Shown in pieces: positions 1 to 64,000 of a stretch of DNA of 64,000 nt. The notes beneath the pieces are model-generated. The model worked only from the letters and a program-made list of their open reading frames with translations, was not told the origin of the DNA and searched no databases. The position numbers and the translations under genes were made by a program. Where the stretch lies: the IMG/VR virus record IMGVR_UViG_3300033977_000108, positions 140,634 through 204,633 of that record; one strand, 5' to 3'. How positions within the stretch are numbered: the stretch's first letter is position 1; the number at the start of each line of letters is the position of its first letter.

Positions 1-150
1 CTTTGCAGCAATGCATTTAGGTGAGGCTCCGGCATGGGAGCTATTTTCTTCCCGCCGGCTTTCAGCAACTTTTGGCCAAGAGATAGATAATCAGCATCTA
101 CCAGATTGATGAACATATTCCTTATGAATGCTTTGTTTACATCGCGCATC

Positions 151-507
151 CTACGCGCCCCTTCTTACTCTTATCTTCTGCGCCAGCCATATCCCCGTTC
201 TACTTCCTGGCTTTGGCCTTATATTCTTCGCTTCTATCGCGCGCCATTCATACTTGCCTTTGGTCAGCTGATTGAAGTTCAATGCAGCGTCCATATCGTG
301 CATGAAATGGAAGCCGGAGCGGTAATAACGTCCTCTTCCATCTCTTACGCGCCGCTGCTTGGTGGTCAGCCATCTACCTATTGGCACTTCCAAGCTGCCA
401 TTATATCCGTGGAATAGAAAGCAGAGCTTGTTGTTCTTGATTCGGAAAGCTTTGAAGCCTATCATCCGCCTCCTTATGGAGTTTGTTCCTCTCCTCGTAG
501 AAGTCAT
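151..507 (-). CDS. hypothetical phage protein
   Basis: 118-aa ORF co-oriented with all neighbours; no recognisable motif. Confidence 0.5.
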   Translation of the reverse strand: MTSTRRGTNSIRRRMIGFKAFRIKNNKLCFLFHGYNGSLEVPIGRWLTTKQRRVRDGRGRYYRSGFHFMHDMDAALNFNQLTKGKYEWRAIEAKNIRPKPGSRTGIWLAQKIRVRRGA

Positions 508-534
508 CCCTGAGTATAGCCAGGGACAGAGGAT

Positions 535-810
535 CTAATTTCCCCAGTGGCCCAGACAGGTTCCTGCTCCTAGAAGTTTGCCCGTCTTATCAAACTGCCA
601 ATCCCTGGCGCCTATGTAGACGTTAATATCGCCGTCTTCATCAATCATAAAGACATCTATGGGGACTAGTTTCACCAACATTGGCAGGATGAGGTCTTCA
701 TTCAGCTCGCGGGTAATCTTCTTCAGCACGCTGCTTTTTATTCCTATTTTCCGTAGCTTTAGGCTCGCTCTTTCTACTGCTTTCTTTATCTTTGTTTGTT
801 TACTCTTCAT
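535..810 (-). CDS. hypothetical protein
   Basis: 91-aa ORF with GGAGG RBS upstream of the ATG. Confidence 0.6.
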   Translation of the reverse strand: MKSKQTKIKKAVERASLKLRKIGIKSSVLKKITRELNEDLILPMLVKLVPIDVFMIDEDGDINVYIGARDWQFDKTGKLLGAGTCLGHWGN

Positions 811-961
811 TTTGCGCCTCCGTTTTCTCGTCCGGCATTCCTATTCCTAAATGCGACCACCGGCGATGACCGCACTCGCACACTGATACTTCTTTCGGAT
901 TTCGGGCTTGGCAGAGATGGCAAATCCAATCGCTGTCAAGTTCCAGGGCTTGTTTCTTCAT
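800..961 (-). CDS. small zinc-finger protein (RanBP2-like W-x-C-x2-C-x3-N...C-x-C)
   Basis: Read manually (below ORF-track cutoff): MKKQALELDSDWICHLCQARNPKEVSVCECGHRRW...; fills the gap between 535-810 and 936-1181. Confidence 0.55.
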   Translation of the reverse strand: MKKQALELDSDWICHLCQARNPKEVSVCECGHRRWSHLGIGMPDEKTEAQNEE

Positions 962-1181
962 TCGGCTTTGTCCCTTCATAGGTGTAAATTAATGATGGAG
1001 GCAGGGAAACGAACCTGCAAGGTTCCAGTTCAATGGAGTAGAATTCACGCGTGCTATAATCCGACAGGCGACAAATGTACCTTCGGTGGGGATGTGCATC
1101 ATAGGAATTCAATACCAGTATTAGTTCCCCAGTCAGCACATGTTTTACTTTCGTTCCGTTCACGATTATCTCTTCCATCAC
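936..1181 (-). CDS. hypothetical protein
   Basis: 81-aa ORF whose start overlaps the upstream stop (ATGA-type coupling). Confidence 0.55.
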   Translation of the reverse strand: MMEEIIVNGTKVKHVLTGELILVLNSYDAHPHRRYICRLSDYSTREFYSIELEPCRFVSLPPSLIYTYEGTKPNEETSPGT

Positions 1182-1519
1182 GCCGCTTTCTCCTCTCGCA
1201 GGGCTTGTAATTCCTTCTCCCTGCGTAGTTTACGCTCCTCTAACTTCGCATTTAGTGCGTCGATTTTCTTGTCTATTTCGGCGGCGACCTCGGCGGGCTG
1301 TAAAGAGACAACCCTATCCCTCCATACGCGAAGTTCGGAAAGAATAGCGCGGTCAATAGCGTCTATTACCACGGGTACGAGGGAACCGCTAAATAGATTA
1401 TCGTTGCCGTAAGCAGCGACAATCTCCATAACTTCTCGTATACTGCTGGCGACATTATCGGCCTCGGGTCCGAGGACTTCAAATAAATCGGAAGCTTCAA
1501 CCTCTGGCAGCCGGCCTAT
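1178..1519 (-). CDS. hypothetical helical/coiled-coil protein (start uncertain)
   Basis: Only the 3' ~113 codons of the 1178-2047 ORF look protein-like; the rest overlaps the nuclease ORF. Confidence 0.45.
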   Translation of the reverse strand: MGRLPEVEASDLFEVLGPEADNVASSIREVMEIVAAYGNDNLFSGSLVPVVIDAIDRAILSELRVWRDRVVSLQPAEVAAEIDKKIDALNAKLEERKLRREKELQALREEKAA

Positions 1520-2076
1520 AAGGGAAGGTTTGGCAGATCTTCCAGAGCGAACACTACCACCCGCCGGTTCATGTCGTTTGAGATTACCAGGGCTCCAGCC
1601 TGGGACCCTATTCTCTTCGCATCGGCACGTACCTTCTCCAGTTCGCTCAGGAACACCACCGGATTGCTTCTGGCTTGATGTTTTGTATCCAGGGTTATTT
1701 TGTCCAGGTACAGGTGGTCTCCATTTCTTGCCGTTCTCCCGGAGTTGCTCGTAGCTTTTATCACAGCGTCTTGGGTTCTTTTCTCTGTTCGCCGTGCTAT
1801 CCTGGCTACTTCTTGCCGCTTGCGGTCTTTGTTCCGGCGTTCGTCCGCCCGCGCTTTCAGCCTGGCAGCATGGAGCAGGCGTTTCTCTAGCTCCAATTGG
1901 GGGTGCTTCGCTCCCTTCACGAGGGGCCGCCAGTGATGTGGGACCTCGGCTGTGGCAAACAGGTTGTCCGGCGACAGCCGGCACAGGTAGCACAGCGGCG
2001 GCGTTCGCCAGCGTTTTGAGTTGCGACATTGTTCCCATACTTCGCATGGTGCCGATTCCTTAGGCAGCAGACTCAT
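1516..2076 (-). CDS. PD-(D/E)XK nuclease, putative Holliday junction resolvase
   Basis: SG-x5-GD...LDTK...ELEK pattern similar to Hjc-type resolvases; immediately downstream of recA. Confidence 0.5.
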   Translation of the reverse strand: MSLLPKESAPCEVWEQCRNSKRWRTPPLCYLCRLSPDNLFATAEVPHHWRPLVKGAKHPQLELEKRLLHAARLKARADERRNKDRKRQEVARIARRTEKRTQDAVIKATSNSGRTARNGDHLYLDKITLDTKHQARSNPVVFLSELEKVRADAKRIGSQAGALVISNDMNRRVVVFALEDLPNLPL

Positions 2077-3124
2077 TGGCTGCTTCCTCAAGCGCAGGCT
2101 CAGTGCCATCCACCGCCTGCTTTATCTCATTGAATAGCTTGGGGTCATCTTTCATTTTACGATAGAAATTATAGTCCCCTTGTGCTTTCACATCGCCGTA
2201 TTGAAGCCAGGCGCCGCTCTTGGTAATGACTTTGGCGGCTTTGGCGGCGTCAAAATAGTCATAGATGGAGCTGAAGCCCTCATCAAAGATGTAGGTAAGA
2301 TTAGTAGCTAACCACTGCCGGCTTAGATTGTTCTTGGCCGTGAAGGCTTTGATTTTGAAGCCGTAGCACCTATCGTTGGCGTCCTTCAGCTTCTCAATGA
2401 TAGATAATTCCAGGCGGATAGAACCGAAGAAAGGCAACGCTCGGCCGCCCATAGTAACAAACTTCTGCTGGCCGGTTGGATTGTAGCCGATGTAAGACCG
2501 GGTCTGATTTATCCAAACGACGCAGGCGCGCTTCTTTACATTCTTCCTGAGGAAGCTGGACATCAAGCCAGCGATACCACACATCTTGTTTGCCTCATCG
2601 GCACTCTTCTCCAAGTTCGTCTTCAGGTCCAAGGCCGCCAAAGAATCAAGTACAACTAAATCAAAGACTTTGGCTGCTGATTTCACCAAATCGAGAACCT
2701 CTTCAGCGGACAGCACTTCCTCCGGGCGGATAATTCTGACCGCCGGTGTCGTCTGGTCCTGCTCTGGGTCGGTGATAATACCAATCCTGTGGAGATAATC
2801 GAGCGTCATAGTGCGCTCGGTGTCGATTATAACCGTCCGTAGCTTCTGCTTCTGGAACGCTGCCACAAAATGTAGCCCCAGACTTGTCTTTCCTACTTCA
2901 GTTTCCTTGCTGTAAATCTCAACATCTCTGCCAAGCGGAAGGCCTTTCAATGCCTGGTGTAAAATCACATCCAGTTGTGGAAAACCGGTGGATACACAGG
3001 CAACGCTCATATCCGGGGCATTTTCCGCCAATTCCACAAGCCCACTCAAGCCAGCTTTTGCCAAATCTTCTTCTAACTCCTTCTCAACATTGATGTTATC
3101 CTGTTCTGTTTTCTTCTTGGACAT
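2060..3124 (-). CDS. recA: RecA/UvsX-like recombinase
   Basis: VSTG...EIYSKETEVGKT (Walker A), IIDTE, VVLDSLAAL (Walker B), WINQTR, GGRALPFFGSIRL, KNN, SGAW. Confidence 0.93.
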   Translation of the reverse strand: MSKKKTEQDNINVEKELEEDLAKAGLSGLVELAENAPDMSVACVSTGFPQLDVILHQALKGLPLGRDVEIYSKETEVGKTSLGLHFVAAFQKQKLRTVIIDTERTMTLDYLHRIGIITDPEQDQTTPAVRIIRPEEVLSAEEVLDLVKSAAKVFDLVVLDSLAALDLKTNLEKSADEANKMCGIAGLMSSFLRKNVKKRACVVWINQTRSYIGYNPTGQQKFVTMGGRALPFFGSIRLELSIIEKLKDANDRCYGFKIKAFTAKNNLSRQWLATNLTYIFDEGFSSIYDYFDAAKAAKVITKSGAWLQYGDVKAQGDYNFYRKMKDDPKLFNEIKQAVDGTEPALEEAANESAA

Positions 3125-3371
3125 TGTTCTCCTTGCTTTAGTCCAGCTTCAGCTGGACGGAGTAAACCTCGGCTATCTCTTCGCTTTCAAAAACATCCCC
3201 GATAGCATCTTCTAGGTACTCAATCAAGTCCTGTAGTTTCTCTGGGGCCAGTGCCTTGAGATAATCTGCGACTTGCTTTTCATTGCGATCAAAATCAATT
3301 TCGATTGTCATGATTGTCCTTATTGCCCACAGGGGCTAAAGATTGGAGCTACGATGGCTGAATTTTGAATA

Positions 3372-3746
3372 TTACAACTCCCTATCACTTCCATAGGATA
3401 GGTCCTCGGGTCCCTGGGTCAGGTCCTCGGGAGTTGGTTCTATAACCTTTGTCGGTATTTGTGGCGGTGGATAAGGATACCAACCAAGCCATAAATAGCA
3501 CGCTAAATGGTTCTCGCATGCGTGAACAAAGGCTCTCATTGGGGTTTGATAGACCATCGTATCAAATGCCAATATCGACAAGGGGCCATGTGAGTGTTCT
3601 GCCGTCCCATCGGCACCAATGCCCATATAAGCACAAGGTCGTCCAATCAAATTCCTGATGTCGTATGCGTATTGATTAATCATTGCAGCACCGTGCAAAA
3701 GCAGCGCGATGTAGCCAAGCTCTCTACAACCCGTGTTTTGTGGCAA
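3372..3746 (-). CDS. hypothetical protein
   Basis: 124-aa ORF in the minus-strand gene train; start uncertain. Confidence 0.4.
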   Translation of the reverse strand: MPQNTGCRELGYIALLLHGAAMINQYAYDIRNLIGRPCAYMGIGADGTAEHSHGPLSILAFDTMVYQTPMRAFVHACENHLACYLWLGWYPYPPPQIPTKVIEPTPEDLTQGPEDLSYGSDREL

Positions 3747-3835
3747 GAGGAAAGGAGGAAAGCTCTCGCCAAGGCTTCACTGCCCAGCTCCTGGTCTCCG
3801 GACCAAGGGTGCACACCAAGTGCTCGCGCGGCAAA

Positions 3836-4189
3836 TCAAAGTACCTCTATCTCGACGTTGTGGTCCTCATGCAGCTTACGAATACTCAAAAGTAACTCGC
3901 CATCTTTATATGTGGCTTGGGTAGTGCTTGGGTCCGAGTTCGCTGGAGGGCCTATTTTGTATTTCCACTCTTCCACCACGTCGCCGATCTTCTTTTTGAT
4001 TATCACATAGATAAGCCCGTCCCGCACTGTGATCGTAGTATTTGCCGCGTCCTCAGGGGGCATAGCAATGGAAATCAAATGCTCGGTTGGAGTACTGCTA
4101 AGTTTTATTTCTTTATCCAGAAATTCTTTCTGTGGATCCGCAGGCATGGATAGGTCAAAGTAGTTCTTGATGCTTTTCCAGAAGTTCAT
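3836..4189 (-). CDS. small heat-shock protein (Hsp20/alpha-crystallin family)
   Basis: ITVRDGLIYV and QATYKDGELLLSIRK match the A-x-Y-x-D/N-G-x-L alpha-crystallin motif; C-terminal IEV (I-x-I/V). Confidence 0.75.
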   Translation of the reverse strand: MNFWKSIKNYFDLSMPADPQKEFLDKEIKLSSTPTEHLISIAMPPEDAANTTITVRDGLIYVIIKKKIGDVVEEWKYKIGPPANSDPSTTQATYKDGELLLSIRKLHEDHNVEIEVL

Positions 4190-4415
4190 ATATTTTCCTT
4201 GATGAACTGAATTGGGTCCTACTCTAAGTCAGCAGCCGGTAGAACAACCAAAAACCCGCAACAACATTGACAATCAGCAATCAATAACCAACAACATCAA
4301 CAAGATTGTGAGCGATGTGCCCTCAATAGGTACATGTTGCCTCATTGCTATCTTTATCGCCGCATCAGAAGCTATTAGCGGCTAGCTGCTCGCCCTCATT
4401 TCGGACCCAAACTTG

Positions 4416-4583
4416 TTAGCGCCTCCGGTGTTTCTTCTTCGGAGGCCGTGGCATTCTGCCGTGCGACCCAGCCCAGAAGTGCCCATAGTTGATGCAGCAA
4501 TCGGTACAGACTACCTGCTTACATCCGTAGCACAGATCGCGGGCTGGGTGGCAGTTCGCATTACAACTGAAACATTTGGCCAT
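4416..4583 (-). CDS. small Cys-rich (Zn-binding) basic protein
   Basis: CxxC..C..CxxC..CxxCC with Lys/Arg tail; start refined to the ATG at 4583 with GAGG RBS. Confidence 0.5.
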   Translation of the reverse strand: MAKCFSCNANCHPARDLCYGCKQVVCTDCCINYGHFWAGSHGRMPRPPKKKHRRR

Positions 4584-4598
4584 AGGTCTCAACCTCGG

Positions 4599-4671
4599 TA
4601 GTCGGGGCCGGATTCGAACCGCCAACGCCTGCCTTTTTAGGACAGTGCTCTATCATTGGAGCTACCCGTCT
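4599..4671 (-). tRNA. tRNA-like gene, anticodon AAA (Phe-like; possibly a pseudo-tRNA)
   Basis: Cloverleaf AGACGGG-TA-GCTC CAATGATA GAGC-A-CTGTC CTAAAAA GGCAG-GCGTT-GGCGG TTCGAAT CCGGC-CCCGACT-A; one mismatch each in the acceptor and T stems; ends ACCG rather than ACCA. Confidence 0.7.
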
Positions 4672-4817
4672 TTACTCTCCTTGGTTTGGGTCGCCAGTTG
4701 CGCCCATCTGATACATAATCCCTACACATAGAGGCAGCTACATACAGAAGCTCCACGAGAAGAAGTATCCATAGACTATCTCGCCTTCTATATTTCATAA
4801 CTGCCCCTCGTTATCTT

Positions 4818-4887
4818 AGCGGGCGGCTGGAACTCAACCAGCGCCCTGGGCTTATGGAGCTACCAGCCAGGGTCTGACGCGCCCGCT
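4818..4887 (-). ncRNA. D-arm-less tRNA-like structure
   Basis: Intergenic; AGCGGGCG/CGCCCGCT stem, CCCTGG..CCAGGG arm, GCTGG-TTGAGTT-CCAGC arm (5 bp + 7-nt loop) stacked directly on the acceptor-like stem. Confidence 0.45.
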
Positions 4888-4890
4888 ATA

Positions 4891-5421
4891 CTATTCCTTC
4901 TCGCTTATTGGCGGTATGCCAAGTTCCGCCCTAATGGCATTGAGGCGGTCTATCAAACCACTGCTGAGAAAGTCTATACCAAATGCCAGGCCGCCTCCAC
5001 GCTCCATTGAAGCATTGCTTATAGGGGTCTTTCCTTCCAGCATTTCAGCCCATTTTCTTAACTCATCTAGATTGTCAAACCAGATGGCGGTCTCCCGCAT
5101 TTCCTTTTCAATGTCTGCGTCAGATGCGTTTTGTGCTTCCCAGCCGTCGCAGCCGGAACATGAGCCATACCACCATTCATAGAATGAATACTTGCCGTCT
5201 TTCCTGGCAAGAATGGAGGCATGCCCTTGGTAATCGGCCTCGCTGTCTTCCCAGATGATTTCCCAGTCGCCCCAGATGCGGCCGGCTATCTTCCCGTAGC
5301 GGCACCCAGATGCGATTGTTTCGTTCCAATGCTTACCGATAAGCTTATCTACAGCCTTCGGTTTTATTTTCCTTACTATAGCCTTTTCCTTTGTTGATTT
5401 GGCCTTTTTCTTCTTGGACAT
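4891..5421 (-). CDS. hypothetical protein with CSGCD motif
   Basis: Start refined to MSKKKK at 5421 with GGAGG RBS. Confidence 0.7.
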   Translation of the reverse strand: MSKKKKAKSTKEKAIVRKIKPKAVDKLIGKHWNETIASGCRYGKIAGRIWGDWEIIWEDSEADYQGHASILARKDGKYSFYEWWYGSCSGCDGWEAQNASDADIEKEMRETAIWFDNLDELRKWAEMLEGKTPISNASMERGGGLAFGIDFLSSGLIDRLNAIRAELGIPPISEKE

Positions 5422-5546
5422 TTTGCCTCCATAAGAACTTATGCCGCACGCCGGACTGCTCCCCGGTGAAGATCGGTTCGCATGCTGGCGACGTCTGTCC
5501 AGGCCGGCTCCGCAGCCTAACAACAGCCCACTAGCGGCGCCTAAAC

Positions 5547-5888
5547 TTAGTTCGGGAAGCTCAGTTCCAGCTGCTTCTCGTCTTTCTTCTCTTCCATTTG
5601 CAGCTCGCCCAATACGGCATCATTCTGGTCGTAGCCAATGACCATTGTAATGGCGTTCGTCTTCTTTATGGCATTGTCCAGCGTCCTTATCTCTCGGGCC
5701 AGGCCCGTGATAAGAGAGTCCAAAGCCTTGGCGTTATAAAGCGGCTCAATGATTTGTGTCTTATCCACATTGGCGCCGTACAACCGCGTGGAACGGGTGG
5801 CATTCTCATTTCGCAAGGCGACGAGTTCCTGGTGCCTTGTTTCCAGCGTCTTTTTCCAGTTTATGGCTTCACTTATACAAATTTGCAT
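5547..5888 (-). CDS. helical hypothetical protein (DIP1984-like pattern) with C-terminal QLELSF clamp-binding-like motif
   Basis: ISEA...KTL...R...I..LD.AIKKTNA pattern; AGAGGA RBS. Confidence 0.55.
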   Translation of the reverse strand: MQICISEAINWKKTLETRHQELVALRNENATRSTRLYGANVDKTQIIEPLYNAKALDSLITGLAREIRTLDNAIKKTNAITMVIGYDQNDAVLGELQMEEKKDEKQLELSFPN

Positions 5889-5897
5889 GTTTTCCTC

Positions 5898-6113
5898 TTA
5901 TTCTGAAGCAGTATCATAGCTTTTGTTGCAGATGATACCCTGAATCTCGAAGTCTCCATCTATAGTATCTCCAATAAATGTCACGAAATCCTTCTCTTTC
6001 AATGATTTGGCTTTCGTTAGAGCTGTTTCAAGGCTGTCTGCGTTTATTTCCAGCGATAGTAAGCTCCTGGAGATCGCATAAACCACATAGGTGTTGTTGT
6101 TCTTGTTAGCCAT
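5898..6113 (-). CDS. hypothetical protein
   Basis: 71-aa ORF with AAGGAG RBS. Confidence 0.6.
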   Translation of the reverse strand: MANKNNNTYVVYAISRSLLSLEINADSLETALTKAKSLKEKDFVTFIGDTIDGDFEIQGIICNKSYDTASE

Positions 6114-6122
6114 TACTACTCC

Positions 6123-6338
6123 TTAGACGATTCTATCCTCCAATATGATTGGAGAATCTTTCCTTATTTCTGGCGTCAGTGGCACGTCCTTTGCTTCTGG
6201 CACATCGAAGTTCGGGAAGCATCCCTTGGTAAGCAAGCGTTTCATTCTATCTACATCGGCTTTTAGGTCCAATATGGCAATCCCAATCGTGGAGTCACCC
6301 CATGTCTGAGCAAATTCTTTCCACGCATTCTCTTTCAT
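6123..6338 (-). CDS. hypothetical protein
   Basis: ATG at 6338 with GGAGG RBS directly after a promoter. Confidence 0.6.
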   Translation of the reverse strand: MKENAWKEFAQTWGDSTIGIAILDLKADVDRMKRLLTKGCFPNFDVPEAKDVPLTPEIRKDSPIILEDRIV

Positions 6339-6347
6339 ACATCCTCC

Positions 6348-6375
6348 ATTATACCACAACCAACGGCTGTGTCAA
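6348..6375 (-). promoter_or_regulatory. sigma70-type promoter with extended -10
   Basis: TTGACA-16 nt-TATAAT with TG at the extended -10 position, in an intergenic gap. Confidence 0.8.
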
Positions 6376-6392
6376 GGGCATTAGCCACCACA

Positions 6393-6662
6393 TCATATAT
6401 ACTTCGGAGTATCATAGCCCACATCGACAAGATATTTCTTGCCTGGTTTGTCTGGGTCGCCGTCCAATTCGTCCCAGACTTGGAATATCGAGGCAGTACT
6501 ATCAAGGTCTCTTATTATTTCCATCGCTTTTTGGGCGGCCTCAAGAGGGTCTTTGGCGTCTATGTCGATGTCCCATACAACATACCAGGACTTCAGCTTG
6601 CGCCTCTTACCAGATATAGCCTTCTTTGGTTGCCGTCTTTTGGTCTGACATGTAGACCTCAT
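6393..6662 (-). CDS. hypothetical protein
   Basis: YVVWDIDIDAKDPLEAA pattern typical of small phage proteins. Confidence 0.5.
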   Translation of the reverse strand: MRSTCQTKRRQPKKAISGKRRKLKSWYVVWDIDIDAKDPLEAAQKAMEIIRDLDSTASIFQVWDELDGDPDKPGKKYLVDVGYDTPKYI

Positions 6663-6803
6663 CTGGCGTCTCCTTCACGATTAACTGGCATCCATTGACA
6701 AGCTCCAGCTCTGTGTGGTCATTTACCCGGCAGGCAGTGACAATGTGTTCAAGAGCTATGTATACCGGCTTGCGGTCGATTAAGGTTAGTTGTTTGACAA
6801 TCA

Positions 6804-7247
6804 TTAGACATCCCTCCGGCTACGCTTGAAGCCCTCGGCCTCAGTGTAGAGGAATTTCTTACAGATATTCACCCTTTCATCTATGCAGTCAATAAGTCCT
6901 TCCAGGAGTTCTTTCCAGGCGACAAAACCTCCGCTGAGCTTTCTGCGGAAGGCGTCCCTGTCTAACTCTGTCATGTCCTTGCTCTTTGCCGGCAGGAAAG
7001 CAGAACTCTTGGAGCGTTCCACCAGGGCGGAAGCCAGCGATAACTGGGCTACCACCTTTACTCGCCAGCTATTTACTTCATCCATGTGTAGTTCAATGGA
7101 AGCTACATCCGATGACAGTACTTTTGTCTCCAGCAGGTCTTCCAGCGGAGCAAAACGGGATGACCATTCTGCATCCAAGGTGGAGCAAGCTGCGGTCAAG
7201 TCCTCGACTGACATAATAGCCAAAGCATCAGAGATTGTTGTTATCAT
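6804..7247 (-). CDS. helical protein, possibly a UvsY-like recombination mediator
   Basis: All-helical; K..TELDRDA...LEGLIDCIDER pattern reminiscent of UvsY; functional call is weak. Confidence 0.4.
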   Translation of the reverse strand: MITTISDALAIMSVEDLTAACSTLDAEWSSRFAPLEDLLETKVLSSDVASIELHMDEVNSWRVKVVAQLSLASALVERSKSSAFLPAKSKDMTELDRDAFRRKLSGGFVAWKELLEGLIDCIDERVNICKKFLYTEAEGFKRSRRDV

Positions 7248-7264
7248 AGCTCTCCTACAGTGAG

Positions 7265-7298
7265 GCGGAGTCGCCAGTTTATGAGTGGGCGACTCCGC
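7265..7298. terminator. GC-rich 11-bp hairpin (terminator-like or 3' end structure)
   Basis: GCGGAGTCGCC/GGCGACTCCGC perfect inverted repeat; followed by ATTTCTT on the + strand. Confidence 0.6.
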
Positions 7299-7306
7299 AT
7301 TTCTTA

Positions 7307-7536
7307 CCCCGGCATGAGCGAGGCACCGACAGCGTTAGCGGTCGAGCGGAAGCCGCGGCCACAATGAGGAATCCGACAAGGATTTCTGCCGTAACGGAGA
7401 GAATTTAGTGCTGGCACTAAATTCTCGTAGTGGAGGGCGGAAATCCGAGGGCGGATTCTGAATGTCTTGTGGATAAGCGGCTCCGCGAGAGTTGAAGGCA
7501 GCAGAGCTGCCTTCAGCTGCCCGCGTAGCGAAGGGG
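7307..7536. ncRNA. large structured non-coding element (~230 nt)
   Basis: Nested stems across the whole interval, including a perfect 13-bp inverted repeat at 7399-7426 and a 12-bp hairpin at 7491-7517; only a doubtful ORF overlaps it. Confidence 0.6.
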
Positions 7537-7551
7537 CCGAGCGGAACATTA

Positions 7552-7815
7552 CTAACAGTTCAACCTTTGGCATAGATCATCTATTTCTTCCGGGCTGAGC
7601 GGGGTGATTTTCTTTGTGAAGTGCGCCGGAAAGATAAGTATAGGTTCCCTGTTTTCCAATTCAGCTTCTCTTAATTCCTGTTCGAGATTGTTTTGCCAGT
7701 AGCGCAAGGCAGCCAGCACAGTAGCCACTTGCCTATCGGTCAAGAAGCGTCTGTGTAATCTACCCGTTGTCTTCGTCTTTAGTCTCTTCAGATTGTGCAT
7801 TGCTGGACCCATCAT
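7552..7815 (-). CDS. hypothetical protein
   Basis: ATVLAALRYWQ...PLSPEEIDDLCQRLN pattern seen in mobile-element proteins. Confidence 0.55.
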   Translation of the reverse strand: MMGPAMHNLKRLKTKTTGRLHRRFLTDRQVATVLAALRYWQNNLEQELREAELENREPILIFPAHFTKKITPLSPEEIDDLCQRLNC

Positions 7816-7947
7816 CTAAATCATTCTCGTGGAAGTTGGGGACGTTGCAGGAGCCGTCCTCTGTCATTTCCAAATCGGTTGGCCCTTCTGTGGGCGGGTC
7901 TGGCAAAACAAATGGTTCAGTGGCTTTTCCCATGGTAGTTTTCTCCT

Positions 7948-8355
7948 TTATGCCCATGAACGGTGGGCTTCCTCAATGGTTTCCACGCCATCGTATTCGT
8001 CAATCACCCATTCTATCCCGTCGGGTATCTTGACTACTTTTAGATTGGCGAAGAACCCATTGGCTCTCTTTCCAAGCTCCTCTACTACGGCTACCAAATC
8101 CTTATCGTCTCGTGGTATGTCTCCGCTGCAGAGCAAGTGATCCCCCATCTCTTTCTCATCCATAAAAGGCTTATCATAAGCCAAAAGAGTCTTTGTGGAT
8201 TTCATTGCTTCCGAGCGAGTTACAGGGGAATACTGTTGGCGCATACAGTCGTAGATATACCAGTAGAGCTTTTTTCCTTTCCTCTTTGCGTATGCTTCAA
8301 GAGCGAGTGGGGACAGACTAAAGCCACCGAAGCATGTGTTTATAACAATTTTCAT
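7948..8355 (-). CDS. conserved phage hypothetical protein
   Basis: KIVINTCFGGFSLS...RDDKDLVAVVEELG...EYDGVETIEEAHRSW, a widespread phage family. Confidence 0.75.
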   Translation of the reverse strand: MKIVINTCFGGFSLSPLALEAYAKRKGKKLYWYIYDCMRQQYSPVTRSEAMKSTKTLLAYDKPFMDEKEMGDHLLCSGDIPRDDKDLVAVVEELGKRANGFFANLKVVKIPDGIEWVIDEYDGVETIEEAHRSWA

Positions 8356-8356
8356 G

Positions 8357-9538
8357 CTATTCATCCTCCTCGGGGATGGTATTCAGCATCAAATACCTTA
8401 ACTCTGGGTATTCCATTGCTACGCATGGGGCCTTATAACGACAATAGCGACATTGCCATGCCCCAATTATCTTATGCTTGGCTTCCCATTCTTTGTACTT
8501 TTTGTCGGTGATTAGCCCTTTGCCCTTCAGGTCTTCCACCTTCTCGGCCGTGTATTTGTATTGATATTCAGCCGGAGGCATGTAGCCAGCAGGCAGTTCA
8601 GCTATTTCGAGCCGGACCGCTTCCCAGAAATCAGCACCGGCTTTCTTTGACGCCTCGTCTAAATTGCCTTCATTGTCGGCAACTAATAGTGGGGGCTGTA
8701 CGCCCCTGAGCATCAGCCGTCTCTCAGCCTCATCTATGGCTCTTTGCCAGGCATCCTGTAAAGTCTTGTATCGTTGGTAGATATTCTCAATGGTAAATAC
8801 TTTCCAAGGTATGCCATCTACAGATGGGTAATGTAAACCGTCGGTATCCATGTAAATACCGATGTCAAACTCTCTTCTATTGCGGCCGGTCCGGTCTACA
8901 TAGAGGAGCTTGCCACCTAACTCACCATTGCCCATCAGGTCAAGTTGCGGCTGATACACTTGGATGCGATTCCTATGGCGCGCGGCGGCTTCAGGATTGT
9001 CGCGGGCCTCTTTGGCGCAAATCTCAATCGCGTCTTTCATACGCGCGCCTGTCCGCAGCTCATTCAAATAGACTACGAGTTGCAGCATGTGCTCAAGCTT
9101 TGGTTTGCCCTCTTTCACGATGCGCTTACTGGCAAAATACCCATCAAAGCTTTTGATTTCAGCAATCAATCCTTGCTGTGTATCTTTGTCCAGGAGCACA
9201 CCATCAAGCTCAAATGCCAGCTTTACGTCCTCAACCCAAACTTTTACGCCGGAAGCTACGCAGATGTTGGCGGCTATTGCTTGCTCGAAGACATCCTTTT
9301 CTACCGCCTTGCCTAAACGGACAATTTGACAGCCCGTGGCGTCCATTGGATTGGTGATAGGCTGCCCTGTCATTCTGAGATAACTGGCTCTATGGCACCC
9401 GCCCACAATGTCTGATTCGGTCTGGTCTAATAGGCAAGCGGAAGCTTCTGACGGCCAGACGGCGGGGAGCTGAGAGATACGGGGCTCCCAGTTCTCCATG
9501 GAAAGTAATATTTTGTCTAATTCCTCAAATACGCGCAT
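8357..9538 (-). CDS. Cas4/RecB-like PD-(D/E)XK exonuclease with 4-Cys Fe-S motif
   Basis: GGCHR (Cys1), ELDG, AEIKS, QLVVY (QxxxY), CRYCRYKAPC (3 Cys); extended-10 promoter upstream. Confidence 0.75.
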   Translation of the reverse strand: MRVFEELDKILLSMENWEPRISQLPAVWPSEASACLLDQTESDIVGGCHRASYLRMTGQPITNPMDATGCQIVRLGKAVEKDVFEQAIAANICVASGVKVWVEDVKLAFELDGVLLDKDTQQGLIAEIKSFDGYFASKRIVKEGKPKLEHMLQLVVYLNELRTGARMKDAIEICAKEARDNPEAAARHRNRIQVYQPQLDLMGNGELGGKLLYVDRTGRNRREFDIGIYMDTDGLHYPSVDGIPWKVFTIENIYQRYKTLQDAWQRAIDEAERRLMLRGVQPPLLVADNEGNLDEASKKAGADFWEAVRLEIAELPAGYMPPAEYQYKYTAEKVEDLKGKGLITDKKYKEWEAKHKIIGAWQCRYCRYKAPCVAMEYPELRYLMLNTIPEEDE

Positions 9539-9557
9539 TTGCTAACCTCCATCGCGT

Positions 9558-9566
9558 ATTATACCA
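9558..9566 (-). promoter_or_regulatory. extended -10 promoter
   Basis: TGGTATAAT overlapping the upstream stop codon, followed by GGAGG and the exonuclease ATG. Confidence 0.55.
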
Positions 9567-9831
9567 CATCAGGGCCCCAGCCAAAAGATACATCAGACGG
9601 TCCTTTTGCATGGAACAAGATCTGTTCTATCTCATTTGGGAAGGGCAGATTCATCTGCCTTGCGTGCAGGCAAAACATGAGAAGCCCCCAATCTCTGGGG
9701 CTTGGGGTGGGGCTCATAGTATCCCTAATCGCAGCAATGAGCAGGTCAACCTTGTCCGGCTGCATACGCGGCACTTCGCTGGGGTCAAAGCCAACTACTT
9801 CGGCAGTTTCCTGTAAGTTATCCCAGTCCAT
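9559..9831 (-). CDS. hypothetical protein
   Basis: Start refined to MDWDN. Confidence 0.55.
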   Translation of the reverse strand: MDWDNLQETAEVVGFDPSEVPRMQPDKVDLLIAAIRDTMSPTPSPRDWGLLMFCLHARQMNLPFPNEIEQILFHAKGPSDVSFGWGPDVV

Positions 9832-10051
9832 TTTGTTTCTCCAAGTGTGGCTCCGGCGGCCATTCGACAACATTCAATGTTTGATTACCGCGGGTGACTC
9901 TAAACCTTCCTGAACCATCGCGTAGCAGTTCTATGCGGGCTTCGGTAATCCAAGTATTGGCCTCTACAACAAGTTCTTGACTGGCAAGTCTATGTACGAG
10001 TTTGCGCCTGCGCGAATCGCTTGCGTAGATTCTACCTATGAGGGCTGCCAT
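9818..10051 (-). CDS. hypothetical protein
   Basis: 77-aa ORF coupled to neighbours. Confidence 0.55.
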   Translation of the reverse strand: MAALIGRIYASDSRRRKLVHRLASQELVVEANTWITEARIELLRDGSGRFRVTRGNQTLNVVEWPPEPHLEKQNGLG

Positions 10052-10053
10052 AT

Positions 10054-10401
10054 TTACCAGAACGACTTCGTTTCGCCGGATAAGTAATGGATGTAGCCTT
10101 GAGGACCATTAACGAAGCGGGGGCCCCTTTTATCTAATAGCTGCCCTGGTTGTACTTCCCTACTATACACTTCTGGGGTCTTAGTCCCATCCTCATCGCG
10201 CTGTGGGTGCCATCTGTCGCCGCAGCAGGGGCAGTCTATGCCGCTCTTGCAGCCATAAAAGTATAATCCCAGATCCTCTGCCCGGCAGTTTGCATCGTAG
10301 CTATTTATTGCTTCTATTACGACAAAACATGAGATACCCTTGGCAGAGTCTGTATCGAATTTGCCAAAGCCGTTATTCTGATCGAAACAAAAGAAAGGCA
10401 T
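10054..10401 (-). CDS. conserved phage protein with QNN and DCPCCGDRW motifs
   Basis: FDQNNG...VIEA...AEDLGLYF...DCPCCGDRW, a recurrent phage family. Confidence 0.7.
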   Translation of the reverse strand: MPFFCFDQNNGFGKFDTDSAKGISCFVVIEAINSYDANCRAEDLGLYFYGCKSGIDCPCCGDRWHPQRDEDGTKTPEVYSREVQPGQLLDKRGPRFVNGPQGYIHYLSGETKSFW

Positions 10402-10402
10402 A

Positions 10403-10801
10403 CTAAATCTCCCTACCAATATCCTCACCGGCCTCAACTGCCTTGCCGGAATTTGTAGCCGTAAGGCCAGTAGATTGAAATGTATCCAGGACTTTCTCAG
10501 ACAATAGACATCTCAATGGTAAAACTTGTACTCGTTGTGTGCTGAAATAGGCGCGCTCTGGGGTACCGAGCATGTCCCTGCCCATGCCCACTGGCGTTTC
10601 TTTGCCAAACAAGCTTGTCGTTATAATGAGCAAGGCAGGATATTCCTCATCCACTGAGAGGGGAACGTTGGTATTGAACGGTGTCTTATAACCCCGGAGT
10701 ACGAAAGTAGTCTCGGATTCTGCTGCTACGGCCTGCCTTATTTCTTTGGTCTGTTCCGCATTCTTTGCTACTCTAACACTGACATAAACATCAAGGAGCA
10801 T
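10403..10801 (-). CDS. hypothetical protein
   Basis: 132-aa ORF translationally coupled to the AAA ATPase. Confidence 0.6.
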   Translation of the reverse strand: MLLDVYVSVRVAKNAEQTKEIRQAVAAESETTFVLRGYKTPFNTNVPLSVDEEYPALLIITTSLFGKETPVGMGRDMLGTPERAYFSTQRVQVLPLRCLLSEKVLDTFQSTGLTATNSGKAVEAGEDIGREI

Positions 10802-12882
10802 TAGACCTCCCTATCTGTTTCCAAGATGCCCTGGCTATACATCTCTTGCCGGTGTTTCCGCAGCCCGTTCCTATCTCTACCGCGCTCACGCCACTCCTTT
10901 GGACAATACCCGAAGTGCGTGACATATTCCAGTGCCAGGTCTATCAGAGCTTCTATCAGCTGCGTATTCGGCAGGATATTATCCATTGATAGTTCCCAAT
11001 CAGCGCGTGTGATTTCTGCCGAATCGGCTGCCTTTCTTTGCTCTGTCTTGGATAACTTCTTTATCTCCGGGTCTTCCAAGATGCGAAAGATAGCGTTGTT
11101 TAGGGCGTCTTTTGCTACTACTTCTATGTCGGCGCCGGTCCAAACATGGTCGGCCCAGATTAGGCGGCCTAAACCATGCTCTTTATTCTCCAACTTTGCC
11201 GTCTCTTTCAGATCCTTCGCCCAACGGAGATGATGCTTCTTGGCGATAGCTTGAAGCAGTTCGGCTCTGCCTTCACTATTTACCTCGGAAGGGGGCAGAG
11301 CTGGCAAAACAGCATCGAAGCGACCAGACCGGATTAGAGCGGTGTCCAATACATCTGGTCTGTTTGTGGCACCGATAATCACAATCTTACCTGCCCGGCT
11401 GTCATCGGACAAAAAGGTCATTAGTGAGTTGAATACCCGGGAAGAAGTCCCAGAGTCTCCTATTGAGGTTCGTCCGGCGGAGAGAACAGAATCTAATTCA
11501 TCAAGGAACAGAATGACAGGAGCGGCAGATTCCACAGCCTCCAAGAACTTGCGCGTCTTTGTCTCCGTTTCTCCCACAATGCCGCCGAAGAGCCTGTCAA
11601 GGTGGCCTATCATGAAATTCATTCTGGCTTCTTTGGCTAAGGCATTTGCTAAGAAGGTCTTACCGGTTCCTGGCGGACCGGTCAGGAGCACACCTTTGCT
11701 GCATGACCGCTTGTCGCCCACCATCAAGGGACGGATAATCATCCGCCTGAAGTATAACTTCAACTCTTCGTGGCCGCCTACCAGGTCGAAGCCATGCTCC
11801 GGTTCATAAAACTCAACCAGACCTTGATATTCCTCTTCAATAGCCCGCTGCTTTCGGGCGCGGATGGCCGTGAAATCGACGGGCACATTATCCAGCCAGG
11901 ACTGCATCAGAACATCCTCTAAATGGCATCTTGACATGCCTGCGGATTGGACGGCGAACAGATGCTCATCTACGCCTTCGGCATAGGCCACATCATGGAC
12001 GTTCCTGCTGGCTATTCTTACAGGATGGCCTTCTTTAGAGTATCTTCGGACCATCTCGGTGAAGTTGTGCAGCCATTCTTCACGCTCCTCCAGCTTTGGG
12101 TGCTTCACAAGGATGCTGCTTACTCTTGAAGAGCCTCCACTGATGCTGTCATGAATATCCGTGGAGTGGCGGCTGAGAATGATTATCATGTTCTTATTGC
12201 CAATGGCTTCATCTGCCGCCCAGTTGCGCAGGTGTACTATAGGCAGCCTATCGGTTAGGTTCAGTTGGGACATCTGCCCGTTAGGGAAGATGGCATCCCC
12301 ATCTTTGAATATAATCCTAAAGCATGTCTCAGGTTTCCCGACTTCCCCCTTCTTCCTTGCGGCCTGGTTCTTCTCGTATAGAGCTTTAGACGCGGCGAAC
12401 CACATACTCAGCGTCTTCAAACAAGCCATCAAATCGGGCGGGTGGATAATCAGATTCCACGGTACCATGCTGTCGTCGCTATCCTTTGCCTCATCGGGAT
12501 AGCAGGCAGCCATGATAGTCTCCCAGTCTTTACGGGATTTCTCATGGACAAAAGTCAGCCCCTCATTCAGGCTATAGCAGGCCATTACACGATTGTCGGC
12601 TTGCAGGATTTCTTTCTTTTGAGCGGCTGTAGTGGCTTTCATTAGTCTATAATTTACATCCAGTTTGGTAGCGAGAAGGTCTATAATATGAGATCTACAG
12701 CCGCTATTGTCCTGGTAGTCGTTGATGTTCCCGTGGAGAATAAAGGTATGGGCTATCTTCGCTTTATAGTCGCGGGCTAATTTACGGATGGCTTCCGGCT
12801 CAGGAAACTCATAAGCCTTTGTCTCTTCCACCGCGTCCTCTGATTCGGGCTTTTTGGTCTTATTTTCTTCGTCCGGCATCAT
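10801..12882 (-). CDS. classical-clade AAA+ ATPase (Ycf46/Cdc48-like; degenerate N-terminal domain plus one active AAA domain)
   Basis: GPPGTGKT, LFLDELD, GATNRPDVLDTALIRSGRFD (second region of homology), WTGADIE. Confidence 0.9.
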   Translation of the reverse strand: MMPDEENKTKKPESEDAVEETKAYEFPEPEAIRKLARDYKAKIAHTFILHGNINDYQDNSGCRSHIIDLLATKLDVNYRLMKATTAAQKKEILQADNRVMACYSLNEGLTFVHEKSRKDWETIMAACYPDEAKDSDDSMVPWNLIIHPPDLMACLKTLSMWFAASKALYEKNQAARKKGEVGKPETCFRIIFKDGDAIFPNGQMSQLNLTDRLPIVHLRNWAADEAIGNKNMIIILSRHSTDIHDSISGGSSRVSSILVKHPKLEEREEWLHNFTEMVRRYSKEGHPVRIASRNVHDVAYAEGVDEHLFAVQSAGMSRCHLEDVLMQSWLDNVPVDFTAIRARKQRAIEEEYQGLVEFYEPEHGFDLVGGHEELKLYFRRMIIRPLMVGDKRSCSKGVLLTGPPGTGKTFLANALAKEARMNFMIGHLDRLFGGIVGETETKTRKFLEAVESAAPVILFLDELDSVLSAGRTSIGDSGTSSRVFNSLMTFLSDDSRAGKIVIIGATNRPDVLDTALIRSGRFDAVLPALPPSEVNSEGRAELLQAIAKKHHLRWAKDLKETAKLENKEHGLGRLIWADHVWTGADIEVVAKDALNNAIFRILEDPEIKKLSKTEQRKAADSAEITRADWELSMDNILPNTQLIEALIDLALEYVTHFGYCPKEWRERGRDRNGLRKHRQEMYSQGILETDREV

Positions 12883-13135
12883 GCTCCTTTAGTTCCAGAT
12901 TTAGCCCTAGGAAGTCGGCTGGACCATTGGTGACTGGAGTGTTCCTAGGAAACATCTCCATGCCGAAATAAAAGGCCAGGTATTGCTTCAAGGCTTCGTC
13001 AAGCGTGAGAACTCCCGACAATACACGATTGACGAAGGGTACCCAGTTTGGGTCTTCTTCCACCCTCTCCATGTCTATTTCCACTTTGCCGGTGAGGGTG
13101 AAGATTACGGTCTTTATGTCCTCATCGTTCCTCAT
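12860..13135 (-). CDS. hypothetical protein
   Basis: 91-aa ORF between the radical SAM and AAA genes. Confidence 0.55.
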   Translation of the reverse strand: MRNDEDIKTVIFTLTGKVEIDMERVEEDPNWVPFVNRVLSGVLTLDEALKQYLAFYFGMEMFPRNTPVTNGPADFLGLNLELKEHDAGRRK

Positions 13136-13801
13136 CTACACCTCCCTTACCAAATCAAAGTTCGGTGCTGGGAAGCCGGTAACCTGAACCAATCCGGTTT
13201 CATCTATGGTTATTTCTGTTTGCTGCTGGGTAAAATCAGCAAGCGTGTATCTATTACTAAATAAGCGGAACTCCTGGTTCGTTGAAGAACTTAGTGGTCG
13301 GTTATCTGGCCGCCCCCTCATATAGCGCCCCATTATAGCGAAGTCTAAGTAGTAAGTACTCAAGAGGTTCCAGGTGGCTACTTTGCTGGTATACGGTTTG
13401 TTAGCCGACGTCTCAATAACCGCTTTGCCCTCCTCCGTAATACATAGTGTCTGGTATTGGCCGGCTTCCAATTCTTTGAGGGAATAACCAGTGAACATTC
13501 CAATGCTGAAGTTTGGTATTGCCTCCCTCACTTGCTGGGAAACGGCCAATACATTCTGTGCTTGATGCATGGGCTCGCCGCCGGACCAGGTAAGACCTTC
13601 CAAATTATTGGCTCGCGCTTCAGTCTCTATCCATTTGGCAAGATATTCATTATCCTCCCAGCATGGATGGCCTGGGTTTGGATTGTGCGTTTCCGTATTG
13701 AAGCAGCCGGGGCAATTCAATAGACAGCCTTGGACCCAGATTATAGCCCGCTTGCCTGGTCCATTGACGCGCGTTTCTGATAGCCTTGCGTGTATTAGCA
13801 T
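13136..13801 (-). CDS. radical SAM protein, NrdG/PFL-activase-like
   Basis: NGPGKRAIIWVQGCLLNCPGCFN (CxxxCxxC), GLTWSGGEP, SSTNQ. Confidence 0.88.
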   Translation of the reverse strand: MLIHARLSETRVNGPGKRAIIWVQGCLLNCPGCFNTETHNPNPGHPCWEDNEYLAKWIETEARANNLEGLTWSGGEPMHQAQNVLAVSQQVREAIPNFSIGMFTGYSLKELEAGQYQTLCITEEGKAVIETSANKPYTSKVATWNLLSTYYLDFAIMGRYMRGRPDNRPLSSSTNQEFRLFSNRYTLADFTQQQTEITIDETGLVQVTGFPAPNFDLVREV

Positions 13802-14223
13802 TGATGCTCCTTGTTGTCGGCGCCGGAGATAATAAGCTTCGTCATCGCGCTGATTTGGTTCTGTAAGTCGCGATTGTCCTCGTAGACTTTGTAAGTAGTC
13901 TCATCAACTACGAGCATCTTTACCCTACATTTCGGGCAAATAATCCCTATGATGTCGATAAAGATATCACCGGCTATCTCTTCTTTCTCCACCTTGCCGT
14001 CTATAATAAGCGATTGGAAGCCCCTGCGATAACTGCCTTCCAGCGAGTAAGTCAGCCCCTGACAGGAGGGACATTTTATAGGGTCAGTCTGAACCTTGCT
14101 ATCAGGTATCATAACTATGGCAGTTGGTATCCAACTGGGCTCCTGCTCGGGGGGCTTTGGCGTTTCGGGCTTCGCGTCCGAGACTTGTTCTACCGGATTG
14201 TCTTCTGGTTTATCTTCCGCCAA
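13795..14223 (-). CDS. zinc-ribbon protein
   Basis: CPSC and CPKC pairs. Confidence 0.55.
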   Translation of the reverse strand: MAEDKPEDNPVEQVSDAKPETPKPPEQEPSWIPTAIVMIPDSKVQTDPIKCPSCQGLTYSLEGSYRRGFQSLIIDGKVEKEEIAGDIFIDIIGIICPKCRVKMLVVDETTYKVYEDNRDLQNQISAMTKLIISGADNKEHQC

Positions 14224-14398
14224 GAGTCACCTTCTGGGTCTGCTGCGTTTCATAGAATTCTGGCTTGGTTTTCTCTTCCAGTGTGCGGCCGAGCTTGGCA
14301 AATATCTTCGCCAAGTCCTTACAGCCTGGACCGTGCCCGCCTTGGATATCAACCTCAGCGTCGCCGTTTTCACCAATGGTTACAACGATTTGTGGCAT
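14210..14398 (-). CDS. DUF2997-like small protein
   Basis: IVVTIGENGDAEVDIQGGHGPGC...L....KPEFY...Q pattern. Confidence 0.75.
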   Translation of the reverse strand: MPQIVVTIGENGDAEVDIQGGHGPGCKDLAKIFAKLGRTLEEKTKPEFYETQQTQKVTLGGR

Positions 14399-14676
14399 TG
14401 TTCCTCCTTCCAATCAGTATAGAATCTTCCTATGCGGATGAATAGGATACCAGTCTTTGATCCCGTCCATTTACGCACGGCCTTTGCTACACCACGAAGA
14501 GTGAGTTTGTCCAGCATGATAGCTTTCTCCAGAGATTCTATATGCTGTAGTGTAGCCTGCTGATGCGATGCGTGCTCCAAATACCCCGCGGTATGCGGTC
14601 CATACCTCTGCATCTCTATGTCATCTTCGTGTACGATCTGCTCCCACTTGGCGATAAGGGCTTCTACGTAGCTCAT
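14380..14676 (-). CDS. hypothetical protein
   Basis: 98-aa ORF in the operon. Confidence 0.45.
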   Translation of the reverse strand: MSYVEALIAKWEQIVHEDDIEMQRYGPHTAGYLEHASHQQATLQHIESLEKAIMLDKLTLRGVAKAVRKWTGSKTGILFIRIGRFYTDWKEEQCHKSL

Positions 14677-14855
14677 TTACCGCTCCCTTCCTGTTTGGTA
14701 CAAGCACTTTCCTTCTTGATGGTCTTGTCGAGATTCTTCAGGGCTTTTCTTAACTGCCTGTTGCCTCCAAGTTCCCTTATGGCCTTCTTCAGGCCCTTAC
14801 GCGCCTTCCGCAAGACCCTAAGCATCCTTTGGTTAGGCATTAGCATATCCTTCAA
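14673..14855 (-). CDS. small basic hypothetical protein
   Basis: Lys/Arg-rich amphipathic 60-aa ORF. Confidence 0.45.
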   Translation of the reverse strand: MKDMLMPNQRMLRVLRKARKGLKKAIRELGGNRQLRKALKNLDKTIKKESACTKQEGSGK

Positions 14856-15084
14856 TCGGGAACTCGGGTGGATTAGGCCGTGGGGCTACCTGGCCTATGT
14901 GATAATCGGCGTAGGCCTGCAGTGCATCCAGACGCATCTGCTCTTCTGCACTTATCGTCCCTGAAATGCTTTTGTCGATTAGGACGCCACGTTCATGATT
15001 TGTCAGCGCCCAATTCTCCTCAAAGTGAAGGAAGTCAGCCAAGTTCATCACGCCCTCAAGTTCCCTCGGCAATTGTCTAGGCAT
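14833..15084 (-). CDS. hypothetical protein
   Basis: 83-aa ORF in the operon. Confidence 0.4.
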   Translation of the reverse strand: MPRQLPRELEGVMNLADFLHFEENWALTNHERGVLIDKSISGTISAEEQMRLDALQAYADYHIGQVAPRPNPPEFPIEGYANA

Positions 15085-15490
15085 TGTACACCAATTGGAT
15101 TTTCACACCCTTGTCGGTTTTTATTTCCCGTTTGCTTGCCAGCGTCAATCCGCGCGCTCGGGCGAGCTTGGCTGCTTTCCTGGCGGCATACTTCTGCTTG
15201 AGCTTCCCTACCCATTTGCTATTGAAGCGCCCGCGGTCATACTCTGAGATGATGGCTACATACTTGCCATTCTCTTTCTTGAAGCCAAGGTCATTGGAAG
15301 ACGAGCCGACATACTTACGGGGAACTATGATATCGGCTTTCTGTTCCCGCTTGTCTCCGTGGTAGCCTTCCAGCTGCTGAGCCTCCTTATTCACCTGTAT
15401 TGCCTGGGACGAAAAGCCCATATCTTGCAGGGCACCGACTAGGCAGGCTTCATCAGTCATTTCTAATTCATAGTTATGGTAAGCCGACAT
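15077..15490 (-). CDS. DUF1257 (Ycf35-like) protein, copy 1
   Basis: MSAY...D...LVGALQDMG...LEGYHGD...ADI...SNDLGFKK...Y...SEYD. Confidence 0.8.
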   Translation of the reverse strand: MSAYHNYELEMTDEACLVGALQDMGFSSQAIQVNKEAQQLEGYHGDKREQKADIIVPRKYVGSSSNDLGFKKENGKYVAIISEYDRGRFNSKWVGKLKQKYAARKAAKLARARGLTLASKREIKTDKGVKIQLVYNA

Positions 15491-15561
15491 TGCTAACCTC
15501 CTGTAAATTGTCTCCTATCCAGGTTATCTGCCCTCTTTGGTCAGCTTCTTTAGGAATAAAG

Positions 15562-15831
15562 TCAGGTTCTGTTCTTCTCGCTTTGCTTTTTCCGGCATTT
15601 TTGCCCTCGCGTCCGGGGAGTTATCAGTTCGACGTTCAAATCCTTGGCTACACAATGAGAATCGCCCCTAACCACATCTTGTATGATTCTTAACCTTTCG
15701 TTGTCATAGGTTTCAAGCGCATCCATCAAGGCGTACTGGATGATATTTTGAAGCTCATGAATCTTTTCAGCAATGTTCAGCAAATTATTATAGGCTGTAT
15801 ATCTACCTAACGGTAGCCTAATCTTTTTCAT
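15562..15831 (-). CDS. hypothetical protein
   Basis: 89-aa ORF between the two DUF1257 genes. Confidence 0.5.
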   Translation of the reverse strand: MKKIRLPLGRYTAYNNLLNIAEKIHELQNIIQYALMDALETYDNERLRIIQDVVRGDSHCVAKDLNVELITPRTRGQKCRKKQSEKNRT

Positions 15832-16214
15832 ACATTATACACCAATTGGATTTTTCTGCCTACCGTCCTCTGGGCTTGTAGGGTCAGCCCTTTCTGGCGC
15901 GCAAGTTTCATAGCCTTGCGCTTCTGATAGTGCTGTTTGACGCGATTGATAAAGTCTTTATTGAGGGCACTATCCATAGATTCTTTCACTAATCCCAGCT
16001 CGCCCTTCGAGTTCTTGACGAAGCCGGCTTCATACCGGTTCCCTACCCCAGAATTCGCGGGCAGTTTGATCTTCACTTCCCGCTTGTTCTGCCATGGGCT
16101 TTTGATGGTCAGATTTTCTCCTATCTCTACTTTGCATCCTATGTCTTCCAGCGCCTTGGCAAGTAGCTCTTCGTCTTCTACGCCCGCGCATTCTTGTTTT
16201 GAATAGTGACTCAT
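15828..16214 (-). CDS. DUF1257 (Ycf35-like) protein, copy 2
   Basis: MSHYS...DEELLAKALEDIG...EAGF; shares KLAR..GLTL...KIQLVYN with copy 1. Confidence 0.75.
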   Translation of the reverse strand: MSHYSKQECAGVEDEELLAKALEDIGCKVEIGENLTIKSPWQNKREVKIKLPANSGVGNRYEAGFVKNSKGELGLVKESMDSALNKDFINRVKQHYQKRKAMKLARQKGLTLQAQRTVGRKIQLVYNV

Positions 16215-16221
16215 TGTCCTC

Positions 16222-16917
16222 CTAAAATGCCACCGTGGGTTCGGTATGGTCTGCCTTGTAAAACGACTTTAGCAGGCTGGATATCCTCCTGCTATAGACG
16301 CCGCGCTCTACAAGTATTACATCCGGTACTCTGCCGGCGAAGTCTTTCAGTTTGACGTAGCTCTCTCGCGAATGTCCCTTGTCTTTCAGTGCGGCCAGGA
16401 TTTCAGGTATGTTCTTCTGCGAGAGATCAAACCAGTTTGGATTCGTACCGGAATCTATTAGTATCTGCTGTAAAGCGATGTCGTATCTAAAGGAAAAGTA
16501 GGCGGTATAATGACAGAATGAACACCATGTCGGTTCATACGGGTGCCTATCAAAGTGCTCCTTCAGTCTAATCAGCTCGGCGGAGATGAGGCTCCCTCGC
16601 TGTATGGTATTGATGTCATATTTGCTTTTGAATCTGGAGTTTACGCCGGTTCGTATTACTTTCCTTTGACCGTGTGTGTCCATTATTGTGGTGTTCAATT
16701 CTTCATAGTCCTTTGGGTCAATGGCGGTATCCGTAAGGAATGCTGCCTGTATGAGGTTCTGGCATTCCGTACAAAAGTGGCCGTAGATTAGCTGCCTCGT
16801 AAGGGTCGGAGCGTGGCCCACTTTCTTGTATTCCTTGTCCTCCTTTGTTATGTCGCCCGTGGCCCAAGGGCTGAACCGAATGCTTGGCACATCGCCATCA
16901 TAGAATAATTCTATCAT
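16222..16917 (-). CDS. hypothetical protein with two CxxC pairs
   Basis: CTEC and CSFC; coupled to the helicase gene. Confidence 0.65.
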   Translation of the reverse strand: MIELFYDGDVPSIRFSPWATGDITKEDKEYKKVGHAPTLTRQLIYGHFCTECQNLIQAAFLTDTAIDPKDYEELNTTIMDTHGQRKVIRTGVNSRFKSKYDINTIQRGSLISAELIRLKEHFDRHPYEPTWCSFCHYTAYFSFRYDIALQQILIDSGTNPNWFDLSQKNIPEILAALKDKGHSRESYVKLKDFAGRVPDVILVERGVYSRRISSLLKSFYKADHTEPTVAF

Positions 16918-19900
16918 AAGACCCTCTCATTCAGCAGCTCTTCGGTACCAAAGTCCAGGTTCTGCGTTATCTCCAGGTCTTCTCCAGCCTCTCTGAAGAA
17001 ATCCAGGATGTGGGACCTGTCATCCAGCACGCGATTTACAAACCAGCGTATGTCCAGCGCGCTCGCCCTGACATTGATTACCTTGCGGTCCAATGCCTGC
17101 TCGGCAGCCGCCACTTTGGCATAAAAGGTATTGTAAACATGGTCATCAACTGTATTCTCCATCACAAGCAAATAGACATCACAGAACCTCTCCTCCTTCG
17201 TCGGTGTCATTACTCGGCTCCACGCCTGCGCCTGTAGCCCAGGCTGCCATAGCAAGTCGGTACAAATCACTGATTTGGCAGCAGATAAGTCAACACCCTC
17301 TCTTATTTCCATCGTACCGGCTATCCAAAGATGTCTCTCTGGGTCGTCGCGGAAAGTGTCAAACGCTTCCCTGCGCTCTTCATCATTCCAGCTACCATCA
17401 AAGACGATGGGATTATAGCTAGCGAACTCTTTGGCAAGGGACTCCCTCATGGCTATAAAGCCGGATAGGATAACTATTTTCTCCCCTGCCATGGTTCTTT
17501 CCAGTACTATTCTCTTTATGTCGTCCATTTTGCCGCCGCCAGGCGGGCCGTGGTAAATAGGAGCCCTTGGCGGTTTCATCTTGGCCAGTACTTTATTGAA
17601 GTGTTCTGGGCAGGTAGCCGCGATGCGCATCTTGCTCATCTGCGAAATGACCATGGCGGGATTCACCAGATGGTGCTGTTGGGCGGCCTGCTGGGACAGC
17701 GTATTGAATTCTGTCTCAAACTGATTGATAGAAGATACAACCAGAGCCGCTTGTAAGGGATGCATCTTGGAGGCTACCCGATGCATTCTCGGCTTTGGTA
17801 TGTGCAAGCCCAGCCTCTCCAGTGAGGACAGTACCAGCGGGTCTTCGTAACTTCTGCGCACCATCTTGGGTGCCATCAATTCCCAGAACTTGATCGGATT
17901 CTTCAGATATGGCAGCATCTTGCGGCTGTCTTTCAGCCCGCCGCGCTTATAGACCACATACTCGCAGAATTCATTATAGAAATCCGTGGCGCCGGCCGTT
18001 CCTTGATAGGGGAATGAAGCGGAGCCACCCTTGAAAATCCAGTGTAGCGGCCAATAGGCATCCGAGGGCGTATTCGGCATCAAAGTGCCCGTCATGCCCA
18101 GATGATGCTTGCCTCGGAATGTGCGTATTGCCTTCCCTACATCGCTTCCCTCCGATTTTATGGTATGAACTTCATCTACGATGACGGTGGGAAACCTATC
18201 CTTTATTCTGCGATAGACTGGGGGCACCCAGACACTATCTACCAATCCACACTCGCGGCACATGCGGCCTTTTATTGCTCTCGGATCGCAGTTCCTATGG
18301 ACTTTTAGATTCAAGTCGCTCCATACATTCAGCTGCTTTGTCGTAGTCGTTTGCTTCAACTCAAAGCCTTTGGATTCAATGATTTTCTTGGATCGCCAGG
18401 CTGCTCCTCTCATTCGCCGGTTATCATATCTGCGAACACAGGCGGGATTTACGCACATGTACCCAAAGTTCCCGGCTTCTTCATGCCCCTTTACCGGCGC
18501 CTTATGAAACTCCAGCGGCATCTTCATCAGCAGATTCTTCTGCCCGGTGAGGGGGTCTTCGGAGATTAGTTTTGGCACATAAGGCCAAACCAAGGTGGAG
18601 CCGCAGTGCGGGCACTTGTGCTCATTTAGCACATCAGTCTTACCTTCCGTAAATCTAAAGCGTAGATAACCTCTGCGTGCCTTCCTGTCCTTCTTTCCGG
18701 CGTCGTCCACGCCTCGGCCGGCTTGCCGCGGGCCGCCCTTGATCCAGGAGTAAGTCATCAAGTAAATCTTCCCTGGCTTCTTCAAGTCTGCCAGACTATC
18801 TACTATGACATACTGTCCGAAGTATGGCAACACCTTGCTCAAGGCGTCCAAGTCCTTCTTCGTGAAGATTCTGGCATTCCTTGGGCCTATCCAGGCGCAC
18901 TTGTCCGAGCCCCACAACCAGGTCAGCACAGCAGATTCTCTGGTCTTCCCTTGTCTCATTGGCTTTAGGTCGGCCGCATTATCCTTAGTGGCCATCTGCG
19001 GGACATCAACATGGGAGTGGTCAAACAGGGCATCACCAAATACCTCCAGCTTTTCAGTGTAGTAGTTTATTAGTTCCGGGTATTTTGCAGGCACGCACTT
19101 CTTCGGGTCGTAGATTACCCTTTCGTCATAGGCGAAGTAGGTCTCCAGCGGAGTAGCGTTTTCATGGAAAGTCGTCCATTCAAATACGCTGGGTCCGCTG
19201 ATAACCAGCTTTATGTTGGGGCGGATTGGCTCACGGAAAATCTTCACAATGCCATCCTGTCCGCTGCGTGAAGTATCTACTACTTGGTATCTCTCGCCCT
19301 TCTGAAAGATAAGCTCTTTGGCGGCTTGCTTGTGCTGTCCGGCATGCCCTTGATAGCCACTGTGTCCCGTGGGACCTTCCGGGGGTACATAGGTCGGTTC
19401 GGCTACAAAGTCGGCTTTGCAAGTAAGCACCATCCCGGCTTCCACTTTGTCGAATAGAGGCCTTGTATCTTTGTATTCTGGCAAGAGGTAAGGCGTATTT
19501 TCTCTTTCCAGTCGCCTCTTCTCTTTCTTTAGCCAGTTGCCCAGGGTCGTGGATAGATTTACTTCTAAGCCATAGCTTTCCAATAACCTGGCTATTGGAT
19601 GCTTGTTTAGTTCGGCATCTATTAGCATCCAAGCTCGGCTCTGTAAGGTCAGTTTTCTATGGCTAATGTCAGATAAGATTTGCAGTTCAAGCTCGTCGTC
19701 TGGTTTATCAGGATCCGGGCGCTCTATTAGCAGCGCATGCAGTTCTTGGAGCAGCAAAGCCGACATTACATCATTGGGAGAGATAACTATACGGCTGCCG
19801 CCTTTGTGTAGCGTCACGGAAGGCTTCTCTACCAATGCTAACGGCTGTATGATCTTCTGTTTCTTGGCCTTACTATGTATCACTGGGTCCTGCTTCTTGG

Positions 19901-19964
19901 CTGCTTGTTCTCCTGGGAACAAATCAGCCATCAGGGATAGCTGTCCTTTTATCTCCTTCTTCAT
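16914..19964 (-). CDS. SNF2-like superfamily 2 helicase/translocase with Zn-finger insertion
   Basis: MRQGKT (motif I), IVDEVH (II), MTGTLMPN (III), EGVDL (V), QAWSR (VI). Confidence 0.85.
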   Translation of the reverse strand: MKKEIKGQLSLMADLFPGEQAAKKQDPVIHSKAKKQKIIQPLALVEKPSVTLHKGGSRIVISPNDVMSALLLQELHALLIERPDPDKPDDELELQILSDISHRKLTLQSRAWMLIDAELNKHPIARLLESYGLEVNLSTTLGNWLKKEKRRLERENTPYLLPEYKDTRPLFDKVEAGMVLTCKADFVAEPTYVPPEGPTGHSGYQGHAGQHKQAAKELIFQKGERYQVVDTSRSGQDGIVKIFREPIRPNIKLVISGPSVFEWTTFHENATPLETYFAYDERVIYDPKKCVPAKYPELINYYTEKLEVFGDALFDHSHVDVPQMATKDNAADLKPMRQGKTRESAVLTWLWGSDKCAWIGPRNARIFTKKDLDALSKVLPYFGQYVIVDSLADLKKPGKIYLMTYSWIKGGPRQAGRGVDDAGKKDRKARRGYLRFRFTEGKTDVLNEHKCPHCGSTLVWPYVPKLISEDPLTGQKNLLMKMPLEFHKAPVKGHEEAGNFGYMCVNPACVRRYDNRRMRGAAWRSKKIIESKGFELKQTTTTKQLNVWSDLNLKVHRNCDPRAIKGRMCRECGLVDSVWVPPVYRRIKDRFPTVIVDEVHTIKSEGSDVGKAIRTFRGKHHLGMTGTLMPNTPSDAYWPLHWIFKGGSASFPYQGTAGATDFYNEFCEYVVYKRGGLKDSRKMLPYLKNPIKFWELMAPKMVRRSYEDPLVLSSLERLGLHIPKPRMHRVASKMHPLQAALVVSSINQFETEFNTLSQQAAQQHHLVNPAMVISQMSKMRIAATCPEHFNKVLAKMKPPRAPIYHGPPGGGKMDDIKRIVLERTMAGEKIVILSGFIAMRESLAKEFASYNPIVFDGSWNDEERREAFDTFRDDPERHLWIAGTMEIREGVDLSAAKSVICTDLLWQPGLQAQAWSRVMTPTKEERFCDVYLLVMENTVDDHVYNTFYAKVAAAEQALDRKVINVRASALDIRWFVNRVLDDRSHILDFFREAGEDLEITQNLDFGTEELLNERVL

Positions 19965-20115
19965 TCTACATCAAGTCCCGGTCTTATGCTGAGCTTAAAA
20001 CCCAGACCACCGCGGGTCCGGGTAAAGTATAGATAAGCAATGTCCAGCAGCACTCCAACAGCTACGACGGCCATCATCCATCCTGATCTCCGTGCCCAAA
20101 TCAGCGCGGCACCTA

Positions 20116-20772
20116 TCACGCTGCCCTCCTGCGGAAACTTCTTGCCCACTTATTCTTGGCTTTCCATTTCAATTTGGCCGGCCGGGACATGCCTGTCCGG
20201 TCATAGAATAGTTTAGCTACATCATAGCCGCTGGACGGCTCGGTCATTGTGCGCTCTATCTCCGGTAACGGAAGACCCAGCTCCAGCTGTTGTCCTCTGC
20301 CTGCCTTCTTGCATCTGCGCTGCTTATTGGCTATGAAGCCATAGAGTTCATCGCAATAGTCCTCCACCAGAGCTTTCCTTTTGCGTTTCATTTTATCTAA
20401 GAACTCCGGCAGCTTGCAGAACTCGGCTAATCCTGATAGCTCATAATGTACATCAAAGCATAGCAGCTTCATTTCGTTATCAGAAAGCTTTTTGCTCTTC
20501 GTTGCGCGTTTCTTGCTATAGTAGACAACCTTTCGTGTCCTATCTCCCCAGGAATCAGGGTCGTACGAGCGGGCCCTGAATAAGTAGCAGTAAGCCTCCC
20601 AGAACTCCTGCGGAGTAATCGCATTCCCCAGCCCGAAGCATTGATAGCAATAAGTGGCGTCCTTTATCAGCATTAGCCACGGCAGCTTGCTCCGGTCGTA
20701 GTTCGCTGGCGCACCTTCAAGCAGGTTCAGTTCTTCCAGTTTAGGTATCGCTGTGCGGGTTTCGTCTGGCAA
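20116..20772 (-). CDS. hypothetical protein with QLELGL clamp-binding-like motif
   Basis: 218-aa ORF with GGAGG RBS. Confidence 0.65.
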   Translation of the reverse strand: MPDETRTAIPKLEELNLLEGAPANYDRSKLPWLMLIKDATYCYQCFGLGNAITPQEFWEAYCYLFRARSYDPDSWGDRTRKVVYYSKKRATKSKKLSDNEMKLLCFDVHYELSGLAEFCKLPEFLDKMKRKRKALVEDYCDELYGFIANKQRRCKKAGRGQQLELGLPLPEIERTMTEPSSGYDVAKLFYDRTGMSRPAKLKWKAKNKWARSFRRRAA

Positions 20773-21064
20773 GGATGTCTTTTTCCTCCTTGGTTAGTTT
20801 ATTCGTTGAATAAATCCTGAATGGTTCCGGCGGTTTCAAATACAGCCTCATCTTATTGCCCAGTTTCCTGTAAGTCTTGCGCCGTATGGCCGGCCGGACG
20901 ACTATCCATCCGAACGGCATCTCGACAGGCTCTCTTCTTATTAGGGCGGCTATCCAGGCATCGCGTACAACCTGAACGAATTTCCTGGACTTGCGCTTGG
21001 ACAGCCCAAGAGTGCTGGCCAGCCATAGCGTCCCCTTGAACTCACTTTTTCCAGTAGTCGGCAA
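20741..21064 (-). CDS. HU/IHF-like DNA-binding protein
   Basis: LSKRKSRKFVQVV...ALIRREPVEMPFGWIVVR resembles HU helix 2 and the first beta strands; very basic. Confidence 0.5.
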   Translation of the reverse strand: MPTTGKSEFKGTLWLASTLGLSKRKSRKFVQVVRDAWIAALIRREPVEMPFGWIVVRPAIRRKTYRKLGNKMRLYLKPPEPFRIYSTNKLTKEEKDILARRNPHSDT

Positions 21065-21610
21065 TGGTGACCTCCGTCTCGCCTTTTATAGTTTTGATGG
21101 TGTCGTGATAGACGGCATCCATACACCCTTTCACTATGGCCGCCACTGGCTCGGCATGATCTTCTCTGGCATGTACTATGATTTCATCATGTACGCAGGC
21201 GAGTAGATGGGCTTCGTAGATACGGGGCTTCCTTAGGTCTCCACCGTGTAAAGCCAGGCTAATCATAGACATAGCCCGCTTCAGCATGTCTACGCACTCG
21301 CCTTGGATGGGCTGATTGCCAGCCCAGCGGCCTACCTGTGCTCTCTTGGCTTCCTTATCGGGGTCATCCTGGTCTATCTTGCGGTAGAACCGCTTCCTGC
21401 CGCGCCGTGTGGTAGAATACCAGAACTTCAATGCCATTGCCTTCTGGTCGTCCAGCCACTTACGGAGTTTGAAGGCTTTGGCGAACCATCTATCAATAAG
21501 CTCGCCGGCTTTATCATTGGTCATCCAGGCGGGATTAGGCTCGCCATTGGGCAGGAATTGCTTCTTGCCGCGATTGGCAAGTGCGGCTACGCGGGGAGCT
21601 TTGGCGCCAT
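21042..21610 (-). CDS. polA: DNA polymerase A C-terminal subunit, exon 2 (end of motif B through motif C)
   Basis: After splicing reads (Y)GAKAPRV...AGNQPIQG...MLKRAM...VHDEI (motif C). Confidence 0.88.
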
Positions 21611-22275
21611 CAATATGTTACGATAGAACCGCATCCGTTCTATCTCTCTATGTTCCCATAGAGTTCAGACCATATCATTGCCCAATTGCTTGGGCACCAG
21701 GCGTTTCGGGAGCGCTGCTCCCTACTCCCTTGCGGGATGGTCGTTGCGCCTTCGGAAGATTATCCTGGCAGTGATGTTCTCGTCTGTGGCATTTTACGCA
21801 TAACAACTCAAAGTTGTTATCCGTGTTATTGGTGCGGTCATGGTCTCTATGGTGAACATTCCATTGGGCATGGCTCGCATCCTGCAGGTCCTTGCCGCAG
21901 CGTTCGCAATAACGTCGCTCTGCCTTTATTTGACGTCTTCTTCGCATAAAGTAGCGTATGCCTGTCTTATATTGCGAATCATCCTGCCCGATATCATTGG
22001 TACCGCCACTCCCTACATTTATTATGTGCCCCTGCCTTAATCTATACGCCTTCATTACTCGTCTCATTGTCTCTCTTTTATTGTCTTCTTTACAGAGCAC
22101 GCAGACTTTCTGAGCCGGGCCTGTTGGCGTATAGCTTTTGTAGCATCTGATACATATTCTCGTAGGAAACGATACCATAAATCCTCCGCTTGGTTCAGGA
22201 TTGTCCGTTCCGGACTTCCCCTGAGTTAACCTGGTTCTTCTATGCTTATTATAGCGTAGCCTCGTGTTTGAAAAC
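21611..22275 (-). mobile_element. group I self-splicing intron in polA motif B
   Basis: P1 CCTTGT/ACGAGG with U.G at the 5' splice site; P AACTCAGGGGAA, Q AATCCTGAACCAAGC, P7 GACCAT/ATGGTC, P9 CTCTATG-GGAA-CATAGAG, terminal G; removal restores TKNITFGVP-Y-GA in frame. Confidence 0.9.
21675..22178 (-). CDS. intron-encoded HNH homing endonuclease
   Basis: CERC...VHHRDHDRTNN...N..LLCVKCH; N-terminal CxxC..CxxC; GGAGG RBS. Confidence 0.88.
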   Translation of the reverse strand: MVSFPTRICIRCYKSYTPTGPAQKVCVLCKEDNKRETMRRVMKAYRLRQGHIINVGSGGTNDIGQDDSQYKTGIRYFMRRRRQIKAERRYCERCGKDLQDASHAQWNVHHRDHDRTNNTDNNFELLCVKCHRREHHCQDNLPKAQRPSRKGVGSSAPETPGAQAIGQ

Positions 22276-22654
22276 AAGGGACGCCAAATGTGATGTTCTT
22301 CGTCTGGCTCCGCAGCGTGACGAATTGGGCATGATCGGGATGGCTTTCGTCCTTATAGGCTTTGTAGAAGATGTCATAGCCAATACCTTCTATGTCGCTG
22401 GTCATAAAGCAATGGATGTCCTTATCCGAGTTCAGCGCATTAGTTAGCCAGGTGTCTCTTGAACAATCAGCCATACTCTTGATTTCTATCTGTGAATAGT
22501 CGGCATCCAGTATCTTCCATCCTGGCGCCGCGCGTATTGCTTCCCTGGTGCTGGGCACCCGCCAATAGATGGCATACCTGCCATTCTGGCGGGGGCCTTC
22601 AAGCCAGAACTCTTTCTTGCCTATGTTCCCGAGATACTTGCTTGGTGCTGCCAA
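22276..22654 (-). CDS. polA: DNA polymerase A C-terminal subunit, exon 1 (motif A and start of motif B)
   Basis: REAIRAAPGWKILDADYSQIE (motif A), DIH, RSQTKNITFGVP; own GGGAGG RBS and TTG start. Confidence 0.88.
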
Positions 22655-22905
22655 AGCGCCTCCCTGTCATACTTATAAACAAACTTCGCGCGCTCTACCC
22701 GGAACGGACCTACTTCGGCGAACTTGAGTTTGGGATCCAGTTCCAATTGGCGCTCCAGGCCGGTGAAGACAGCTTCGAGTTCCTTGCTCGTCGGCAGTGG
22801 CACAACTTTCTTCCCTGTGTGGTATATCACACGCCAGTTCTCCTCTTGGAGCCACACAAGGATGTAGTTCACGCACACCTTTTTCCTTCGGTACGTTTGT
22901 TTCAC
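22621..22905 (-). CDS. hypothetical protein between the polA halves
   Basis: 94-aa ORF coupled to both neighbours. Confidence 0.55.
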   Translation of the reverse strand: MKQTYRRKKVCVNYILVWLQEENWRVIYHTGKKVVPLPTSKELEAVFTGLERQLELDPKLKFAEVGPFRVERAKFVYKYDREALWQHQASISGT

Positions 22906-23174
22906 TAATCCTCTTCTGGTAGAAGCTCTCGTAATCTATCGCAGGCGGCGTCCCAACGATTTACATCGGCCTGTAGGGTGGCCTTTTGCTTGGCCACAAT
23001 GGTGGAGGCATCAAGCCCCTGGCTTAGATTGAATACTACATTGCTGAGGAAGGTACCAGCTAATCCTACTTCGCTAATAGCCTTCCTCAATCTGGGAGGA
23101 ATACTGTGGACTTTATAAGCTTTATTCTGTTGGGGCATCTTTCTTCTTGCCTGCCGGCGACCCAAATCCGACAT
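22905..23174 (-). CDS. hypothetical protein between the polA halves
   Basis: GGAGG RBS before MSDLG. Confidence 0.6.
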   Translation of the reverse strand: MSDLGRRQARRKMPQQNKAYKVHSIPPRLRKAISEVGLAGTFLSNVVFNLSQGLDASTIVAKQKATLQADVNRWDAACDRLRELLPEED

Positions 23175-23622
23175 GGCGTTCCTCCGTTTCGTTGTCGTCC
23201 TCAGTCTCAAAGAACCGGGTCAGGTCTCCTGAGCCACTGGCGACTGCTTCCATGTGGGCCTTCTCGGCTCTCATCATGTTGCGCTGATCGCGCCGCGTAA
23301 AGATAGACTCCAGCACTACTTGTCCTGTCTCATTTCTAAAGGGCATCCACTGCAGTTCCTGGGCAACCAGTGGGAAAACGCCAGCTGCCTGCTCCAGGAA
23401 TTCCGTTTGCAGTTTCACTGATTTGGCGGACGCCGCCAGTGCTTCAGAGCCAATCACCTGTGCATCGCGAAAGGCTCTATCAGCTGCACGCGCCGTCTTT
23501 ACTTCCAGGTCTCTGGCTATCTCCAGGTCGGCGAATAAATGTAGCAGCTTCTCTTTCTGTTCTAATTCCTTTATGTCATCCACGATTAGTTGGATGATCT
23601 TGAATGTTCGCTTAATTGCCAT
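23122..23622 (-). CDS. hypothetical protein between the polA halves
   Basis: 166-aa ORF overlapping the polA-N stop. Confidence 0.6.
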   Translation of the reverse strand: MAIKRTFKIIQLIVDDIKELEQKEKLLHLFADLEIARDLEVKTARAADRAFRDAQVIGSEALAASAKSVKLQTEFLEQAAGVFPLVAQELQWMPFRNETGQVVLESIFTRRDQRNMMRAEKAHMEAVASGSGDLTRFFETEDDNETEERHVGFGSPAGKKKDAPTE

Positions 23623-24991
23623 AGGGTTCTAACTCCAATCCTTTCAGCGCGTTGGCGCCAAGTGTCTCTACGACTTTGAGTTCTTCATCGGTAGGTTGCT
23701 CCCTGACATCCTCAGGTCTTGGTATCTGTTGAATGTCAGAGGCATACCTTCCTGTGGAGGTGCCTCGTCCTATTTGCCTCTTTGCCGTCGGCGTATCCCC
23801 AGAGCCCATTTGTTCCATGTGGGGTATCAGGGTGCCTAGAACGGGGTGCCGCTTATCCAGCAAGTTCTGTCCGTAGGTGGATGTTATCTTCTGGCATTCC
23901 GTGTATTCAGCCAGCAGTTGGGCTATTTCACTGTCCAGGGCGGCAAGGGTCTCCCTCTTTACATCCTTCAACTTTATGCCCATCAGTTCCAGGGCTTCCA
24001 GCTTTTGGGAGGGCGAGTCAAGGTCAAAGCTGTCTACTACCGGCATTATCGTCAATTGCTTTCGGCCTTTTAGGTTCAGGGCGTCGTTGTATAACTTGGT
24101 TACCGCCTCTTCTATTTCCTTCTGGCGCCGGACATAAGGAAGAATAGACAGCATTAGGATGTCCTCGTCCAGGCGTATGCCTGTTGCTGTTGCTCGCTCA
24201 CGGTATTCCTTTTCTACGACGCCTTCCATCTCGGCTGTAACATGTATCTGTAGGAATTCGTCTCTGGCGGCTCTGCCAAGGTTCCATTGGGAGAGTGCCT
24301 TTGTCTGCGCTTCATAGATGGGGAACAACAGGAAGACATCGCGCGCGGCATAATAGAGCATCTCTTTGGTGAATTTTCCAATGGCAGCAAAGTTAGCGAA
24401 GGAATCCCTTACCGTCTTGGTGATTATATAATGGGGTGGGTATTTCATTGCCAGGTCTTTGATGCTTACTCTTACGCCCGGGTAGCCGGCGGTGATAAGC
24501 TGCTCCGCCAACATAGTATCAAATAGCCTGCAAGTAGAGCCTCCCAACCGGATATTGTATTTCTGCAGCGCGAACTCATAGTCAAAGACAAGGTTCTGGC
24601 CTATCAATAAGGCCTTGTCGTTGCCTATCCTGGGCTCCAGGAATAAAGCTAACCCTGGGTCTATCAAGTAGATACATTCCGGTACGCCCCATTGAAGCAG
24701 GACTACTTCTGATGTGGCACCCAAAGGATCCAGGCCTTCTTTACCACCTGCCCCGCTGGTTTCACTATCGTAGCCGTGGATAGAAAACCGGTCCATGTAT
24801 TTGAAGATAGGGTCAAGATCCGTCGGCGAGTTGACAAGCAATAAGTGGTCGGACTCTACGACGCCCGGGTCAAAGTACTTGTCAAACCAATCCGGGCTGC
24901 CTATTACTTGATAGTTTATCTCTATCTTGCTCTCATAAGCAGCCACGTTTTCAAAGCCGGTGAGCTTCTTGTAGCTTTTGAAGCCTCTCAT
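23612..24991 (-). CDS. polA: DNA polymerase A N-terminal subunit (3'-5' exonuclease, thumb, up to TGR..QQIP)
   Basis: YDSETS (ExoI), GQNLVFD (ExoII), DTMLA, YAARD (ExoIII), STGRYASDIQQIP; stops before motif A. Confidence 0.88.
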   Translation of the reverse strand: MRGFKSYKKLTGFENVAAYESKIEINYQVIGSPDWFDKYFDPGVVESDHLLLVNSPTDLDPIFKYMDRFSIHGYDSETSGAGGKEGLDPLGATSEVVLLQWGVPECIYLIDPGLALFLEPRIGNDKALLIGQNLVFDYEFALQKYNIRLGGSTCRLFDTMLAEQLITAGYPGVRVSIKDLAMKYPPHYIITKTVRDSFANFAAIGKFTKEMLYYAARDVFLLFPIYEAQTKALSQWNLGRAARDEFLQIHVTAEMEGVVEKEYRERATATGIRLDEDILMLSILPYVRRQKEIEEAVTKLYNDALNLKGRKQLTIMPVVDSFDLDSPSQKLEALELMGIKLKDVKRETLAALDSEIAQLLAEYTECQKITSTYGQNLLDKRHPVLGTLIPHMEQMGSGDTPTAKRQIGRGTSTGRYASDIQQIPRPEDVREQPTDEELKVVETLGANALKGLELEPYGN

Positions 24992-25497
24992 CTTTTGGAC
25001 CTCCGCTTCTTTGATTTCGCTTTCTTGGACTTTTTGTAGCCTTCATAGTCCCACCCAAGAAATGTCTGCAGGTTCTTATACTCATAATCGGATAATGGCT
25101 CGGCTATCTTCATCGGGTCGTCGCTGATTTGGTCAGGCATGTCATTCAGTTCGGTGGGTCGGAGACCCATCTTGATGAGGGCTGCTGTGAAGATGTAGGC
25201 AATGGCATTCCACGCCAACTGGGAGGCGTGAGGTTCATTGCGTCGGCCGCATTTGAGCTTGGCCAAATGGCGCTCCATTGAATCAATGTATTGGCTCAAC
25301 GGCATGCCTTTCTCCCAGTTTCTAGCGTCATATTTAAGGGCACCGTCTTCCCAGATGCGGGAAATCATAAGTACTACCCAACCTGGTACAAGGTGCGGTG
25401 CGCCTTTGCCATACTGCATGTCTCGTTGGGCGCCTGTATTCCATACTTTCCTGATGCCTGAGTCTTCAAGGGCGTCTTGTTTCTTTGATTTCTTCAT
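24988..25497 (-). CDS. dATP/dGTP diphosphohydrolase-like protein (DUF5664, MazG-like)
   Basis: TGAQRD...KG...L.P...GALKY..RNWEKG...YIDSMERHL...H...AWN. Confidence 0.8.
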   Translation of the reverse strand: MKKSKKQDALEDSGIRKVWNTGAQRDMQYGKGAPHLVPGWVVLMISRIWEDGALKYDARNWEKGMPLSQYIDSMERHLAKLKCGRRNEPHASQLAWNAIAYIFTAALIKMGLRPTELNDMPDQISDDPMKIAEPLSDYEYKNLQTFLGWDYEGYKKSKKAKSKKRRSKR

Positions 25498-25988
25498 ATT
25501 ACCCTTTCTGGGAATAGCTCACAGACTTCCATAGCAAGCTTTGATGGCCGTTTTTTGCCGCGCCTCTTGGTGGCGGCTCCCGATTTGATAAAGAGATTGC
25601 GGGCATTGAACTCGTTCTTTACCCCGCTGATTGTGTTAGCTGGTTGATTGGCATCCATCCACGCATCCCAATCTATCACCACCGGCAGGGCTGCATCATT
25701 GCGTGCATCGTAGATGAAGAAGTTCCATCTTGGATACAGCCCTTTCCAATACCCTATACTCTCATAAGCGCTATCTTTGCCATCAATTATGTGTGGATCT
25801 GTACCAGAGTTGCCGGGGGTGCAATCGGATGACCAGAAGAATTGCGTGCGCCAAGGTAGCACCTCCATGCTAAAAGAATGCCCTACGGGGCCATACCATT
25901 GAGTATCTCCTGGCTTCTTTATCAGGACTATATAGCCTGCTAGCTTCTTTAGCTTTTCATTGCGGGTTTCCTTCTCTTTGTCAGTCAT
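25494..25988 (-). CDS. hypothetical protein
   Basis: Start refined to MTDKEK with GGAGG RBS. Confidence 0.6.
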   Translation of the reverse strand: MTDKEKETRNEKLKKLAGYIVLIKKPGDTQWYGPVGHSFSMEVLPWRTQFFWSSDCTPGNSGTDPHIIDGKDSAYESIGYWKGLYPRWNFFIYDARNDAALPVVIDWDAWMDANQPANTISGVKNEFNARNLFIKSGAATKRRGKKRPSKLAMEVCELFPERVI

Positions 25989-26055
25989 TATTCCTCCGCT
26001 GATCATATAACACTGTGCGGCTCGGCAGTACAGCCGATACCATTTCTCTGATGTT

Positions 26056-26496
26056 TCATGCCCCTGTGCTGCCATGGCCTTTATCTCCTCTGTCCGATGG
26101 TGAGAGCTCGGCTACCGGAACAATATCGCCGTCAAATACTGGGATAGGTACTATCTGTGCTATGCGAGTGCCTGGGTTCAGATATACCCATGCGTCGGAG
26201 AAGTTCAACAAGTCTATCAGTATCTCTCCGCGGTATCCGTTATCAACCACGCCGGCGACAACAGCAATCCCATATTTATGCGGTCCGCTGCTTCTATCTC
26301 GTACCAAGCCGCCCCAGCCCACTGGGAATTCCATGGCTATGTTAGTATGCGCCAAGGCAGTCTCGTGTGGAGGTATGATTACTTCTTCTGACAAAGTAAG
26401 GTCAAATCCTAGGTCTCCTTTGTATGATCTTGCGGGAAGGAAGGCATAGGTTTGTTCTTCGTCCGTTCCTGTAAACTTGACCTTAATGTTTAGCAT
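26056..26496 (-). CDS. dut: trimeric dUTPase
   Basis: GFDL, RSS, GVVDNGYRGEI, RIAQ, RGDKGHGSTG. Confidence 0.93.
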   Translation of the reverse strand: MLNIKVKFTGTDEEQTYAFLPARSYKGDLGFDLTLSEEVIIPPHETALAHTNIAMEFPVGWGGLVRDRSSGPHKYGIAVVAGVVDNGYRGEILIDLLNFSDAWVYLNPGTRIAQIVPIPVFDGDIVPVAELSPSDRGDKGHGSTGA

Positions 26497-26498
26497 TT

Positions 26499-27281
26499 TT
26501 ATCCTTTCGGAACGATATCTTCGTATTTTCTCCATCGGCGGGCGCCGCTGGAATAGGTAACATAGCAGGACTCTCTTTCTAGTACAAACCCTAATTCCAG
26601 CCCAAGGCGGCAATAAAGTGCCCCTTTTGGCCAGTTATAAGAGCTTTGATAGTGCCGGTTTATTGATTTTGGGTCATACAAGGCATCAAATCTCTCCTCG
26701 AACCATTCCCAATGGGTACCGGGTACGGTAACCAATGCTACACGGCCGCTAACGAAAACGGAAGCGCCACTGGATTTCAAACTTGCTGGTATGTGGACCG
26801 ACTCGTAGCCGTGCTTGTCAATTTCCCAGTCCCCATAGGCATAGCGGCGTACAATGGCGGGCAGTTGATTTGGATGATAGTTTTTCTGCCTCTCGCGTCG
26901 CAGCAACTCTGCGGTAATTGCTTGTCGCATGAGATCCACAAAGCACAGCTTGCCGGTAGTGAGAGTATACTCTCCGTTTAGAATCTCTCTGGCCTTTGAT
27001 AGAGCATTGTAATACCTATGCCCGGCCTTTTCGCCCCAGCCATCTTTCAGCCGTTGGCCCAATTCGTCGTCGGTCTTGCCCTCCATGAACTTCAAATAGC
27101 GCGTCAATTTGTATCGGTTCTTATTCGGGTCGGGATAGACCTTGACTTCATGTGTTTCTTCCTCTATTGTATCTATGAGCCCATGTATCTGTCCAATAGC
27201 ACTATTGAAGTCTTGTGGCACATCCAAATTTGGGAGCCAATCAGTCGCTGGTTCTATAGGTTCCCTATCATCGCCGGCCAT
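26499..27281 (-). CDS. hypothetical protein
   Basis: 260-aa ORF with GGAGG RBS. Confidence 0.6.
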   Translation of the reverse strand: MAGDDREPIEPATDWLPNLDVPQDFNSAIGQIHGLIDTIEEETHEVKVYPDPNKNRYKLTRYLKFMEGKTDDELGQRLKDGWGEKAGHRYYNALSKAREILNGEYTLTTGKLCFVDLMRQAITAELLRRERQKNYHPNQLPAIVRRYAYGDWEIDKHGYESVHIPASLKSSGASVFVSGRVALVTVPGTHWEWFEERFDALYDPKSINRHYQSSYNWPKGALYCRLGLELGFVLERESCYVTYSSGARRWRKYEDIVPKG

Positions 27282-28354
27282 AATACCTCCTTTGTTGTCT
27301 GAATAATCAAGTCATTGATGAGCTTGAAGTCCGGGCTCTCCGGCACCGCGAAGTCCTTGATTTCATTGATTTTATTTATCATTTCATCGGCGTAATCTAC
27401 AGCCTTTTCGTAAGACCAGGTACCTTGGCGTATGCTAAGGAGCTCTTGGGCATCCGGCCGGCGGACAAGGAGTTTGCCTTCAGTCAGGATTTCATAGCCG
27501 GTGCGGAGCAGACGGATAAGATGGGCGGCATGCCTTGTATCGTATCCGAACTTGACCTCTGATTCGTGTCTCTTTGGATCTCGGCGGGCCATCCATTCAG
27601 TGTATTGCTGCCGCTTCTTCTTGGCCTCCTTGAACTTCAGCTCGTCGAAGACCAAGCACTTTCCGTTCAGGTACTCCTTCTCTCTGAAGAACATCATTGA
27701 TCTCTCATCTGGCTCGGCGAGGCCTGTATCTTCCATCTGGCTTAGATAGGCATCCATAGGCTCTGTCTTTGGTTGCTGCCTCCAGGATAGATAGCAGTCC
27801 AAGCTTGTTGAAGGGAGTTGCATCTTTGAAGCGAACTCATTCTCCATGCGTTCCACCACATTACTGCCAAAGCGCCATTGTACCCATTCTCTACACACCT
27901 TCTCATTTATTACCAATGGCCATAGTATTTCCATCGCTCGCAGCTCTTGGCTTATCCATCTCTTGTGATTATGTATCCTATGAAGCTGGGCAGAAGCATA
28001 TCCGACATAGGTTTTGGCGCATCTCTGGGATAGGAAAGCATCCCTATGGTGTATAAGTGGCGCGAATTCAAGCCGGCACAATAGAATATCCTCGGGATCT
28101 ACAAACAACATCTCCAAGACATTCGGGTTGTTGGCGATTGCCAAATGGGCAAATTGTCGGAGCGAATAGTAGGCGCAATCTTCATCATTCTTGGTGTCAA
28201 GTATATCAAAGGCTCTCAGGCCGAGGAAGTATTCCTCCGGCGGAATGAAAATGCCACGATAGTCATAGTCGGATTCCGGTGTACTGAAACCGTAAGCCCT
28301 ACTACCTGATAGTATTTTGTAGATAAGATGCTTTTCAGCCAGTCCTTTGTCCAC
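27254..28354 (-). CDS. Pol-beta superfamily nucleotidyltransferase (RlaP/YcgL-like)
   Basis: SGSRAYGFSTPESDYDYRGIF, NPNVLEMLF, YVGYA..Q, YDTRHAAHLIRLL. Confidence 0.85.
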   Translation of the reverse strand: MDKGLAEKHLIYKILSGSRAYGFSTPESDYDYRGIFIPPEEYFLGLRAFDILDTKNDEDCAYYSLRQFAHLAIANNPNVLEMLFVDPEDILLCRLEFAPLIHHRDAFLSQRCAKTYVGYASAQLHRIHNHKRWISQELRAMEILWPLVINEKVCREWVQWRFGSNVVERMENEFASKMQLPSTSLDCYLSWRQQPKTEPMDAYLSQMEDTGLAEPDERSMMFFREKEYLNGKCLVFDELKFKEAKKKRQQYTEWMARRDPKRHESEVKFGYDTRHAAHLIRLLRTGYEILTEGKLLVRRPDAQELLSIRQGTWSYEKAVDYADEMINKINEIKDFAVPESPDFKLINDLIIQTTKEVLWPAMIGNL

Positions 28355-28355
28355 G

Positions 28356-28787
28356 CTATAGTGCCTCCGTCAACGCATGTGACTCCTTTAGGTCTTTGTC
28401 TAATACCTTATCTAGTGCTTGGTGCAATTTCTTCCTCACGGTCTCATTATCATCACGCAGGCAATAGATATCTCCTGTCAGTTCAATCTCTACTTTAGCA
28501 TAGGTAGCTATGGAGCCTTCCACTTTGCCTCTATTTTCAACCGGAGTATCTCCAGCCAGGTACAACAGTGCCTGCCCGAACTCCATGGCTTGCGCACCTG
28601 TCAGATTAGCTACAGTCGTTTTCGATCTGGACCAGTAGCCTTCGATACTCAGTCTTATGTTATCGTCGTCGGCTTTGGTCAATTCCAGATTTCGTAGTCG
28701 TGCCCTGGTGGCAGAACCCGGCCAGCCAGTTGCCTTTACTTCTAGAACTATCTTGCCCGGCGCACTTTTATCTATCCAGCGACTCAT
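28356..28787 (-). CDS. hypothetical protein
   Basis: 143-aa ORF; helix A..FGQAL similar to the 31.8-32.3 kb pair. Confidence 0.6.
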   Translation of the reverse strand: MSRWIDKSAPGKIVLEVKATGWPGSATRARLRNLELTKADDDNIRLSIEGYWSRSKTTVANLTGAQAMEFGQALLYLAGDTPVENRGKVEGSIATYAKVEIELTGDIYCLRDDNETVRKKLHQALDKVLDKDLKESHALTEAL

Positions 28788-29053
28788 AACTTGTTCTCGC
28801 CGGTTAGATCCGCGGCGCTTGGTATGTCCCGTATGTGCAGCTCTGTATCCTCCCCAAAACCTAAACCGGCATAGATTTGCTCCGCTGTAATTGGCAGCAG
28901 ATTGGAGATAACAACGGTGATTTTCAATCGACCGGGCCTCGCATCCTTGTCGAGGAAGGCAGTTGCTTCCAGCATGGAGTTCGGGTCAATCAATGGGGTG
29001 CCATCAGAGCACTCAAAAATCGGCCAGAAGGTTATTGTCTTCGCTTGGTTCAT
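28784..29053 (-). CDS. hypothetical protein
   Basis: 89-aa coupled ORF. Confidence 0.5.
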   Translation of the reverse strand: MNQAKTITFWPIFECSDGTPLIDPNSMLEATAFLDKDARPGRLKITVVISNLLPITAEQIYAGLGFGEDTELHIRDIPSAADLTGENKL

Positions 29054-29240
29054 AGTCTCCTATACATTCTCCTTTATGCCCCCTTATTCGGGCGCAGTGG
29101 ATAATCAAAGACACCTTACCGTTGCTGATATAGCCATAGCCCGGGCATTTATCGCCCAGCAGCCAATGAAAAAGCCTCACATACCAGGGAGACATGTGAG
29201 GCGTATCTAACCAATACTTTCGTATTGTATTATTAAGCAT

Positions 29241-31817
29241 TCATCCTCCTCCGCATTTGTTATACGGGCAGACTAGGCATCTTACGCAGCCCTCGGCCCG
29301 CACCAAAGTGTATCTGCCGCATTGGGGGCATATCTTATCCAACTCCTCCCCTACCGGAGGGCCTGTGTATTCCTCTATCGGGGGCTTGGGCTCGGCCGTC
29401 GCTGCTGTCTCAGTGGGTACCACGGCCTGTGTAAAGTACTCCTGGGCCATTTCCAATACCTGGGCTATGGCCTGGGCAATGGAAGTCAAAATATTGCCTC
29501 TGAGCACAATAGTGCTCTGACCAAGCGTTCTGTTAAGCTGCTTCTGTATCTTTTGGATGGGAATCCTTGAGCGTAGCAGCAAGCTCAACAGTCTGCCTGT
29601 CAGCTCCCAGGCCTCATTGCCGGAGTTTTCCCTAATAAAGACTTCAAGGATGCATTTCAGGTCGGGATCGTAGTTTACCGTGACATAGACGGTGCCGTGG
29701 GGCGTATTTATCTTCCAAGTGGCGCCTGGTAGGAGATCCGCCCTATGAATGTATCCATTTGCTTCCACTTTCTCGGCGGGTGCCTCTACGATTTGGGGCA
29801 GTTCTTCTATTTTGGATGCTGCTGGCTCTACTTTTGCCTCCTTTTTCAACAGTACCCCTTCTCGGCATCCGTCCCTGTATACAGTGACCGATTTACAGCC
29901 CAGTTCATGGGCAAGTTCGTACACTTGTCGTACATCTTCTATTGTGGCAGCGTGGGCCAGGTTCACGGTCTTTGATACACCGTTGTCGCAGTACTTCTGG
30001 AAGGCAGCCTGCATCCTAACATGTTCTTCTGGCGTGACTTCGTGGGCTGCGACTGCGTAATCCGGCCAAAACTTGGCTTCCAATCCAGCCACAATGTCTT
30101 TCCGACTATTATCATCCCATGCTTCCTTGAACCAATGGACATACTCACGCGTGCCGACTGTATCCTGCCGTTTCATTTCGTAAGCAAAGACCGGTTCAAT
30201 ACCTGAGGAGCACTCGGCAAGCAGGGAGATGGTTCCTGTTGGGGCTATTGTAGTTACTTGGCAATTCCTTACGCCATACCGGACTGCTCGGTTATATAGC
30301 CCTTCCTTTGGATCATAGTCGAAGTTGGTATTGGCGTAATCGTATTCGAGCTTATTTAGCTTCTCACAAAAGAAAGAACTGCTGTCATAACTGGCAGTAT
30401 TATACTGTGGATAGGCCCCATACTTAGCAGCGAGTTCTGTGCTTGTATACCACGCCCAGTAATCAATGAATAGCATCACCCTCTCTGCCAAGTCGAGAGA
30501 GTCTTTGGAGCCGTAGCGTATGCCAAGCATCAGCAGCAAGTCAGCCCAGCCCATTACGCCTAATCCCACCGGTCGGCTATCCAGGGTGACCTTCTTGATT
30601 TCCGGTATAGGATATTCATTGATATCTATAACAGCGTTTAGATAGTAGATGGCGGCTATTACTGTCCCTTTCAGCCGGCCCCAGTCAATCCTATTGACAA
30701 CAGGGTTTTCCGTCTTCGTGAATGCGCCCCAACCTTCCTTCACAAACTTGGACAGGTTTATTGAGCCCAGGATGCAAGATGAATAAGGCACTTGCCAGTA
30801 TTCGCCGCATGGATTGGATGTAGCTATCTTGCCCATCTGCGGCACTGGATTATCCTGGTTGATGCGGTCGATAAACGCTACTCCAGGTTCCCCGGAGGCC
30901 CAGGCGGACTCTACTATGCGCTCCCAGACCTCTTTAGCAGGGAGAGAGTAGATCTCAACACCGTCTTTCCCCTGCCGACCCGCGAATTTAGCATTGAGGC
31001 TGCCTCTTGGATCTGTTACCCGATAGGTGCCAGTTGTCCATTCTGAGTTATGCACCTCGTATTGATGGTCGTTTTCTACCGCCTGCCAGAATTTGTCTGT
31101 GATTTTCACTGTCAGGTTGAATTCACTATAAGGTGCCACCCAATCAGTGAAATGGAGTACCTCCTCTGCCCCCTCTTTCCCGAACTTGTAGTCATCCATT
31201 AGCTTCTTCACGAGAGCGGGCTTTGTTTCGCGCTTACAGTCAATAAAGTGAAGGATTTCCGGGTGATGAACGGACATTTGGCCCATCATGGCACCGCGTC
31301 GGCGCCCGCCTTGGGCGATGGTGCGGTTCATAGTTTGAAAGGCGGTCATGAAAGACAGCGCGCCGGATGATACGCCACCGCTGGAGGTGATAGTTCCTGT
31401 GGTGCGCAGGTCGCTGAAGTCCATACCAATGCCACCACCTAACTTTCCTATGATCGCGCCTTCCCTCACAGCTTGGTAAATCTCTCGTATGGAGTCGCCG
31501 ACCGGCAGGATGAAGCAAGCACTGCCCATCTCTATTTTATTGCCTATATTGAAGTAAACAGGCAGGTTAGCAAGGAACTCCTGATTGTATTGCATGCGAT
31601 AGTATTCGTTTGCCCAGTATGTATAGTCAGATGCCAGGTTCGCAATAACCTTGGGCTGCGCGTCCGTCTTTTGGGTAGGGTCAACGGTAAATCTGGCCAG
31701 CCGGGCTGATACCCTATCGCACATGCCCTCAAAGGTCTCGGCAATCTTCCCGTCTTTGTCCCTCATCAAGCAGAAAGCTTCAAGCACCGCTTGTGTATTA
31801 GGTTGTAGTTTTTTCAT
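29241..31817 (-). CDS. nrdJ: class II (adenosylcobalamin-dependent) ribonucleotide reductase
   Basis: ACF, GGGIG, GGRRRGAMM, SGEPG, NPCGE, SCILGSINL, TTIAPTGT, GIEP, SKTVN, TVYRDG; C-terminal TSCPD-like and Zn-ribbon domains. Confidence 0.93.
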   Translation of the reverse strand: MKKLQPNTQAVLEAFCLMRDKDGKIAETFEGMCDRVSARLARFTVDPTQKTDAQPKVIANLASDYTYWANEYYRMQYNQEFLANLPVYFNIGNKIEMGSACFILPVGDSIREIYQAVREGAIIGKLGGGIGMDFSDLRTTGTITSSGGVSSGALSFMTAFQTMNRTIAQGGRRRGAMMGQMSVHHPEILHFIDCKRETKPALVKKLMDDYKFGKEGAEEVLHFTDWVAPYSEFNLTVKITDKFWQAVENDHQYEVHNSEWTTGTYRVTDPRGSLNAKFAGRQGKDGVEIYSLPAKEVWERIVESAWASGEPGVAFIDRINQDNPVPQMGKIATSNPCGEYWQVPYSSCILGSINLSKFVKEGWGAFTKTENPVVNRIDWGRLKGTVIAAIYYLNAVIDINEYPIPEIKKVTLDSRPVGLGVMGWADLLLMLGIRYGSKDSLDLAERVMLFIDYWAWYTSTELAAKYGAYPQYNTASYDSSSFFCEKLNKLEYDYANTNFDYDPKEGLYNRAVRYGVRNCQVTTIAPTGTISLLAECSSGIEPVFAYEMKRQDTVGTREYVHWFKEAWDDNSRKDIVAGLEAKFWPDYAVAAHEVTPEEHVRMQAAFQKYCDNGVSKTVNLAHAATIEDVRQVYELAHELGCKSVTVYRDGCREGVLLKKEAKVEPAASKIEELPQIVEAPAEKVEANGYIHRADLLPGATWKINTPHGTVYVTVNYDPDLKCILEVFIRENSGNEAWELTGRLLSLLLRSRIPIQKIQKQLNRTLGQSTIVLRGNILTSIAQAIAQVLEMAQEYFTQAVVPTETAATAEPKPPIEEYTGPPVGEELDKICPQCGRYTLVRAEGCVRCLVCPYNKCGGG

Positions 31818-32052
31818 TATTCTCCTTTGCTCTATGGGCCACCTCTATTAGCGCGTGGCCCAGCTCTTCAGCTTTTTCTGGATTGAGAAATAAGGTTGCC
31901 CTGTATCCATTCCTGGGGCCGATCATGCGTAGTCTAACTCCGTATTCTTGACCCAGAAATCCGAAGCGGCTTGCCCATACCACTACTTTAGAATTGGCCG
32001 TGCTCCAACAAACGCCTTGTATAGTAATGGATTGATCGGTTTCAGGGTCCAC
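31798..32052 (-). CDS. small hypothetical protein (paralog of 32042-32284)
   Basis: GTG start inferred; LNPEKAEELGHAL motif. Confidence 0.55.
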   Translation of the reverse strand: MDPETDQSITIQGVCWSTANSKVVVWASRFGFLGQEYGVRLRMIGPRNGYRATLFLNPEKAEELGHALIEVAHRAKENNEKTTT

Positions 32053-32284
32053 TATGTATTCCTGCGGCTTTGGTGCCCTTAAGCCTCGCCTCTGAAGCCT
32101 GCGAGAGCAATAAGTGGCCAAGCTCCTCTGCTTCTTCTGGGGATAGCAATTGGTGTTTGGCATAGCCTCCCAGCGGGCCGCAAAGGATAAGGCTAACAGT
32201 GTTCGCGCTACGCACATCCACATAAGCCAGGCCCCTCATGATGCCTCTAAACCTCAGTTCTGTGCCACCATACCAGTGTATCAT
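32042..32284 (-). CDS. small hypothetical protein (paralog of 31798-32052)
   Basis: LSPEEAEELGHLL motif. Confidence 0.55.
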   Translation of the reverse strand: MIHWYGGTELRFRGIMRGLAYVDVRSANTVSLILCGPLGGYAKHQLLSPEEAEELGHLLLSQASEARLKGTKAAGIHSGP

Positions 32285-32353
32285 GCGGCTTTCTTACTCC
32301 TTCCGTTATCAACTCTGTCGGCGAAGTATTCCTTGCCCACACTGTCTCTGTGT

Positions 32354-33046
32354 TCATAGAGGCTCGCCCTTCTTGAGCTTATCCAGCACAGCTTTCAGGT
32401 AGCCGAGCAGCCTTTCGGCATTGCCGAACTTTTCCTCCGACCATTGATAGATAGGATGGTCGCTGCGCAGCACAAAGGCTGGGTGGGGCATGCAGTAGAA
32501 CAGCACACCAGGAAGTAACCTATCATTGGTGAACCAATCGCCTTGCCCATAAGGATTGTCTGCCCCGGCGAACTGCTCCTGAGCCACCGCCCCAAGCAAT
32601 ACAACCACTTTCAGGTTAGGCATAGCACGCAGGACATTCAGGCAGCGAGGGAAGCACACAGCCAGTTCTTCCTTGTCCGGTGGCCTGAATTCACCCTTGC
32701 CAGGCTCTTTCGGGTCTTTCTTCACACGCGGCGTAATACATTGGAGAACATTGCCGATAAAACTGTCTTTATCGGCGTTTATCCCCAGGAAACTACACCA
32801 CTTATTCAGCAAGTTGCCGCCTTCTCCCATCATGGCTCGGCCGGTTTCCCACTCTTTGTCGGCCGGCATAATGCCTATCCAAGCAAGGCTGGCCTTCGGA
32901 TTACCGCGCCATACGAAGCCATAGTTATTGGGGAACTTGTAGCCCAAAGCGCAATCGCGGCACTTGCCGGTATAGCGCTTTATTGTCTGTACTACATCTT
33001 CCTTCTTGCTGGCAGGGAGCTCTAATCCAAGATTCAATTGGTTCAT
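32354..33046 (-). CDS. family 4 uracil-DNA glycosylase-like protein (divergent active site)
   Basis: CxxC, GNPKA, N..QC, RPP..EEL..C, HPAFVLR; motif A reads GIMPA instead of GE(A/G)PG. Confidence 0.8.
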   Translation of the reverse strand: MNQLNLGLELPASKKEDVVQTIKRYTGKCRDCALGYKFPNNYGFVWRGNPKASLAWIGIMPADKEWETGRAMMGEGGNLLNKWCSFLGINADKDSFIGNVLQCITPRVKKDPKEPGKGEFRPPDKEELAVCFPRCLNVLRAMPNLKVVVLLGAVAQEQFAGADNPYGQGDWFTNDRLLPGVLFYCMPHPAFVLRSDHPIYQWSEEKFGNAERLLGYLKAVLDKLKKGEPL

Positions 33047-33185
33047 GGCGGCGGTATCCTATTGAAGACGGAGTCTCTTAATGCGCCCCGCCACACAGCC
33101 ATAAGAGCCAAGGTGAAGCCGCACAAAAGCAGTAGATAGAACTCCCTGTGTATCATCTCCGATAGTAAAAACCTTATGAAGCGCT

Positions 33186-33665
33186 TCATACTTTGTTGCC
33201 AATCACGGTCCCAGGGGATGTATCAACAATCTTTATTTGTATGCCGGCTTCGTCCAGCATTTCCTTGGCAATCAATAGATCGGGCCCCCAGCGTGGATTG
33301 TCGTATTCTGGCGGTGTTGTGACAATCCTCTTTATCCCAGCCTGGATTATCGCCCTGGCGCAGTCCGTGCAGCAAAGGCTCATAAGATAGATGGTGCAAC
33401 CCTCCATAGGGATGCCTATCCTTGCCGCATTGTAAATAGCGTTGCGCTCCCCGTGTTCGTACCACCGGTATTTCAGCGGGCGTTCGTTCCGCGCTTTGAC
33501 ATTGTCATTCAGCCCGCGGCACAAGCCATTGTAGCCCGTCGCCCGTACTACATGGCTGTCGTCAGCGATAACAGTGCCTATTTTAGTTGATTCGTCTTTG
33601 CTCCAGCCTGAGATGTATCGCGCCAGTTCCAGAAGCCGTACATCCCAGTTCACTTTTTCACTCAT
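33186..33665 (-). CDS. dCMP deaminase
   Basis: SKDESTKIG, GYNG, HGERNAI, CCTDCARAIIQAGI. Confidence 0.9.
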   Translation of the reverse strand: MSEKVNWDVRLLELARYISGWSKDESTKIGTVIADDSHVVRATGYNGLCRGLNDNVKARNERPLKYRWYEHGERNAIYNAARIGIPMEGCTIYLMSLCCTDCARAIIQAGIKRIVTTPPEYDNPRWGPDLLIAKEMLDEAGIQIKIVDTSPGTVIGNKV

Positions 33666-33673
33666 CTTTCCTC

Positions 33674-34837
33674 CTATGATTGCACGCAAGCCAATAGGTA
33701 GGTTGCAGTCTGCTCAGCGTTGTCATTGTCTAATAGCAAGACCCTCGTGCTATCAGTAGTAGTAGTAATAGTCAGCACATTGCCGCTATTCTTCAGCATT
33801 ATGGGGGTCAAGTATCTGGCATTCAAGTACATAGTATGTGCCAGTTTCTGGGCTGGGTCGGCGCCGTTGACTGATGCGCTGAAACTACCAGTCGTCCTGC
33901 CGCCAGTGCTCAAGCTCAAGGTATTACCCTTGAGTACGATTTTTATCTTGCCGTCGTCGGCGAAAGGTATCGCGCGCTGTAAGGCCTGCCGCAGTATATT
34001 ATAGTCTATTTTGAAGGAGCTGCCAGCTATTTTATGAGCCTGTTCCAGTGCCAGGTTAGGGTTGGGGAAAGGCTCGGTGAGCAAGGAAACCCCAAAGAAT
34101 ACTCTCGCGAACTTGAAGAATACCTTGGTTGGTTTTCCGTCCTCGCCCTTGTCAAACACTACCTGGACTAACTCCTCCTTGGCTCTGGATAGCAGAGACT
34201 TCAGAAAAGCTAATCCATAGCCTGGAATCAAGGCTTGGTGGCCAGGCCCTGGAGACTTCTCGTCTTTTGAATAGGCAACGGCCAGGATGTTCCCGTCGGT
34301 TGCCTCAGCAACGTAGCCATCCTGCACTGTTTTCAGATTGACGCCGGACATAGCTATAGTCCGGCTCGCAGTAGTGCAGAATTCGGTCCTGGCAATCATC
34401 TCGGTCAACTTGTCGGCCTCCATTTCAAATAGAGGCTTTTCCTTGAACGGCATAGTATCTACCAGAGACTTTATGCCTGGATCGCCGGCGCCACCCAGCA
34501 CCATGCCCTTGCCCAGGCTGGACTTGAAGTCAAGGTTGCCGCTATTGCTGGCTGACAATTCCACTTCCTCTTCTTCCGGCAAGTTATAGAGAAAGTCCGT
34601 CAGCAATCGGGGACGAATAGTTACCGAGCCAAGGGTCTCCACTTCCACGGGCAGGCTGACTAATGTCTTTGCTATCATGTCGGTAGAGAACATTAGCAGC
34701 CTCTGATTGCCTTTATCTTTCTCGCCCAGCGTGTACATGTAGAGCCAGCTGCTGGGTAAGTCTTCTCTCTTTCCTATTGTTATGGCCGCTTGGGTCAGGG
34801 CCTCAAAGAATTCACCGGCCTTGGTTTTTAGTTTCAT
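33674..34837 (-). CDS. dnaN: DNA polymerase III beta sliding clamp
   Basis: 387 aa, three-domain pattern: STD..., MIART.F, SGVNL, ATDGNILA, FPN, LNARYL. Confidence 0.85.
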   Translation of the reverse strand: MKLKTKAGEFFEALTQAAITIGKREDLPSSWLYMYTLGEKDKGNQRLLMFSTDMIAKTLVSLPVEVETLGSVTIRPRLLTDFLYNLPEEEEVELSASNSGNLDFKSSLGKGMVLGGAGDPGIKSLVDTMPFKEKPLFEMEADKLTEMIARTEFCTTASRTIAMSGVNLKTVQDGYVAEATDGNILAVAYSKDEKSPGPGHQALIPGYGLAFLKSLLSRAKEELVQVVFDKGEDGKPTKVFFKFARVFFGVSLLTEPFPNPNLALEQAHKIAGSSFKIDYNILRQALQRAIPFADDGKIKIVLKGNTLSLSTGGRTTGSFSASVNGADPAQKLAHTMYLNARYLTPIMLKNSGNVLTITTTTDSTRVLLLDNDNAEQTATYLLACVQS

Positions 34838-35529
34838 TGGCCCCCTTTAGCTGTCTTCTCCTTCTTGAGTTTTATCATGCAGTCGGCGCAGAATACGCCG
34901 TTGTATTCACGTTGGGCTCTTGCCAGCACCGCAGTAGCTGACATTTCCTGGCTGTCGTGTTTGTAGGCGGTGATTTCGTTACCGCACTTCTCGCACTTAT
35001 GCTTTGGCACGGCCCATTCTGGGAGCTCTGGTATCTCTAACAGCTTCTTGCTTTCTTTGTCGTACCTCACCCAGAAACGAGGCAAGTCATAGAGATAGCG
35101 GCCCAGTCCGAAGGGCACGCAGGCACGCTTGAAGGCCTGGGCTTCGGCCGAGGTGGCTCCGTTCTCATCGCTGGCCTTGTCTTCGCCCAAGCTGGTGTGG
35201 TCTACCCTGTTTGCGTAGTTGCCGTGTGGGAAAAGTATGGTTACGGTGGCCTCTACGATTATTTTATCGCCCGTGGTCCAGACTATATAACTAGAAGTCC
35301 AGTTTGTCGGCCCGACTATGACATTTAGACGGTCAATGTAGGCGCGCGGGTCGGCGTGGGCAACAACCATCGCTTTGCATTTATCCCCTTCGCCTCTAAC
35401 GAGTTGCGGTTTCCACTTGATATCGTCCCTGTCAAAAGGCTCGCTGAGCCTTGCCAGTATCTCTTTCCTCTTTGCTTCGTTGTTATTTTCCACCTGTTCA
35501 TCTGTGGTGGTTTCTATGGTATCACTCAT
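34834..35529 (-). CDS. Rad52/Sak-family single-strand annealing protein
   Basis: LSEPF..DIKWK...A...DPRAYIDRLN..VGP.NW...AFKRAC..FGLGRYLY. Confidence 0.85.
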   Translation of the reverse strand: MSDTIETTTDEQVENNNEAKRKEILARLSEPFDRDDIKWKPQLVRGEGDKCKAMVVAHADPRAYIDRLNVIVGPTNWTSSYIVWTTGDKIIVEATVTILFPHGNYANRVDHTSLGEDKASDENGATSAEAQAFKRACVPFGLGRYLYDLPRFWVRYDKESKKLLEIPELPEWAVPKHKCEKCGNEITAYKHDSQEMSATAVLARAQREYNGVFCADCMIKLKKEKTAKGGQ

Positions 35530-35649
35530 TGGGGGTCCTCCTTCTTGATTTCTCACGCAGTTTGGCTAAGCGCTTCCTTTGGCGCCTATGCACAGCAGCC
35601 AATTGTTTATGGCTGCGCAGTCTGGTATTTCCATCGCGGCTTGGCCTAT

Positions 35650-35919
35650 TCACTTTACCTTATCCAACACATCCATTGCGTATTTCGGAATGCCCTGGGG
35701 CTCCACGCGAACCGCCTGCCAGGCAGCCGGCCCGTGGTTAGTGTCGTTCCATATCTTGAAAAGGGCTCTGTGTATAACATTGTCAGGATATAGTATAACA
35801 GCTTGGAACCTTTCCTTATTGATTTTCAGTACCCTGCCAAAGGATGGCATTCCGCAATTGCTAGCATAGACAAAGAAGTCGCCTACCGTTAATTCTTTGA
35901 GGTATCGGTCTGTCATCAT
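35650..35919 (-). CDS. small SH3-like paralog family member
   Basis: D...EL.VGDF.VY...GRVLKI...IPKYAMDVLDK. Confidence 0.65.
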   Translation of the reverse strand: MMTDRYLKELTVGDFFVYASNCGMPSFGRVLKINKERFQAVILYPDNVIHRALFKIWNDTNHGPAAWQAVRVEPQGIPKYAMDVLDKVK

Positions 35920-36242
35920 TTTGCCTTATCTAAGATAGACATTATCTTGTCTGGTACCTCCCGGGGGGAAATTACTATAAACGCACGGCGGGAAATACTG
36001 GCTTTGTAATAAGGCTTTGGCTTTAGCACGGATTTCATGAGCTTTGGGTCCCACATGGTTCTGCCCGGCGCGGCAACCGCTACCGTAAGACTGTCATCCT
36101 GTATCATCGTTATTTTGGCTACGCGCATGCTTACGCTTTGTCCATAACCCGCGCTCGCATAGACTATAAAATCTCCTCTGTGCACCAGCCGGCCGAGAAA
36201 GTCGGTATCTGGTTCTAGGATGTTGGTAGTTCCATCTGACAT
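35916..36242 (-). CDS. small SH3-like paralog family member
   Basis: DFLGRLVHRGDFIVY...AKITMI...VPDKIMSILDK. Confidence 0.65.
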   Translation of the reverse strand: MSDGTTNILEPDTDFLGRLVHRGDFIVYASAGYGQSVSMRVAKITMIQDDSLTVAVAAPGRTMWDPKLMKSVLKPKPYYKASISRRAFIVISPREVPDKIMSILDKAK

Positions 36243-36610
36243 GGATCTGTCTCCTCCAGTACTTTTGCTATTACTTCCTCTGGGATGGCAGCTGTTACAC
36301 ACTCCTCATCACTGTCGCAGGCTCTGAATTGAAAGAATACACCTTCCTCATCAATTATCATCTGCAATGAATCTACAGATATGGGCTCGGCTTTTATGAC
36401 CGAATCACCGTAGCATTGCAAGCCCGTGCAGCCTGTATAGTTATGTGACAGCAATTGGGAGTCTTCTTTCAGGAGCTCCTTGAAGGCGTGCAGACGCCTC
36501 ATAATCAGTTCGGCTAGCGGCTCGTCCAGGTCCAATACGCAATACCAGGGAACTTTTGCCTCTCCCCCATACCAAGCGAAGCTTATTACGGGTACGATTA
36601 GCTGCTGCAT
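36215..36610 (-). CDS. hypothetical protein
   Basis: 131-aa ORF with GGAGG RBS. Confidence 0.55.
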   Translation of the reverse strand: MQQLIVPVISFAWYGGEAKVPWYCVLDLDEPLAELIMRRLHAFKELLKEDSQLLSHNYTGCTGLQCYGDSVIKAEPISVDSLQMIIDEEGVFFQFRACDSDEECVTAAIPEEVIAKVLEETDPCQMELPTS

Positions 36611-36673
36611 TTGTCCTCCTCTTCGAACCGGAGGAGTACCCCGTTATCCACGGCCCCCGCTAGATAAATGCGC

Positions 36674-36967
36674 TTACCGTTGCCGTCTCTCTGCGGCAGA
36701 CTTTTTGCCATGTTTCATCTCCTTCAGTAGGGCGTCTATAAGTGCTGTGGATTCATACCTTGTAATCTCCATCCAAATACCGACAGCATAAGACACGCCT
36801 TCTATAAATCCATACTCGAATCGAATACGATCTCTCACGTCTACGAGCAGTGCTTTCCACTCCTTGGATCTGGAGATCCTCTGAGCCATGGTCAAAGCAT
36901 CATCAGATATCCATGTCGGCAGTGGCTTCTGGTTGAGCTTGCGACCTACTACCAGTACTGTTGGCAT
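36674..36967 (-). CDS. hypothetical protein
   Basis: 97-aa ORF. Confidence 0.5.
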   Translation of the reverse strand: MPTVLVVGRKLNQKPLPTWISDDALTMAQRISRSKEWKALLVDVRDRIRFEYGFIEGVSYAVGIWMEITRYESTALIDALLKEMKHGKKSAAERRQR

Positions 36968-37292
36968 ACTTGGGCCTCACTGTATCTAGCAAAGTCATGA
37001 ACCGATTAGGTATTTTCTCCGGTTCTATTACAACCATGTCATTTGGTTTATTCAGTACCTTCTCACGGATTAGCATCTTTGGCTTATAGTCGGTATCCAC
37101 ATTGCATCGGATGCTTATATAGCCAAGTCTCACTTTGCCATTATCGTAGTACTTCCTATCGTGCCATGTGGAGTAGTGCTTCCTGGGTACGACCTCGATG
37201 ACTCTTGCCAGGTTCAATCCGTTGGCGTAGTAGATAACGAAATCCCCAGGCTTAATCTCGTGATCGAGCTTGTCTAAGACGTCGGTTTCCAT
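36903..37292 (-). CDS. small SH3-like paralog family member
   Basis: DKLDHEIKPGDFVIY...ARVIEV...IPNRFMTLLD. Confidence 0.65.
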   Translation of the reverse strand: METDVLDKLDHEIKPGDFVIYYANGLNLARVIEVVPRKHYSTWHDRKYYDNGKVRLGYISIRCNVDTDYKPKMLIREKVLNKPNDMVVIEPEKIPNRFMTLLDTVRPKYANSTGSRSQAQPEATADMDI

Positions 37293-37546
37293 GAGTTTAA
37301 CGCCAGCCTAATGTTATCCGGGATGATGTCCGGATGGATGATGACAGAGCGCGCGGAATCATTCACCACTTGTCTGTGCACTTTGTCCTTATCGTACCAC
37401 CCTGATCCGTAAGCCACCACGGAGGGCTTGTGCTCTCCGATGGCTATTACTTTACCCACTCGGAGATCGCCCATGTACTTGCCCTGCTTACACTGGAAAA
37501 TCAGATAGCAGCCGATGGTAAGTTCGTGGTCAAACATGTCTTTCAT
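37274..37546 (-). CDS. small SH3-like paralog family member
   Basis: DMFDHELTIGCYLIF...GKVIAI...IPDNIRLALN. Confidence 0.65.
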   Translation of the reverse strand: MKDMFDHELTIGCYLIFQCKQGKYMGDLRVGKVIAIGEHKPSVVAYGSGWYDKDKVHRQVVNDSARSVIIHPDIIPDNIRLALNSWKPTS

Positions 37547-37836
37547 AAGATTGGTTTCTCCTTATCCAGTACATCCATCGCCTGTTTGGGAACGCCTTCT
37601 GGGGCTACCCTCAGAGCTTGTCTTAGGTACATTTCGCCCGGTGGGACGGGTGGCTTGGGATATGCACCGCTATTGTATGCCCATAGTGTTGTTCGATAGA
37701 GCTGGGGTCCGAACACAGCCACTCTAACCTTATGTGGCGGGGTGATCTTGAGGATCCTTGCCCAGTTGAGATTGGTTGAGGCCTTGACGATGAAATCGCC
37801 GGGCTTTAGTTCAAGCCCCAAGTCGTCGTAGAGCAT
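37543..37836 (-). CDS. small SH3-like paralog family member
   Basis: DDLGLELKPGDFIV...ARILKI...VPKQAMDVLDK. Confidence 0.65.
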   Translation of the reverse strand: MLYDDLGLELKPGDFIVKASTNLNWARILKITPPHKVRVAVFGPQLYRTTLWAYNSGAYPKPPVPPGEMYLRQALRVAPEGVPKQAMDVLDKEKPIL

Positions 37837-37884
37837 ACGGTCTTCTTCTCCAGCTTGTCCATTATGAATTCCGGCAGGGCGCCA

Positions 37885-38280
37885 TCATTGCTTATCGCGG
37901 GCGATATTAGCTGCATGTTGCCCCTCTTTCTCGATGTAGTAGCGGGTCTCCCAGGGCGAGATAGAGTCCTGGTTACCATGCTTGGCGATGTCCTCCGTAT
38001 ATGGAGTACTACCATTGGGTGGGAACGCGGGACCCGTGCAGTATACGATTAGGTCAAAGTACTCCCCGTCATTCACCATGATATCGCCAGTAACGGCGAT
38101 CCCTTCCGAACCCGATGCACTCGCAGAAGCACTACTGAGTGCCATATTTATCATATTCCTCAGCCTGGTCAGCCCTTCTGTATTGCCTACTATGAATGAG
38201 GCATCATGCCAGACACCAGGCCCGAATACATGCAGTGTAGGGGCCTGTACAAAGCGCTGGCTGCAGACTATGTCTTTCAT
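37885..38280 (-). CDS. conserved hypothetical protein
   Basis: WHDASFIVGNTEGL..LR..I..AL...NDGE pattern. Confidence 0.6.
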   Translation of the reverse strand: MKDIVCSQRFVQAPTLHVFGPGVWHDASFIVGNTEGLTRLRNMINMALSSASASASGSEGIAVTGDIMVNDGEYFDLIVYCTGPAFPPNGSTPYTEDIAKHGNQDSISPWETRYYIEKEGQHAANIARDKQ

Positions 38281-38960
38281 GTGGACCCTCCCAGTATACA
38301 GGCGGAGTATAGATCGGCAATACTAATCAATACGGCCAGGGGATTCGTGGTATGCCCAGTGGTAGAGGTCTCAGTACGACCCGCAAAGCCAAAATGGGCA
38401 TCCGAGTACCCTCCCTCGGCAAATAGCAAGGACCCAGCCTGCAATTCAGTAAGCTGTATCCCGTGCTTCGCCAGCTCCTGGATGAGCTTCACCTCCTCGG
38501 TGACGTACCTAAAAGCGCCATCTTTATACCTGAACTCCTGGCCCTTCTCATTGTCCTTAAGCTGGGCAAGCTCCTCGGCCGTAAGCTTCTCGTACTTCCA
38601 GATCTTGGCAAAGTCGTGGATGTAGCAGCCAATGATAATATCACTGATGCTCACGGCTCCCCAGTCTCCGGCGTATAACTGCTTTATATCCAGGCAGATG
38701 CCAATCATCTGCCGGACGTGGTCGGATAGCCCACCGGACCACTTGTGATGCAGGCGCACGCTGGCTGGTGCATGCTGGAACTCCGGGTGTGCCAGGTGGA
38801 AGGCAAGCCACTTCTCTGCCTCCGTCTGGGGGCTGATCTCGGACAGCCAGTCACATGTATTGGTCTTACTATAACGATACCTGACCATCCGTGCTCCCTG
38901 CTCCTCCATGTAGGCCATAGCTGCGCGGATGTCTATGCGAACAATATTGCTATCGCTCAT
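38277..38960 (-). CDS. HD-domain phosphohydrolase (YhaM-like HH...GGL..H...HD)
   Basis: PASVRLHHKWSGGLSDH, YIHDFAK, ADLYS. Confidence 0.8.
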   Translation of the reverse strand: MSDSNIVRIDIRAAMAYMEEQGARMVRYRYSKTNTCDWLSEISPQTEAEKWLAFHLAHPEFQHAPASVRLHHKWSGGLSDHVRQMIGICLDIKQLYAGDWGAVSISDIIIGCYIHDFAKIWKYEKLTAEELAQLKDNEKGQEFRYKDGAFRYVTEEVKLIQELAKHGIQLTELQAGSLLFAEGGYSDAHFGFAGRTETSTTGHTTNPLAVLISIADLYSACILGGST

Positions 38961-39168
38961 CTTGCGTACTCGTCCAGTTGATCTTGAAGTACGGGCCCTC
39001 TACATCGAAAGGGTTCGGCCCCCAGCGCTTTCCATAGCGCAATACCCGCTTGGCAGGCCCCTTGCACTTTGGGCATACCTGGTCCTTCTCATAGTCATCG
39101 AAAGTATGCCGCTCCTCAAACTCGGTCTTACAGTCTGGGCTACGGCATTCATACTGGTAGATAGGCAT
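38950..39168 (-). CDS. FmdB-family zinc-ribbon protein
   Basis: MPIYQYEC..C...F...CPKC. Confidence 0.8.
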   Translation of the reverse strand: MPIYQYECRSPDCKTEFEERHTFDDYEKDQVCPKCKGPAKRVLRYGKRWGPNPFDVEGPYFKINWTSTQDER

Positions 39169-39542
39169 TATTTCTCCTCTGGCAGCAGCTCTACTTCGCC
39201 GGTCAATGAGACAAAGTATTGTCGGCCTGGTTTCATGCCCTTGACTTCTTTCTTTAGCACAGCATCAATAGCCATGCCGGCGAATTTGGCTATAGTGTTC
39301 ATCAGCTTGCCGCCTAATTGAGGCACCACTCTTGGATTATCCCCGCGTATGGCCAGCATGGGAAGAATGATACCAGGTGATCTCTTTTCGCCTGGGACTA
39401 CCTTGCCATAGAGCAGGGCAAAGAAGTTCTCATTTCCTGGGCCGGCGCAAAGATGGATGATGGCATAGTGTCCTGTCTTTATGGCGGTCTTTCTATCAGG
39501 CGTTACTGTTATCAGTGCGTGTGTCAGAACTATTGGATCCAT
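39168..39542 (-). CDS. hypothetical protein
   Basis: 124-aa coupled ORF. Confidence 0.55.
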   Translation of the reverse strand: MDPIVLTHALITVTPDRKTAIKTGHYAIIHLCAGPGNENFFALLYGKVVPGEKRSPGIILPMLAIRGDNPRVVPQLGGKLMNTIAKFAGMAIDAVLKKEVKGMKPGRQYFVSLTGEVELLPEEK

Positions 39543-39544
39543 CT

Positions 39545-40147
39545 TTATTCCATCCCTTCATAAAACTGCTCATTTTCGTCCCAATCCAAGGCCGTATCTA
39601 ATTGTATGGCGCAAGTATCCAGCCAGTTTACTCCTTCCAGCGTCTCCATGTCAAGCTCCCGATTATCGGTAATGCTGTGAATCGCATTCATGAACTTCGT
39701 AAGCTCGCCCTTGAACAGATGGGATAGCTTCCTGACTTTGTATTCGTCGGCATCTTCAAAGGTATCCTTCTCCCGCAGCGCCCCTTCTACATACAGCCTA
39801 TCTTCCAGGTCGGCAATGGCCTGTCTCCAACTGAATGGCGCCGTGTGCTTTACAATAACGCGTGCGGGGGATTGATGAAAGTCGCGCACAGCTCGCTTGC
39901 GGGCTATCTTGATGCCTTTCTTACGAATGAACTGGTCTGGCCCATAGCGTCCCGGCAGCCCAGGGCTGCATCTGGCCAATCCTACTACCCACTCAGATGT
40001 GGGGTCATCCTCTGTTGGCTTCTTGGTTAGATAGGCGGCTACTATCCGCCTATTGTGGAAGCTCCCCGGCTCAAATAGGACAACGGATAACTCCTTTGTT
40101 ATCTGTAGCTCCGGGGCCGCTAACTCCGACTCGGAAATACTGCCCAT
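39545..40147 (-). CDS. hypothetical protein with G.A.C.P..D.F...G..IA..RA phage domain
   Basis: VGLARCSP...DQFIRKKGIKIARKRA. Confidence 0.55.
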   Translation of the reverse strand: MGSISESELAAPELQITKELSVVLFEPGSFHNRRIVAAYLTKKPTEDDPTSEWVVGLARCSPGLPGRYGPDQFIRKKGIKIARKRAVRDFHQSPARVIVKHTAPFSWRQAIADLEDRLYVEGALREKDTFEDADEYKVRKLSHLFKGELTKFMNAIHSITDNRELDMETLEGVNWLDTCAIQLDTALDWDENEQFYEGME

Positions 40148-40155
40148 GGCTCCTC

Positions 40156-42327
40156 CTAATGGTTCAGCCGCCAAGCCAGTAAGCTATTCCGCTTGGACTG
40201 CTGATTATTCTTTACTGCTATTTCCAGGGCTGACCTGCTACCCAGGAAGATTATGAGCTTCTTTGCCCTTGTAGCTGCAGTGTAAATCAGCTGTCGCTGG
40301 AGCATAATGTAGTGCGACCTCAGCAAGACGACTATTACGCAATCGTATTCACTGCCTTGGCTCTTATGTATGGTAGTAGCATAAGCCAGCTGTAGATCCT
40401 TTGCGTCCTCATAGGGATACAGAACTTCCTGGCCGTCAAAGTCAATGGTCAGTGTCTCCTCCGTGGAGTCTGCTCCTTTTATGATACCAATATCGCCATT
40501 ATAGACGTTTAGATCATAATTATTTACTATCTGCATGACCCGATCACCGACTTGAAGGGCTCGCGATAGCTCAACCACTAGCTTGCCATTGGGGTTGATT
40601 AAGTCGCGCAGAAAGACATTTAGTTCATTGACGCCGGCTCTGCCGCCCTTCATTGGTACTAATACTTGTACCTGTTTCTTCGGGTTGAGCTTGAACTTAT
40701 CGGGTATTCTATCTTCTATGAGTTTTTGCAGCGTTGTTTTAATCCAGGCCTCCTGCTTGTCCTTTCCTTTGACCGCCTCTATAAAGTAGCTGTCGGACAA
40801 GTCGCCAGCATTGGCCGGCGGGAAGGAGGGCATCTCTCCGCGCCTGATGGCGTGGGCGTTGCGGACAATAAGGCTGGTCTCGGCCTGTCTAAAGACCTGC
40901 GTTAGCTTCACGGTCTCTATCTTTCTACTCTCCAGTAGGGACTTCAGGACGCTTCCTGGACCTACGGCCGGCAGCTGCTCTGGGTCGCCTATAAGTAGAA
41001 CGGTAGTGCCCAAAGCTATGGCTTTGAACAGATGGCAGGCCAACTCAGCATCTACCATGGAGAATTCATCTACCACCAGAATGTCAGCATCCAAGAAGTT
41101 GTCTTTGTTGCGGCCGAACCTGCCCTCATTGGGCTTGAATTCCAGCAGCCTATGTATTGTCTGTGCCTCATGCCCGGAGACTTCGCTCAATCGCTTGGCG
41201 GCTCGGCCGGTTGGCGCAGCAAGGCTTACCTTAAGCCCTAAGTCTTTGGCTAGGGAGACGAGCGCCCTTATCGTTGTGGTCTTGCCGGTGCCAGGGCCAC
41301 CAGTTAGGATAGAGATGGACCTTTTCAGGGCGTTCTTTACAGCCCTTTGCTGGTCTTCGGTCAATATCAGTGGGGTTTGGCCATTGGGGACCGCTATACT
41401 TTTGGGTATTGGTATGTCAATCAGCATCAAATGTTGGAGCAGACAGGTCACATCTTCAGCTATACTCTTCTCTGCTTGAAGCAGGTGTGGAAGATAGGAC
41501 AACTCTACATCGCCAGCTTTGGTCTTCATTGTTTCTTTTGCTACGTAGCCCTTCTCTATGGCGCCTTTCAATGAGGCTCTTGCCTCTTCTGGCAGCACGC
41601 CTATCAGCCTGGCAGCACGCTGTATCAATAACTCCTCTGGAATGAACATGTGCCCATCATTGGCCGCTTCATCCAGCAGATAGGCAAAGCTTGCCTCCAG
41701 GCGTTCAGGCGAGTCCTCCGGCCATTTCATCTTCTGGGCCATTTCGTCCGCGCGCTTGAAGCCAATGCCGGGCACAGACATCAGTCTGTATGGGTTGGCT
41801 TTCAGTATGTCAACAGCGTCCCCGCCAAACGTTATGTGCACACGATGCGTCCACACTGTGCTGATACCATATTTCGCAAGGAACAATGCCAGCTGGCGCT
41901 CTATACGGTCCCGGCGCCAGGCCTTAGCAATGCGTGAGGCCGTAAGCTCTTTGATACCGGGTACTTTGGTGAGCTGCTCTGGATGGTTCTGCAGTACGTT
42001 CTCAAGCTCTGCAAGCGTTGGGAAGCGCAGGGCTATGGCCGTGGCTTTTATCGGTCCAACCCCTGGGATCTCTCTGGCCAGATAATCCCGGATAGCCTCG
42101 ATAGTAGTGCCGATAACACGAGCGGCCACAGCAACTTGGAACTGCTCACCATACGTTGGGTTGTTCACCTTCTCGCCATTGATCTCGATCAGTTCGTCCG
42201 GCCCGACGAGAGGCAGAGTGCCAACCACCGTTATCTGCTCGGCGGCACCCTTAGAGATGAATTCGCCGATAGCGAAGTTACCTCTCCGGTACTTCACGTC
42301 GGTCAGATAGCCTTGTAGTGATTCCAT
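40156..42327 (-). CDS. recD2: RecD2-like SF1B DNA helicase
   Basis: N-terminal HhH (IPGVGP, VPGIGF), LTGGPGTGKT, APTGRAA, VVDEFSM, GDPEQLPAVGPG, AYATTIHKSQGSE, YTAATRA. Confidence 0.93.
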   Translation of the reverse strand: MESLQGYLTDVKYRRGNFAIGEFISKGAAEQITVVGTLPLVGPDELIEINGEKVNNPTYGEQFQVAVAARVIGTTIEAIRDYLAREIPGVGPIKATAIALRFPTLAELENVLQNHPEQLTKVPGIKELTASRIAKAWRRDRIERQLALFLAKYGISTVWTHRVHITFGGDAVDILKANPYRLMSVPGIGFKRADEMAQKMKWPEDSPERLEASFAYLLDEAANDGHMFIPEELLIQRAARLIGVLPEEARASLKGAIEKGYVAKETMKTKAGDVELSYLPHLLQAEKSIAEDVTCLLQHLMLIDIPIPKSIAVPNGQTPLILTEDQQRAVKNALKRSISILTGGPGTGKTTTIRALVSLAKDLGLKVSLAAPTGRAAKRLSEVSGHEAQTIHRLLEFKPNEGRFGRNKDNFLDADILVVDEFSMVDAELACHLFKAIALGTTVLLIGDPEQLPAVGPGSVLKSLLESRKIETVKLTQVFRQAETSLIVRNAHAIRRGEMPSFPPANAGDLSDSYFIEAVKGKDKQEAWIKTTLQKLIEDRIPDKFKLNPKKQVQVLVPMKGGRAGVNELNVFLRDLINPNGKLVVELSRALQVGDRVMQIVNNYDLNVYNGDIGIIKGADSTEETLTIDFDGQEVLYPYEDAKDLQLAYATTIHKSQGSEYDCVIVVLLRSHYIMLQRQLIYTAATRAKKLIIFLGSRSALEIAVKNNQQSKRNSLLAWRLNH

Positions 42328-42328
42328 C

Positions 42329-42760
42329 TTATCTCCCGTGCACCCATACATTGTTTGGTAGGTCTTCAAGCAGGGGCTTTACTTGTTCCCACTTCAGCCC
42401 TCCACAGCCGCAACCGGGGCGTGGCAGGTGGAAGATGAAATTGGGGGAATCCTCCGCCAGGTGCAGCAATTGGGTGGCCGATTCCTTTATCCTCTTCAGA
42501 ATAGAAGGCTTACGCCAGTCTTCCTTGGTAGGGAATGCAAGCATCTTGCCATTGTCCAGCCAGCACACTCTATTGCCGAATTCACCCAGATGCAAAGCCA
42601 ATTGCATAGGAACTAACGGCGCTCGGCGTTGGGCTTCCAGTGCCACGCCAGCACCCATCACAGCCCTCCCGTCCTTCCTGACACATCCATTGGTTGTAAT
42701 ACAAATCACATGGCCAGGCTCGCCATAGCGTTCCCACAGATCACCGGGTACCTCGATCAT
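42329..42760 (-). CDS. macrodomain (ADP-ribose-binding/hydrolase) protein
   Basis: ITTN...AVMGAGVA...FPTK..W...LPRPGCG.GGL.W. Confidence 0.85.
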   Translation of the reverse strand: MIEVPGDLWERYGEPGHVICITTNGCVRKDGRAVMGAGVALEAQRRAPLVPMQLALHLGEFGNRVCWLDNGKMLAFPTKEDWRKPSILKRIKESATQLLHLAEDSPNFIFHLPRPGCGCGGLKWEQVKPLLEDLPNNVWVHGR

Positions 42761-43173
42761 ATGCCGTGCTCCCTCTTGAAGGCGCCTACCCGTATATATT
42801 CGGTGGTAGCCTCCTCTACAGCAGGGCTCTCGAACGCGTAGGTCACCACGGTGGTGACCACAAAGTCGGAGCCACAGTTGGAACAGGTGACATTATGTTC
42901 GCCGCTTTCGAAGATGCTTTCAGATATGTCATACGGCTCGTGTAGAGTTTTACATTTGGGGCAGCGTACCCTGCGCTCGTGGATTGTTGCTTCCTTCCTG
43001 TCCCTTAGGTTCTCGCAGGGGACACACAGGGCTTTGTGCCCTGATTCGAACGCAATACAGGCGTCACACTGGTAGCAGCTCTCGCCGTTGGCTACCTGCG
43101 CCCTTTTGTATGAATCCCAGTCTGTCTCGCCAGTGACTGGATCAGTATGGTCCGCGAGTCTTGTTATGCTCAC
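42757..43173 (-). CDS. multi-zinc-finger protein
   Basis: Four CxxC pairs. Confidence 0.6.
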   Translation of the reverse strand: MSITRLADHTDPVTGETDWDSYKRAQVANGESCYQCDACIAFESGHKALCVPCENLRDRKEATIHERRVRCPKCKTLHEPYDISESIFESGEHNVTCSNCGSDFVVTTVVTYAFESPAVEEATTEYIRVGAFKREHGI

Positions 43174-43191
43174 AACTGACCTCCTCTTCTA

Positions 43192-43473
43192 TTACCGGAG
43201 CCCTCCAATAGTATCCAGGGCGAATTTTAGACCGGCAGCCTGCTTCATGTCATTGTTGGTGCTTATAGGCTGTCCTGGCTCAATGGGGTCGTCAGGCAGT
43301 TCGTCAATCATCTTCCAGATGGCACTAGCATAGCAGTAGACTCTTTGTCCTTCGGCATAATGATACCAGGCGCCCCGTTCGTAGCCTGCCAGTGGGGCAT
43401 TGTTCCGCCGACAAAGGAAGCAGACAGCCTCGGTAGCCTGCTCAAGCAGGTCCTTCTTTTCCTCGTTGGTCAT
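43192..43473 (-). CDS. hypothetical protein
   Basis: AAGGAG RBS; Cys/His residues. Confidence 0.5.
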   Translation of the reverse strand: MTNEEKKDLLEQATEAVCFLCRRNNAPLAGYERGAWYHYAEGQRVYCYASAIWKMIDELPDDPIEPGQPISTNNDMKQAAGLKFALDTIGGLR

Positions 43474-43584
43474 TTGGCTCCTTCTTTTTGCCGATGTAAA
43501 TCTCAAGCGTAGCTTTCAGATTCTCTATCTGTTCGTGGAGCCGCGCTATTTGGCGCAGCTTCTTCTTATTCTTCAGCACCTGCT

Positions 43585-44052
43585 TCATCGCTTCAGCTTA
43601 TCCCTCACTTTCATCAGTATCTTACCCAAGTGGTTCTCGCCGCCGACATTCTTGCATTTGGGGCAGGTGCAGTTTCCCCACCGGTTGTCGTGCCACCAGT
43701 TTCCCTCTATTAGCGTGGCGTCGCCTGTCGCTAACAGCTTCTCTTTCAAGAACTTATCCTGGAATTTGATGGTAACAATCTCTTCCATTACCTGTAGGGC
43801 CAGCTCTGGCGACCAATCGGGGCGCAGGCGTATAGAGTCTCCCAATTTCTTGGCTTGGGCGGGATGCAAGTTGCAGAACAGTGCCCGTGTTGCGGTGTCA
43901 GTAGGCACTACTTTGGCTGCTTGATAGGCATTCTCTGAAGATCGGTAGGTAAGTCCTTCATATACAACCTCCTGCAGATGGAAGTTGGATGCCCACTCAA
44001 ATTCGCCCTTAAATTCACCTATGATTTCCATTGAATGGTTGTAGTCTCCCAT
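43585..44052 (-). CDS. NADAR (YbiA-like) domain protein
   Basis: SNF...SSENAYQAAK...AKKLG...RPDW...KF...LLATG...LIEG...D..WG...GENHLGKILM. Confidence 0.9.
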   Translation of the reverse strand: MGDYNHSMEIIGEFKGEFEWASNFHLQEVVYEGLTYRSSENAYQAAKVVPTDTATRALFCNLHPAQAKKLGDSIRLRPDWSPELALQVMEEIVTIKFQDKFLKEKLLATGDATLIEGNWWHDNRWGNCTCPKCKNVGGENHLGKILMKVRDKLKR

Positions 44053-44275
44053 GGCGTTTCATTCTCTTACGCACGCGATCCGTAATGGCATCGTTTCTCC
44101 TCCAGATAAACCCGAACTGACCATCTTTGATGGCTGCTTCGGCGGTGTGGACCAAGCCGCAGTCGCAGCAGGCCATATCATGTGTTTCCATTAGAAGTGG
44201 ATAGAATCTGCCTTCTGTTCTTACCTTGAAGTAATCACGCACTAGGCTTCCTCCCTCAAAAGCAGGCAACGCCAT
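44015..44275 (-). CDS. small Zn-ribbon hypothetical protein
   Basis: MACCDCGLVH. Confidence 0.5.
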   Translation of the reverse strand: MALPAFEGGSLVRDYFKVRTEGRFYPLLMETHDMACCDCGLVHTAEAAIKDGQFGFIWRRNDAITDRVRKRMKRHGRLQPFNGNHR

Positions 44276-44284
44276 GCAGCTTTC

Positions 44285-44539
44285 CTATGCCTGCGCGCTC
44301 TCCTTTGTGGGCATTAGCAAGACTTGCTTTGATTTTACTTTGTCTTCGTAGAGGTCGGCCAGGCCGCTCAATAGCGCGCGCACATCTCTTGGCGCAGTCT
44401 CATTTGTATTGGAGAATTTCATAAGGGTCGGGGGCTTCACGCCCCAGATGAAGCCAATGATACACATCTCGCGCTTGTTTGCCAGGTCTGTCACATAGCC
44501 AGCCATGGCTATCAGTTCGTCGCCTTCGGCTTCGGTCAT
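44285..44539 (-). CDS. hypothetical protein
   Basis: 84-aa coupled ORF. Confidence 0.5.
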   Translation of the reverse strand: MTEAEGDELIAMAGYVTDLANKREMCIIGFIWGVKPPTLMKFSNTNETAPRDVRALLSGLADLYEDKVKSKQVLLMPTKESAQA

Positions 44540-45089
44540 GCTGCCAACTCCATGGGTATATTTGTTTCAACGGGGTCTACCAGTATGTAGGGCTCCATTA
44601 CTGGGTCTTCCCTATACTGGCTGTCATACAATACTTCGCCGTTGACAGTGACGGTTAGAATGCCATCCTTTACGACGACATAGCCATCCTTGTCGTCGCA
44701 GGTATAGTAGAATGCTAAATCACTTACCCATTCTGGCGCGTTTCTTCTTATCCACGGACCTTCTATGCCCGTCAGGCGCGCCAGTATTCCTTCCGCATCT
44801 ATGCTTGTTACGAACAACTGGTTCAATCGGTTCGGTAGGGTCAGCAACAGATTCTCCTTTATGTGGTTGGGGGAGCATTGATGATAATTTCAGGCAGTTG
44901 TCGCAGTATAGCAGCCCTCCGGCTTTACTACCGCGGCAGTGAAAGCAGAGGTCTCCCCTTATGTATCTCTTCAGCTCGGCTTCGGTCAGGAATTCTTCGT
45001 CCCTGCACCACGGGCTGCAGAAGACCCTCTTATCCCCCAAAATAGTGTATCTGAAGAAGCCTATCAGTCTATGACAGGCATCACACTTT

Positions 45090-45428
45090 TCAGGTGGCTT
45101 TATCGGACGCGGCGTCGGAGAAGACCGCGCTCTCCCACTTCCCGGGCGAAGCAGGGCGCTCATCTCTTCCAGGGCTTCTAGGCTGGGATAATCCTTCAAG
45201 TTTCACCTCAAATTCTTTCTTATCCAGCTCGGCGCGCATGATATCAAACGGTTCATCAAACACCAGCAGCCGCAGCAAGTGGAGCAGCACCAGCTTGTAA
45301 ATCCTATCATCGGCAAAATGCATGTACCAATCAGCCGCTGCTCCAAGCAGGGCCACCGGGTTGGTTGGTGGAAATGGATCCTCTATAAGGCAGCGGATCG
45401 TTTCAATTGTTTTGGGCTGTAGTTGCAT
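45090..45428 (-). CDS. hypothetical protein
   Basis: 112-aa ORF with GAGGGA RBS. Confidence 0.5.
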   Translation of the reverse strand: MQLQPKTIETIRCLIEDPFPPTNPVALLGAAADWYMHFADDRIYKLVLLHLLRLLVFDEPFDIMRAELDKKEFEVKLEGLSQPRSPGRDERPASPGKWESAVFSDAASDKAT

Positions 45429-45501
45429 TGGCTTCCCTCAGCTCCTTCGGCCCGGGCGGCGTAGATTAGAAATAGGAGCGTATGAGGGCGCCAGTATGTG
45501 A

Positions 45502-45863
45502 TCACCCTGCTGGACTATTAGAACTCTCATGCTTCTTCTCCTCCGCTAGGACCATAGCTTGCCATTCGCGCATTGGCTTGATGGAGATGTCTTGTATGGC
45601 GTACCCCCGCTCTCGATATATGTCGATATCTGTTATCATTGCGGACTCTTTGTCCCACCAGCATTCGCCTCCCCAAACTACGTCGCCGTTGTCCAGCGTC
45701 AGCTTGGGGTTCTTCTGGCCTGCTTCCCGCATAGCAGGGCAAAGGCCCATGGCATCTTCGGACGGCACCTCTTCGCCCTCATAAATGCCGTAACCAAGAA
45801 AATAAACCACCTTGGCATTGCTATCAACCAGGTATACAACACCGATGCGATCACCTTTGGTCA
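45502..45863 (-). CDS. conserved phage hypothetical protein
   Basis: LGYGIYEGEEVP...NPKLTLDNGDVVWGGECWW; start refined to MTKGD. Confidence 0.65.
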
Positions 45864-46134
45864 TTGCTCTCCTGCGGCATTCCATGCCATCGCTGTGTTT
45901 ATGTGTTCTCTTTCTTACCAAGGAGGTCTTTGCACTCCTGGCATCTGACCTGTCTTGGACCCCCATTCGCGGGGTTATAGTCGAGTTCCACTTCGTGCCC
46001 GCAGGAAAGTACATAAGTCCATACTCTGTAGTCGTCCGTATTGGTTAGCACATACCTCATGGTGGTCTGTTTGACCACCGATCTCCAGGGTACCTGGGGC
46101 TCATCTATCTTAGTCCACAACTTGCTCCACCAAC

Positions 46135-46638
46135 TCATAGTTCCCTCTCTGGTATTGGATTGTATTCCCTCTGCTCTGGCCTGATGCACAGAGTATCAAT
46201 TGCCTTCATCGCCTTTTGCTCGGCTGCTAAGTCCCACTCATTGACCACGCCTAAGGCCTTGGACAGGGCGGCGCGGATGGTATGCAGGAAGTTATTCGCG
46301 TCCTCGCGCCTGATTATCTGGTCGCCAATCGTTGTCCACTGCTCCTCGTCGCCTTCAAACAGCCGGCACAGAGAAACAGCTGCGCTTTCAGCACACCACA
46401 AAGCATTGAACATCCTTGGGGATGCAGCTATAAAGCAGGGTAGCTCGGGAGAGCTATCGCACACAGCTACGGTTCTCCCATTGATATCCTTGACCTCAAT
46501 ATCTCGGGCGTACCAATCAGGCGCCTCCCTCAACTCCTCCCGGAGTCTGGCCCAGAAGTTAGGGGGCTCTATTATCATAGGCGGAACTTTAGGGGGCTCT
46601 ATTATCATAGATGGAGCTGTCGAATTAGTTGAGCCCAA
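46135..46638 (-). CDS. hypothetical protein with duplicated MIIEPP
   Basis: 167-aa ORF; FIAASPRM resembles the LIAAAP phage motif. Confidence 0.55.
   Translation of the reverse strand: MGSTNSTAPSMIIEPPKVPPMIIEPPNFWARLREELREAPDWYARDIEVKDINGRTVAVCDSSPELPCFIAASPRMFNALWCAESAAVSLCRLFEGDEEQWTTIGDQIIRREDANNFLHTIRAALSKALGVVNEWDLAAEQKAMKAIDTLCIRPEQREYNPIPEREL
46559..46610. repeat. 22-bp direct repeat x2 (30-nt period) in coding sequence
   Basis: TTAGGGGGCTCTATTATCATAG at 46559 and 46589. Confidence 0.85.
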
Positions 46639-46652
46639 TTGCGGCCTCCAGC

Positions 46653-47438
46653 CTACCGTTGTCGATCCGCCCGGTTTTTATTCTCACTGCTGATTCCTTT
46701 CAGTTTATCCCAGACCCTGAATGCTGGGGTCGGCAGCCTGGGCAACAGCGACCTACAAGGGGATAGAGAATAGTCGTAAATGATAGGACTGACATTTCCC
46801 CTAACTGGGACATAGTTACTCAATTTCAGCGGGCTGCCAGAATCCATGTTATGACTGCCATACCATGCGCTATTCCCGGCTTCAGCCAGTATTTTTGCCA
46901 CTTCTGCTACATCGGCAAGGCTGAAGCGATAATCGTGTCCGCCGACTGGTATCTCCGTCATCGCCAGTAGCTCTTTGATCTTCGCGTCTTCGCAGGTAAG
47001 CGGGACCCGTATGATTATTCCTTTCATGTAGGCACCAACCAAGCGCTCGGCGGCTACCAGAATGCCACCGTAGGACGCTTCGTTATCAGGTAAGGTAGGG
47101 TAAAGCCTCGTCGCGCAAAGCGCCTCTGGCCCTGATACTAGTATTAGTAGAGCGTTGTTGTGCATCGCCAGTCGTATTGCGGCGGAGAGGTTCTTCCCCT
47201 CTGCATCCAGCAGGTTATTCGGGTCCTGCATCAGATAGTAGATTACATCGAATTCTGTCTGACCCAAGGTTGCGTTTACCCATCTAAGTCGCTGGCTGTC
47301 ATATACCGAGAACACGGCGGCATAGAGCAGGTCATCCGTCATAAAGACTTCTGCTCTGGGCGGAGTACTTGACAAATAGTCTTGCAGTGATTTCCCAAGT
47401 GGGTGATAGGGATTACCGGCTATCAGTGCTTTCATCTT
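46653..47438 (-). CDS. extended SDR / RmlD-like Rossmann-fold protein, degenerate
   Basis: MKALIAG..., DVIYY, LILVS, YGG...AERLV, IIIR, DVAEVA, HNMDS layout of NAD-dependent epimerases. Confidence 0.6.
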   Translation of the reverse strand, partial: KMKALIAGNPYHPLGKSLQDYLSSTPPRAEVFMTDDLLYAAVFSVYDSQRLRWVNATLGQTEFDVIYYLMQDPNNLLDAEGKNLSAAIRLAMHNNALLILVSGPEALCATRLYPTLPDNEASYGGILVAAERLVGAYMKGIIIRVPLTCEDAKIKELLAMTEIPVGGHDYRFSLADVAEVAKILAEAGNSAWYGSHNMDSGSPLKLSNYVPVRGNVSPIIYDYSLSPCRSLLPRLPTPAFRVWDKLKGISSENKNRADRQR

Positions 47439-47844
47439 TCTTCTCCTTCTTTGCGGCGCCATCACAGAGTCGCGTGGTAAGGCTTAGGTGCCTCTCAATG
47501 ATTTCTTCAACCTCCGCAACTCCTTGATAATAGGCTTCTTCGCTGCTTTGGAATGTCCTAGGAGCGTGGGTGTAGGGTTCTTCAGTGGGAGATAGACGTA
47601 GGCATTCCATCAATACTTCGTGAAGTGCCTTATCCAATCTATAAGGTAGCGCTAAGCGGACACGCTCCTCCACGGTTTCCCCTATCTCCTGGCTCACTCG
47701 GTGCTGTATCGCACTCATCAGCCGGTCTTGTAGCCGGCCGAAGTTCTCGTTTCGCAGCGGACCGGTCCGTATCATTTCTCTGGCATCTTTGTATCGGTTC
47801 TCAATTAAAGCGATGGCTATATTCCAAACTGCTGCTACGCTCAT
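47413..47844 (-). CDS. hypothetical protein
   Basis: Helical ORF; GGAGG RBS before MSVAA. Confidence 0.55.
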   Translation of the reverse strand: MSVAAVWNIAIALIENRYKDAREMIRTGPLRNENFGRLQDRLMSAIQHRVSQEIGETVEERVRLALPYRLDKALHEVLMECLRLSPTEEPYTHAPRTFQSSEEAYYQGVAEVEEIIERHLSLTTRLCDGAAKKEKKDESTDSR

Positions 47845-47879
47845 ATGGCCTCCCAAGGCCTTTCCATTTCTGAGGTCAG

Positions 47880-48281
47880 TTAGACGACTCTGTCTGCATA
47901 CTGGAATTGATTGTCATACCAGTTGAACTCATCCGTGGCCTCAAGCTTATCTTCTTTTACTTTCTTGCTCTTGGTATTATTGTCCGATAGGGTGATCCTG
48001 GCAGAGACGTCGAACTCCATGTCCTTGCCTACCTGCCGGTAGCCTTTGTTTGTCTTTTCCTTGGACAGGCACTCAAGAAATGTCATGGCGCTCTGCTTGG
48101 TCTCGCCAGAGACCTTTACTTGTTCCTGCGCGTTGTTGGACGAGAAGTTTTCAATCCTGCCCCAGCGACAAACTACGGAGTAGAGCGTTGACGGAGGTGA
48201 GAGTCTGCAAAGATTTAGCTCATAGTATTTATTGGAATTGCCGGTCGTATTATGTAAAACTCGGCGTAGTATCACTCGCAT
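47880..48281 (-). CDS. WGR-domain protein
   Basis: NSNKYYEL...V..RWGRI...K..KGY. Confidence 0.85.
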   Translation of the reverse strand: MRVILRRVLHNTTGNSNKYYELNLCRLSPPSTLYSVVCRWGRIENFSSNNAQEQVKVSGETKQSAMTFLECLSKEKTNKGYRQVGKDMEFDVSARITLSDNNTKSKKVKEDKLEATDEFNWYDNQFQYADRVV

Positions 48282-48648
48282 CGAATTCCCTTGAGCCCGT
48301 TTTCCATTCGGGATAGTTAGGCAACGCGTCCCTCACTGCCTTCAGTATCTGAAGGTAGAGTAGGCCTTCCTGTTGGTGGGATGGCAGCTCCTCAATAAAG
48401 CGGCTATCCAGGGTATAGGTAGTGATGGTTTTGCCCGGCTCTGCTATAGACAAGCTGAGGGCTGGTACAACAGCTAAGGATACTCTTAGCTTCCACGGCT
48501 TATCGCCTATGTCGTGCCCCATGTGGCACATCTTGCCCCAGGCAATGAGCTTTGGCAAGAGCGGTTCAAGTGCTTCAAAGACAGCGTCTTGTATAGCACT
48601 TGCCAGTTCTACCGGCACTGGTTCGTCTTTCTTGGGTTTCTTCGTCAT
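48250..48648 (-). CDS. hypothetical protein
   Basis: AAGGAGG RBS; promoter upstream. Confidence 0.6.
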   Translation of the reverse strand: MTKKPKKDEPVPVELASAIQDAVFEALEPLLPKLIAWGKMCHMGHDIGDKPWKLRVSLAVVPALSLSIAEPGKTITTYTLDSRFIEELPSHQQEGLLYLQILKAVRDALPNYPEWKTGSREFDASDTTPSFT

Positions 48649-48665
48649 TGGAGACCTCCTTGTGT

Positions 48666-48674
48666 ATTATAGCA
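48666..48674 (-). promoter_or_regulatory. extended -10 promoter
   Basis: TGCTATAAT overlapping the upstream stop codon. Confidence 0.5.
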
Positions 48675-49557
48675 CGCGCTCCTTTTCTCGCGGGATTAGT
48701 ATTTCCTGCAAGCCCAGGCTGTCAATAGCTTTCATTACCTCCAGAGGGATGTTCTTCAACTCCTTATCTTTCACCAGTCGTTTGTGGCTGTGCATACTAA
48801 CGCTATCCGTGCGCTTAATATATCGCAGCGACTTTTCTGGCAGCTCGTTCTTTGCGTCTCTGTATTCCTTATCGCCGCGGAGGGTCAGACGGCCACCTTC
48901 CTTGCTGGCCTCAAACATAGCAGTAGCAAACTGGCTCTTGTAAGTCAGGTGCCCTTGTTCCTTGGCTTTTATGCTGGCGTATATGTCTTCCAGCCGGTTC
49001 CTCTCTCCGAAATCCGGCCCCAGATGCGGATTGGGGCATAGGAAGAGGTTGATTGGCAACTGACCATATGTCCTCTGGAAGGATGTGTCTGCCCAGCAAG
49101 AGTTATTGAAGCCGGCGCCAACTATAGGCCTATCTTCGTTTTCTGCCATTTTGATGACATCCTGCTCTATGTATTTCATAGCCGCTTGTATGATAGCCGG
49201 GAATCCGATTAGGTTAGGACAATAGGATTTCCCCTTCCCGATTATCAGCCTAAACTCATTCGGGTCGCCGTCAGACATCCAAAAGATGCCGGACATCAGG
49301 CTTCGCAGCCAGTTTCTAATCTGCCCAAAGGTCATCCCAGCCGGGTGATAGACGGGTATTGCTCCCTCCGGCAGGAATTCCTCTACTTTCCCGCGTACTA
49401 TCTCTGATAAGCAGATGTAGATTGTGCCCCCGTACAGGGTACAGGCAAGGTGTAGTCTATCATTCCGTCTTGTTAGCTCTGCTGGTATAATCTCTCCGAA
49501 TTTATTCCAGAATCCGCCGTGCAGTATGACCCGTGGGATATCCAGAGGTCTTATCAT
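48667..49557 (-). CDS. hypothetical protein
   Basis: 296-aa ORF; no motif recognised. Confidence 0.7.
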   Translation of the reverse strand: MIRPLDIPRVILHGGFWNKFGEIIPAELTRRNDRLHLACTLYGGTIYICLSEIVRGKVEEFLPEGAIPVYHPAGMTFGQIRNWLRSLMSGIFWMSDGDPNEFRLIIGKGKSYCPNLIGFPAIIQAAMKYIEQDVIKMAENEDRPIVGAGFNNSCWADTSFQRTYGQLPINLFLCPNPHLGPDFGERNRLEDIYASIKAKEQGHLTYKSQFATAMFEASKEGGRLTLRGDKEYRDAKNELPEKSLRYIKRTDSVSMHSHKRLVKDKELKNIPLEVMKAIDSLGLQEILIPREKERVL

Positions 49558-49587
49558 GAGATAAGCACCGCCTTGGTCGGCCTACAG

Positions 49588-49623
49588 ACAAAAATAGCCG
49601 GGTACTTGTTAGGTACCCGGCTA
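49588..49623 (-). terminator. rho-independent terminator after ssb
   Basis: TAGCCGGGTAC/GTACCCGGCTA 11-bp stem followed by TTTTTGT on the minus strand. Confidence 0.8.
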
Positions 49624-49655
49624 GAATGACTAGTACCGCTTCTGGCGGATGTCGT

Positions 49656-50078
49656 CTAGAAAGGAAGGTCCTCTGCAGCAATCTCAGGCGCAGCATCAGG
49701 AGGCGGTGCCTCTTGGGCCGGCTGACCAGGTTTACTTGGAGATAGATTTTTGATAATCGAGACGATTATCTGCTTTCCTTTGTGCTTGTTACCTTCCCGG
49801 TCAACATAGTTGTTGTCTTGCAGCGTACCCTCAAGGTATAACAGGTCACCCTTGTGTACATACTTGCTGATGTATTCGGCCGTCTTCTTGAAGGCGACCA
49901 GATCGTTGTACTGTGGCACCGACTCATAGACAGGCTTGCCGGCGCTGTCTACCTTGTCGGTCTTCGTACTGCGATTCGTGGCAACGCCAAGCGTGACAAG
50001 TGCGCCATTGCTCTTCAGTTCCGGGTCCCTGGTGGCCCGGCAAATAGCTGTGACTTTTACAAAGGTTGTGTCAGACAT
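49656..50078 (-). CDS. ssb: single-stranded DNA-binding protein
   Basis: RATRDPEL...GVATN...VAFKKTAE...KGDLLYLEG.L...Y; acidic C-terminal EDLPF. Confidence 0.92.
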   Translation of the reverse strand: MSDTTFVKVTAICRATRDPELKSNGALVTLGVATNRSTKTDKVDSAGKPVYESVPQYNDLVAFKKTAEYISKYVHKGDLLYLEGTLQDNNYVDREGNKHKGKQIIVSIIKNLSPSKPGQPAQEAPPPDAAPEIAAEDLPF

Positions 50079-50086
50079 AATCCTCC

Positions 50087-51196
50087 TTATTGTCTGTCCG
50101 CCCTGAAAGTATCAGTGCCTTGCGGCTTGACCATTTTCCATAGCAAATCATGGTATGGCTTGCCATCCAGCATCCTGAATAGGAGCGGAGCTAAGTCCTT
50201 GTACTGGTTGAAGTAAGCAGCGGCAAACTTCCGCTGCTCGTGTGGCGTGGGGAAGCCCAGCATCACACTGAGACAGTCCGTGCGAAACTTATTATAAACT
50301 AGCAGGGCGCGGGCTTGTAAATCCGCTACATCCCCTGTCAGCTTATCCGACCACTTTCTTGTCCAGGCCGTAAAGTCTTCTGGTGTATTCTCCGTCAGGC
50401 GGCGCAGGTCATCGGCGGCGTTCGCGCTCTTCATTAGTATCTCCCAGATTGCCTTGGGATTGACGCCTGTCAGCAGCTTGTGAAGGCGCATATAGTCGGC
50501 GAATTTGACCTTGACCCTATATGGAGGCCGGTCGGGAAACTTCCAGGCCAGGACATAGCCCTCTTCATTCTTGTTATTTTCGGCCAGGCATTGGGCAATA
50601 GTCTTACCAGATTTGCCAACCATCTCCAAATGGTGGTAGTCTGCCACCTGCTTTACTTCATCGTATGTGCCTTCGATGCCCGTCGGGGTGTCCACTATGG
50701 ATAATAGCATTAGCCCCTCTTTGGGATATTTCACAACTATCTGATTCCAGGCTGCTATTATTTCAAATAGGGACGTTGCTCCAAGCCACTCAATGTGCCC
50801 AATGTGGTCTTCGTACCATTTGGTAGCCCACTGGGCTTGTTCGGAGGCAAAGCTACCACGAGTGGCTATACCTTCTTCTCCCTTATAAGACCAATAGATA
50901 CCAAGGCTTCCATCTAGCTTCTCGGTAACTTCTGGTACACCAGGAGGAACATAGTCTTGCCCATAGTTCCAGAACTTCCTGAAGGGGCGGGCTATGACAT
51001 CGCCGTCCTTGGTTATTATTAGCCCGCGGCAAGTATTCATAGCCTCGTTCCATTGGCTGGGCGCCTCATGCTGGGCAGCGTGCGTGTAGTTGTAGATTAG
51101 CAGAGGCAGCGTTGGGTGGGCTGTACATGATATCATGCCTTCCTGTACGCTGAACTCCAGGCTCTTGACATCAAGTATTTGATTGATGCTTGTCAT
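50087..51196 (-). CDS. T4 Rnl1-like RNA ligase
   Basis: IYNY...W...CRGLI...ARPFRKFWN...TEKLDGSLG...ATRGSF, LFEI, EEGYV, VKVKF..Y. Confidence 0.88.
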   Translation of the reverse strand: MTSINQILDVKSLEFSVQEGMISCTAHPTLPLLIYNYTHAAQHEAPSQWNEAMNTCRGLIITKDGDVIARPFRKFWNYGQDYVPPGVPEVTEKLDGSLGIYWSYKGEEGIATRGSFASEQAQWATKWYEDHIGHIEWLGATSLFEIIAAWNQIVVKYPKEGLMLLSIVDTPTGIEGTYDEVKQVADYHHLEMVGKSGKTIAQCLAENNKNEEGYVLAWKFPDRPPYRVKVKFADYMRLHKLLTGVNPKAIWEILMKSANAADDLRRLTENTPEDFTAWTRKWSDKLTGDVADLQARALLVYNKFRTDCLSVMLGFPTPHEQRKFAAAYFNQYKDLAPLLFRMLDGKPYHDLLWKMVKPQGTDTFRADRQ

Positions 51197-51383
51197 GTTC
51201 TTTGTCCTTGAAGGTAGGGCAGTCGCACTTCGAGCACTTGCCGGAGTGGGTAAAGAGAAAGATTTGCTTTGTCTCGTCGTATGGCCGGTCGTGATACATG
51301 TACAAGTGCCCACAAGTACAGAAGACTTCCTCGTCTGTCCTCTTCCTTCTAATCGCCCCTGTGGTGCTCATTGGCCGGTCAAC

Positions 51384-51737
51384 TCACCGATTATTACTAG
51401 TCACCCTCTCTGAATACCCTATCCTCTCCAGATACGCCATCAAAGCCTTCAAAACCTCTGGCTCAAGGTAGATGGTGTTCCTTGGGTCGTCTGGATAGCC
51501 ATTCCCCGTGGTCAATACCAACTGGCCGCAGTCGTTGAGGTTAACGTAAACGCTATCGCCGAGGTATTCTTTCAGGTCGTTCATTCTTCCTCCGCATTGC
51601 CTCATAGTATGGGCCTCGGAGTACCTATAGATTGTATTATCTCCCATCTGTTCCTCCTTTCTCTTGCTCGTAAGAATCGCAAGAGACAAGCCATACTGGA
51701 TCAAAGTTGAATGGCCAGCAGAACCACCCACTCCCAA
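51384..51737 (-). CDS. hypothetical protein
   Basis: YLGDSVYV...LTT.NG...NTIYLEPEV..AL..Y phage-type family; true start probably internal. Confidence 0.5.
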   Translation of the reverse strand: MGVGGSAGHSTLIQYGLSLAILTSKRKEEQMGDNTIYRYSEAHTMRQCGGRMNDLKEYLGDSVYVNLNDCGQLVLTTGNGYPDDPRNTIYLEPEVLKALMAYLERIGYSERVTSNNR

Positions 51738-51858
51738 TGCCGTGTTCGTGTCCTACAACTTTGGCTGACCAGCAGGCACAGGATGAGTGGGCGTCTCCTG
51801 CGATAGGTCGCCTATGGGTACAACTATAGCAGAGCGGACAACTTGATTTGCTTTCCAT
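51637..51858 (-). CDS. small Cys-rich phage protein
   Basis: CY.C..RR...GDAH..C...GWF.WPFNFDP.W...C. Confidence 0.6.
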   Translation of the reverse strand: MESKSSCPLCYSCTHRRPIAGDAHSSCACWSAKVVGHEHGIGSGWFCWPFNFDPVWLVSCDSYEQEKGGTDGR

Positions 51859-52058
51859 GGATCACCCGATAATGGCTATCTCAACGGCGTCTGCCGACTC
51901 TCCCATCTCTGGGTATGTTTCCCAATAGTGCCCGCAGCTGAATTCTGCATCCATTATCTTTATTTCGCCCTTGAAATCGTAGGGAAGACCCTCATTCATC
52001 CTGGCAACGATTGTTCCAGGAGGCAGGGTTCGTAATAGGACTATTAGTTCTTCGGCTG

Positions 52059-52844
52059 TCATTGCTCCTCCTCTGCATTGCTCCATGGCCCTCTGGGCCA
52101 GGGCAGCTGGGCTGGAATCATCTCGGTCAGATTGCTACGCTCCTCCACGAATGGGAAAGCGGGTCGAACCAGCCATTCGCCTTTGTATGTACAAAGCCTG
52201 CCGAATCTATGTTTTACGGGAATGTTCTCCCACTGCACACCTACTGTTGCAAGGTCCTCCAGCCTCTGCTTGTTGTTCCTCTTGTCCAGCTGGCGTGGAG
52301 AAAAGTGGACCTCTGCCATCATGTTGATGGCATTACGCACCCAGTCCCTCTGGCGCCAGATAAAGTAGTTCTCCACTTCTATCCGATGTGGGATAACAAA
52401 GGCGCGCGCATCGAATGTAGCGCGTGGCTGGAATTTATAGCTCTCCAGCCCTGGCGCTGGGTTTTCGTCGGCTAAGTAGTTGATATGGTTGTTGAAAGCT
52501 GATGTGAAGTGCGAGGCAGCTACCGACACGATTTTCTGCAGGTTGCCATCAAACCAAGCCTGGGTGCCAGGCTGCTCGAAATCTGTCAGTAGCACCGATA
52601 CTTCGTCGCTCTGCAAGTATGCAAACTTGCAGCCTTGTATCTCCTTACATAAGCAGCAGGTAGCGTAAGCAAAAGCACTCTCCAAATCCTCATCAAATGG
52701 CCTGCTGGCCTTTCTGGTATAGAGGTGGAAGGCCTTGCCGTCTACTCGTATGATTGTATAGGTACTGCGGGGAAGATAGATACGATATCTATCCTCATAG
52801 TAGCCCTTCATACGGGCAGCAAGAGCGTTCTTGGCTTCGCTCAT
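52059..52844 (-). CDS. tRNA(His) guanylyltransferase / Thg1-like 3'-5' polymerase
   Basis: RMK.YE, IRVDGKAFH, QSDEVS, FDG..QK..S..AS, FDAR, YFIWRQ.D..RN. Confidence 0.92.
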   Translation of the reverse strand: MSEAKNALAARMKGYYEDRYRIYLPRSTYTIIRVDGKAFHLYTRKASRPFDEDLESAFAYATCCLCKEIQGCKFAYLQSDEVSVLLTDFEQPGTQAWFDGNLQKIVSVAASHFTSAFNNHINYLADENPAPGLESYKFQPRATFDARAFVIPHRIEVENYFIWRQRDWVRNAINMMAEVHFSPRQLDKRNNKQRLEDLATVGVQWENIPVKHRFGRLCTYKGEWLVRPAFPFVEERSNLTEMIPAQLPWPRGPWSNAEEEQ

Positions 52845-53096
52845 GCCTTCTTCCCATACTGCTTGATCAGGGCCCTCTGCTTCTCTATATTGCCCTCGAT
52901 CTTATCGAGTACCAAAATGGCACACACCACACAGTCCTGCAAGGTGGCACCTGGTCTGGCTGCGCTAGTATCTATAGCTGCATTCAACGCGGCTTTGTAT
53001 AGCTGGTCTTCGTCCACAGGTGTGGAATCATTCTCGCTCATTGAATATCTTTCTCAGGAATGCCTTTTCCTTGGAAATCTTCTCGTGGGCTCCCGG

Positions 53097-53471
53097 TCAA
53101 TCCTCGATCTCAAACAGGGTGTCGATGATGCCTCCGAGTGAGAAGTTCTTCCCTGTTCTCAGGCTTTCCACATCAAGCACGTCACCTTCAAGAGCTTCCA
53201 GAAAGGCTGTGTTCCTCTTGATTCGATTCACGGCTTCGCCCCACTGGTAGCGGATACACGGCCGGTATGCACACTCTATACGTGGCCTCTTGTCGAACTC
53301 TTCCCATGTGTTTATAGTGCGCATTTGTTTCTGGAGGGCGGCCAGATACTTCACGTAGTTGGCCTTGTAGGTCTTGAATAGCTTGTCATAGTCTGCCTTC
53401 TCCTTCACCAGCTTGTCAAGTGCACGCTGCAGCCGGGCTCTCAATACAGATTTCTTCACTTCCATAGTCAA
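53097..53471 (-). CDS. hypothetical coiled-coil protein
   Basis: 124-aa ORF with AAGGAG RBS. Confidence 0.55.
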   Translation of the reverse strand: MTMEVKKSVLRARLQRALDKLVKEKADYDKLFKTYKANYVKYLAALQKQMRTINTWEEFDKRPRIECAYRPCIRYQWGEAVNRIKRNTAFLEALEGDVLDVESLRTGKNFSLGGIIDTLFEIED

Positions 53472-53585
53472 TCTCCTTCCTCGCGGAAGATCTTCCTCAG
53501 CAGGGTCTCCTCCCTGCTCAGCTTCTCACGTATCTTCCGGCGCTTATCACCGATGACACGAGTCCCGGGAGGAGCGCCGTGCATT

Positions 53586-53879
53586 CTAGCTCGCCGCTTG
53601 ACTTCCTTGATTGGGTTCAGTACTTTGCGTTTCTTTGACATGGCAGGCTATCTCCTTTCTTCCTACTTGTATAGCCCGGGCCAGCCTATAGTTGCCATCG
53701 TGGATGATGTACTGGCCATCCCGAAGCTCTACAAACAGAGGCCTGTAATCCCGCCTTGGATGCCGCTGGATGTAGTCTGCCATGCCAGCCATTTCTATTG
53801 CTCTTGGGGCTGGCAAGTCGGATATTCTGATCATCTGGATCGGACACTTCTCAAACTCATTGTTGACCAAGGTGTTCAC
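53586..53879 (-). CDS. ParB/sulfiredoxin N-terminal-like domain protein
   Basis: PLFV...YIIHDGNYRL..A...G...I pattern. Confidence 0.55.
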   Translation of the reverse strand: MNTLVNNEFEKCPIQMIRISDLPAPRAIEMAGMADYIQRHPRRDYRPLFVELRDGQYIIHDGNYRLARAIQVGRKEIACHVKETQSTEPNQGSQAAS

Positions 53880-54052
53880 GATGTTCCTCCAAGAAGAAAT
53901 GCTCAGCGTACTCGCCGGTGATCTTGCGCAACTGGGAAAGCTGTAGGGCTATCTCCCACAAGGCCCTTACCTTGGCGGCTTCCGCGGTCCTGGACATAGG
54001 CATTGTGCTGTTAAAGGCGTCCATAAGTGAATCCTGCTCGCTTCTTATCTGG

Positions 54053-55156
54053 TCAGGCTCCATCATCGTCCTCCAGAGTGCCAGCCTTGAACTTTAGGCT
54101 GCTATAGTAATCGGCGTGGTCAACGTCATCCCTTGGCCCCTTATAGATAGCCTGGAACAGGGAGCCATTGGGATAGGCGTACAAGTATTTTACATCAATT
54201 AACTGTTGCTTGTAGGGCATCTCCCAGTTAGGTGGGATGGTTACCTTGCCTACCTCCCTGAACATCCCGCCTTTGTCCAGCAGGATACCGAGAAGAACAC
54301 TTCGCTTGTCCTTGGTAGTGTCTAACACCTGGCAAGTGGCTTCGCCGTAAAACTTGAACTTGCGCATTGTCCCGCCACTGTTCGGCTTGCCTGCCTGGTA
54401 GGTTGCCTCTTTCTTCTTGAATACCAGTCCCTCTCCACGGCGCGCCTTTATCTCATTGAAAAGACTGCGCTTCTCTGCTGTTGTGTATGCTGTGTAAACT
54501 TCTTTTAGGTGTTCATCAAACCGTACGGCCAGCTCGGCGAGCATAGATAGGCGAAATACGGTTGACAGGCCAGTAAGATTATGTGTCCCAGCATATATGA
54601 GGTCAAATACATTCAGCACTGTGCCAATGGCTTCGCCGTCTAAGATAACCGGCACAGGGAGGGCTGCTATCGCGTCGCGTATTTCGGATGGGAAGCCCAC
54701 CACTATGCCTTTCTTATTGCTGGCAGTGATTTGGCCGCCCACGGAGCTAATCATCAGGTGCCTGCCATCAAACTTCTCCTGGGCGAGCCAGTTATCGTTT
54801 TTTATGTAGGTTTTAACTTCTTCCTCTTCAAGCATGGTCGGCTGCCAAGGTATAAGCCCGGAGGATTCCTTCTCGCCCGCCGCCACAACAGCGGCTTGGC
54901 TTGCCCCTTCACCAGGCTTATAACCCTTGGCTACTTTGGAGCCGACCAGCTTATTGTATACCTTCTTGGCTTGCTCGTATGTGGCGTTGGCTATCTTTAC
55001 GCCTGGTTGTAGGGTGCTTCCCCGTCTGCCGAACTCGAAGCTCACCCTCCAGCGCAGATTATCCAGGCCGTTTCCTTTATCTTCCAGCAAGTGTGCCAGG
55101 TAGACTTTATCACTGCTACCCTGTTTGAAGTAGAGACTTATTGATTCTTCCTTCAT
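54053..55156 (-). CDS. WGR domain-ATP-dependent DNA ligase fusion
   Basis: N-terminal SDKVY...FGRRG...K..KGY (WGR-like); EKFDG (motif I), LDGE, FDL, EGLVFK, KFK; C-terminal OB-like segment. Confidence 0.85.
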   Translation of the reverse strand: MKEESISLYFKQGSSDKVYLAHLLEDKGNGLDNLRWRVSFEFGRRGSTLQPGVKIANATYEQAKKVYNKLVGSKVAKGYKPGEGASQAAVVAAGEKESSGLIPWQPTMLEEEEVKTYIKNDNWLAQEKFDGRHLMISSVGGQITASNKKGIVVGFPSEIRDAIAALPVPVILDGEAIGTVLNVFDLIYAGTHNLTGLSTVFRLSMLAELAVRFDEHLKEVYTAYTTAEKRSLFNEIKARRGEGLVFKKKEATYQAGKPNSGGTMRKFKFYGEATCQVLDTTKDKRSVLLGILLDKGGMFREVGKVTIPPNWEMPYKQQLIDVKYLYAYPNGSLFQAIYKGPRDDVDHADYYSSLKFKAGTLEDDDGA

Positions 55157-55185
55157 TCATTGCCTCCTTAAGCACCAGCTACCTC

Positions 55186-55416
55186 CTATTCCAAGTAGCT
55201 CCCCGTCATCCCTGGCGGGGGTCCCCAGACTAGCGCACTATCAACTTCGGCGCCTGTTACCCTATCAAATTCCCACGCACTGCAGATAATCAGGGCGTCG
55301 GTTATCTTGGTCACTGTCAGGCGGTGCGGTATCTCGCCCCCAAGCCATCGTATGACAGTATCCCCTACCTGGGCTTCTCTGAATGAGACCACCTTTTCAT
55401 TCTTTTCTTTACCCAA
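55186..55416 (-). CDS. small hypothetical protein
   Basis: VGDTVIRWL...FDRVTGAEVD. Confidence 0.5.
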   Translation of the reverse strand: MGKEKNEKVVSFREAQVGDTVIRWLGGEIPHRLTVTKITDALIICSAWEFDRVTGAEVDSALVWGPPPGMTGSYLE

Positions 55417-55897
55417 TGAAAAAGTCTCCCAGTTAATTTAGGCGTTCCCGGCCTCGCGTCCGAGATGCGTCTCGCAATTGTACGACACGACATTTCTTGC
55501 CCTCAGCTGTAACCGTAGGTGCGTCGCTAGCCTTCAAGGATAGCTTATTGTGCCATGTCGTAGCCAGCAAGTACTCATCACAGTATGGACAGTGTATGTC
55601 AAACATTACAAATGGTATAGCCTTTTCCGTTTCATTCTTCTTTTTCTTCTTCATCTGGTCTCCTTTCCAATGTACTACTGTGGAGTTGGCTATCTATACG
55701 CCTGATTGCAGGGTGCTTCCAGCCCATAGCGGCATCCATGTTCAGTCGCCAGGTGTGGAAGGCATAGACATAATGCCAGAAGTCCATTATTGCCTGCCGT
55801 TCTATAGGGCGTTTCATCGCCAGCAGCGTGGAGAACATACCACGCTCGGCTACCAGGGATTGCTGTAATGCTATTAGATACAGCTGTGTTGCTGTTT

Positions 55898-57178
55898 TCA
55901 TGCGCCCCCTTTGTTTGGTATCCATGGCGGTACAAACTCTTCTGCCTTTATACCTGTCATTCTGGAAATGAATGACAAGTAGTGCTCTCTAAAGGTAGTT
56001 GCGCTGATATCAAAGGTTGCCCACGCAACAGGCTCAGCGCGCATCATAGCATCGGTTATAGCCCTCCCTACCAGCGGAAGAGGAATGTCTGCCTCCTCAT
56101 AGCTCAGGCAGATTTTGGCGGTGCCGATTAGACTTTCTATTCTATCCAGGTGGGTTACCACTAGACGGTTTATCTTCCCTGCCGCGCGTAGGGCATAGTC
56201 CAGCAGCAGCATGTCCAAATGCCCAACCCTAAACCTGCCCTGCCACTCATTGGTTGTATTATGGGCGTCTTTCAGCATTGTGGCCATGCCCCAGGACTCC
56301 GTTGGGAATGGTCCTGGGCCATGCCTGGTAAGATAGCCCCGAATAATGCCAATATAGTCGGCAGAATCGGCATAGGGGCCGAGCAGCTTGACAGCATTGG
56401 CTACTGTAGTATCAGACCAGCTGCAATAGGGATGGAATCCGTATTTCTCGTCCAGCAGTACGCCTTGGGCACCTTCAAATACAAACGTATCGTCGTGCCT
56501 GTAGCCAGTACAGAGTTTCTCCTTAAACCAGCTCTCGTCTACAATGTTCAGCGTTTTGCCCATCTCAGTATAGACAGCCAGGTCTCTCTTCAAAATGTCG
56601 GCAGCGGTCCACTGCCAATAGGAGTAAGGGCCACTGTCGAATTCGAGCATTTGGTTTCTCTTTACTTCGCTGATTTCGTTTAGCTTGTCTTTCATTACGG
56701 CTGGATGCTGCAAGTCGCCAGCATAGAAAACAGTCCTGCCAAAAAGGAGGTCTGACTTTACTTCGCCGATACCCATACCACAGCTCCCGTGTCTTCCTAC
56801 TTTGCGGCTGTTCTCTCTGGTCCTATTCAGCATCTTATGAAGGGTCGTCGTAATAGGGGCGTTCTTGTCTATATACAGGCGCTTATAGGCATCGGTTACT
56901 CCCAGCTCTTGTAAATGGGCCTCCTCGTTCCGCATAGAGAGAGGGTCTATAACCATGAACTGGGAGAGGTATGTCCCCACGCCTGGGACCAGTGTGCCAC
57001 TGCCAAATTGACTGAAGGTATGGTGCTTACCATCAGCCGTAATCACATTATGCCCTGCTTGGCAGCCTCCGTTGTATCGTATGACGAGGGGTACCTTGCG
57101 CGTGCGGCACAGATAGTCTACATACGCGCCCTTCCCTTCGTCCCCAAATCCTAAGCCTACGACACAAATTGGGTTCAT
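55898..57178 (-). CDS. purA: adenylosuccinate synthetase-like protein (divergent PurA clade)
   Basis: GFGDEGKG, GG.QAGHN, GSCGMGIG, FEGAQG.LLD, TRHGPGPFPTE, RVGHLD, LVVTHLD. Confidence 0.85.
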   Translation of the reverse strand: MNPICVVGLGFGDEGKGAYVDYLCRTRKVPLVIRYNGGCQAGHNVITADGKHHTFSQFGSGTLVPGVGTYLSQFMVIDPLSMRNEEAHLQELGVTDAYKRLYIDKNAPITTTLHKMLNRTRENSRKVGRHGSCGMGIGEVKSDLLFGRTVFYAGDLQHPAVMKDKLNEISEVKRNQMLEFDSGPYSYWQWTAADILKRDLAVYTEMGKTLNIVDESWFKEKLCTGYRHDDTFVFEGAQGVLLDEKYGFHPYCSWSDTTVANAVKLLGPYADSADYIGIIRGYLTRHGPGPFPTESWGMATMLKDAHNTTNEWQGRFRVGHLDMLLLDYALRAAGKINRLVVTHLDRIESLIGTAKICLSYEEADIPLPLVGRAITDAMMRAEPVAWATFDISATTFREHYLSFISRMTGIKAEEFVPPWIPNKGGA

Positions 57179-57193
57179 AGCATTTGATTTGTC

Positions 57194-58156
57194 TTATATC
57201 ACCCTGTCCAGATTCTCGCCTGCGTTAAGAGCCGTGGAATCAATAAAAGTAGAAAGGGAATCTGCCAACATGTTAGTATCAGCATCTTCTACACCAAGTT
57301 CCACCAGTGTTCCTTTTATCTGCGCTTTATTTATCTTGCCCTCCCTGGCGCCTACAACAACGCCTACCATGGAGCAGATGTCTTTGCCGTCGCGCAGGGT
57401 GATAACATGGTCGGCGCCAAATAGTTCTATGCCGCGCTCACGCGATTGTTGTTCGCCGCCGTCAAGAGGCCAGAGCTGATAGACGTCCCATAGCTTCTGG
57501 GCTTTCTTGACAAGGGTTTCTATCTTCTCACTCTTCTCTGTTTGGTCGCCGAACACATCTACAAGCTGGGTGCCCACTGTCCGGTCCGGGAACATCTCGT
57601 CTGCGTACAGGAAGAGCAGACCTTTCTTGTGGCGCTTCTCAAAGCAATCCAAGACAGTCTTGTAGGCGGCGCAATAGAGAGGAAGGTCGTAGGATTCCCT
57701 GTTGTTGCCTCCACCTTTGCCGACCAGTTTGATGTCTCGGAGCCACTCGTCAATGCGATCGTCGGACTCAAAGTCCGATGCTTGGAAAGCCCGGTTGCCT
57801 ACCACCAAATAGTCATCGTTAGCCCAGATGGCAACCTGCGGGTTAGGAATGTGCTTGGCAAGCAAATCCATCAGCTTTGGCAGGGCTTTTTGAGCCACTC
57901 GGGCATTGTTTATGTTGCTGCCCGTGACATCCAAGCAGATGACAATAGCCAGAGATTCAGGATGGTCCTTGCTATCCCTGCTCTCCAGCTTCTTGAATGG
58001 CTTCTTATTGATGCGGCTCGGCAAAAGAGCCTCGTGTATGTCTCGCAAATCGCCGAAGTTGAAGTCTTTATCATGCTGAAAGTCATCAAAGCCTTGGGTA
58101 GCTCGCAGATTTGATTTATAATAAACTACATCACTACTCCATTTTCCGTATCCCAT
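57194..58156 (-). CDS. von Willebrand factor A (vWA) domain protein
   Basis: MGYGKWS...ESRDS.DHPES.AI...LDVTGS (MIDAS-like DxTGS), GGGGN-like KGGGN..ESY, ADE. Confidence 0.75.
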   Translation of the reverse strand: MGYGKWSSDVVYYKSNLRATQGFDDFQHDKDFNFGDLRDIHEALLPSRINKKPFKKLESRDSKDHPESLAIVICLDVTGSNINNARVAQKALPKLMDLLAKHIPNPQVAIWANDDYLVVGNRAFQASDFESDDRIDEWLRDIKLVGKGGGNNRESYDLPLYCAAYKTVLDCFEKRHKKGLLFLYADEMFPDRTVGTQLVDVFGDQTEKSEKIETLVKKAQKLWDVYQLWPLDGGEQQSRERGIELFGADHVITLRDGKDICSMVGVVVGAREGKINKAQIKGTLVELGVEDADTNMLADSLSTFIDSTALNAGENLDRVI

Positions 58157-58203
58157 AATTTGCTCCTCCTTAGAGCGGTTCTTCTACTACTTTCATCATT
58201 GGT

Positions 58204-58593
58204 TTAGTGTCTGTGGTCATGGTGTTCGTCCTCGCCAGCTCCATTGAGGTCCTCTTTCTCGTGGTCTCCCTCAAGTAGAATGTGTGAGGATACAACATAC
58301 ATCATGGATTCTTGTTGCTGGTAGAATCTCCTCGTGAAGGACAGGACAACCTTGGCGGTGTCCTCGTCGGCTATGAATCTCACTGGTATTACCTGCTCCT
58401 TCTGTACTGGCCGGTGTCCCCCTGGCACCCAGCTGCCCCTGGCCGGCCGCATTACGGTCAAGCCCTTGGAGAGGCCTGCTACTTCCCTGTCCCAGGCTTT
58501 ATGGTAGCTTAGGGGCACTTTCTTCCCGTTGTTGTAGTAGGACGGGACAAGTATTTCCCATAGGATTAGGCCGCCGGAAACTTTCATTATCAT
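58204..58593 (-). CDS. conserved phage hypothetical protein
   Basis: WEILVP...H..WD..V...GLT...P..G.W...E..IPVR...FY.Q. Confidence 0.65.
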   Translation of the reverse strand: MIMKVSGGLILWEILVPSYYNNGKKVPLSYHKAWDREVAGLSKGLTVMRPARGSWVPGGHRPVQKEQVIPVRFIADEDTAKVVLSFTRRFYQQQESMMYVVSSHILLEGDHEKEDLNGAGEDEHHDHRH

Positions 58594-59186
58594 CCCAGCA
58601 CCTCGTCAATAAGCCCGAATTCCTTGGCTTCCTTGGGACCCAGCCAGCGTTCCCGGCGCCGAAAGAATTCAAGCACCTCTCCCTTTGACTTTCCGGTGCG
58701 GCTGGCCAATATGTCTATCACCAGTTCCTGTAATGTCTTCATCTCGGCCGTGGTATCCTCAAGGTCGGATTCCTTTTGCTGCTCCATTATCGTCCATTTG
58801 CTCAATTCATGCAGGTGTAGGCGAGAATGCTTGCACGCCTGCCGCCAAGTACAGCCCTGCAACACAATCATGGCCGCGGCGGAGGCAGCAAAGCCTTCTA
58901 CTATGCCCTTGACTTCGGTGAGGTTAGCTACCTCTCGGATTAGGTCGTACATGGCAAGACTATGATGGACGCCGCCGCCCGGACTGGAAATATGTATCTG
59001 GATTGGTGCTATCCCCAGGCCATGCACCAGGTTAAGGCTGCGGCTTATTTCTAATAGAACACATTCGTCTATGTCGTCATATAGTCTGATATGACCATTG
59101 GTAATGTCATTGGCAGCAGCCAGGTCATAGATGTCCCGATAGATCAGGTCCTTAGCCGCCTTACGCAGGTCTTCAATGTTCATCAT
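58590..59186 (-). CDS. clpP: ClpP-like serine protease
   Basis: ISSPGG, AASAA (catalytic Ser), LHLHE (His), RERWLGPKEAKEFGLIDEV; start refined past the tRNA. Confidence 0.88.
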   Translation of the reverse strand: MMNIEDLRKAAKDLIYRDIYDLAAANDITNGHIRLYDDIDECVLLEISRSLNLVHGLGIAPIQIHISSPGGGVHHSLAMYDLIREVANLTEVKGIVEGFAASAAAMIVLQGCTWRQACKHSRLHLHELSKWTIMEQQKESDLEDTTAEMKTLQELVIDILASRTGKSKGEVLEFFRRRERWLGPKEAKEFGLIDEVLG

Positions 59187-59197
59187 TCTCCTTAGAT

Positions 59198-59274
59198 TGG
59201 TCGGGGCGCCCAGACTTGAACCGGGGACCTCTTGCGCCCAAGGCAAGCGCGCTACCAGGCTGCGCCACGCCCCG
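59198..59274 (-). tRNA. tRNA-Pro(TGG)
   Basis: CGGGGCG..GCGCAGCCTGGTAGCGC..CTTGC CTTGGGC GCAAG..CCCGG TTCAAGT CTGGG CGCCCCG ACCA; canonical with encoded CCA. Confidence 0.97.
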
Positions 59275-59285
59275 TCCAGCATTCT

Positions 59286-59294
59286 ATTATAGCA
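59286..59294 (-). promoter_or_regulatory. extended -10 promoter for tRNA-Pro/clpP
   Basis: TGCTATAAT 11 nt upstream of the tRNA 5' end, overlapping a stop codon. Confidence 0.55.
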
Positions 59295-59580
59295 CCCTCT
59301 CCGCCGACAGGCGGGCAGGACTGTTGTCTTCTGGTATCTCCGGAGCAGACGCCTCAGCCAGGGATGCCTCTGTAACTCGGGTAGGTATGTTGACTATGTA
59401 CCAGCCTGTTTCCAGGTAGATAGGCAGATGGTTTTCGCAGGCATAAACGCTTACCCGATATTTGCTGAAAGCTACCCAGGTAAGTTTGCCTTTATGTTCC
59501 TTCGTCTCCCAGTCGCATACACACCGGTCCTCCTTGGGCTTCTGTATTATCTCTGCCGTATCTACTGCTGGCAGTGCCAT
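59287..59580 (-). CDS. small Zn-binding hypothetical protein
   Basis: CVC...CENH. Confidence 0.55.
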   Translation of the reverse strand: MALPAVDTAEIIQKPKEDRCVCDWETKEHKGKLTWVAFSKYRVSVYACENHLPIYLETGWYIVNIPTRVTEASLAEASAPEIPEDNSPARLSAERVL

Positions 59581-59582
59581 AG

Positions 59583-59795
59583 TTAGACCTCGGTGTCAAG
59601 GTACTTATCGTAAATCCAGCCGATAAAATCAGCGTACAGGATATCCATTCCCTGATAATTATCAGGGTCTGAGGCATCCAGATTGAGGTTCTTACACCGT
59701 TCGCTGCCCAAGTACTCACCAACCAGCAGCGTAAGTGCAGCGCCCTTGTCAATCCGTGTAGTCTTATCTGCCTCGGCGGTTTTTCCCATGGTCAT
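59583..59795 (-). CDS. small hypothetical protein (paralog of 61383-61604)
   Basis: EYLG.E.CK...LY.D...IY. Confidence 0.55.
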   Translation of the reverse strand: MTMGKTAEADKTTRIDKGAALTLLVGEYLGSERCKNLNLDASDPDNYQGMDILYADFIGWIYDKYLDTEV

Positions 59796-60017
59796 CTCCT
59801 TTCCTGATTAGCATTTTTCTTGTCGTTCTCTCCGTCTCCTGCAGTCTTCGCTCCAGGTCGCTCGATGGATGCCTTCGCCTTCTTCCTTGCTCGGTGCTTT
59901 GCAATGTAGTGATGGGCAACGTTGATCCCAATAGTTACTACCGTACCTCCGGCTATGCTCCAGGCCGTCGTTTTCCAGGTAGGCTGCGGGGTAGCTGCCA
60001 AGGCTATGGCAAGCATG
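59792..60017 (-). CDS. putative membrane protein
   Basis: Hydrophobic segment AWSIAGGTVVTIGINVA followed by a basic tail; start uncertain. Confidence 0.45.
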
Positions 60018-60647
60018 CTACTTGCCAACCACGGCTGCCCGTTGCGCACGTTTCTCCTTCCGATAAATAGCCCTACACATCTTCATGGAGGGCTCGATCA
60101 AATAGAAGTTGTCCCAGTTGCACACATCAATACACAGGAAGTTGCTCCAGTGCTCCAGGATCTTCTCCCATACCCGCCTGCGCTCTGCCCATTCCCTGGG
60201 CGAGGCTTTCGGGTCCGGATCAGTATTGTTCCAGTACCCATAGTACCGGAGCTTTGGGTGCCGCTTCAAGAAGCCGAACACTTTCTCAATCACAGGGTAT
60301 TCCCCATATGGAATGATATAATATCTGGATCCTAGCCTCCGGATGGCAAGGGAGGCGCTGAAATCGAAGGAGTTGCGATCGAACTTACCCAGCTGCGCTT
60401 TGTATTGCTCGCGTGCGTAATTGTGCGCCAAGTGCATGCGAATACGCTCGTCGCTGATGCCTGGGTCGGACTTTCGGTACCTCTCTACCTCCTTGGGATC
60501 CATCTTCACATGGGGCATAATGCTCCGGTACACATCCTCCAGGTATTTAGACATCTCCCCCCGGGCCTTCAGCTTCAGCTCGTAAGCCAGGGCGAAGATA
60601 TCATGTACGTGCTGCGTTCGATAGGCAGTGTAAATCTTAGTGCTCAT
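60018..60647 (-). CDS. hypothetical protein
   Basis: MSTKIY...Y.Y.NNTD.D...EW..RRRVW phage-type pattern. Confidence 0.65.
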   Translation of the reverse strand: MSTKIYTAYRTQHVHDIFALAYELKLKARGEMSKYLEDVYRSIMPHVKMDPKEVERYRKSDPGISDERIRMHLAHNYAREQYKAQLGKFDRNSFDFSASLAIRRLGSRYYIIPYGEYPVIEKVFGFLKRHPKLRYYGYWNNTDPDPKASPREWAERRRVWEKILEHWSNFLCIDVCNWDNFYLIEPSMKMCRAIYRKEKRAQRAAVVGK

Positions 60648-61376
60648 TCAGTTATTCCTCCCCGCGGCCCAGAGCCATGTGTAGGCAACCCGGCACTTGC
60701 CGTGGGCGCCGACTTCGAATACCCTAACTCCTTCTGCACTAACAGCAACCAGCTCGGAGGGGATATCCGTCCAGCAGCCTACATTGTAATATACACCATC
60801 TTTGTGGGCGTGATACATGTGTGTATGCCCACACAGAATGCTGTCTTTGCCCTTTTCCTTGCAATAGGCGAGGGCACCATCCATCACTTCCTTGTCCAGT
60901 TTCAGCCACTTCTTGCTGACGCGCTTGATAAACCGGCTTGGCCGATGGGCTTTCGTATCCAGCAGCTGTAATGTATAGTAGATGGCGCATGCCATGTTGG
61001 TGGTATGTAGGTGCTTCTTGATGAAGCTGTCGAATTGGTGGCCGTGCAGGGCGATGTACTTCTTGCCGCCAATCTCCCATTCGAACTCGTCCACCAACTC
61101 AATGCCTAACAGATGGGCCACCACTTCTGCCACCTCGTCATCGTCGTGATTGCCTATCGTCCATACTACCCTCTTGTGGCCGGCTACCTTTCCTAAGTAG
61201 GACAGCAGCTTCCAATCATCCTTGCGCAGCCTGGTCGGGTGGTCGTCGAATAGGTCCCCAACAATAAGCAGGGTTTCATACTCCCATTCATGCAGGACTT
61301 CTACCAGCACCTTCGCCCGGTTGACTGGAGAACCCAGGTGGATGTCAGCTATGCTGAGGGTATGTGTTCTGAACAT
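60648..61376 (-). CDS. calcineurin-like metallophosphoesterase (LpxH-like family)
   Basis: ADIHLG, VGDLFD, GNHD, HGHQFD, CGHTH. Confidence 0.88.
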   Translation of the reverse strand: MFRTHTLSIADIHLGSPVNRAKVLVEVLHEWEYETLLIVGDLFDDHPTRLRKDDWKLLSYLGKVAGHKRVVWTIGNHDDDEVAEVVAHLLGIELVDEFEWEIGGKKYIALHGHQFDSFIKKHLHTTNMACAIYYTLQLLDTKAHRPSRFIKRVSKKWLKLDKEVMDGALAYCKEKGKDSILCGHTHMYHAHKDGVYYNVGCWTDIPSELVAVSAEGVRVFEVGAHGKCRVAYTWLWAAGRNN

Positions 61377-61382
61377 GTTATG

Positions 61383-61604
61383 CTACCAGGGTGTGGGAAT
61401 GAGTTTGTAGGTCCTGTAGATGTAGCAAACAAGGTCGTAGTAGAGGACGGCTTTATCCCCGGTCTTCATGTCAACCGCCTTGCATTGGTCTGTCCCCAAG
61501 TATTCGCTGAACAGTTCTGCCAACAAGATGCCTTTATCTACGGGCGGCGCTGCAGATTGCTCGGTCTCGGTGACGAACCCCGACTCTTTAGCTGTCTTTC
61601 CCAT
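61383..61604 (-). CDS. small hypothetical protein (paralog of 59583-59795)
   Basis: EYLGTDQCK...LYYDL..YIY. Confidence 0.55.
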   Translation of the reverse strand: MGKTAKESGFVTETEQSAAPPVDKGILLAELFSEYLGTDQCKAVDMKTGDKAVLYYDLVCYIYRTYKLIPTPW

Positions 61605-61612
61605 GGTTCCTC

Positions 61613-62062
61613 CTAATCAGTGATCTCAATTAGCGGGCAGATCTTCTTGTGCTTTGCCTTGATCCAGGCCTTTACCAGTGTCAAGAACTTGGAGGGCGGC
61701 TTCTTAGGCTTCGGCAGATCACACCAACGAGCAATCCCAAATGCCATGGTAAATGTTCCCACAATGCACAAAGCTACGCTAGCCGTGACCCCTAGCGCCG
61801 CCCAAAAGGCCCTAGTACCGCTGAATAGCCCAATCGTTGCCAGGAAACTGGCGTACACTAGGAGCCAGCTCACCACCCTACGGGATATGCTGTCCCCTAA
61901 GAAAGCCCATCGTGGGAGGGCCCAGAACAAGACCACTCTCATGTATGGGCATAGGTTGACTACTTTTACATCTTCGGGGCAGCGGTGGTAGCCATTCTTG
62001 GTCTTGCTCTTGAACCAGGCAAGGTATACTTTCCAATGCCAGGATTTCTTACTGATTGTCAT
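61613..62062 (-). CDS. membrane protein (about 2 transmembrane helices)
   Basis: Long hydrophobic stretches flanked by basic residues. Confidence 0.65.
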   Translation of the reverse strand: MTISKKSWHWKVYLAWFKSKTKNGYHRCPEDVKVVNLCPYMRVVLFWALPRWAFLGDSISRRVVSWLLVYASFLATIGLFSGTRAFWAALGVTASVALCIVGTFTMAFGIARWCDLPKPKKPPSKFLTLVKAWIKAKHKKICPLIEITD

Positions 62063-62666
62063 TGGTTCCCTTTCCCCAGTTCCATGCCGGGACTTCAGCC
62101 CTCCTGCCGCTTTCTCCCAGCAGAGCCTCGCGCAATGCCTTTCCGCTTCCAGCTATCTGTAGAATGTGCTTCAGGGCCTCGGCATTGCCCAGCGCATCGT
62201 GAACTGGATTATGGTCGTGCTCGGTAATCCTGAACTTCTTCCATTTGCTGGAGGCATGGAAATCTTGGACAAGGCCAGCATAGAAATCGCCTATCCGTCT
62301 GGCCGAGTGTCCAAATGGATTCCTGCGACAATGGCGCCAGAACCCATCGTTTATCCATTGCCAATCGAAGGCTGGATTGTCGCTGACAAATACAGGCGGG
62401 TCATAATCTCCGTAGTCCCGGCACTGGACAGCCAGCCACTTGTCGAAGGCCAGAAACACGCCGGCAGGGTCAGTGCTGCTTGCCATAACAATAGACGCAT
62501 CGCTGTCTTTTCGCAGGGCAATCCGCTCTTCATCCAGTATCCCATGGAATGTCTGCTTCTGGCCTTTCATGAAGGAGCTAAAGTTTACTACTCCAAATTC
62601 TGTGAGTTTGCCGGTTGCTGGGCACTTGCCGTTGGCCTCGCAATCAACTATAAATAGCGTCGCCAT
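62049..62666 (-). CDS. DEDDh 3'-5' exonuclease (Rv2179c-like exoribonuclease)
   Basis: VDCEANG, DNPAFDWQW, NPFGHS, HNPVHDA. Confidence 0.85.
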   Translation of the reverse strand: MATLFIVDCEANGKCPATGKLTEFGVVNFSSFMKGQKQTFHGILDEERIALRKDSDASIVMASSTDPAGVFLAFDKWLAVQCRDYGDYDPPVFVSDNPAFDWQWINDGFWRHCRRNPFGHSARRIGDFYAGLVQDFHASSKWKKFRITEHDHNPVHDALGNAEALKHILQIAGSGKALREALLGESGRRAEVPAWNWGKGTNDNQ

Positions 62667-63336
62667 GGGTTTCCTCCGTTCCTTCCTCTCTTATCTTTTT
62701 ACACTGCCTGACCGGCTCAAATGTCTTCCGATGTATGTAGCAAGCTCCATAGGTATCCAGTGCTTGCTTGTGGTAAGCAGTGCCGTAGCCTTTGTTTTCC
62801 GTGAATCCGTATTCTGGGAACCTATCGTCCCAGGCTTCCATGTAGTTGTCTCGGTACACCTTTGCCAGTATAGAAGCAGCGGCCACGGAAATAGAACGAG
62901 CATCTCCATGGATTATCGCCCTGTGTGGTACCGAGCAATTGGTTAGCTTTATGGCATCGGTTAGCACATAATCGACTCTTGGCGCCAGGCGCGAGGCACA
63001 AATCTCCATTCCTACTCTCGAAGCTCCGTATGTACCCAGCACGTCTACGCCTTCAGCGGGGCAGTAATGAACCCAGTAGTCGATGGCTTTGTTTCTTATC
63101 TCCTGGCACAGTTCTCGCCTGCGCTTGGGGCTGAGCTTCTTGGAGTCATTTAGTCCCTTTATGGGATTCTTTGGGTCCAATATCACAGCGGCAACCACTA
63201 ATGGTCCAGCCCAGGCGCCTACGCCTACTTCATCGCAGCCGGCTATGTATTTGTAGCCTTTTCTTCGCAGGTTAGCCTCGAAGCGGCCGGTTGGCAAATG
63301 CTGCTTCCTGGCAGATTTTCTATGTTTTTTGATCAT
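62644..63336 (-). CDS. rnhB: ribonuclease HII
   Basis: AGCDEVGVG..AGP, LNDSKKL, TDA, GDARS..AAASILAKV.RD, KGYGT. Confidence 0.93.
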   Translation of the reverse strand: MIKKHRKSARKQHLPTGRFEANLRRKGYKYIAGCDEVGVGAWAGPLVVAAVILDPKNPIKGLNDSKKLSPKRRRELCQEIRNKAIDYWVHYCPAEGVDVLGTYGASRVGMEICASRLAPRVDYVLTDAIKLTNCSVPHRAIIHGDARSISVAAASILAKVYRDNYMEAWDDRFPEYGFTENKGYGTAYHKQALDTYGACYIHRKTFEPVRQCKKIREEGTEETHGDAIYS

Positions 63337-63599
63337 AACGCAAAAATCACCTCGGCTAAAGTTGGTCTTCCTGGCCTTGCGTCCGTAAATTTTGAATCAA
63401 CGAATCCTCGCCTGCGTTTCCGGGAAGTCTACTCCCGAATCCGGGATGCGGCTTTCCTAATAGCTCCAGCAGGGCATCCCTAAGCTTTAGAATACATGCT
63501 GCTTCCCGCATACTGAACGGCTGATCCGCTTGGCCCAAAGACCTGTCTTTCAGACAAGACCATCCATGCCCTTGGGTCAAATCCTTGATTATTTCATCT

Positions 63600-63968
63600 T
63601 TAGCTCGCATCATTCCCTCTCATGTAATCAAGCCAGCGTATGGACAATTCTAACCGGCGGCGCAGCCGTCGGCTTTCCTCTAGCTGCTTCTCCACCTGCT
63701 CTTGTCCAAGGTGCCCTATAACAGCACAGCTATCAGCCCAGCCGGCTGTGTAGGCAAAATACAAGAGTGCATTTCTTAGCAGCGAATCGCCCTTATAAGC
63801 GCCATAGCCATGCCCAGCATAGCTGGCCAGTTCCTTTATAAGGGCTCCTATTTCGCGTGCGCGTTCCTTCTCGGCTATTGATAGCGCCGCTCCGGTTCTC
63901 TTTGTGCACAGCAGCTGTGTAGAGAGCTTGTTTGCCCTCTCGTCGAGCTTCCTCTCTTCTTCCTCCAT
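63600..63968 (-). CDS. hypothetical protein
   Basis: 122-aa ORF at the window end. Confidence 0.5.
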   Translation of the reverse strand: MEEEERKLDERANKLSTQLLCTKRTGAALSIAEKERAREIGALIKELASYAGHGYGAYKGDSLLRNALLYFAYTAGWADSCAVIGHLGQEQVEKQLEESRRLRRRLELSIRWLDYMRGNDAS

Positions 63969-64000
63969 CTTTATTGCTTCTTTATTCCTCTTACTGCAAG

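Follow-up and report, generated by a model that had tools for sequence, protein, structure and literature searches.

A short C-terminal motif shared by unrelated proteins of a 205-kb phage and a related phage looks like a lineage-specific protein tag

About one in twenty proteins of the 205-kb phage recorded as IMGVR_UViG_3300033977_000108, and of a related phage of 215 kb (hereafter G001), end in the same four-residue pattern, [DE]-R-x-[VILA]-COOH, which looks like a lineage-specific protein tag read by a still unknown factor. The starting point was a 64,000-nucleotide stretch of this genome (bases 140,634–204,633, hereafter the window), in which an earlier note had pointed to seven unrelated proteins ending in [DE]-R-[VI]-[VIL], with well under one expected by chance. 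That observation is confirmed. Our gene calls on the whole 204,633-bp record gave 284 genes, 121 of them in the window, and all seven tails were found where the note had placed them (Table 1), with AGG used four times, AGA twice and CGC once as the arginine codon. The near variants listed in the note are likewise present, namely those included in Table 1 together with RRDV (6804) and GREI (10403), and an eighth strict case, GERIL, lies outside the window. The number of strict matches expected in the window is 0.02 from composition and 0.04 from the internal frequency of the tetrapeptide, giving a binomial P of about 1e-14 to 1e-16. To free the comparison from any look-elsewhere effect, we also took the largest BLOSUM cluster among all C-terminal tetrapeptides. 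The [DE]R-hydrophobic cluster is the largest in the genome (P<0.001); it exceeds all 1000 draws of internal tetrapeptides at each of four score thresholds, while 0–2 of 1000 column shuffles reach it, depending on the threshold.

Table 1. Tagged tails and associated features; positions are those of the window
Position	Strand	Feature	Gene or product	Remarks
3372..3386	-	Tail DREL plus stop	84-aa protein	Next start 60 nt away
6123..6137	-	Tail DRIV plus stop (EDRIV)	71-aa protein (6123-6338)	The next gene's own SD (GGAG) lies after the stop, so the tail is not SD-imposed
10801..10815	-	Tail DREV plus stop	Cdc48/p97-like AAA ATPase (10801-12882)
13136..13150	-	Near variant VREV plus stop	Fer4_12/radical-SAM protein	AGGGAGG here is the SD of the next gene; the orthologue labelled L007 ends EERIL
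16914..16928	-	Tail ERVL plus stop (NERVL)	SNF2-type helicase (16914-19964)	Dual-coded with GAGAGG and an ATGA stop-start overlap
25494..25508	-	Tail ERVI plus stop (PERVI)	164-193-aa protein of unknown function	Dual-coded with GAAAGG and an ATGA overlap; the G001 orthologue lacks the tail
46135..46149	-	Tail EREL plus stop	157-aa protein
47880..47894	-	Tail DRVV plus stop (ADRVV)	WGR-domain protein (47880-48275)	Next start 35 nt away
48667..48681	-	Tail ERVL plus stop (KERVL)	296-aa orphan protein	Arg is CGC; last two codons and stop lie inside the extended -10 box TGCTATAAT (48666-48674); the true SD of the next gene lies downstream
57194..57208	-	Tail DRVI plus stop (LDRVI)	vWA-like protein (57194-58156, phrog_2971)	Just upstream of an adenylosuccinate-synthetase-like gene
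58590..59192	-	Phage ClpP	Candidate part of the reading machinery by co-occurrence only	Catalytic Ser and His align with solved ClpP; the position of the catalytic Asp holds Glu
59198..59274	-	tRNA-Pro(TGG)		Between the AERVL gene and ClpP
59287..59301	-	Tail ERVL plus stop (AERVL)	97-aa protein	Overlaps TGCTATAAT (59286-59294), which sits just upstream of tRNA-Pro and ClpP

The motif is wider than the note had defined it, since position -2 is free and Ala is allowed at the end; another acidic residue is often found at -5 and a hydrophobic one at -6 or -7. In this form it ends 14 of the 284 proteins (0.54 expected), 10 of them in the window. None of the 14 lies in the 57-gene virion block. Carriers include the SNF2 helicase, the Cdc48-like AAA ATPase, the WGR protein, the vWA-like protein and small proteins of unknown function. 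By contrast, 1,553 genes from about 50 other phage contigs gave 2 tails against 3.8 expected.

The tails could in principle be a nucleotide-level footprint, that is, what SD sequences (GAGAGG, AGGGAG), A/T-rich spacers, ATGA/TAATG stop-start overlaps and TGnTATAAT promoters encode when read in the frame of the upstream gene. The note itself cautioned that two cases overlap a downstream ribosome-binding site and two a promoter, and this is accurate: NERVL and PERVI overlap an SD plus ATGA start, while KERVL and AERVL both contain GTGCTATAATA, an extended -10 box. The phage uses strong SDs 4–8 nt before starts, and its C-terminal composition is SD-shaped overall, with Gly at -2, Arg at -3 and Glu at -4 being the commonest residues at those positions. 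NERVL, PERVI, EREL, DREV, VREV, GREI and RRDV all sit on an SD with an overlapping or adjacent start. The box TGCTATAAT occurs 16 times in the genome against about 6 expected from the base composition, 10 copies lying just upstream of genes, and two or three of the seven tails owe their last two residues to a TATAAT box. Moreover, every I/L at the last position of the seven tails uses an NTA codon, and in four close relatives the SNF2 stop keeps the ATGA overlap, with GAG/AGR codons only. In this genome 12 of the 14 tail Arg codons are AGR against a 40% genome share (P 6e-4); a purine-rich nucleotide constraint therefore acts alongside protein-level selection.

This explanation is nevertheless largely refuted and we consider it very unlikely. 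The note had named the loss of enrichment after exclusion of overlapping SD and promoter sequences as an outcome that would count against a protein-level signal. When only the 140 genes whose next start is at least 9 nt away were considered, 4 strict tails (0.022 expected, P 1e-8) and 7 broad tails (0.26 expected) were still found. The enrichment is as strong in these genes, and the motif is not confined to genes with a nearby downstream start. The TATAAT box explains only [VLM]-L-stop and not the preceding E-R, and other SD-using phage contigs show no excess. In G001, whose SNF2 is 46% identical, 14 tails were found against 0.40 expected (P 1e-17); 8 of the 14 Arg codons are CGN, and 7 of the 14 genes have no start within 9 nt. 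The short contigs L063, L064 and L073 carry 5–6 tagged genes each.

The second outcome that the note had specified as damaging, absence of the tails from orthologues, was not observed either. Among 50 representatives of the SNF2 orthologues, 27 have Arg at -3; of these, 26 have D/E at -4 and 26 end in V/A/L/I, although an ATGA overlap would allow 14 sense NNA codons, of which only 5 encode V/A/L/I. The G001 copy reads GAG GAT CGA GAT GTC TAA, with no overlapping start. The AAA ATPase ends DREV here, DREL in L007 and DRDV in G001, whereas in ClpP-less lineages its orthologues end GDDD, GLDK, YERE or DAA. WGR orthologues end NERTL (in the orthologue labelled L006, codons GAA CGA ACA CTC) and EDRAI (G001, CGT). 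Positional equivalents without detectable similarity also keep the tail (GERIL and DERLI here, EEREI in G001), while ordinary tails of orthologues are not conserved. For the vWA-like protein the case is less clear, since 48 of 119 listed homologues end in R-L or R-I, mostly as G-[AS]-x-R-L-COOH after a variable linker, and LDRVI may be inherited from such a family-specific tail. Taken as a whole, the motif behaves as a short linear motif under protein-level selection, although its placement in a flexible segment is only indicated, by an acidic, apparently disordered linker preceding the SNF2 tail and by a pLDDT under 50 for the SNF2 fragment in a complex prediction.

The note had further proposed that the tail is a degron or a docking or sorting tag read by the phage ClpP/AAA+ machinery or by a PDZ-like receptor. 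This interpretation is only partly supported: protein-level selection is well supported, whereas the proposed reader is not shown. ClpP is encoded by this phage (G000) and by the relatives G001, G005 and G009, and is absent from G002 (100% complete), G003, G004, G006, G007 (99% complete) and G008. It is present in both tag-rich lineages and absent from four tag-poor ones. These lineages are few and related, however; Fisher's test would give about 0.07 even if they were independent, and the two tag-rich lineages may share ancestry. Furthermore, the SNF2 tail survives in ClpP-less G006 and G007 (EERVA, EERLA), so that for this protein, at least, the reader does not need phage ClpP. The phage's AAA ATPase has no conserved IGF-type loop. 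Three ClpP-less relatives instead end 39/294 (G007), 28/226 (G004) and 8/161 (G006) of their proteins in Ala-Ala, up to 13% (P down to 1e-31), using all four Ala codons and all three stops. Ala-Ala-COOH is the hallmark of ssrA-like ClpX C-motif-1 degrons (PMC12723719). The AAA ATPase carries whichever tag its lineage uses, but ER-tagged proteins do not correspond significantly to AA-tagged orthologues in the sister phages.

The motif matches no known ClpX, ClpA, Lon or FtsH degron class. Like ClpX C-motif 1 (ssrA, ...LAA-COOH) and C-motif 2 (MuA, ...RRKKAI-COOH), it is a short signal at the extreme C-terminus, with a free carboxylate and aliphatic last residues, placed on unrelated proteins (PMC12723719), and the R-V-L ending of the G000 type resembles the K-A-I of C-motif 2 in having a basic residue followed by two aliphatic ones. 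Yet none of the 14 tails ends in Ala-Ala (six other proteins of this genome do, against 2.1 expected), and in place of a basic run there is a single Arg preceded by a required Asp or Glu; in G001 position -2 is mostly E, D, Q, K or S. Degradation was not assayed; whether the tail is necessary and sufficient for faster degradation by the protease, as required of any Clp/AAA+ degron, was not examined. The tail of SspB (XB, RGGRPALRVVK-COOH), which tethers it to the zinc-binding N-domain of ClpX, has an R-V-V core at a flexible C-terminus and serves as a docking peptide rather than a degron (PMC3983244; PMC12373786). DRVV, DRVI and ERVL share with it R plus two aliphatic residues, but this holds for the G000 tails only, as the E-R-E-V of the G001 type does not resemble it. 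XB also has Leu where the tag has Asp or Glu, ends in Lys and works at internal positions (PMC12373786), whereas the tag is strictly terminal. No ClpX zinc-binding domain is encoded by the phage, the host is unknown and binding was not measured, so the comparison with XB speaks neither clearly for nor clearly against a tether of this type. PDZ class-I ligands (E-[S/T]-x-V-COOH) have the same layout, with an acidic residue at -3, a specificity residue at -2, a free position at -1 and Val/Ile/Leu with a free carboxylate at 0, counting the last residue as 0; G001 tails such as E-R-D-V and E-R-S-V fit this layout, with Arg replacing Ser/Thr. No PDZ_2 domain was found in the phage; other PDZ models were not searched. 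Nor is the tail an HbYX proteasome-docking signal (hydrophobic-Tyr-X), since none of the tails has Tyr at -2.

Alternatively, the tail may recruit proteins to a hub of the replication and repair machinery, such as the phage beta clamp, the SSB or the split family-A polymerase, rather than to a protease. Ten of the 14 tagged genes lie in the replication/repair module, which holds RecA, clamp, RecD2, SSB, ligases, RNR and PolA. The SNF2 gene follows PolA in all relatives, and its tail is ancient and present in ClpP-less lineages that do encode a clamp. Parallels would be the SSB tip (D-D-D-I-P-F), the acidic, hydrophobic-ended tails of T7 gp4 and gp2.5, and the clamp-binding motifs, which are flexible acidic tails ending in a hydrophobic residue or one peptide shared by many partners of a replisome hub; the phage's own SSB ends EDLPF. 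With SSB, however, one tail binds many partners, while here many proteins carry one tail, and the invariant Arg has no counterpart. The clamp consensus (QL[SD]LF or QLxLxL) is absent, there being no Gln and no Leu spacing of this kind in the last eight residues of the 28 tagged tails of the two phages. Carriers include a radical-SAM enzyme, a vWA-like protein and an unfoldase, which have no evident place at the fork. Neither the clamp nor the SSB tracks the tag, since the clamp is present in tag-poor lineages too and the SSB is found only in G001 and G002 among the relatives. We regard this alternative as unlikely.

It is also conceivable, though somewhat less likely still, that the tag is read by the phage's own AAA ATPase, through its conserved 350-residue N-terminal region or its pore, for remodelling or unfolding independent of ClpP. 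The ATPase is conserved in all lineages, lies in the same gene block as SNF2, has an ATPase domain matching Cdc48/p97/VAT D2 and itself carries the lineage's tag. AAA N-domains often bind short terminal motifs, as the ClpX zinc-binding domain does with the SspB tail and Vps4 MIT with MIM. The ATPase is, however, equally present in tag-poor lineages. The one complex prediction, of residues 1–350 with the SNF2 tail, gave an ipSAE of 0.02, which we count neither as support nor as evidence against. Finally, there may be no common reader, the tail improving something intrinsic to each protein, such as termination or ribosome release, protection of the C-terminus or an intramolecular contact. C-terminal residues do affect termination efficiency and ssrA tagging, and no reader was found. 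But a four-position pattern with an invariant Arg and a required acidic neighbour is more specific than termination effects usually are, and it is lineage-specific and absent from virion proteins, while sister lineages use a different tail. This possibility appears remote.

We therefore favour the view that the seven tails belong to a lineage-specific C-terminal short linear motif selected at the protein level. Our data demonstrate directly that the motif is enriched far beyond chance and beyond what SD or promoter overlap can impose, that it recurs independently in a related phage with different codons, that it is kept in orthologues and that several copies are dual-coded. It is by inference only that the tail, with its free carboxylate at the end of a flexible segment, is read by one common factor. 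The most likely role, in our opinion, would be recognition for unfolding or proteolysis by a Clp-type machine using the phage ClpP with a host (or phage) AAA+ partner, which would give tagged non-structural proteins a controlled lifetime. We put the probability of this reading as a whole at about 0.5, that of a real shared protein-level tag being about 0.85 and that of a role in Clp-type proteolysis about 0.35. It is tempting to speculate, although this is doubtful at present, that a group of roughly 200-kb phages marks a defined subset of its non-structural proteins with lineage-specific C-terminal tags, [DE]-R-x-[VILA] where the phage carries its own ClpP and Ala-Ala where it does not, together forming a phage-run C-degron system that times the removal of early and replication proteins. 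In the ClpP-bearing lineages the degron class would then be previously undescribed.

Shared terminal tags are how cells route proteins to proteases, hubs and compartments. In bacteria only a handful of C-terminal classes are known, and our literature searches found no description of a phage proteome-wide tag. Here a four-residue tail marks about 5% of the proteins of two related large phages, whereas sister phages use Ala-Ala instead. This offers a simple, testable handle on how large phages control the lifetime or placement of their early proteins, and on why some of them carry ClpP. It is also a worked example of dual coding, in which the same bases serve as the tag and as the SD, start or promoter of the next gene.

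The window is the last 64 kb of a complete 204,633-bp virus record with direct terminal repeats. Nearly all of its genes are on the minus strand, and it holds the replication, repair and nucleotide-metabolism module of the phage. Genes were called with a simple codon-bias caller written for this purpose, which gave 284 genes in the genome and 121 in the window; starts are approximate, whereas the stops, which define the tails, do not depend on the start calls. Sequencing reads were not used. The coordinates of the features discussed here are collected in the following table.

Coordinates of the features discussed, in window positions unless another contig is named
Feature	Position	Strand	Remarks
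RecA	2060-3124		ends in Ala-Ala
tRNA-Phe	4597-4671	-	called by ARAGORN; unusual anticodon AAA
TGnTATAAT box	6348-6356	-	
TGnTATAAT box	9558-9566	-	
Cdc48/p97-like AAA ATPase	10801-12882		
Fer4_12/radical-SAM protein	13136-13801		
Paralogue pair	15077-15490 and 15828-16214	-	neighbours with near-identical tails, KIQLVYNA/KIQLVYNV; orthologues are DUF1257-like
SNF2-type helicase	16914-19964		
Split family-A polymerase	from 23612-24991 downstream		
Polymerase domain of the family-A polymerase	21042-22654	-	appears split; ORFs 22226-22654 and 21042-21524 both match the single 328-340-aa PolA protein of relatives; about 570 nt and another ORF (21675-22277) lie between them
RlaP and a class II-like RNR			
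DnaN-type clamp	33674-34837		
Paralogue pair	35650-35919 and 35916-36242	-	neighbours with near-identical tails, MDVLDKVK/MSILDKAK
RecD2	40156-42369		
WGR protein	47880-48275		
TGnTATAAT box	48666-48674	-	
SSB (Pfam SSB)	49656-50078	-	ends EDLPF, the classic acidic SSB tip with a terminal Pro-Phe; orthologues end EDIPF and DDIPF
RNA and DNA ligases			
Adenylosuccinate-synthetase-like gene with vWA-like neighbour	55898-58156	-	conserved two-gene module
129-aa protein next to ClpP	58204-58593	-	shared only with relative G001
ClpP	58590-59192	-	Glu at the position of the catalytic Asp
tRNA-Pro			
TGnTATAAT box	59286-59294	-	
SNF2 gene of close relative L007	L007 10001-13888		carries a LAGLIDADG element (1295 aa)
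SNF2 gene of close relative L010	L010 7404-11404		called in three pieces

The observation made in the earlier note, that seven proteins of the window share a terminal [DE]-R-[VI]-[VIL], holds: all seven termini are present with the codons it described, and an eighth strict case (GERIL) lies outside the window. Between 0.02 and 0.04 strict matches would be expected in the window. To avoid judging a motif chosen after the fact, we clustered all C-terminal tetrapeptides by BLOSUM score. The [DE]R-hydrophobic group is the largest cluster; it exceeds all 1000 draws of internal tetrapeptides at each of four score thresholds, and 0-2 of 1000 column shuffles reach it, depending on the threshold. The natural form of the motif is wider than that originally proposed, namely [DE]-R-x-[VILA]-COOH, which is found in 14 proteins against 0.54 expected.

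Nucleotide-level constraints on these tails are real but insufficient to account for them. The phage uses strong SDs (GGAGG, AGGAG) 4-8 nt before starts, and C-terminal composition is visibly shaped by them. The NERVL and PERVI tails consist of GAGAGG/GAAAGG plus an ATGA overlap, while DREV, VREV, GREI and RRDV sit on AGGGAG(G) or GGAGG before TAATG, TAGATG or TAGTATG. The KERVL and AERVL tails share GTGCTATAATA. The extended -10 box TGnTATAAT occurs 16 times in the genome against about 6 expected from the base composition, and ten copies lie within about 80 nt upstream of same-strand genes, most within about 30 nt and several directly followed by the SD, so that these are probably real extended -10 promoters, although no -35 box is evident. 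Neither a longer nucleotide element shared around the tails nor a promoter consensus beyond TGnTATAAT was seen when looked for. Finally, Arg codons of the tails are AGR in 12 of 14 cases against a 40% genome share. Nevertheless, the disappearance of the enrichment once overlapping SD/promoter sequences are excluded, which the earlier note had named as an outcome that would overturn its proposal, was not observed: the excess is equally strong in the 140 genes whose next start is at least 9 nt away, with 4 strict tails against 0.022 expected and 7 broad tails against 0.26. In addition, the promoter box can dictate only [VLM]-L-stop, not the E-R that precedes it, and Arg at -3 is associated with a V/I/L/A end in both overlap classes.

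Simple searches found no close relatives of this phage. Searches of GenBank phages by blastn and tblastn with the SNF2 helicase, the 296-aa protein ending KERVL and the protein ending PERVI gave no close relative, and single-protein scans of IMG/VR found nothing. No homologues were found for the KERVL protein, so its tail could not be tested in orthologues. The closest relative, L007, a 210-kb ENA contig, was read over 24 kb only. However, an alignment of SNF2 orthologues brought in relatives from IMG/VR, six of which were examined as whole genomes. One of them, G001 (215,395 bp, SNF2 46% identical), has 14 proteins ending [DE]-R-x-[VIA] against 0.40 expected (P 1e-17), and its largest C-terminal cluster centres on EREV. 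Eight of those 14 Arg codons are CGN, and seven of those genes have no start within 9 nt, providing an independent replication. Short contigs of a further sublineage (L063, L064, L073) carry 5 tagged genes out of 10-14, or 6 out of 31. By contrast, about 50 unrelated phage contigs picked up by the same search give 2 tagged of 1,553 genes against 3.8 expected, and among other relatives of this phage G002 and G003 have none, G006 has one, G007 two and G004 three.

Loss of the tails in orthologues, the other outcome that had been named in advance as counting against the proposal, was likewise not observed for several carriers. Of 50 SNF2 representatives at up to 50% mutual identity, 27 have Arg at -3; of those 27, 26 have D/E at -4 and 26 end in V, A, L or I. 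An ATGA overlap alone would allow 14 sense codons at the last position, of which only five give those residues. In close relatives the SNF2 tail coincides with GAGGAGAG and an ATGA overlap, whereas in G001 it reads GAG GAT CGA GAT GTC TAA with no overlapping start. The LAGLIDADG element in the SNF2 gene of L007 and the three pieces in which that of L010 is called suggest an intein or homing-endonuclease insertion that is absent here. The AAA ATPase ends DREV here, DREL in L007 and DRDV in G001, and the WGR protein ends DRVV here, ERTL in a further contig, L006 (GAA CGA ACA CTC), and DRAI in G001. Between two conserved flanking genes this phage has GERIL and DERLI proteins, and G001 has in the same place an EEREI protein with no detectable similarity to them. 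The tails of most other orthologue pairs differ freely.

The vWA-like protein is a special case. Of 119 listed homologues, 48 end in R-L or R-I, mostly as G-[AS]-x-R-L-COOH after a variable linker, including members on contigs where no neighbouring protein has such a tail. The module that it forms with the adenylosuccinate-synthetase-like protein is also found on otherwise unrelated phage-like and bacterium-like contigs; those found through the vWA-like protein (L001-L005) share only this two-gene module with the present phage, and only the vWA-like protein there ends in R-L.

The tail recalls several known signals, but fits none of their definitions. The R-V-[VIL] form of this genome recalls the SspB XB tail RGGRPALRVVK, from which it differs in having an acidic residue in place of Leu, and the KAI ending of MuA, from which it differs in lacking a basic run. 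The E-R-[DES]-V form of G001 recalls PDZ class-I ligands, except that Arg replaces Ser/Thr. The clamp-binding and HbYX consensus sequences are not matched either. We therefore place the tail among C-terminal short linear motifs or degrons, as a form distinct from these signals and not as a member of any named class.

The interpretation offered in the earlier note is thus supported in part: selection at the protein level is well supported, but the proposed reader, a phage ClpP/AAA+ machinery or a PDZ-like receptor, has not been demonstrated. Whereas the enrichment, its excess over nucleotide constraints, its recurrence in G001 and its conservation in orthologues are direct results of the analysis, what follows about the reader is inference; neither stability nor binding was assayed, and the host is not known. 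No PDZ_2 domain and no ClpX zinc-binding domain was found in the phage, and the AAA ATPase has no conserved IGF-type loop. A single complex prediction, of the AAA N-domain (residues 1-350) with the SNF2 tail, scored ipSAE 0.02, a value that we count neither as support nor as evidence against binding. Phyletic profiling for a receptor, based on genes shared with G001 only, gave enzymes and unknowns but no obvious peptide-binding domain. Atlas look-ups of two such neighbours were uninformative; the 129-aa protein next to ClpP has a predicted fold close to DUF3574 clusters, and some members of one matching cluster also carry the S-AdoMet_lyase family.

None of the 14 tagged genes lies in the 57-gene virion block (Fisher P 0.08). 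Pfam ClpP is found in this genome and in its relatives G001, G005 and G009, but not in G002 (100% complete), G003, G004, G006, G007 (99% complete) or G008. The ClpP of this phage and the canonical ClpP of G001 are only 27% identical and sit in different places; in alignment to solved ClpPs, the one here keeps the catalytic Ser and His of the Ser-His-Asp triad but has Glu at the Asp position. The SNF2 tail also persists in ClpP-less phages, so that its reader cannot depend on phage ClpP. ClpP-less relatives, on the other hand, end many proteins in Ala-Ala, the core of ssrA-type ClpX degrons: 39 of 294 in G007, 28 of 226 in G004 and 8 of 161 in G006, against 1.6-2.8 expected. All four Ala codons and all three stops are used, mostly without an overlapping start, and these tails are conserved between G004 and G007 orthologues (RecA, PolA-exo, RecD2). 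They are rare among virion proteins in G007 (1 of 41) but less so in G004, where 4 of 44 virion-block homologues carry them; the present genome has 6 such tails against 2.1 expected, including that of RecA. We also asked whether ER-tagged proteins match AA-tagged orthologues in the sister phages, but numbers are small and the result is not significant. The AAA ATPase carries whichever tag its lineage uses. Although the lineages are few and related, this pattern makes a proteolysis or unfoldase tag the most economical reading.

What the first reader, a model, noticed from the sequence alone, without database searches (positions are those of the whole stretch)
7265..7545. ~230-nt multi-stem non-coding RNA (or ssDNA structure) matching no family I recognise
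An outer stem (CCCC..GCG-A-GGCA / TGCC-CGC..GGGG, 7307-7325/7518-7536) closes a junction. The junction holds a small hairpin (7327-7344), a 12-bp hairpin (7491-7517) and a ~140-nt rod. The rod comprises GCGGAAGCCGC/GCGGCTCCGC, ATCCGACAAG/CTTGTGGAT and GATTTCTGCC/GGCGGAAATC, a bubble, and a perfect 13-bp terminal repeat GAGAATTTAGTGC/GCACTAAATTCTC. A separate 11-bp hairpin follows at 7265-7298. Two stems form G.U pairs only on the + strand, hinting at an antisense-oriented RNA in an otherwise all-minus region. The rod-with-bubble shape recalls 6S RNA (RNA polymerase decoy); a protein or defence-sensor decoy or an origin/cruciform are alternatives. I saw no SRP, tmRNA or RNase P signatures.
Basis: partly seen in the sequence, partly recalled or inferred. 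Interest (0 to 1): 0.75.

Follow-up and report, generated by a model that had tools for sequence, protein, structure and literature searches.

The report
Orphan structured RNA-like element in phage
A 304-base gap between two genes of a 205-kb peat phage folds into an unusually stable multi-stem structure that one related phage keeps through compensating base changes, so it is most likely a new structured non-coding RNA of unknown function, not a gene, a repeat or a known RNA family.

Summary
Window 7248-7551 is non-coding. It folds into hairpin H1, then an outer stem closing a junction with a small hairpin, a 141-nt rod and a 13-bp hairpin. Fold z is -8.75, and it is the most structured 300-nt stretch of the 204,633-bp phage genome. 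No Rfam family matches. The 89-aa ORF is not conserved. The only close relative (L004/L005; neighbouring protein 65% identical) has the element in the same place. blastn cannot align the two, yet 35 aligned pairs show 14 double compensatory changes and none broken. A model built from the window rod alone ranks L004 first. More distant relatives carry other structured non-coding elements of 347-613 nt in the same slot (nuclease ... 147-aa gene ... RecA). Those show strong covariation but no model-level homology to the window element; some relatives have none. GC is 5-9 points above the flanks, purine skew is reversed, and loops are A/G-rich with GNA/GNA internal loops. Wobble pairs in the window type fit only the + strand. 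All this favours an RNA read antisense to the neighbouring genes. The 6S, retron, MITE and origin readings fail tests. No RNA-seq run was listed, so strand, ends and function are inferred. My best guess is an accessory protein-binding scaffold or decoy RNA.

The parts
7248..7551 (+). Whole non-coding element. It fills the gap between the stop of the upstream small gene (7552) and the start codon of the 147-aa gene (7247). GC is 0.58 against 0.48 in the flanks.
7265..7298 (+). Hairpin H1: 11-bp stem, 12-nt loop. On the gene strand it ends 8 nt upstream of the GGAGAG ribosome-binding site of the 147-aa gene. On + it is followed by AUUUCUUA.
   Evidence: An equivalent hairpin precedes the next gene's RBS in most related elements (weak or absent in L085).
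7307..7324 (+). 5' strand of outer stem P1. It contains the block AUGAGCG, which is conserved in L004.
7519..7536 (+). 3' strand of outer stem P1. It contains GUAGCGAAG; the GCGAAG word is shared by 6 of 7 lineages.
7327..7344 (+). Small hairpin P2 (loop GUUA). Its sequence block GCGKUUAKGCGGYCGAGC is conserved in L004.
7346..7486 (+). 141-nt rod P3:
- helix P3a: 7346-56/7477-86
- helix P3b: 7359-64/7467-72
- helix P3c: 7366-75/7452-66
- internal loop ACAA/GAGGG
- helix P3d: 7380-90/7436-46
- a 3x3 GGA/GUA loop: 7396-98/7427-29
   Evidence: Window versus L004: 24 aligned pairs, 10 changed on both sides, 0 broken. The rod model R2 finds L004 as its top hit.
7399..7426 (+). Perfect AT-rich terminal hairpin of the rod: 12-13 bp, loop (C)UGG.
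   Evidence: Every related element has a perfect 10-16-bp tip of different sequence.
7490..7518 (+). Hairpin P4: 13 bp, loop AGA. The tip GGCAGC-RGA-GCUG is conserved in L004.
7376..7393 (+). The longest sequence block shared with L004 (ACAAGGAWWWNUGCCGUA). CAAGGA occurs in most related elements.
7264..7545 (+). Five copies of RGCGGA, all on +, starting at 7264, 7345, 7436, 7450 and 7540. About 0.17 are expected per 300 nt, and this is the highest density in the genome. L004 has seven GCGGA.
6804..7247 (-). Downstream neighbour: a conserved 147-aa all-helical protein. It anchors the synteny and is not shown to be functionally linked to the element.
7552..7815 (-). Upstream neighbour: a small protein (public calls give 58 aa). 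It has a sub-threshold PriCT_1 hit.
7304..7573 (-). 89-aa ORF overlapping the element, judged spurious.
   Evidence: No family hit; not conserved in L004.

Best explanation
The gap holds a gene for a structured non-coding RNA of about 230-290 nt. It is most likely read from the + strand, antisense to the surrounding minus-strand genes.

The RNA folds into an outer stem closing a three-branch junction (small hairpin, long rod, 13-bp hairpin), preceded by hairpin H1. The rod is a chain of short G-C-rich helices separated by purine-rich internal loops (GGA/GUA, ACAA/GAGGG) and capped by a perfect AT-rich hairpin.

Shown: the region is non-coding; its structure is extreme for this genome; and the structure is preserved by compensatory change in a relative.

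Inferred: the element is an accessory, dispensable RNA. It sits in a hypervariable slot between the recombination-nuclease gene and the RecA-like gene, and relatives carry other structured elements there or none. I infer that it acts in trans as a scaffold or decoy that binds a protein through its repeated GNA/GNA (loop-E-like) modules and conserved single-stranded blocks. The partner and the benefit to the phage (host takeover or counter-defence) are unknown.
For: - Non-coding: the ORF is not conserved and has no Pfam or PHROG hit.
- Structure: z -8.75, and the top window of the genome.
- Conservation without sequence similarity: blastn finds no alignment between the window and L004 elements, yet the window-only rod model ranks L004:61-212(-) first at 16.8 bits, E about 0.06-0.1, on the correct strand and at the correct place.
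- Forcing L004 into the window topology costs only 3 kcal/mol and reproduces the outer stem, rod and P4.
- Rod pairs: 13 same, 1 one-sided change, 10 double changes, 0 broken. P4 adds 4 more double changes (read).
- Strand: GC is 5-9 points above the flanks, and the purine skew is reversed in all lineages (0.40-0.44 against 0.54-0.57 on the gene strand).
- Unpaired bases on the antisense strand are A 42, G 27, U 17, C 15 %, the usual make-up of structured RNAs (established knowledge).
- Four G.U pairs in core helices and no 1x1 A.C mismatch on +. L004 has 14 G.U on the antisense strand against 3 on the gene strand.
- The syntenic slot holds other structured elements with strong covariation: 92.5% of cells paired, 20 pairs with double changes against 8 in shuffles, 0 of 500 shuffles as high.
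- Single copy in the genome.
- Absent from relatives L082, L093 and L006/7, so it is dispensable.
Against: - No transcript data: no RNA run was listed.
- No sigma-70-like promoter on either strand, and no convincing terminator at the putative 3' end.
- With composition controlled, fold z-scores are almost equal on the two strands.
- In the neighbouring element class, wobble counts do not pick a strand (10 G.U against 7 A.C).
- In several relatives H1 is a canonical terminator on the gene strand.
- Only two lineages of the window type exist, so the covariation rests on a structure-guided pairwise alignment.
- The tip hairpins are perfect Watson-Crick in every lineage, which also fits selection at the DNA level or on both strands.
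- The decoy or scaffold function is pure inference.
Confidence: 0.4

Rival explanations
1. A cis-acting element of the gene-strand (minus) polycistronic mRNA. It would be a long structured spacer that acts as an RNase III-type processing site, 3'-end stabiliser or insulator for the upstream unit. H1 would be the 5' hairpin or attenuator of the downstream gene's message.
For: - All flanking genes are on the minus strand, so read-through transcription of this strand is expected.
- H1 sits 8-12 nt upstream of the next gene's RBS in most lineages, and in L008, L083, L091 and L092 it is followed by a U-tract on the gene strand, as in an intrinsic terminator.
- An A/T-rich -10-like hexamer lies just upstream of H1 on the gene strand in each lineage (read).
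- Fold z-scores are about as strong on this strand.
- Long near-perfect duplexes are natural RNase III substrates (established knowledge from T7 early mRNA processing).
Against: - On this strand the loops would be U/C-rich and the internal loops pyrimidine-pyrimidine.
- P1 does not form, and the window architecture is 27.7 kcal/mol weaker.
- The four G.U pairs become A.C mismatches on this strand.
- At 300-600 nt with a conserved multi-branch architecture, the element is far more than known processing sites need.
- In the window, H1 has no U-tract on the gene strand.
Confidence: 0.25
2. A DNA-level element: a replication origin or single-strand initiation site whose hairpins form in unwound DNA, possibly primed by a purine-rich transcript. 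That would be analogous to ColE1 RNA II or to T4 ori(uvsY), which lies at the recombination-mediator gene.
For: - The element folds strongly with DNA parameters too (-82 kcal/mol, z -8.4 on +).
- The tip hairpins are perfect palindromes in every lineage, with no wobble.
- RGCGGA words are repeated on one strand.
- The location is among recombination and replication genes (nuclease 8357-9538, RecA-like 2111-3124).
- The 147-aa neighbour has a weak, inconclusive resemblance to T4 UvsY.
- The upstream small protein has a sub-threshold primase-C-terminal hit.
Against: - The element is GC-rich, not AT-rich.
- It is absent from several relatives that keep the flanking genes, which is unexpected for an essential origin.
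- The RGCGGA words are irregularly spaced, and they are explained as halves of GC-GGA/GUA-GC internal-loop modules.
- The strand-asymmetric A/G-rich loops are not predicted by a duplex origin.
- The UvsY resemblance is within the noise for helical bundles (Z about 9).
Confidence: 0.15
3. A selfish or decaying palindromic insertion (MITE-like element or relic of a mobile cassette) with no function for the phage.
For: - Patchy presence among relatives, with different element types and positions within the same slot.
- Nested insertions into hairpin loops, one carrying a 54-aa ORF.
- Overall imperfect-palindrome shape.
Against: - Single copy in both complete genomes.
- No copy in viral, metagenome or bacterial genome collections by pattern plus model screening.
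- Retained at the same site while the neighbouring protein diverged to 65% identity, with helices kept by about 14 double substitutions and none broken. That implies purifying selection on structure.
Confidence: 0.1
4. A CsrA/RsmA-type sponge RNA that titrates a GGA-binding translational regulator of the host.
For: - The most conserved block between the two copies is ACAAGGA. It matches the core of the SELEX consensus RUACARGGAUGU (recalled knowledge, not tested here).
- CAAGGA recurs in most related elements.
- There are 10 GGA in 304 nt.
Against: - Most GGA lie in stems or 3x3 internal loops, not in hairpin loops.
- The hairpin loops are GUUA, CUGG and AGA.
- GGA density is not exceptional for the genome (other windows have 16).
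- The architecture is a long rod, unlike the multi-hairpin Csr/Rsm RNAs.
- The host is unknown.
Confidence: 0.05

Closest known systems
6S RNA (RNA polymerase decoy)
   Same: A non-coding, largely double-stranded rod of comparable length. A protein-decoy mode of action is conceivable.
   Different: There is no hit to the Rfam 6S models. There is no large central bubble; the largest internal loop is 4x5 nt. The rod is one branch of a multi-branch junction rather than the whole molecule.
Large orphan phage-associated RNAs (GOLLD, ROOL) and other GC-rich intergenic structured RNA candidates
   Same: Found in phage genomes. It forms a GC-rich island in an intergenic region, has an elaborate conserved secondary structure, and its function is unknown. 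It is the kind of region the GC-and-length intergenic screens pick up (PMC6429828, PMC8632094; 10.1101/2024.12.08.627333).
   Different: Much smaller (about 0.3 kb against 0.6-0.8 kb). No sequence or structure match in Rfam. Known from only two lineages. No evidence of multimerisation.
Viral decoy RNAs such as adenovirus VA RNA, and the staphylococcal phage cabRNA sensed by CBASS
   Same: Structured viral transcripts whose shape, not coding content, engages a host protein (cabRNA: PMC10686824). All have a rod-plus-junction design.
   Different: No homology. cabRNA derives from terminase gene transcripts and triggers immunity rather than blocking it. No binding partner is known here.
Phage T7 RNase III processing hairpins
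   Same: Intergenic, irregular hairpins with internal loops inside a same-strand gene block. A hairpin lies next to the following gene.
   Different: T7 sites are about 60 nt single hairpins on the mRNA strand. This element is 304 nt, multi-branched, and compositionally oriented to the opposite strand.
ColE1 RNA II and T4 ori(uvsY) (RNA-primed origins)
   Same: A structured or purine-rich transcript next to replication and recombination genes. In T4 the origin lies at the recombination-mediator gene.
   Different: No AT-rich unwinding element. The element is dispensable in relatives. The UvsY identity of the neighbour is unproven.
Structured elements in the same slot of related phages (L008, L010, L080, L083, L085, L091, L092)
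   Same: Same slot between the ~400-aa nuclease and the 147-aa gene. Shared features: reversed purine skew, raised GC, an H1-like hairpin before the next RBS in most, a rod tipped by a perfect AT-rich hairpin, GNA/GNA loops, and the shared words GCGAAG, CAAGGA and AGCCG.
   Different: A covariance model of that class does not detect the window or L004 element, and the window rod model does not detect them. The order of the domains differs. Homology is therefore not established.

Membership tests
6S RNA | Match to the curated 6S covariance models | tested here: not met
   No 6S hit at gathering score, or at E up to 10 on 7100-7700.
6S RNA | A single rod with a large central bubble that mimics an open promoter | tested here: not met
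   The largest internal loop is ACAA/GAGGG (4x5). The rod is only one branch of a junction.
6S RNA | Binds RNA polymerase holoenzyme and templates pRNA | not testable with these tools
   Needs biochemistry.
Any Rfam 15 family | Covariance-model match | tested here: not met
   Only two tRNAs in the window. Only trivial hairpin matches near the element. Nothing in the related loci except one tRNA.
Retron or other reverse-transcriptase-associated ncRNA | An adjacent or genome-encoded reverse transcriptase | tested here: not met
   No RVT_1 match in the complete 204,633-bp genome.
MITE or dispersed repeat | Multiple copies in the genome or elsewhere | tested here: not met
   Only the self match. 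Pattern hits in the viral, metagenome and genome collections were chance.
Protein-coding gene (89-aa ORF 7304-7573) | Reading frame and protein conserved in relatives | tested here: not met
   L004 has stops in all six frames and no similar peptide. No Pfam or PHROG hit.
Replication origin (iteron / AT-rich unwinding type) | AT-rich unwinding region and regularly spaced iterons | tested here: not met
   GC is 0.58 against 0.48 in the flanks. RGCGGA spacing is 81, 91, 14 and 90 nt (starts 7264, 7345, 7436, 7450, 7540).
Replication origin (iteron / AT-rich unwinding type) | Conserved in related genomes | tested here: not met
   L082, L093 and L006/7 have no non-coding element in the slot. An origin elsewhere in those genomes cannot be excluded.
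Csr/Rsm sponge RNA | Many GGA motifs presented in hairpin loops | tested here: not met
   10 GGA, mostly in stems or internal loops. The hairpin loops are GUUA, CUGG and AGA.
K-turn / L7Ae-type RNP | A 3-nt bulge followed by tandem G.A pairs, and an L7Ae-family protein | tested here: not met
   The loops are symmetric 3x3 (GGA/GUA), not bulged. There is no L7Ae match in the genome.
Structured-element class of the related phages (model R1) | Match to the covariance model built from 8 relatives | tested here: not met
   No hit in the window or L004 at E up to 10. With filters off, only single hairpins matched.
Conserved structured RNA (generic criterion) | Helices maintained by compensatory substitutions in homologues | tested here: met
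   Window against L004: 35 aligned pairs, of which 19 are unchanged, 2 changed on one side, 14 changed on both sides and 0 broken. The alignment is structure-guided and rests on two lineages only.
Conserved structured RNA (generic criterion) | A discrete transcript of the predicted strand | not testable with these tools
   No RNA run was listed for this sequence.

The most novel reading that the evidence does not exclude
A hypervariable slot next to the recombination genes of a family of peat and soil jumbo phages hosts fast-evolving scaffold RNAs. They are read antisense to the surrounding operon and are built from stacked GNA/GNA (loop-E-like) modules on long rods. They would sequester a host protein such as a defence sensor or an RNA-binding regulator, making them a bacterial-virus counterpart of the VA/EBER-type decoy RNAs of animal viruses. 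The window element and the differently built elements of the relatives would be alternative solutions to the same task.
Probability: 0.2. Interest if true: 0.85.

Novelty: new variant of a known kind. Interest (0 to 1): 0.55.

Why it matters
Few structured non-coding RNAs of large phages have a known role, and RNA-based manipulation of hosts by phages is only starting to be described.

This locus offers a compact candidate of about 290 nt with a clear secondary structure. It also offers a natural comparison set: relatives that carry a different structured element in the same slot, and relatives that carry none. If the + strand transcript exists, the repeated purine-loop modules and the few conserved single-stranded blocks are ready-made targets for pull-downs and mutagenesis.

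If it turns out instead to be an mRNA processing site or an origin, it would still mark a regulatory landmark in an uncultured jumbo-phage lineage.

Tried and rejected
- Rfam at gathering and at permissive thresholds, on the window and on nine related loci: nothing.
- The phage GenBank collection by blastn: no match.
- Relatives via the flanking proteins in IMG/VR: none close. L003 is distant and has no element.
- DNA patterns taken from the blocks shared with L004 were scanned in IMG/VR, JGI metagenomes and GTDB genomes. All 36 + 29 + 1 + 7 hits were chance by blastn, fold inspection or model screening.
- The 138-aa upstream protein family is large, but no member exceeds 50% identity, so it gave no further carrier of the window type.
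- RNA-seq: no RNA run was listed.
- Promoter motifs: a CTATACTAACCAGG motif recurs upstream of structural genes. The TACTAAC at 7551-7557 is only the end of the upstream gene plus its stop codon, not a copy of that motif.
- The CTATRGACTAAGG word of the relatives' elements is unique in its genome, so it is not a general promoter.
- Genome searches found no reverse transcriptase, T7-type RNA polymerase, RtcB or L7Ae.
- Energy asymmetry between the strands is mostly compositional.
- The wobble tally in the relatives' alignment does not pick a strand.
- The UvsY identity of the 147-aa neighbour was tested by Pfam, PDB profile search, AlphaFold model and fold search. The result is inconclusive: a generic helical bundle, with Z about 9 to UvsY against up to 10.8 for unrelated bundles.
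- No H1-like hairpin is a general feature of other gaps in this genome.
- No terminator is conserved beyond the 3' end on the antisense strand.

Full report
**Setting.** The window is the last 64 kb of a complete 204,633-bp phage record with direct terminal repeats. It was assembled from a peat metagenome. Around the finding all genes lie on the minus strand. The finding fills the 304-nt gap 7248-7551. On one side is a small gene ending at 7552 (maximal ORF 87 aa; public gene calls give 58 aa). On the other is a 147-aa gene starting at 7247.

- RNAfold gives -155.6 kcal/mol for the + strand (z -8.75; none of 100 dinucleotide shuffles as good) and -137.5 for the minus strand (z -7.57).
- The helices are H1 7265-75/7288-98, outer stem P1 7307-24/7519-36, P2 7327-44, the rod P3 7346-7486 with its perfect 12-13-bp tip at 7399-7426, and P4 7490-7518.
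The relative supports the former.
- In a scan of the whole genome with 300-nt windows, corrected for GC, this is the strongest outlier on the + strand.
- The element has GC 0.58 against 0.48 in the flanks.

**Is it coding or a known RNA?** Neither.
- The 89-aa ORF on the minus strand has no Pfam or PHROG hit.
- The homologous region of the relative L004 has stops in all six frames and no similar peptide.
- Rfam 15 gives nothing but two tRNAs in the window and only trivial hairpin matches at E up to 10 around the element.

**Relatives of the window element.** The flanking 147-aa protein has 11 relatives among 5.8 billion proteins.
- Only the closest one (65% identity; contigs L004 and L005 from one sample) has a non-coding stretch upstream of the gene. 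That stretch is cut by the contig end.
- blastn cannot align it to the window element. MAFFT shows islands of identity: AUGAGCG, GCGKUUAKGCGGYCGAGC and ACAAGGAWWWNUGCCGUA.
- It folds well (-143.8 kcal/mol, z about -5).
- A covariance model built from the window rod alone (R2) ranks L004:61-212 on the antisense strand as its top hit, at 16.8 bits and E about 0.06-0.1. No other locus scores comparably.
- Forcing the window-like base of the rod in L004 costs only 3 kcal/mol. It yields the same topology: an outer stem, the rod and a P4-like hairpin whose tip GGCAGC-RGA-GCUG is conserved.
- In the structure-guided alignment of the rod, 24 pairs are 13 unchanged, 1 changed on one side, 10 changed on both sides and 0 broken. 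P4 adds 11 pairs with 4 double changes.
- The structure is therefore under selection while the sequence has drifted. The caveat is that there are only two lineages and the alignment is guided by the structure.

**The wider slot.** The more distant relatives lack an element directly upstream of the 147-aa gene. Many have a structured non-coding stretch of 347-613 nt one to five genes further upstream.
- All these loci share the order: a nuclease of about 400 aa (41-44% identical to window 8357-9538), then variable small genes, then the 147-aa gene, then a RecA-like gene (window 2111-3124).
- Eight of these elements align, and their consensus structure shows strong covariation. 92.5% of cells are paired. 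20 pairs have double changes against 8.0 in shuffles (0 of 500 as high). Slid controls give 26-43% paired.
- Their model (R1) does not detect the window or L004 element, and R2 does not detect them. I therefore do not claim homology between the two classes.
- The two classes do share a style: raised GC and reversed purine skew; an H1-like hairpin 8-12 nt before the next gene's RBS in most; a rod tipped by a perfect AT-rich 10-16-bp hairpin whose sequence differs in every lineage; purine-rich symmetric internal loops; and words such as GCGAAG (6 of 7 lineages against 1.1 expected), CAAGGA and AGCCG.
- L082, L093, L006/7 and L079 have no element in the slot.
- Each class is single-copy in its complete genome.

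**Which strand?** The evidence favours +, but moderately.
- *For + (antisense to the genes).* On the gene strand the elements have purine fraction 0.40-0.44 against 0.54-0.57 in the flanking genes, in every lineage. Unpaired bases on the antisense strand are A 42, G 27, U 17, C 15 %, the usual profile of structured RNAs. The internal loops are GGA/GUA, GA/GA or GAA/GGA, which are stable purine-purine motifs on this strand and pyrimidine mismatches on the other. In the window, four G.U pairs lie in core helices with no 1x1 A.C mismatch, and the mirrored structure on the minus strand is 27.7 kcal/mol weaker with P1 lost. L004 has 14 G.U on the antisense strand against 3 on the gene strand.
- *Against a firm call.* With composition controlled, z-scores are similar on both strands. 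The relatives' alignment has 10 G.U against 7 A.C. The tip hairpins never use wobble pairs. In several relatives H1 plus a U-tract is a canonical terminator on the gene strand. No promoter or terminator defines a + strand unit.
- No RNA sequencing run was listed for this sequence.

**The RGCGGA repeat.** Five copies lie on + in 304 nt against 0.17 expected, the densest in the genome. L004 has seven GCGGA. In both copies these words are mostly one half of a recurring module: a 2-bp G-C step followed by a 3x3 loop (GC-GGA opposite GUA-GC). L004 stacks four such modules in its rod, and the window has one next to the tip. The repeat is therefore better read as an RNA structural module than as DNA iterons. 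Its spacing is also irregular.

**Tests of named ideas.**
- 6S RNA: no model hit and no central bubble.
- Retron or other RT-linked RNA: no reverse transcriptase in the genome.
- K-turn RNP: the loops are symmetric, and no L7Ae is encoded.
- T7-type promoter: no such polymerase was detected, but the control genomes did not ring either, so this is weak evidence.
- MITE: single copy, and absent from all collections searched.
- Origin: the element is GC-rich and dispensable in relatives.
- Csr/Rsm sponge: the conserved ACAAGGA resembles the CsrA SELEX core (recalled knowledge), but the GGA motifs are not displayed in hairpin loops.
- UvsY link: the 147-aa neighbour is a three-helix bundle (pLDDT 81.5). 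T4 UvsY chains appear among its structural matches at Z 8.8-9.2, but unrelated bundles score up to 10.8. Sequence profiles find nothing. The analogy with T4 ori(uvsY) is only a lead.

**Most likely mechanism.** I commit to an accessory structured RNA read from the + strand that acts in trans as a protein-binding scaffold or decoy (confidence about 0.4).
- *Shown:* it is non-coding; its structure is extreme; the structure is conserved through compensation; it is a single copy; it sits in a variable, dispensable slot.
- *Inferred:* transcription, strand, ends, trans action and the protein partner.
- *Rivals:* a processing, stability or insulator element of the minus-strand mRNA (0.25); a DNA-level origin or priming site (0.15); a selfish relic (0.1); and a CsrA-type sponge, a specific form of the decoy idea (0.05).

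**Verdict.** This is a real and statistically extreme element. It is conserved in structure and matches no described family. It is a credible new phage ncRNA candidate whose function cannot be settled without expression data.

Noticed in passing
window 4597-4671 (-) and 59198-59274 (-): Two phage tRNA genes. ARAGORN calls the first tRNA-Phe with the unusual anticodon AAA (Rfam tRNA score 42.5 bits). The second is tRNA-Pro(UGG).
   Followed up: no
G000:C1 33644, 40282, 49459, 69575, 73029, 95752 (+); 127604, 127742 (-): outside the window: A motif CYATACTAACCAGG(AG) recurs immediately upstream of ribosome-binding sites, mostly of plus-strand genes (the block I take to be structural), so it is probably a late-type promoter. 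The 215-kb relative G001 has the variant CTATACTAATCAGG about ten times.
   Followed up: partly
G000:C1 17543-18107 (outside the window): A second long, strongly folding stretch in the same genome, where my crude gene call places only an 80-aa ORF that I suspect is spurious. It comprises a ~290-nt long-range rod plus a 206-nt gap of 64% GC with three strong hairpins. Neither RNA model detects it.
   Followed up: partly
L091:6542-7152 (= L095, L097) and L092:6539-7151: In these relatives the structured element is enlarged to about 610 nt by an insertion into a hairpin loop. A 54-aa ORF falls inside that insertion (my crude caller puts it on the gene strand in L092 and on the opposite strand in L091). 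L083 and L084 have a shorter insertion at the same point.
   Followed up: partly
window 6804-7247 (-) and 2111-3124 (-): The 147-aa neighbour is a conserved three-helix protein with a weak, inconclusive likeness to the T4 recombination mediator UvsY. A RecA/UvsX-like gene (55% identical to that of L008) lies 3.7 kb downstream.
   Followed up: partly
window 7552-7815 (-): The small upstream protein belongs to a family of about 60-aa proteins seen in many metagenomes. The family includes a Planctomycetes MAG and atlas clusters dominated by Planctomycetota, a faint hint about the host. It has a sub-threshold PriCT_1 hit.
   Followed up: partly
window 6607-6804 (-): A 65-aa ORF with a just-sub-threshold match to the flagellar protein family FlbD (23.9 bits against a 24.7 cut-off).
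   Followed up: no
window 8357-9538 (-) and 10801-12882 (-): A Cas4/RecB-like nuclease (PHROG 1706) conserved at 41-44% identity across the related phages, and a 693-aa AAA+ ATPase.
   Followed up: partly
L008:2159-2289 compared with L010, L083, L091, L092: In L008 the segments GUGAGC ... AACGAACG ... tip ... GCUCAC ... CGUUCGUU are ordered so that both pairings cannot nest. This is either a possible pseudoknot or two alternative folds. Only the second pairing covaries in the relatives.
   Followed up: no

Follow-up and report, generated by a model that had tools for sequence, protein, structure and literature searches.

A copy of the purine enzyme PurA directly following a von Willebrand factor A (vWA)-type gene in a phage genome raises the question of whether the enzyme still makes adenylosuccinate or joins a different amine to a purine nucleotide. 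The locus was analyzed in a stretch of 64,000 nucleotides (the window), positions 140,634 to 204,633 of IMG/VR record IMGVR_UViG_3300033977_000108, a complete phage genome of 204.6 kb. The initial annotation, made from the sequence alone, described a PurA variant that keeps the GTP/IMP core but has a rebuilt amino acid-binding loop and GSC in place of the IMP-contacting GTT, adjacent to and co-oriented with a vWA gene.

Organization of the locus

This observation was confirmed. Both open reading frames are present and co-oriented, 15 nt apart, and all the motifs ascribed to the PurA-like protein are found in its translation. The features of the locus, given in window coordinates, are as follows.

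55898..57178 (-), PurA-like ligase gene, 426 amino acids (aa)
57128..57145 (-), P-loop GDEGKG (residues 12-17) holding the Asp13 and Lys16 equivalents
57050..57061 (-), Q40-A-G-H43, with Asn38 replaced by Gln and the E. coli His41 equivalent (His43) kept
56780..56788 (-), G131-S132-C133 in place of the IMP 5'-phosphate motif G-T128-T129
56462..56476 (-), EGAQG (residues 235-239) with the Gln224 equivalent
56321..56323 (-), His286 at the position of E. coli Val273, next to the ribose C2'
56228..56263 (-), rebuilt loop HNTTNEWQGRFR (residues 306-317) in place of the aspartate loop G-A-T-T-G-R-R-R-R
56144..56155 (-), T-H-L-D (residues 342-345), the guanine-specificity motif (E. coli T-K331-L-D333)
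57179..57193 (-), 15-nt spacer between the vWA stop and the PurA-like start, with no evident Shine-Dalgarno sequence
57194..58156 (-), vWA-fold partner gene, 320 aa
58139..58156 (-), conserved N terminus M-G-Y-G-K-W of the vWA protein
57953..57985 (-), family-specific motif E58-S-R-D-x3-H65-P-x-S68 just before strand 1 of the vWA fold
57917..57931 (-), MIDAS-like D76-V-T-G-S80
57596..57607 (-), Y-A-D186-E187, the MIDAS-like aspartate after strand 4

The motif GPFPTE (residues 289-294) is also present in the PurA-like protein. No promoter or terminator signal above that in shuffled sequences was found in 55000-59600, and the two genes are probably co-transcribed. A megablast search with 24 kb of the window against isolated phages returned no close relative; Rfam, read data and the large representative protein set were not searched. 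The other neighbors in the window, namely ligase, Thg1-like, ClpP-like and phosphoesterase genes and small ORFs, showed no linkage to the cassette in 160 loci, and an RNA-repair reading based on them was rejected.

The PurA-like protein and its clade

The PurA assignment is solid, with a match to Pfam PF00709 (E value 1.2e-65), an AF2 model with pLDDT 91, and a TM score of 0.82 to E. coli adenylosuccinate synthetase (AdSS, PDB 1cg1). The best solved relative is E. coli PurA (E value 7e-37). The protein nevertheless scores below all NCBIfam PurA equivalog cut-offs (NF002223, 184.3 bits against 402; TIGR00184, 156.9 bits against 395.55). In the phylogeny, which the initial annotation had asked for, it is monophyletic with 110 other vWA-linked paralogues against canonical PurA, with a support of 100. 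Five bacterial genomes each hold a canonical PurA (566-617 bits) plus a member of this clade (182-201 bits).

Residue conservation was analyzed in 111 clade sequences of about 30-48% identity. The catalytic and GTP residues are retained, Asp13 and Lys16 each in 110/111 and His41, Gln224 and Asp333 in 111/111, while Lys331 is His, Cys or Asn. In contrast, the aspartate loop is replaced by a different conserved set: T301 is W/F/Y in 102/111, G302 is Q in 109, R303 is G in 88, R305 is F in 99, and R306 is kept in 111. At the positions of Thr300/Thr301, Arg303 and Arg305, the window protein has E311, W312, G314 and F316, whereas six canonical PurAs keep T, R and R. The alignment of the loop is ambiguous by one gap, but under the alternative alignment with an insertion the R303 and T300/T301 equivalents are still not conserved. 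R303 contacts both the aspartate and the IMP 2'-oxygen, and the Thr-rich loop tip touching aspartate is conserved even in PurZ (PMC8342488).

The nucleotide pocket is changed as well. Of the IMP 5'-phosphate contacts, Asn38 is Gln in 111/111, T129 is Cys in 93, Val in 15 and Thr in 3, and Arg143 is most commonly His, Tyr or Phe; T128 is Ser in 94. Val273, whose role next to the ribose is given in PMC8342488, is His in 111/111. The window protein lacks the usual C-terminal S-x-G-P guanine motif. The pocket geometry was not inspected in the models.

Comparison with PurZ

PurZ and PurZ0, the succino-amino-deoxyadenylate synthases of Z-genome phages (PDB 6fm1, 7odx and 7vf6), are likewise a phage-borne offshoot of the PurA superfamily with altered substrate choice, and, like PurZ, this clade has lost the Arg303 contact to the ribose 2'-oxygen. 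The best PHROG of the window protein, phrog_1211, is named 2-aminooxy adenylosuccinate synthetase, and RefSeq uses the same label for the Bixzunavirus homologues. However, Asp13 is kept, whereas all 147 phage PurZ sequences have Ser at this position (PMC12884076). PurZ structures matched only with an E value of about 1e-4 and a TM score of about 0.6, and the NCBIfam PurZ score is 51.5 bits against a cut-off of 300. PurZ keeps the aspartate-binding loop, derives from archaeal short PurA and travels with DatZ/MazZ/DpoZ or DutZ/DmtZ, while this clade has lost the loop, derives from the long bacterial type and travels with a vWA protein. Neither DatZ (PF12917) nor MazG (PF03819) was found in the complete genome; DUF550, Dut-like and NDT-like genes were not sought. 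PurB is also absent from the genome.

The vWA-fold partner

No sequence profile recognizes the partner as a vWA protein: no Pfam, NCBIfam or PADLOC hit was obtained, none of 562 homologues has a Pfam domain, and a profile of 66 members found no PDB vWA chain by sequence. It matched phrog_2971 (E value 5e-29), of unknown function. The fold was confirmed on the AF2 model (pLDDT 91.8), with a Foldseek probability of 1.00 to integrin I, vWF-A and Ku80 vWA domains and a VIA-align Z score of 15.8 (rmsd 3.0 over 193 residues) to an integrin beta I-like domain, covering residues 66-273.

In 66 family members D76, G79, S80, D186 and E187 are invariant and T78 is at least 90% conserved. The MIDAS-like motif D76-x-T78-x-S80 lies at the end of strand 69-76, and D186 follows strand 179-184, as expected for a metal site. 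The middle Thr equivalent was not assigned and metal binding was not assayed, so the presence of a genuine MIDAS stays undecided. In known vWA proteins, such sites bind an acidic group of a protein or peptide ligand. In comparison to vWA or integrin I-like domains such as integrin beta I-like, Ku80 vWA, NorD/CbbO and BatB, the protein has a 65-residue N-terminal extension and a helical C-terminal extension, and its partner is a PurA-fold enzyme, with no AAA+ (MoxR-type) partner. Within the N-terminal extension E58, S59, D61, H65 and S68 are invariant in the 66 sequences. At the N terminus, Gly2 is present in 154/154 loci, position 4 is G/S/T, position 6 is aromatic (W in 132), and the start codon is ATG in 151/154.

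Conservation of the gene pair and its genomic context

Lack of a conserved vWA linkage had been set in advance as a finding that would count against the proposed function, and the linkage proved to be strong. Among 160 independent loci fetched with the vWA family, 150 hold a PurA-like gene in the flank (77/80 viral and 73/80 bacterial), which is far beyond chance. In 149 of the 150 it is on the same strand and downstream, and in 108 the gap is under 400 nt. Of the ten loci without it, five are cut short, and five have ample flank. The genes are adjacent in Mycobacterium phage Tonenili, Rhizobium phage RHph_TM39, Vibrio phage phiTY18, Actinomadura and Ktedonosporobacter. In the isolated-phage collection, both genes were found in 200-201 Mycobacterium, 10 Rhizobium and 6 Vibrio phage records.

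A J-domain kinase-like gene lies in 95 loci, upstream in 87. Its product is a likely pseudokinase with the HRD Asp replaced by Ala. NrtR-like Nudix-WHD genes with a degenerate Nudix box lie in 40/80 bacterial and 7/80 viral loci. NAMPT lies in 11 loci, in some of them between the vWA and PurA-like genes, and NadE or NadE-NMNAT genes lie directly upstream of the vWA gene in several loci. In Rhizobium phage RHph_TM39, NMNAT/Nudix and PRTase genes lie upstream. In 69/80 viral loci, no NAD genes were seen in the flank.

The phage studied here carries only the minimal pair. The J-domain kinase was not found in its genome by tblastn or with a profile of 91 members, and neither were NrtR, NAMPT and NadE by tblastn, nor NUDIX, NAPRTase/NAMPT and NMNAT by family searches. 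In PADLOC neither the PurA-like nor the vWA protein matched a defense model; only the J-domain kinase-like partner from bacterial loci hit kinase models weakly.

Physical association of the two proteins was not shown. The complex prediction, a check that the initial annotation had proposed, gave an ipSAE of 0.00 in two runs, which counts neither for nor against binding. Covariation between the vWA N-terminal residues and the PurA-like pocket residues over 103 pairs gave no clean pattern and was uninformative.

Interpretation

The interpretation in the initial annotation, a GTP-dependent ligase with a different amine donor, perhaps a peptide or protein presented by the vWA partner, and a candidate new nucleotide- or protein-modification system carried by a phage, was partly supported. 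Retention of the catalytic and GTP machinery without the aspartate loop holds for the whole clade, the vWA linkage is conserved across unrelated phages and bacteria, and the pairing is unrelated to housekeeping purine synthesis. Nothing shows that the amine donor is a peptide or protein, and the system is not specific to phages, as the vWA family lies in at least 334 stretches of bacterial species genomes. The remodeled IMP 5'-phosphate and ribose contacts, the frequent J-domain pseudokinase and the tie of bacterial loci to NrtR-like regulators and NAD genes had been missed.

The best explanation, which we hold to be about as likely as not, is that the gene encodes a catalytically competent member of a distinct PurA paralogue clade, a GTP-dependent purine-C6 ligase. 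Like AdSS, it most likely binds GTP and a 6-oxopurine nucleotide and phosphorylates the C6 oxygen, and would then couple the activated C6 to an amine that is not L-aspartate, since the threonines and arginines that hold aspartate in both PurA and PurZ are replaced by a conserved aromatic-Gln-Gly-x-Phe-Arg loop. With the 5'-phosphate and 2'-ribose contacts also changed, the nucleotide may not be plain IMP either. In this view the enzyme works as a fixed cassette with the upstream vWA protein, which may bind or present the second substrate through its MIDAS-like site or may itself be the acceptor. Many relatives add the J-domain pseudokinase upstream, and in bacteria the cassette often sits beside NrtR-like regulators and NAD salvage or synthesis genes; the physiological setting of the module is therefore probably NAD/ADP-ribose-linked nucleotide metabolism or conflict. 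The folds, the residue replacements, the paralogue status and the gene linkage rest on direct analysis, whereas all of the chemistry is inferred from residue conservation, no substrate or product having been identified, and the role of the vWA protein is inferred only. The roles of several E. coli residues (N38, T129, R143, T300/T301, R305 and K331/D333) are those given in the AdSS literature and were not derived from the analysis here. In the literature searched no paper on this clade or on such a nucleotide-amine ligation was found, and recent PurZ papers sort phage PF00709 proteins only into PurZ and PurA.

Of the alternatives, a role in NAD/ADP-ribose metabolism or counter-defense survives best, although it is unlikely. 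The enzyme would act on a hypoxanthine- or other 6-oxopurine-bearing nucleotide larger than IMP, such as a dinucleotide or a diphosphoribose derivative, and help rebuild or alter the adenylate/NAD pool when NAD is broken down. The NrtR-like (ADP-ribose-sensing type) regulators and the NAD salvage or synthesis genes are consistent with this, as is the change of all three residues that hold a free 5'-phosphate (N38, T129 and R143). However, this phage has no NAD genes among those searched, so the NAD context may not apply here, no known NAD intermediate needs this chemistry, and NAD genes are common in large phages anyway. Large phages carry the module as they carry genes of the NAD reconstitution pathways (NARP1-3), but none of the NARP enzymes (Adps, Namat, NadV, NMNAT, PnuC and NadR) is a PurA or vWA homologue.

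A more specific possibility, also unlikely but not excluded, is that the amine is the free alpha-amino group of the N-terminal glycine of the vWA protein, exposed after removal of Met1, invariant in 154/154 family members and followed by small residues and an aromatic anchor. The product would be a protein carrying a nucleotide linked through adenine N6, a kind of protein-nucleotide bond that we found described in no paper. Loss of the side-chain and carboxylate contacts for aspartate is what one would expect if a glycyl peptide replaced the free amino acid.

It is very unlikely that the protein is an ordinary AdSS, carried as an auxiliary metabolic gene to boost AMP synthesis from IMP and aspartate beside an unrelated vWA gene. 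The full PurA fold (PDB 1ade/1cg1), the intact catalytic core and the database naming of clade members as adenylosuccinate synthetase speak for it, and the first half-reaction is probably the same. The replaced aspartate and IMP contacts, the sub-threshold equivalog scores, the canonical purA kept beside it in bacteria and the vWA linkage speak against it; PurB is lacking in the phage, though that of the host could serve. Adenylosuccinate formation and complementation of a purA deletion were not assayed. Similarly doubtful is a non-catalytic GTP-binding switch or scaffold regulating the vWA and J-domain partners, which the heavily remodeled pockets, the pseudokinase partner and the missing S-x-G-P motif would allow: residues needed only for chemistry on the purine (Asp13, His41 and Gln224) are retained over 111 diverged sequences, and the replaced positions are themselves strongly conserved, as expected for a new specific pocket. 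A PurZ or PurZ0 enzyme making the precursor of 2-aminoadenine is effectively refuted by the evidence given above.

PurA has had one known neofunctionalized branch in phages, PurZ, and that branch revealed a new DNA base pathway. The clade described here is a second, larger branch in which the catalytic core is kept while the aspartate and nucleotide pockets are rebuilt. Besides the cultured mycobacteriophages (Bixzunavirus) and the Rhizobium and Vibrio phages, it is present in at least 238 stretches of IMG/VR viral contigs and in bacteria, including soil bacteria, and its current database labels, PurA or PurZ, both failed the tests applied. Phages of M. smegmatis and strains of Actinomadura, Nocardia and Streptomyces that carry it are in culture, which makes the system easy to test. 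Its product would likely be a new N6-substituted purine nucleotide or a nucleotide-protein conjugate, and could also explain a widespread module that neighbors NAD/ADP-ribose regulators.

Organization of the gene pair

The virus record is complete at 204,633 bp and carries direct terminal repeats, with the window forming its last 64 kb. Two genes on the minus strand make up the cassette.

57194-58156 (-), 320-aa protein with a predicted vWA fold
55898-57178 (-), 426-aa PurA-like protein, beginning 15 bases after the stop of the preceding gene

The downstream protein matched Pfam Adenylsucc_synt at E 1.2e-65, and its AlphaFold2 model (pLDDT 91) superposed on E. coli adenylosuccinate synthetase at TM 0.82. 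No Shine-Dalgarno is evident before its start. The upstream protein had no match in Pfam, NCBIfam or PADLOC and only an unnamed PHROG, but its model (pLDDT 91.8) was a vWA domain over residues 66-273, with Foldseek probability 1.00 to integrin I, vWF-A and Ku80 domains and Z 15.8, rmsd 3.0 over 193 residues, to an integrin beta I-like domain. It carries D76-x-T78-x-S80 after strand 1 and D186 after strand 4; among 66 relatives, D76, S80 and D186 are invariant and T78 is at least 90% conserved. Every motif that the initial annotation had read in the two proteins is present, and its observation is confirmed.

The surroundings of the cassette and other features of the window were as follows.

52059-52844 (-) and 54053-55156 (-), a Thg1-like tRNA-His guanylyltransferase (PF04446, phrog_4717) and an ATP-dependent ligase with a weak RNA-ligase match, 1-3 kb downstream of the cassette
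60648-61376 (-) and 58590-59282 (-), a calcineurin-like metallophosphoesterase and a ClpP-family protease (PHROG: head maturation protease), upstream of the cassette
58204-58593 and 60018-60647, proteins of 129 aa and 209 aa between these, with no family match
59198-59274 (-), tRNA-Pro (TGG) called by ARAGORN
4597-4671 (-), predicted tRNA-Phe with the unusual anticodon AAA instead of GAA

The Thg1-like protein and the ligase may be an RNA-repair pair, but the window's own neighbors of the cassette, including the ligase, Thg1-like and ClpP-like genes, were not linked to it in 160 other loci. The tRNA-Pro overlaps the first ~28 codons of the ClpP-like ORF as listed (58590-59282). The protease gene probably starts at a later Met and the N-terminal stretch of the listed ORF is the tRNA read as protein. 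In the part examined (52000-62000), the genes with family matches all lie on the minus strand, and across the whole window the plus strand has a steady negative AT skew (about -0.08 to -0.23) and negative GC skew.

The PurA-like protein is neither PurZ nor canonical PurA

The PHROG and RefSeq name "2-aminooxy adenylosuccinate synthetase" suggests PurZ, but the protein failed the tests for it. PurZ is defined by Ser in place of Asp13 in all 147 phage sequences (PMC12884076), whereas this protein has GDEGKG. Solved PurZ and PurZ0 chains matched at E about 1e-4 and TM about 0.6, compared to 7e-37 and 0.82 for E. coli PurA, and the NCBIfam PurZ model gave 51.5 bits against a cut-off of 300. No DatZ-type or MazG-type gene was found in the complete genome. 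The same name is given in RefSeq to the protein of Mycobacterium phage Tonenili (4977-6305 in the fetched locus) and of other Bixzunavirus records, a PurZ-type label inherited from phrog_1211; these proteins keep Asp13 and belong to the vWA-linked clade, so the label is probably wrong for more than 200 phage records.

The protein scored 184 bits against the PurA equivalog cut-off of 402. Its nearest relatives (40-49% identity) are bacterial proteins named adenylosuccinate synthetase in Actinomadura, Spirillospora, Ktedonobacteria and Chloroflexota. Each of five bacterial genomes tested holds two PF00709 genes, a canonical one (566-617 bits) and one of this type (182-201 bits). In a tree of 111 such proteins and six canonical PurAs, the clade forms one side of a branch with 100 support, within which viral and bacterial members interleave with at least seven switches.

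The 111 clade members were mapped onto E. coli numbering. Asp13 and Lys16 are kept in 110 of 111, and His41, Gln224, Asp333 and Arg306 in 111. In contrast, Asn38 is Gln in 111, Thr129 is Cys in 93 and Val in 15, Arg143 is mostly His, Tyr or Phe, Val273 is His in 111, Thr301 is Trp, Phe or Tyr in 102, Gly302 is Gln in 109, Arg303 is Gly in 88, and Arg305 is Phe in 99. The six canonical sequences keep the E. coli residues at all of these positions. Arg303 contacts both the aspartate and the 2'-oxygen of IMP, the Val lies next to C2', and the Thr-rich loop tip touching aspartate is conserved even in PurZ, which still uses aspartate (PMC8342488). The roles of N38, T129, R143, T300/301, R305, K331 and D333 are those seen in the E. 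coli structures. The loop can also be aligned with an insertion instead (TT-NEWQ-GRFR), but even then the Arg303 and Thr equivalents are not conserved in the clade.

Linkage to the vWA family

The vWA family has 562 relatives in the word search, none with a Pfam domain. A vWA-like gene directly precedes the PurA-like gene in Mycobacterium phage Tonenili, Rhizobium phage RHph_TM39, Vibrio phage phiTY18, Actinomadura madurae and a Ktedonosporobacter. In the isolated-phage collection, the two genes occur in matching sets of records: Mycobacterium 201 and 200, Rhizobium 10 and 10, and Vibrio 6 and 6.

A search with the vWA alignment matched 238 viral and 334 bacterial stretches, of which 80 each were kept. 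A PurA-like gene was found in the flank of 77 viral and 73 bacterial loci; in 149 of these 150 it is on the same strand and downstream, and in 108 the gap is under 400 nt. Five of the ten misses are loci cut short, and for one other, a Gemmataceae genome, the paralogue lies elsewhere in the genome. Absence of a conserved vWA linkage had been set in advance by the initial annotation as an outcome that would count against its proposal, and the linkage proved to be conserved.

Over 154 loci, position 2 of the vWA protein is always Gly, position 4 is Gly, Ser or Thr, position 6 is aromatic (Trp in 132), and position 11 is Tyr in 136, with an ATG start codon in 151. Such constancy at an N-terminus, in a family only 30-50% identical, suggests a functional N-terminal glycine. 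Many family members also end in a short conserved tail of the form G-x-G ... A-(A/D)-R-L after a variable linker (alignment columns 380-408), while the window protein ends in NLDRVI; the tail may be a docking motif.

Additional genes at the loci

A 340-400-aa protein with a J-domain (HPD motif) and a kinase-like domain lies upstream of the vWA gene in 87 loci and downstream in 8. Its HRD aspartate is Ala in the consensus, so it is probably a pseudokinase. NrtR-like Nudix plus winged-helix proteins with a degenerate Nudix box lie in 40 of 80 bacterial and 7 of 80 viral loci, and NAMPT and NadE or NadE-NMNAT genes occur in others, sometimes between or directly before the two core genes. Neither the J-domain protein nor any of these NrtR-like, NAMPT or NadE-type genes was found in searches of this phage.

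Further genes were seen at single loci or mostly within one genus. In the Actinomadura madurae locus, a 654-aa protein with no Pfam, NCBIfam or PADLOC match (9347-11311) directly follows the PurA-like gene, and it was not found in the other 160 loci. On a 78-kb phage-like contig (locus L006) that holds the J-domain, vWA and PurA-like trio, a gene with the Pfam Acb5 domain (10441-10680) lies about 1 kb downstream of the PurA-like gene. An ABC-F type double ATPase (529 aa) recurs about 3-5 kb upstream of the vWA gene in 17 bacterial loci (L125, L128, L131 and 14 others), nearly all Nocardia, which may only reflect synteny within the genus.

Interpretation of the cassette

The folds, residue patterns, paralogue status, gene order and its conservation rest directly on the analysis, while the mechanism is inferred from them. 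The inference is that the first half-reaction is kept, with binding of GTP and a 6-oxopurine nucleotide and GTP-dependent activation of the purine C6 oxygen as in PurA, and that the amine pocket and part of the nucleotide pocket serve something else, the nucleophile being other than aspartate. It is likewise inferred that the vWA protein is needed, as presenter, regulator or acceptor, and that the setting is NAD/ADP-ribose-linked. Prediction of the complex of the two proteins returned no answer and is not evidence either way. The constancy of the vWA N-terminus prompts a further hypothesis, unproven, in which the glycine amine would be the acceptor of the ligase.

Full-text literature searches found no paper on this clade or on the gene pair. 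Two recent PurZ studies divide phage PF00709 proteins into PurZ and PurA only; in one of them, by our arithmetic, 365 of 767 sequences fall in neither named group and are not discussed in the main text. A survey of viral NAD/ADP-ribose systems mentions neither PurA nor this pairing.

The initial annotation had proposed a phage-carried GTP-dependent ligase with a different amine donor, perhaps a peptide or protein presented by the vWA partner, and this interpretation is partly supported. The idea of a different amine and the linkage hold, but a protein substrate and a role confined to phages are not shown. The pair is a real, conserved and apparently uncharacterized cassette, in which a variant within the PurA superfamily is coupled to a new vWA family.
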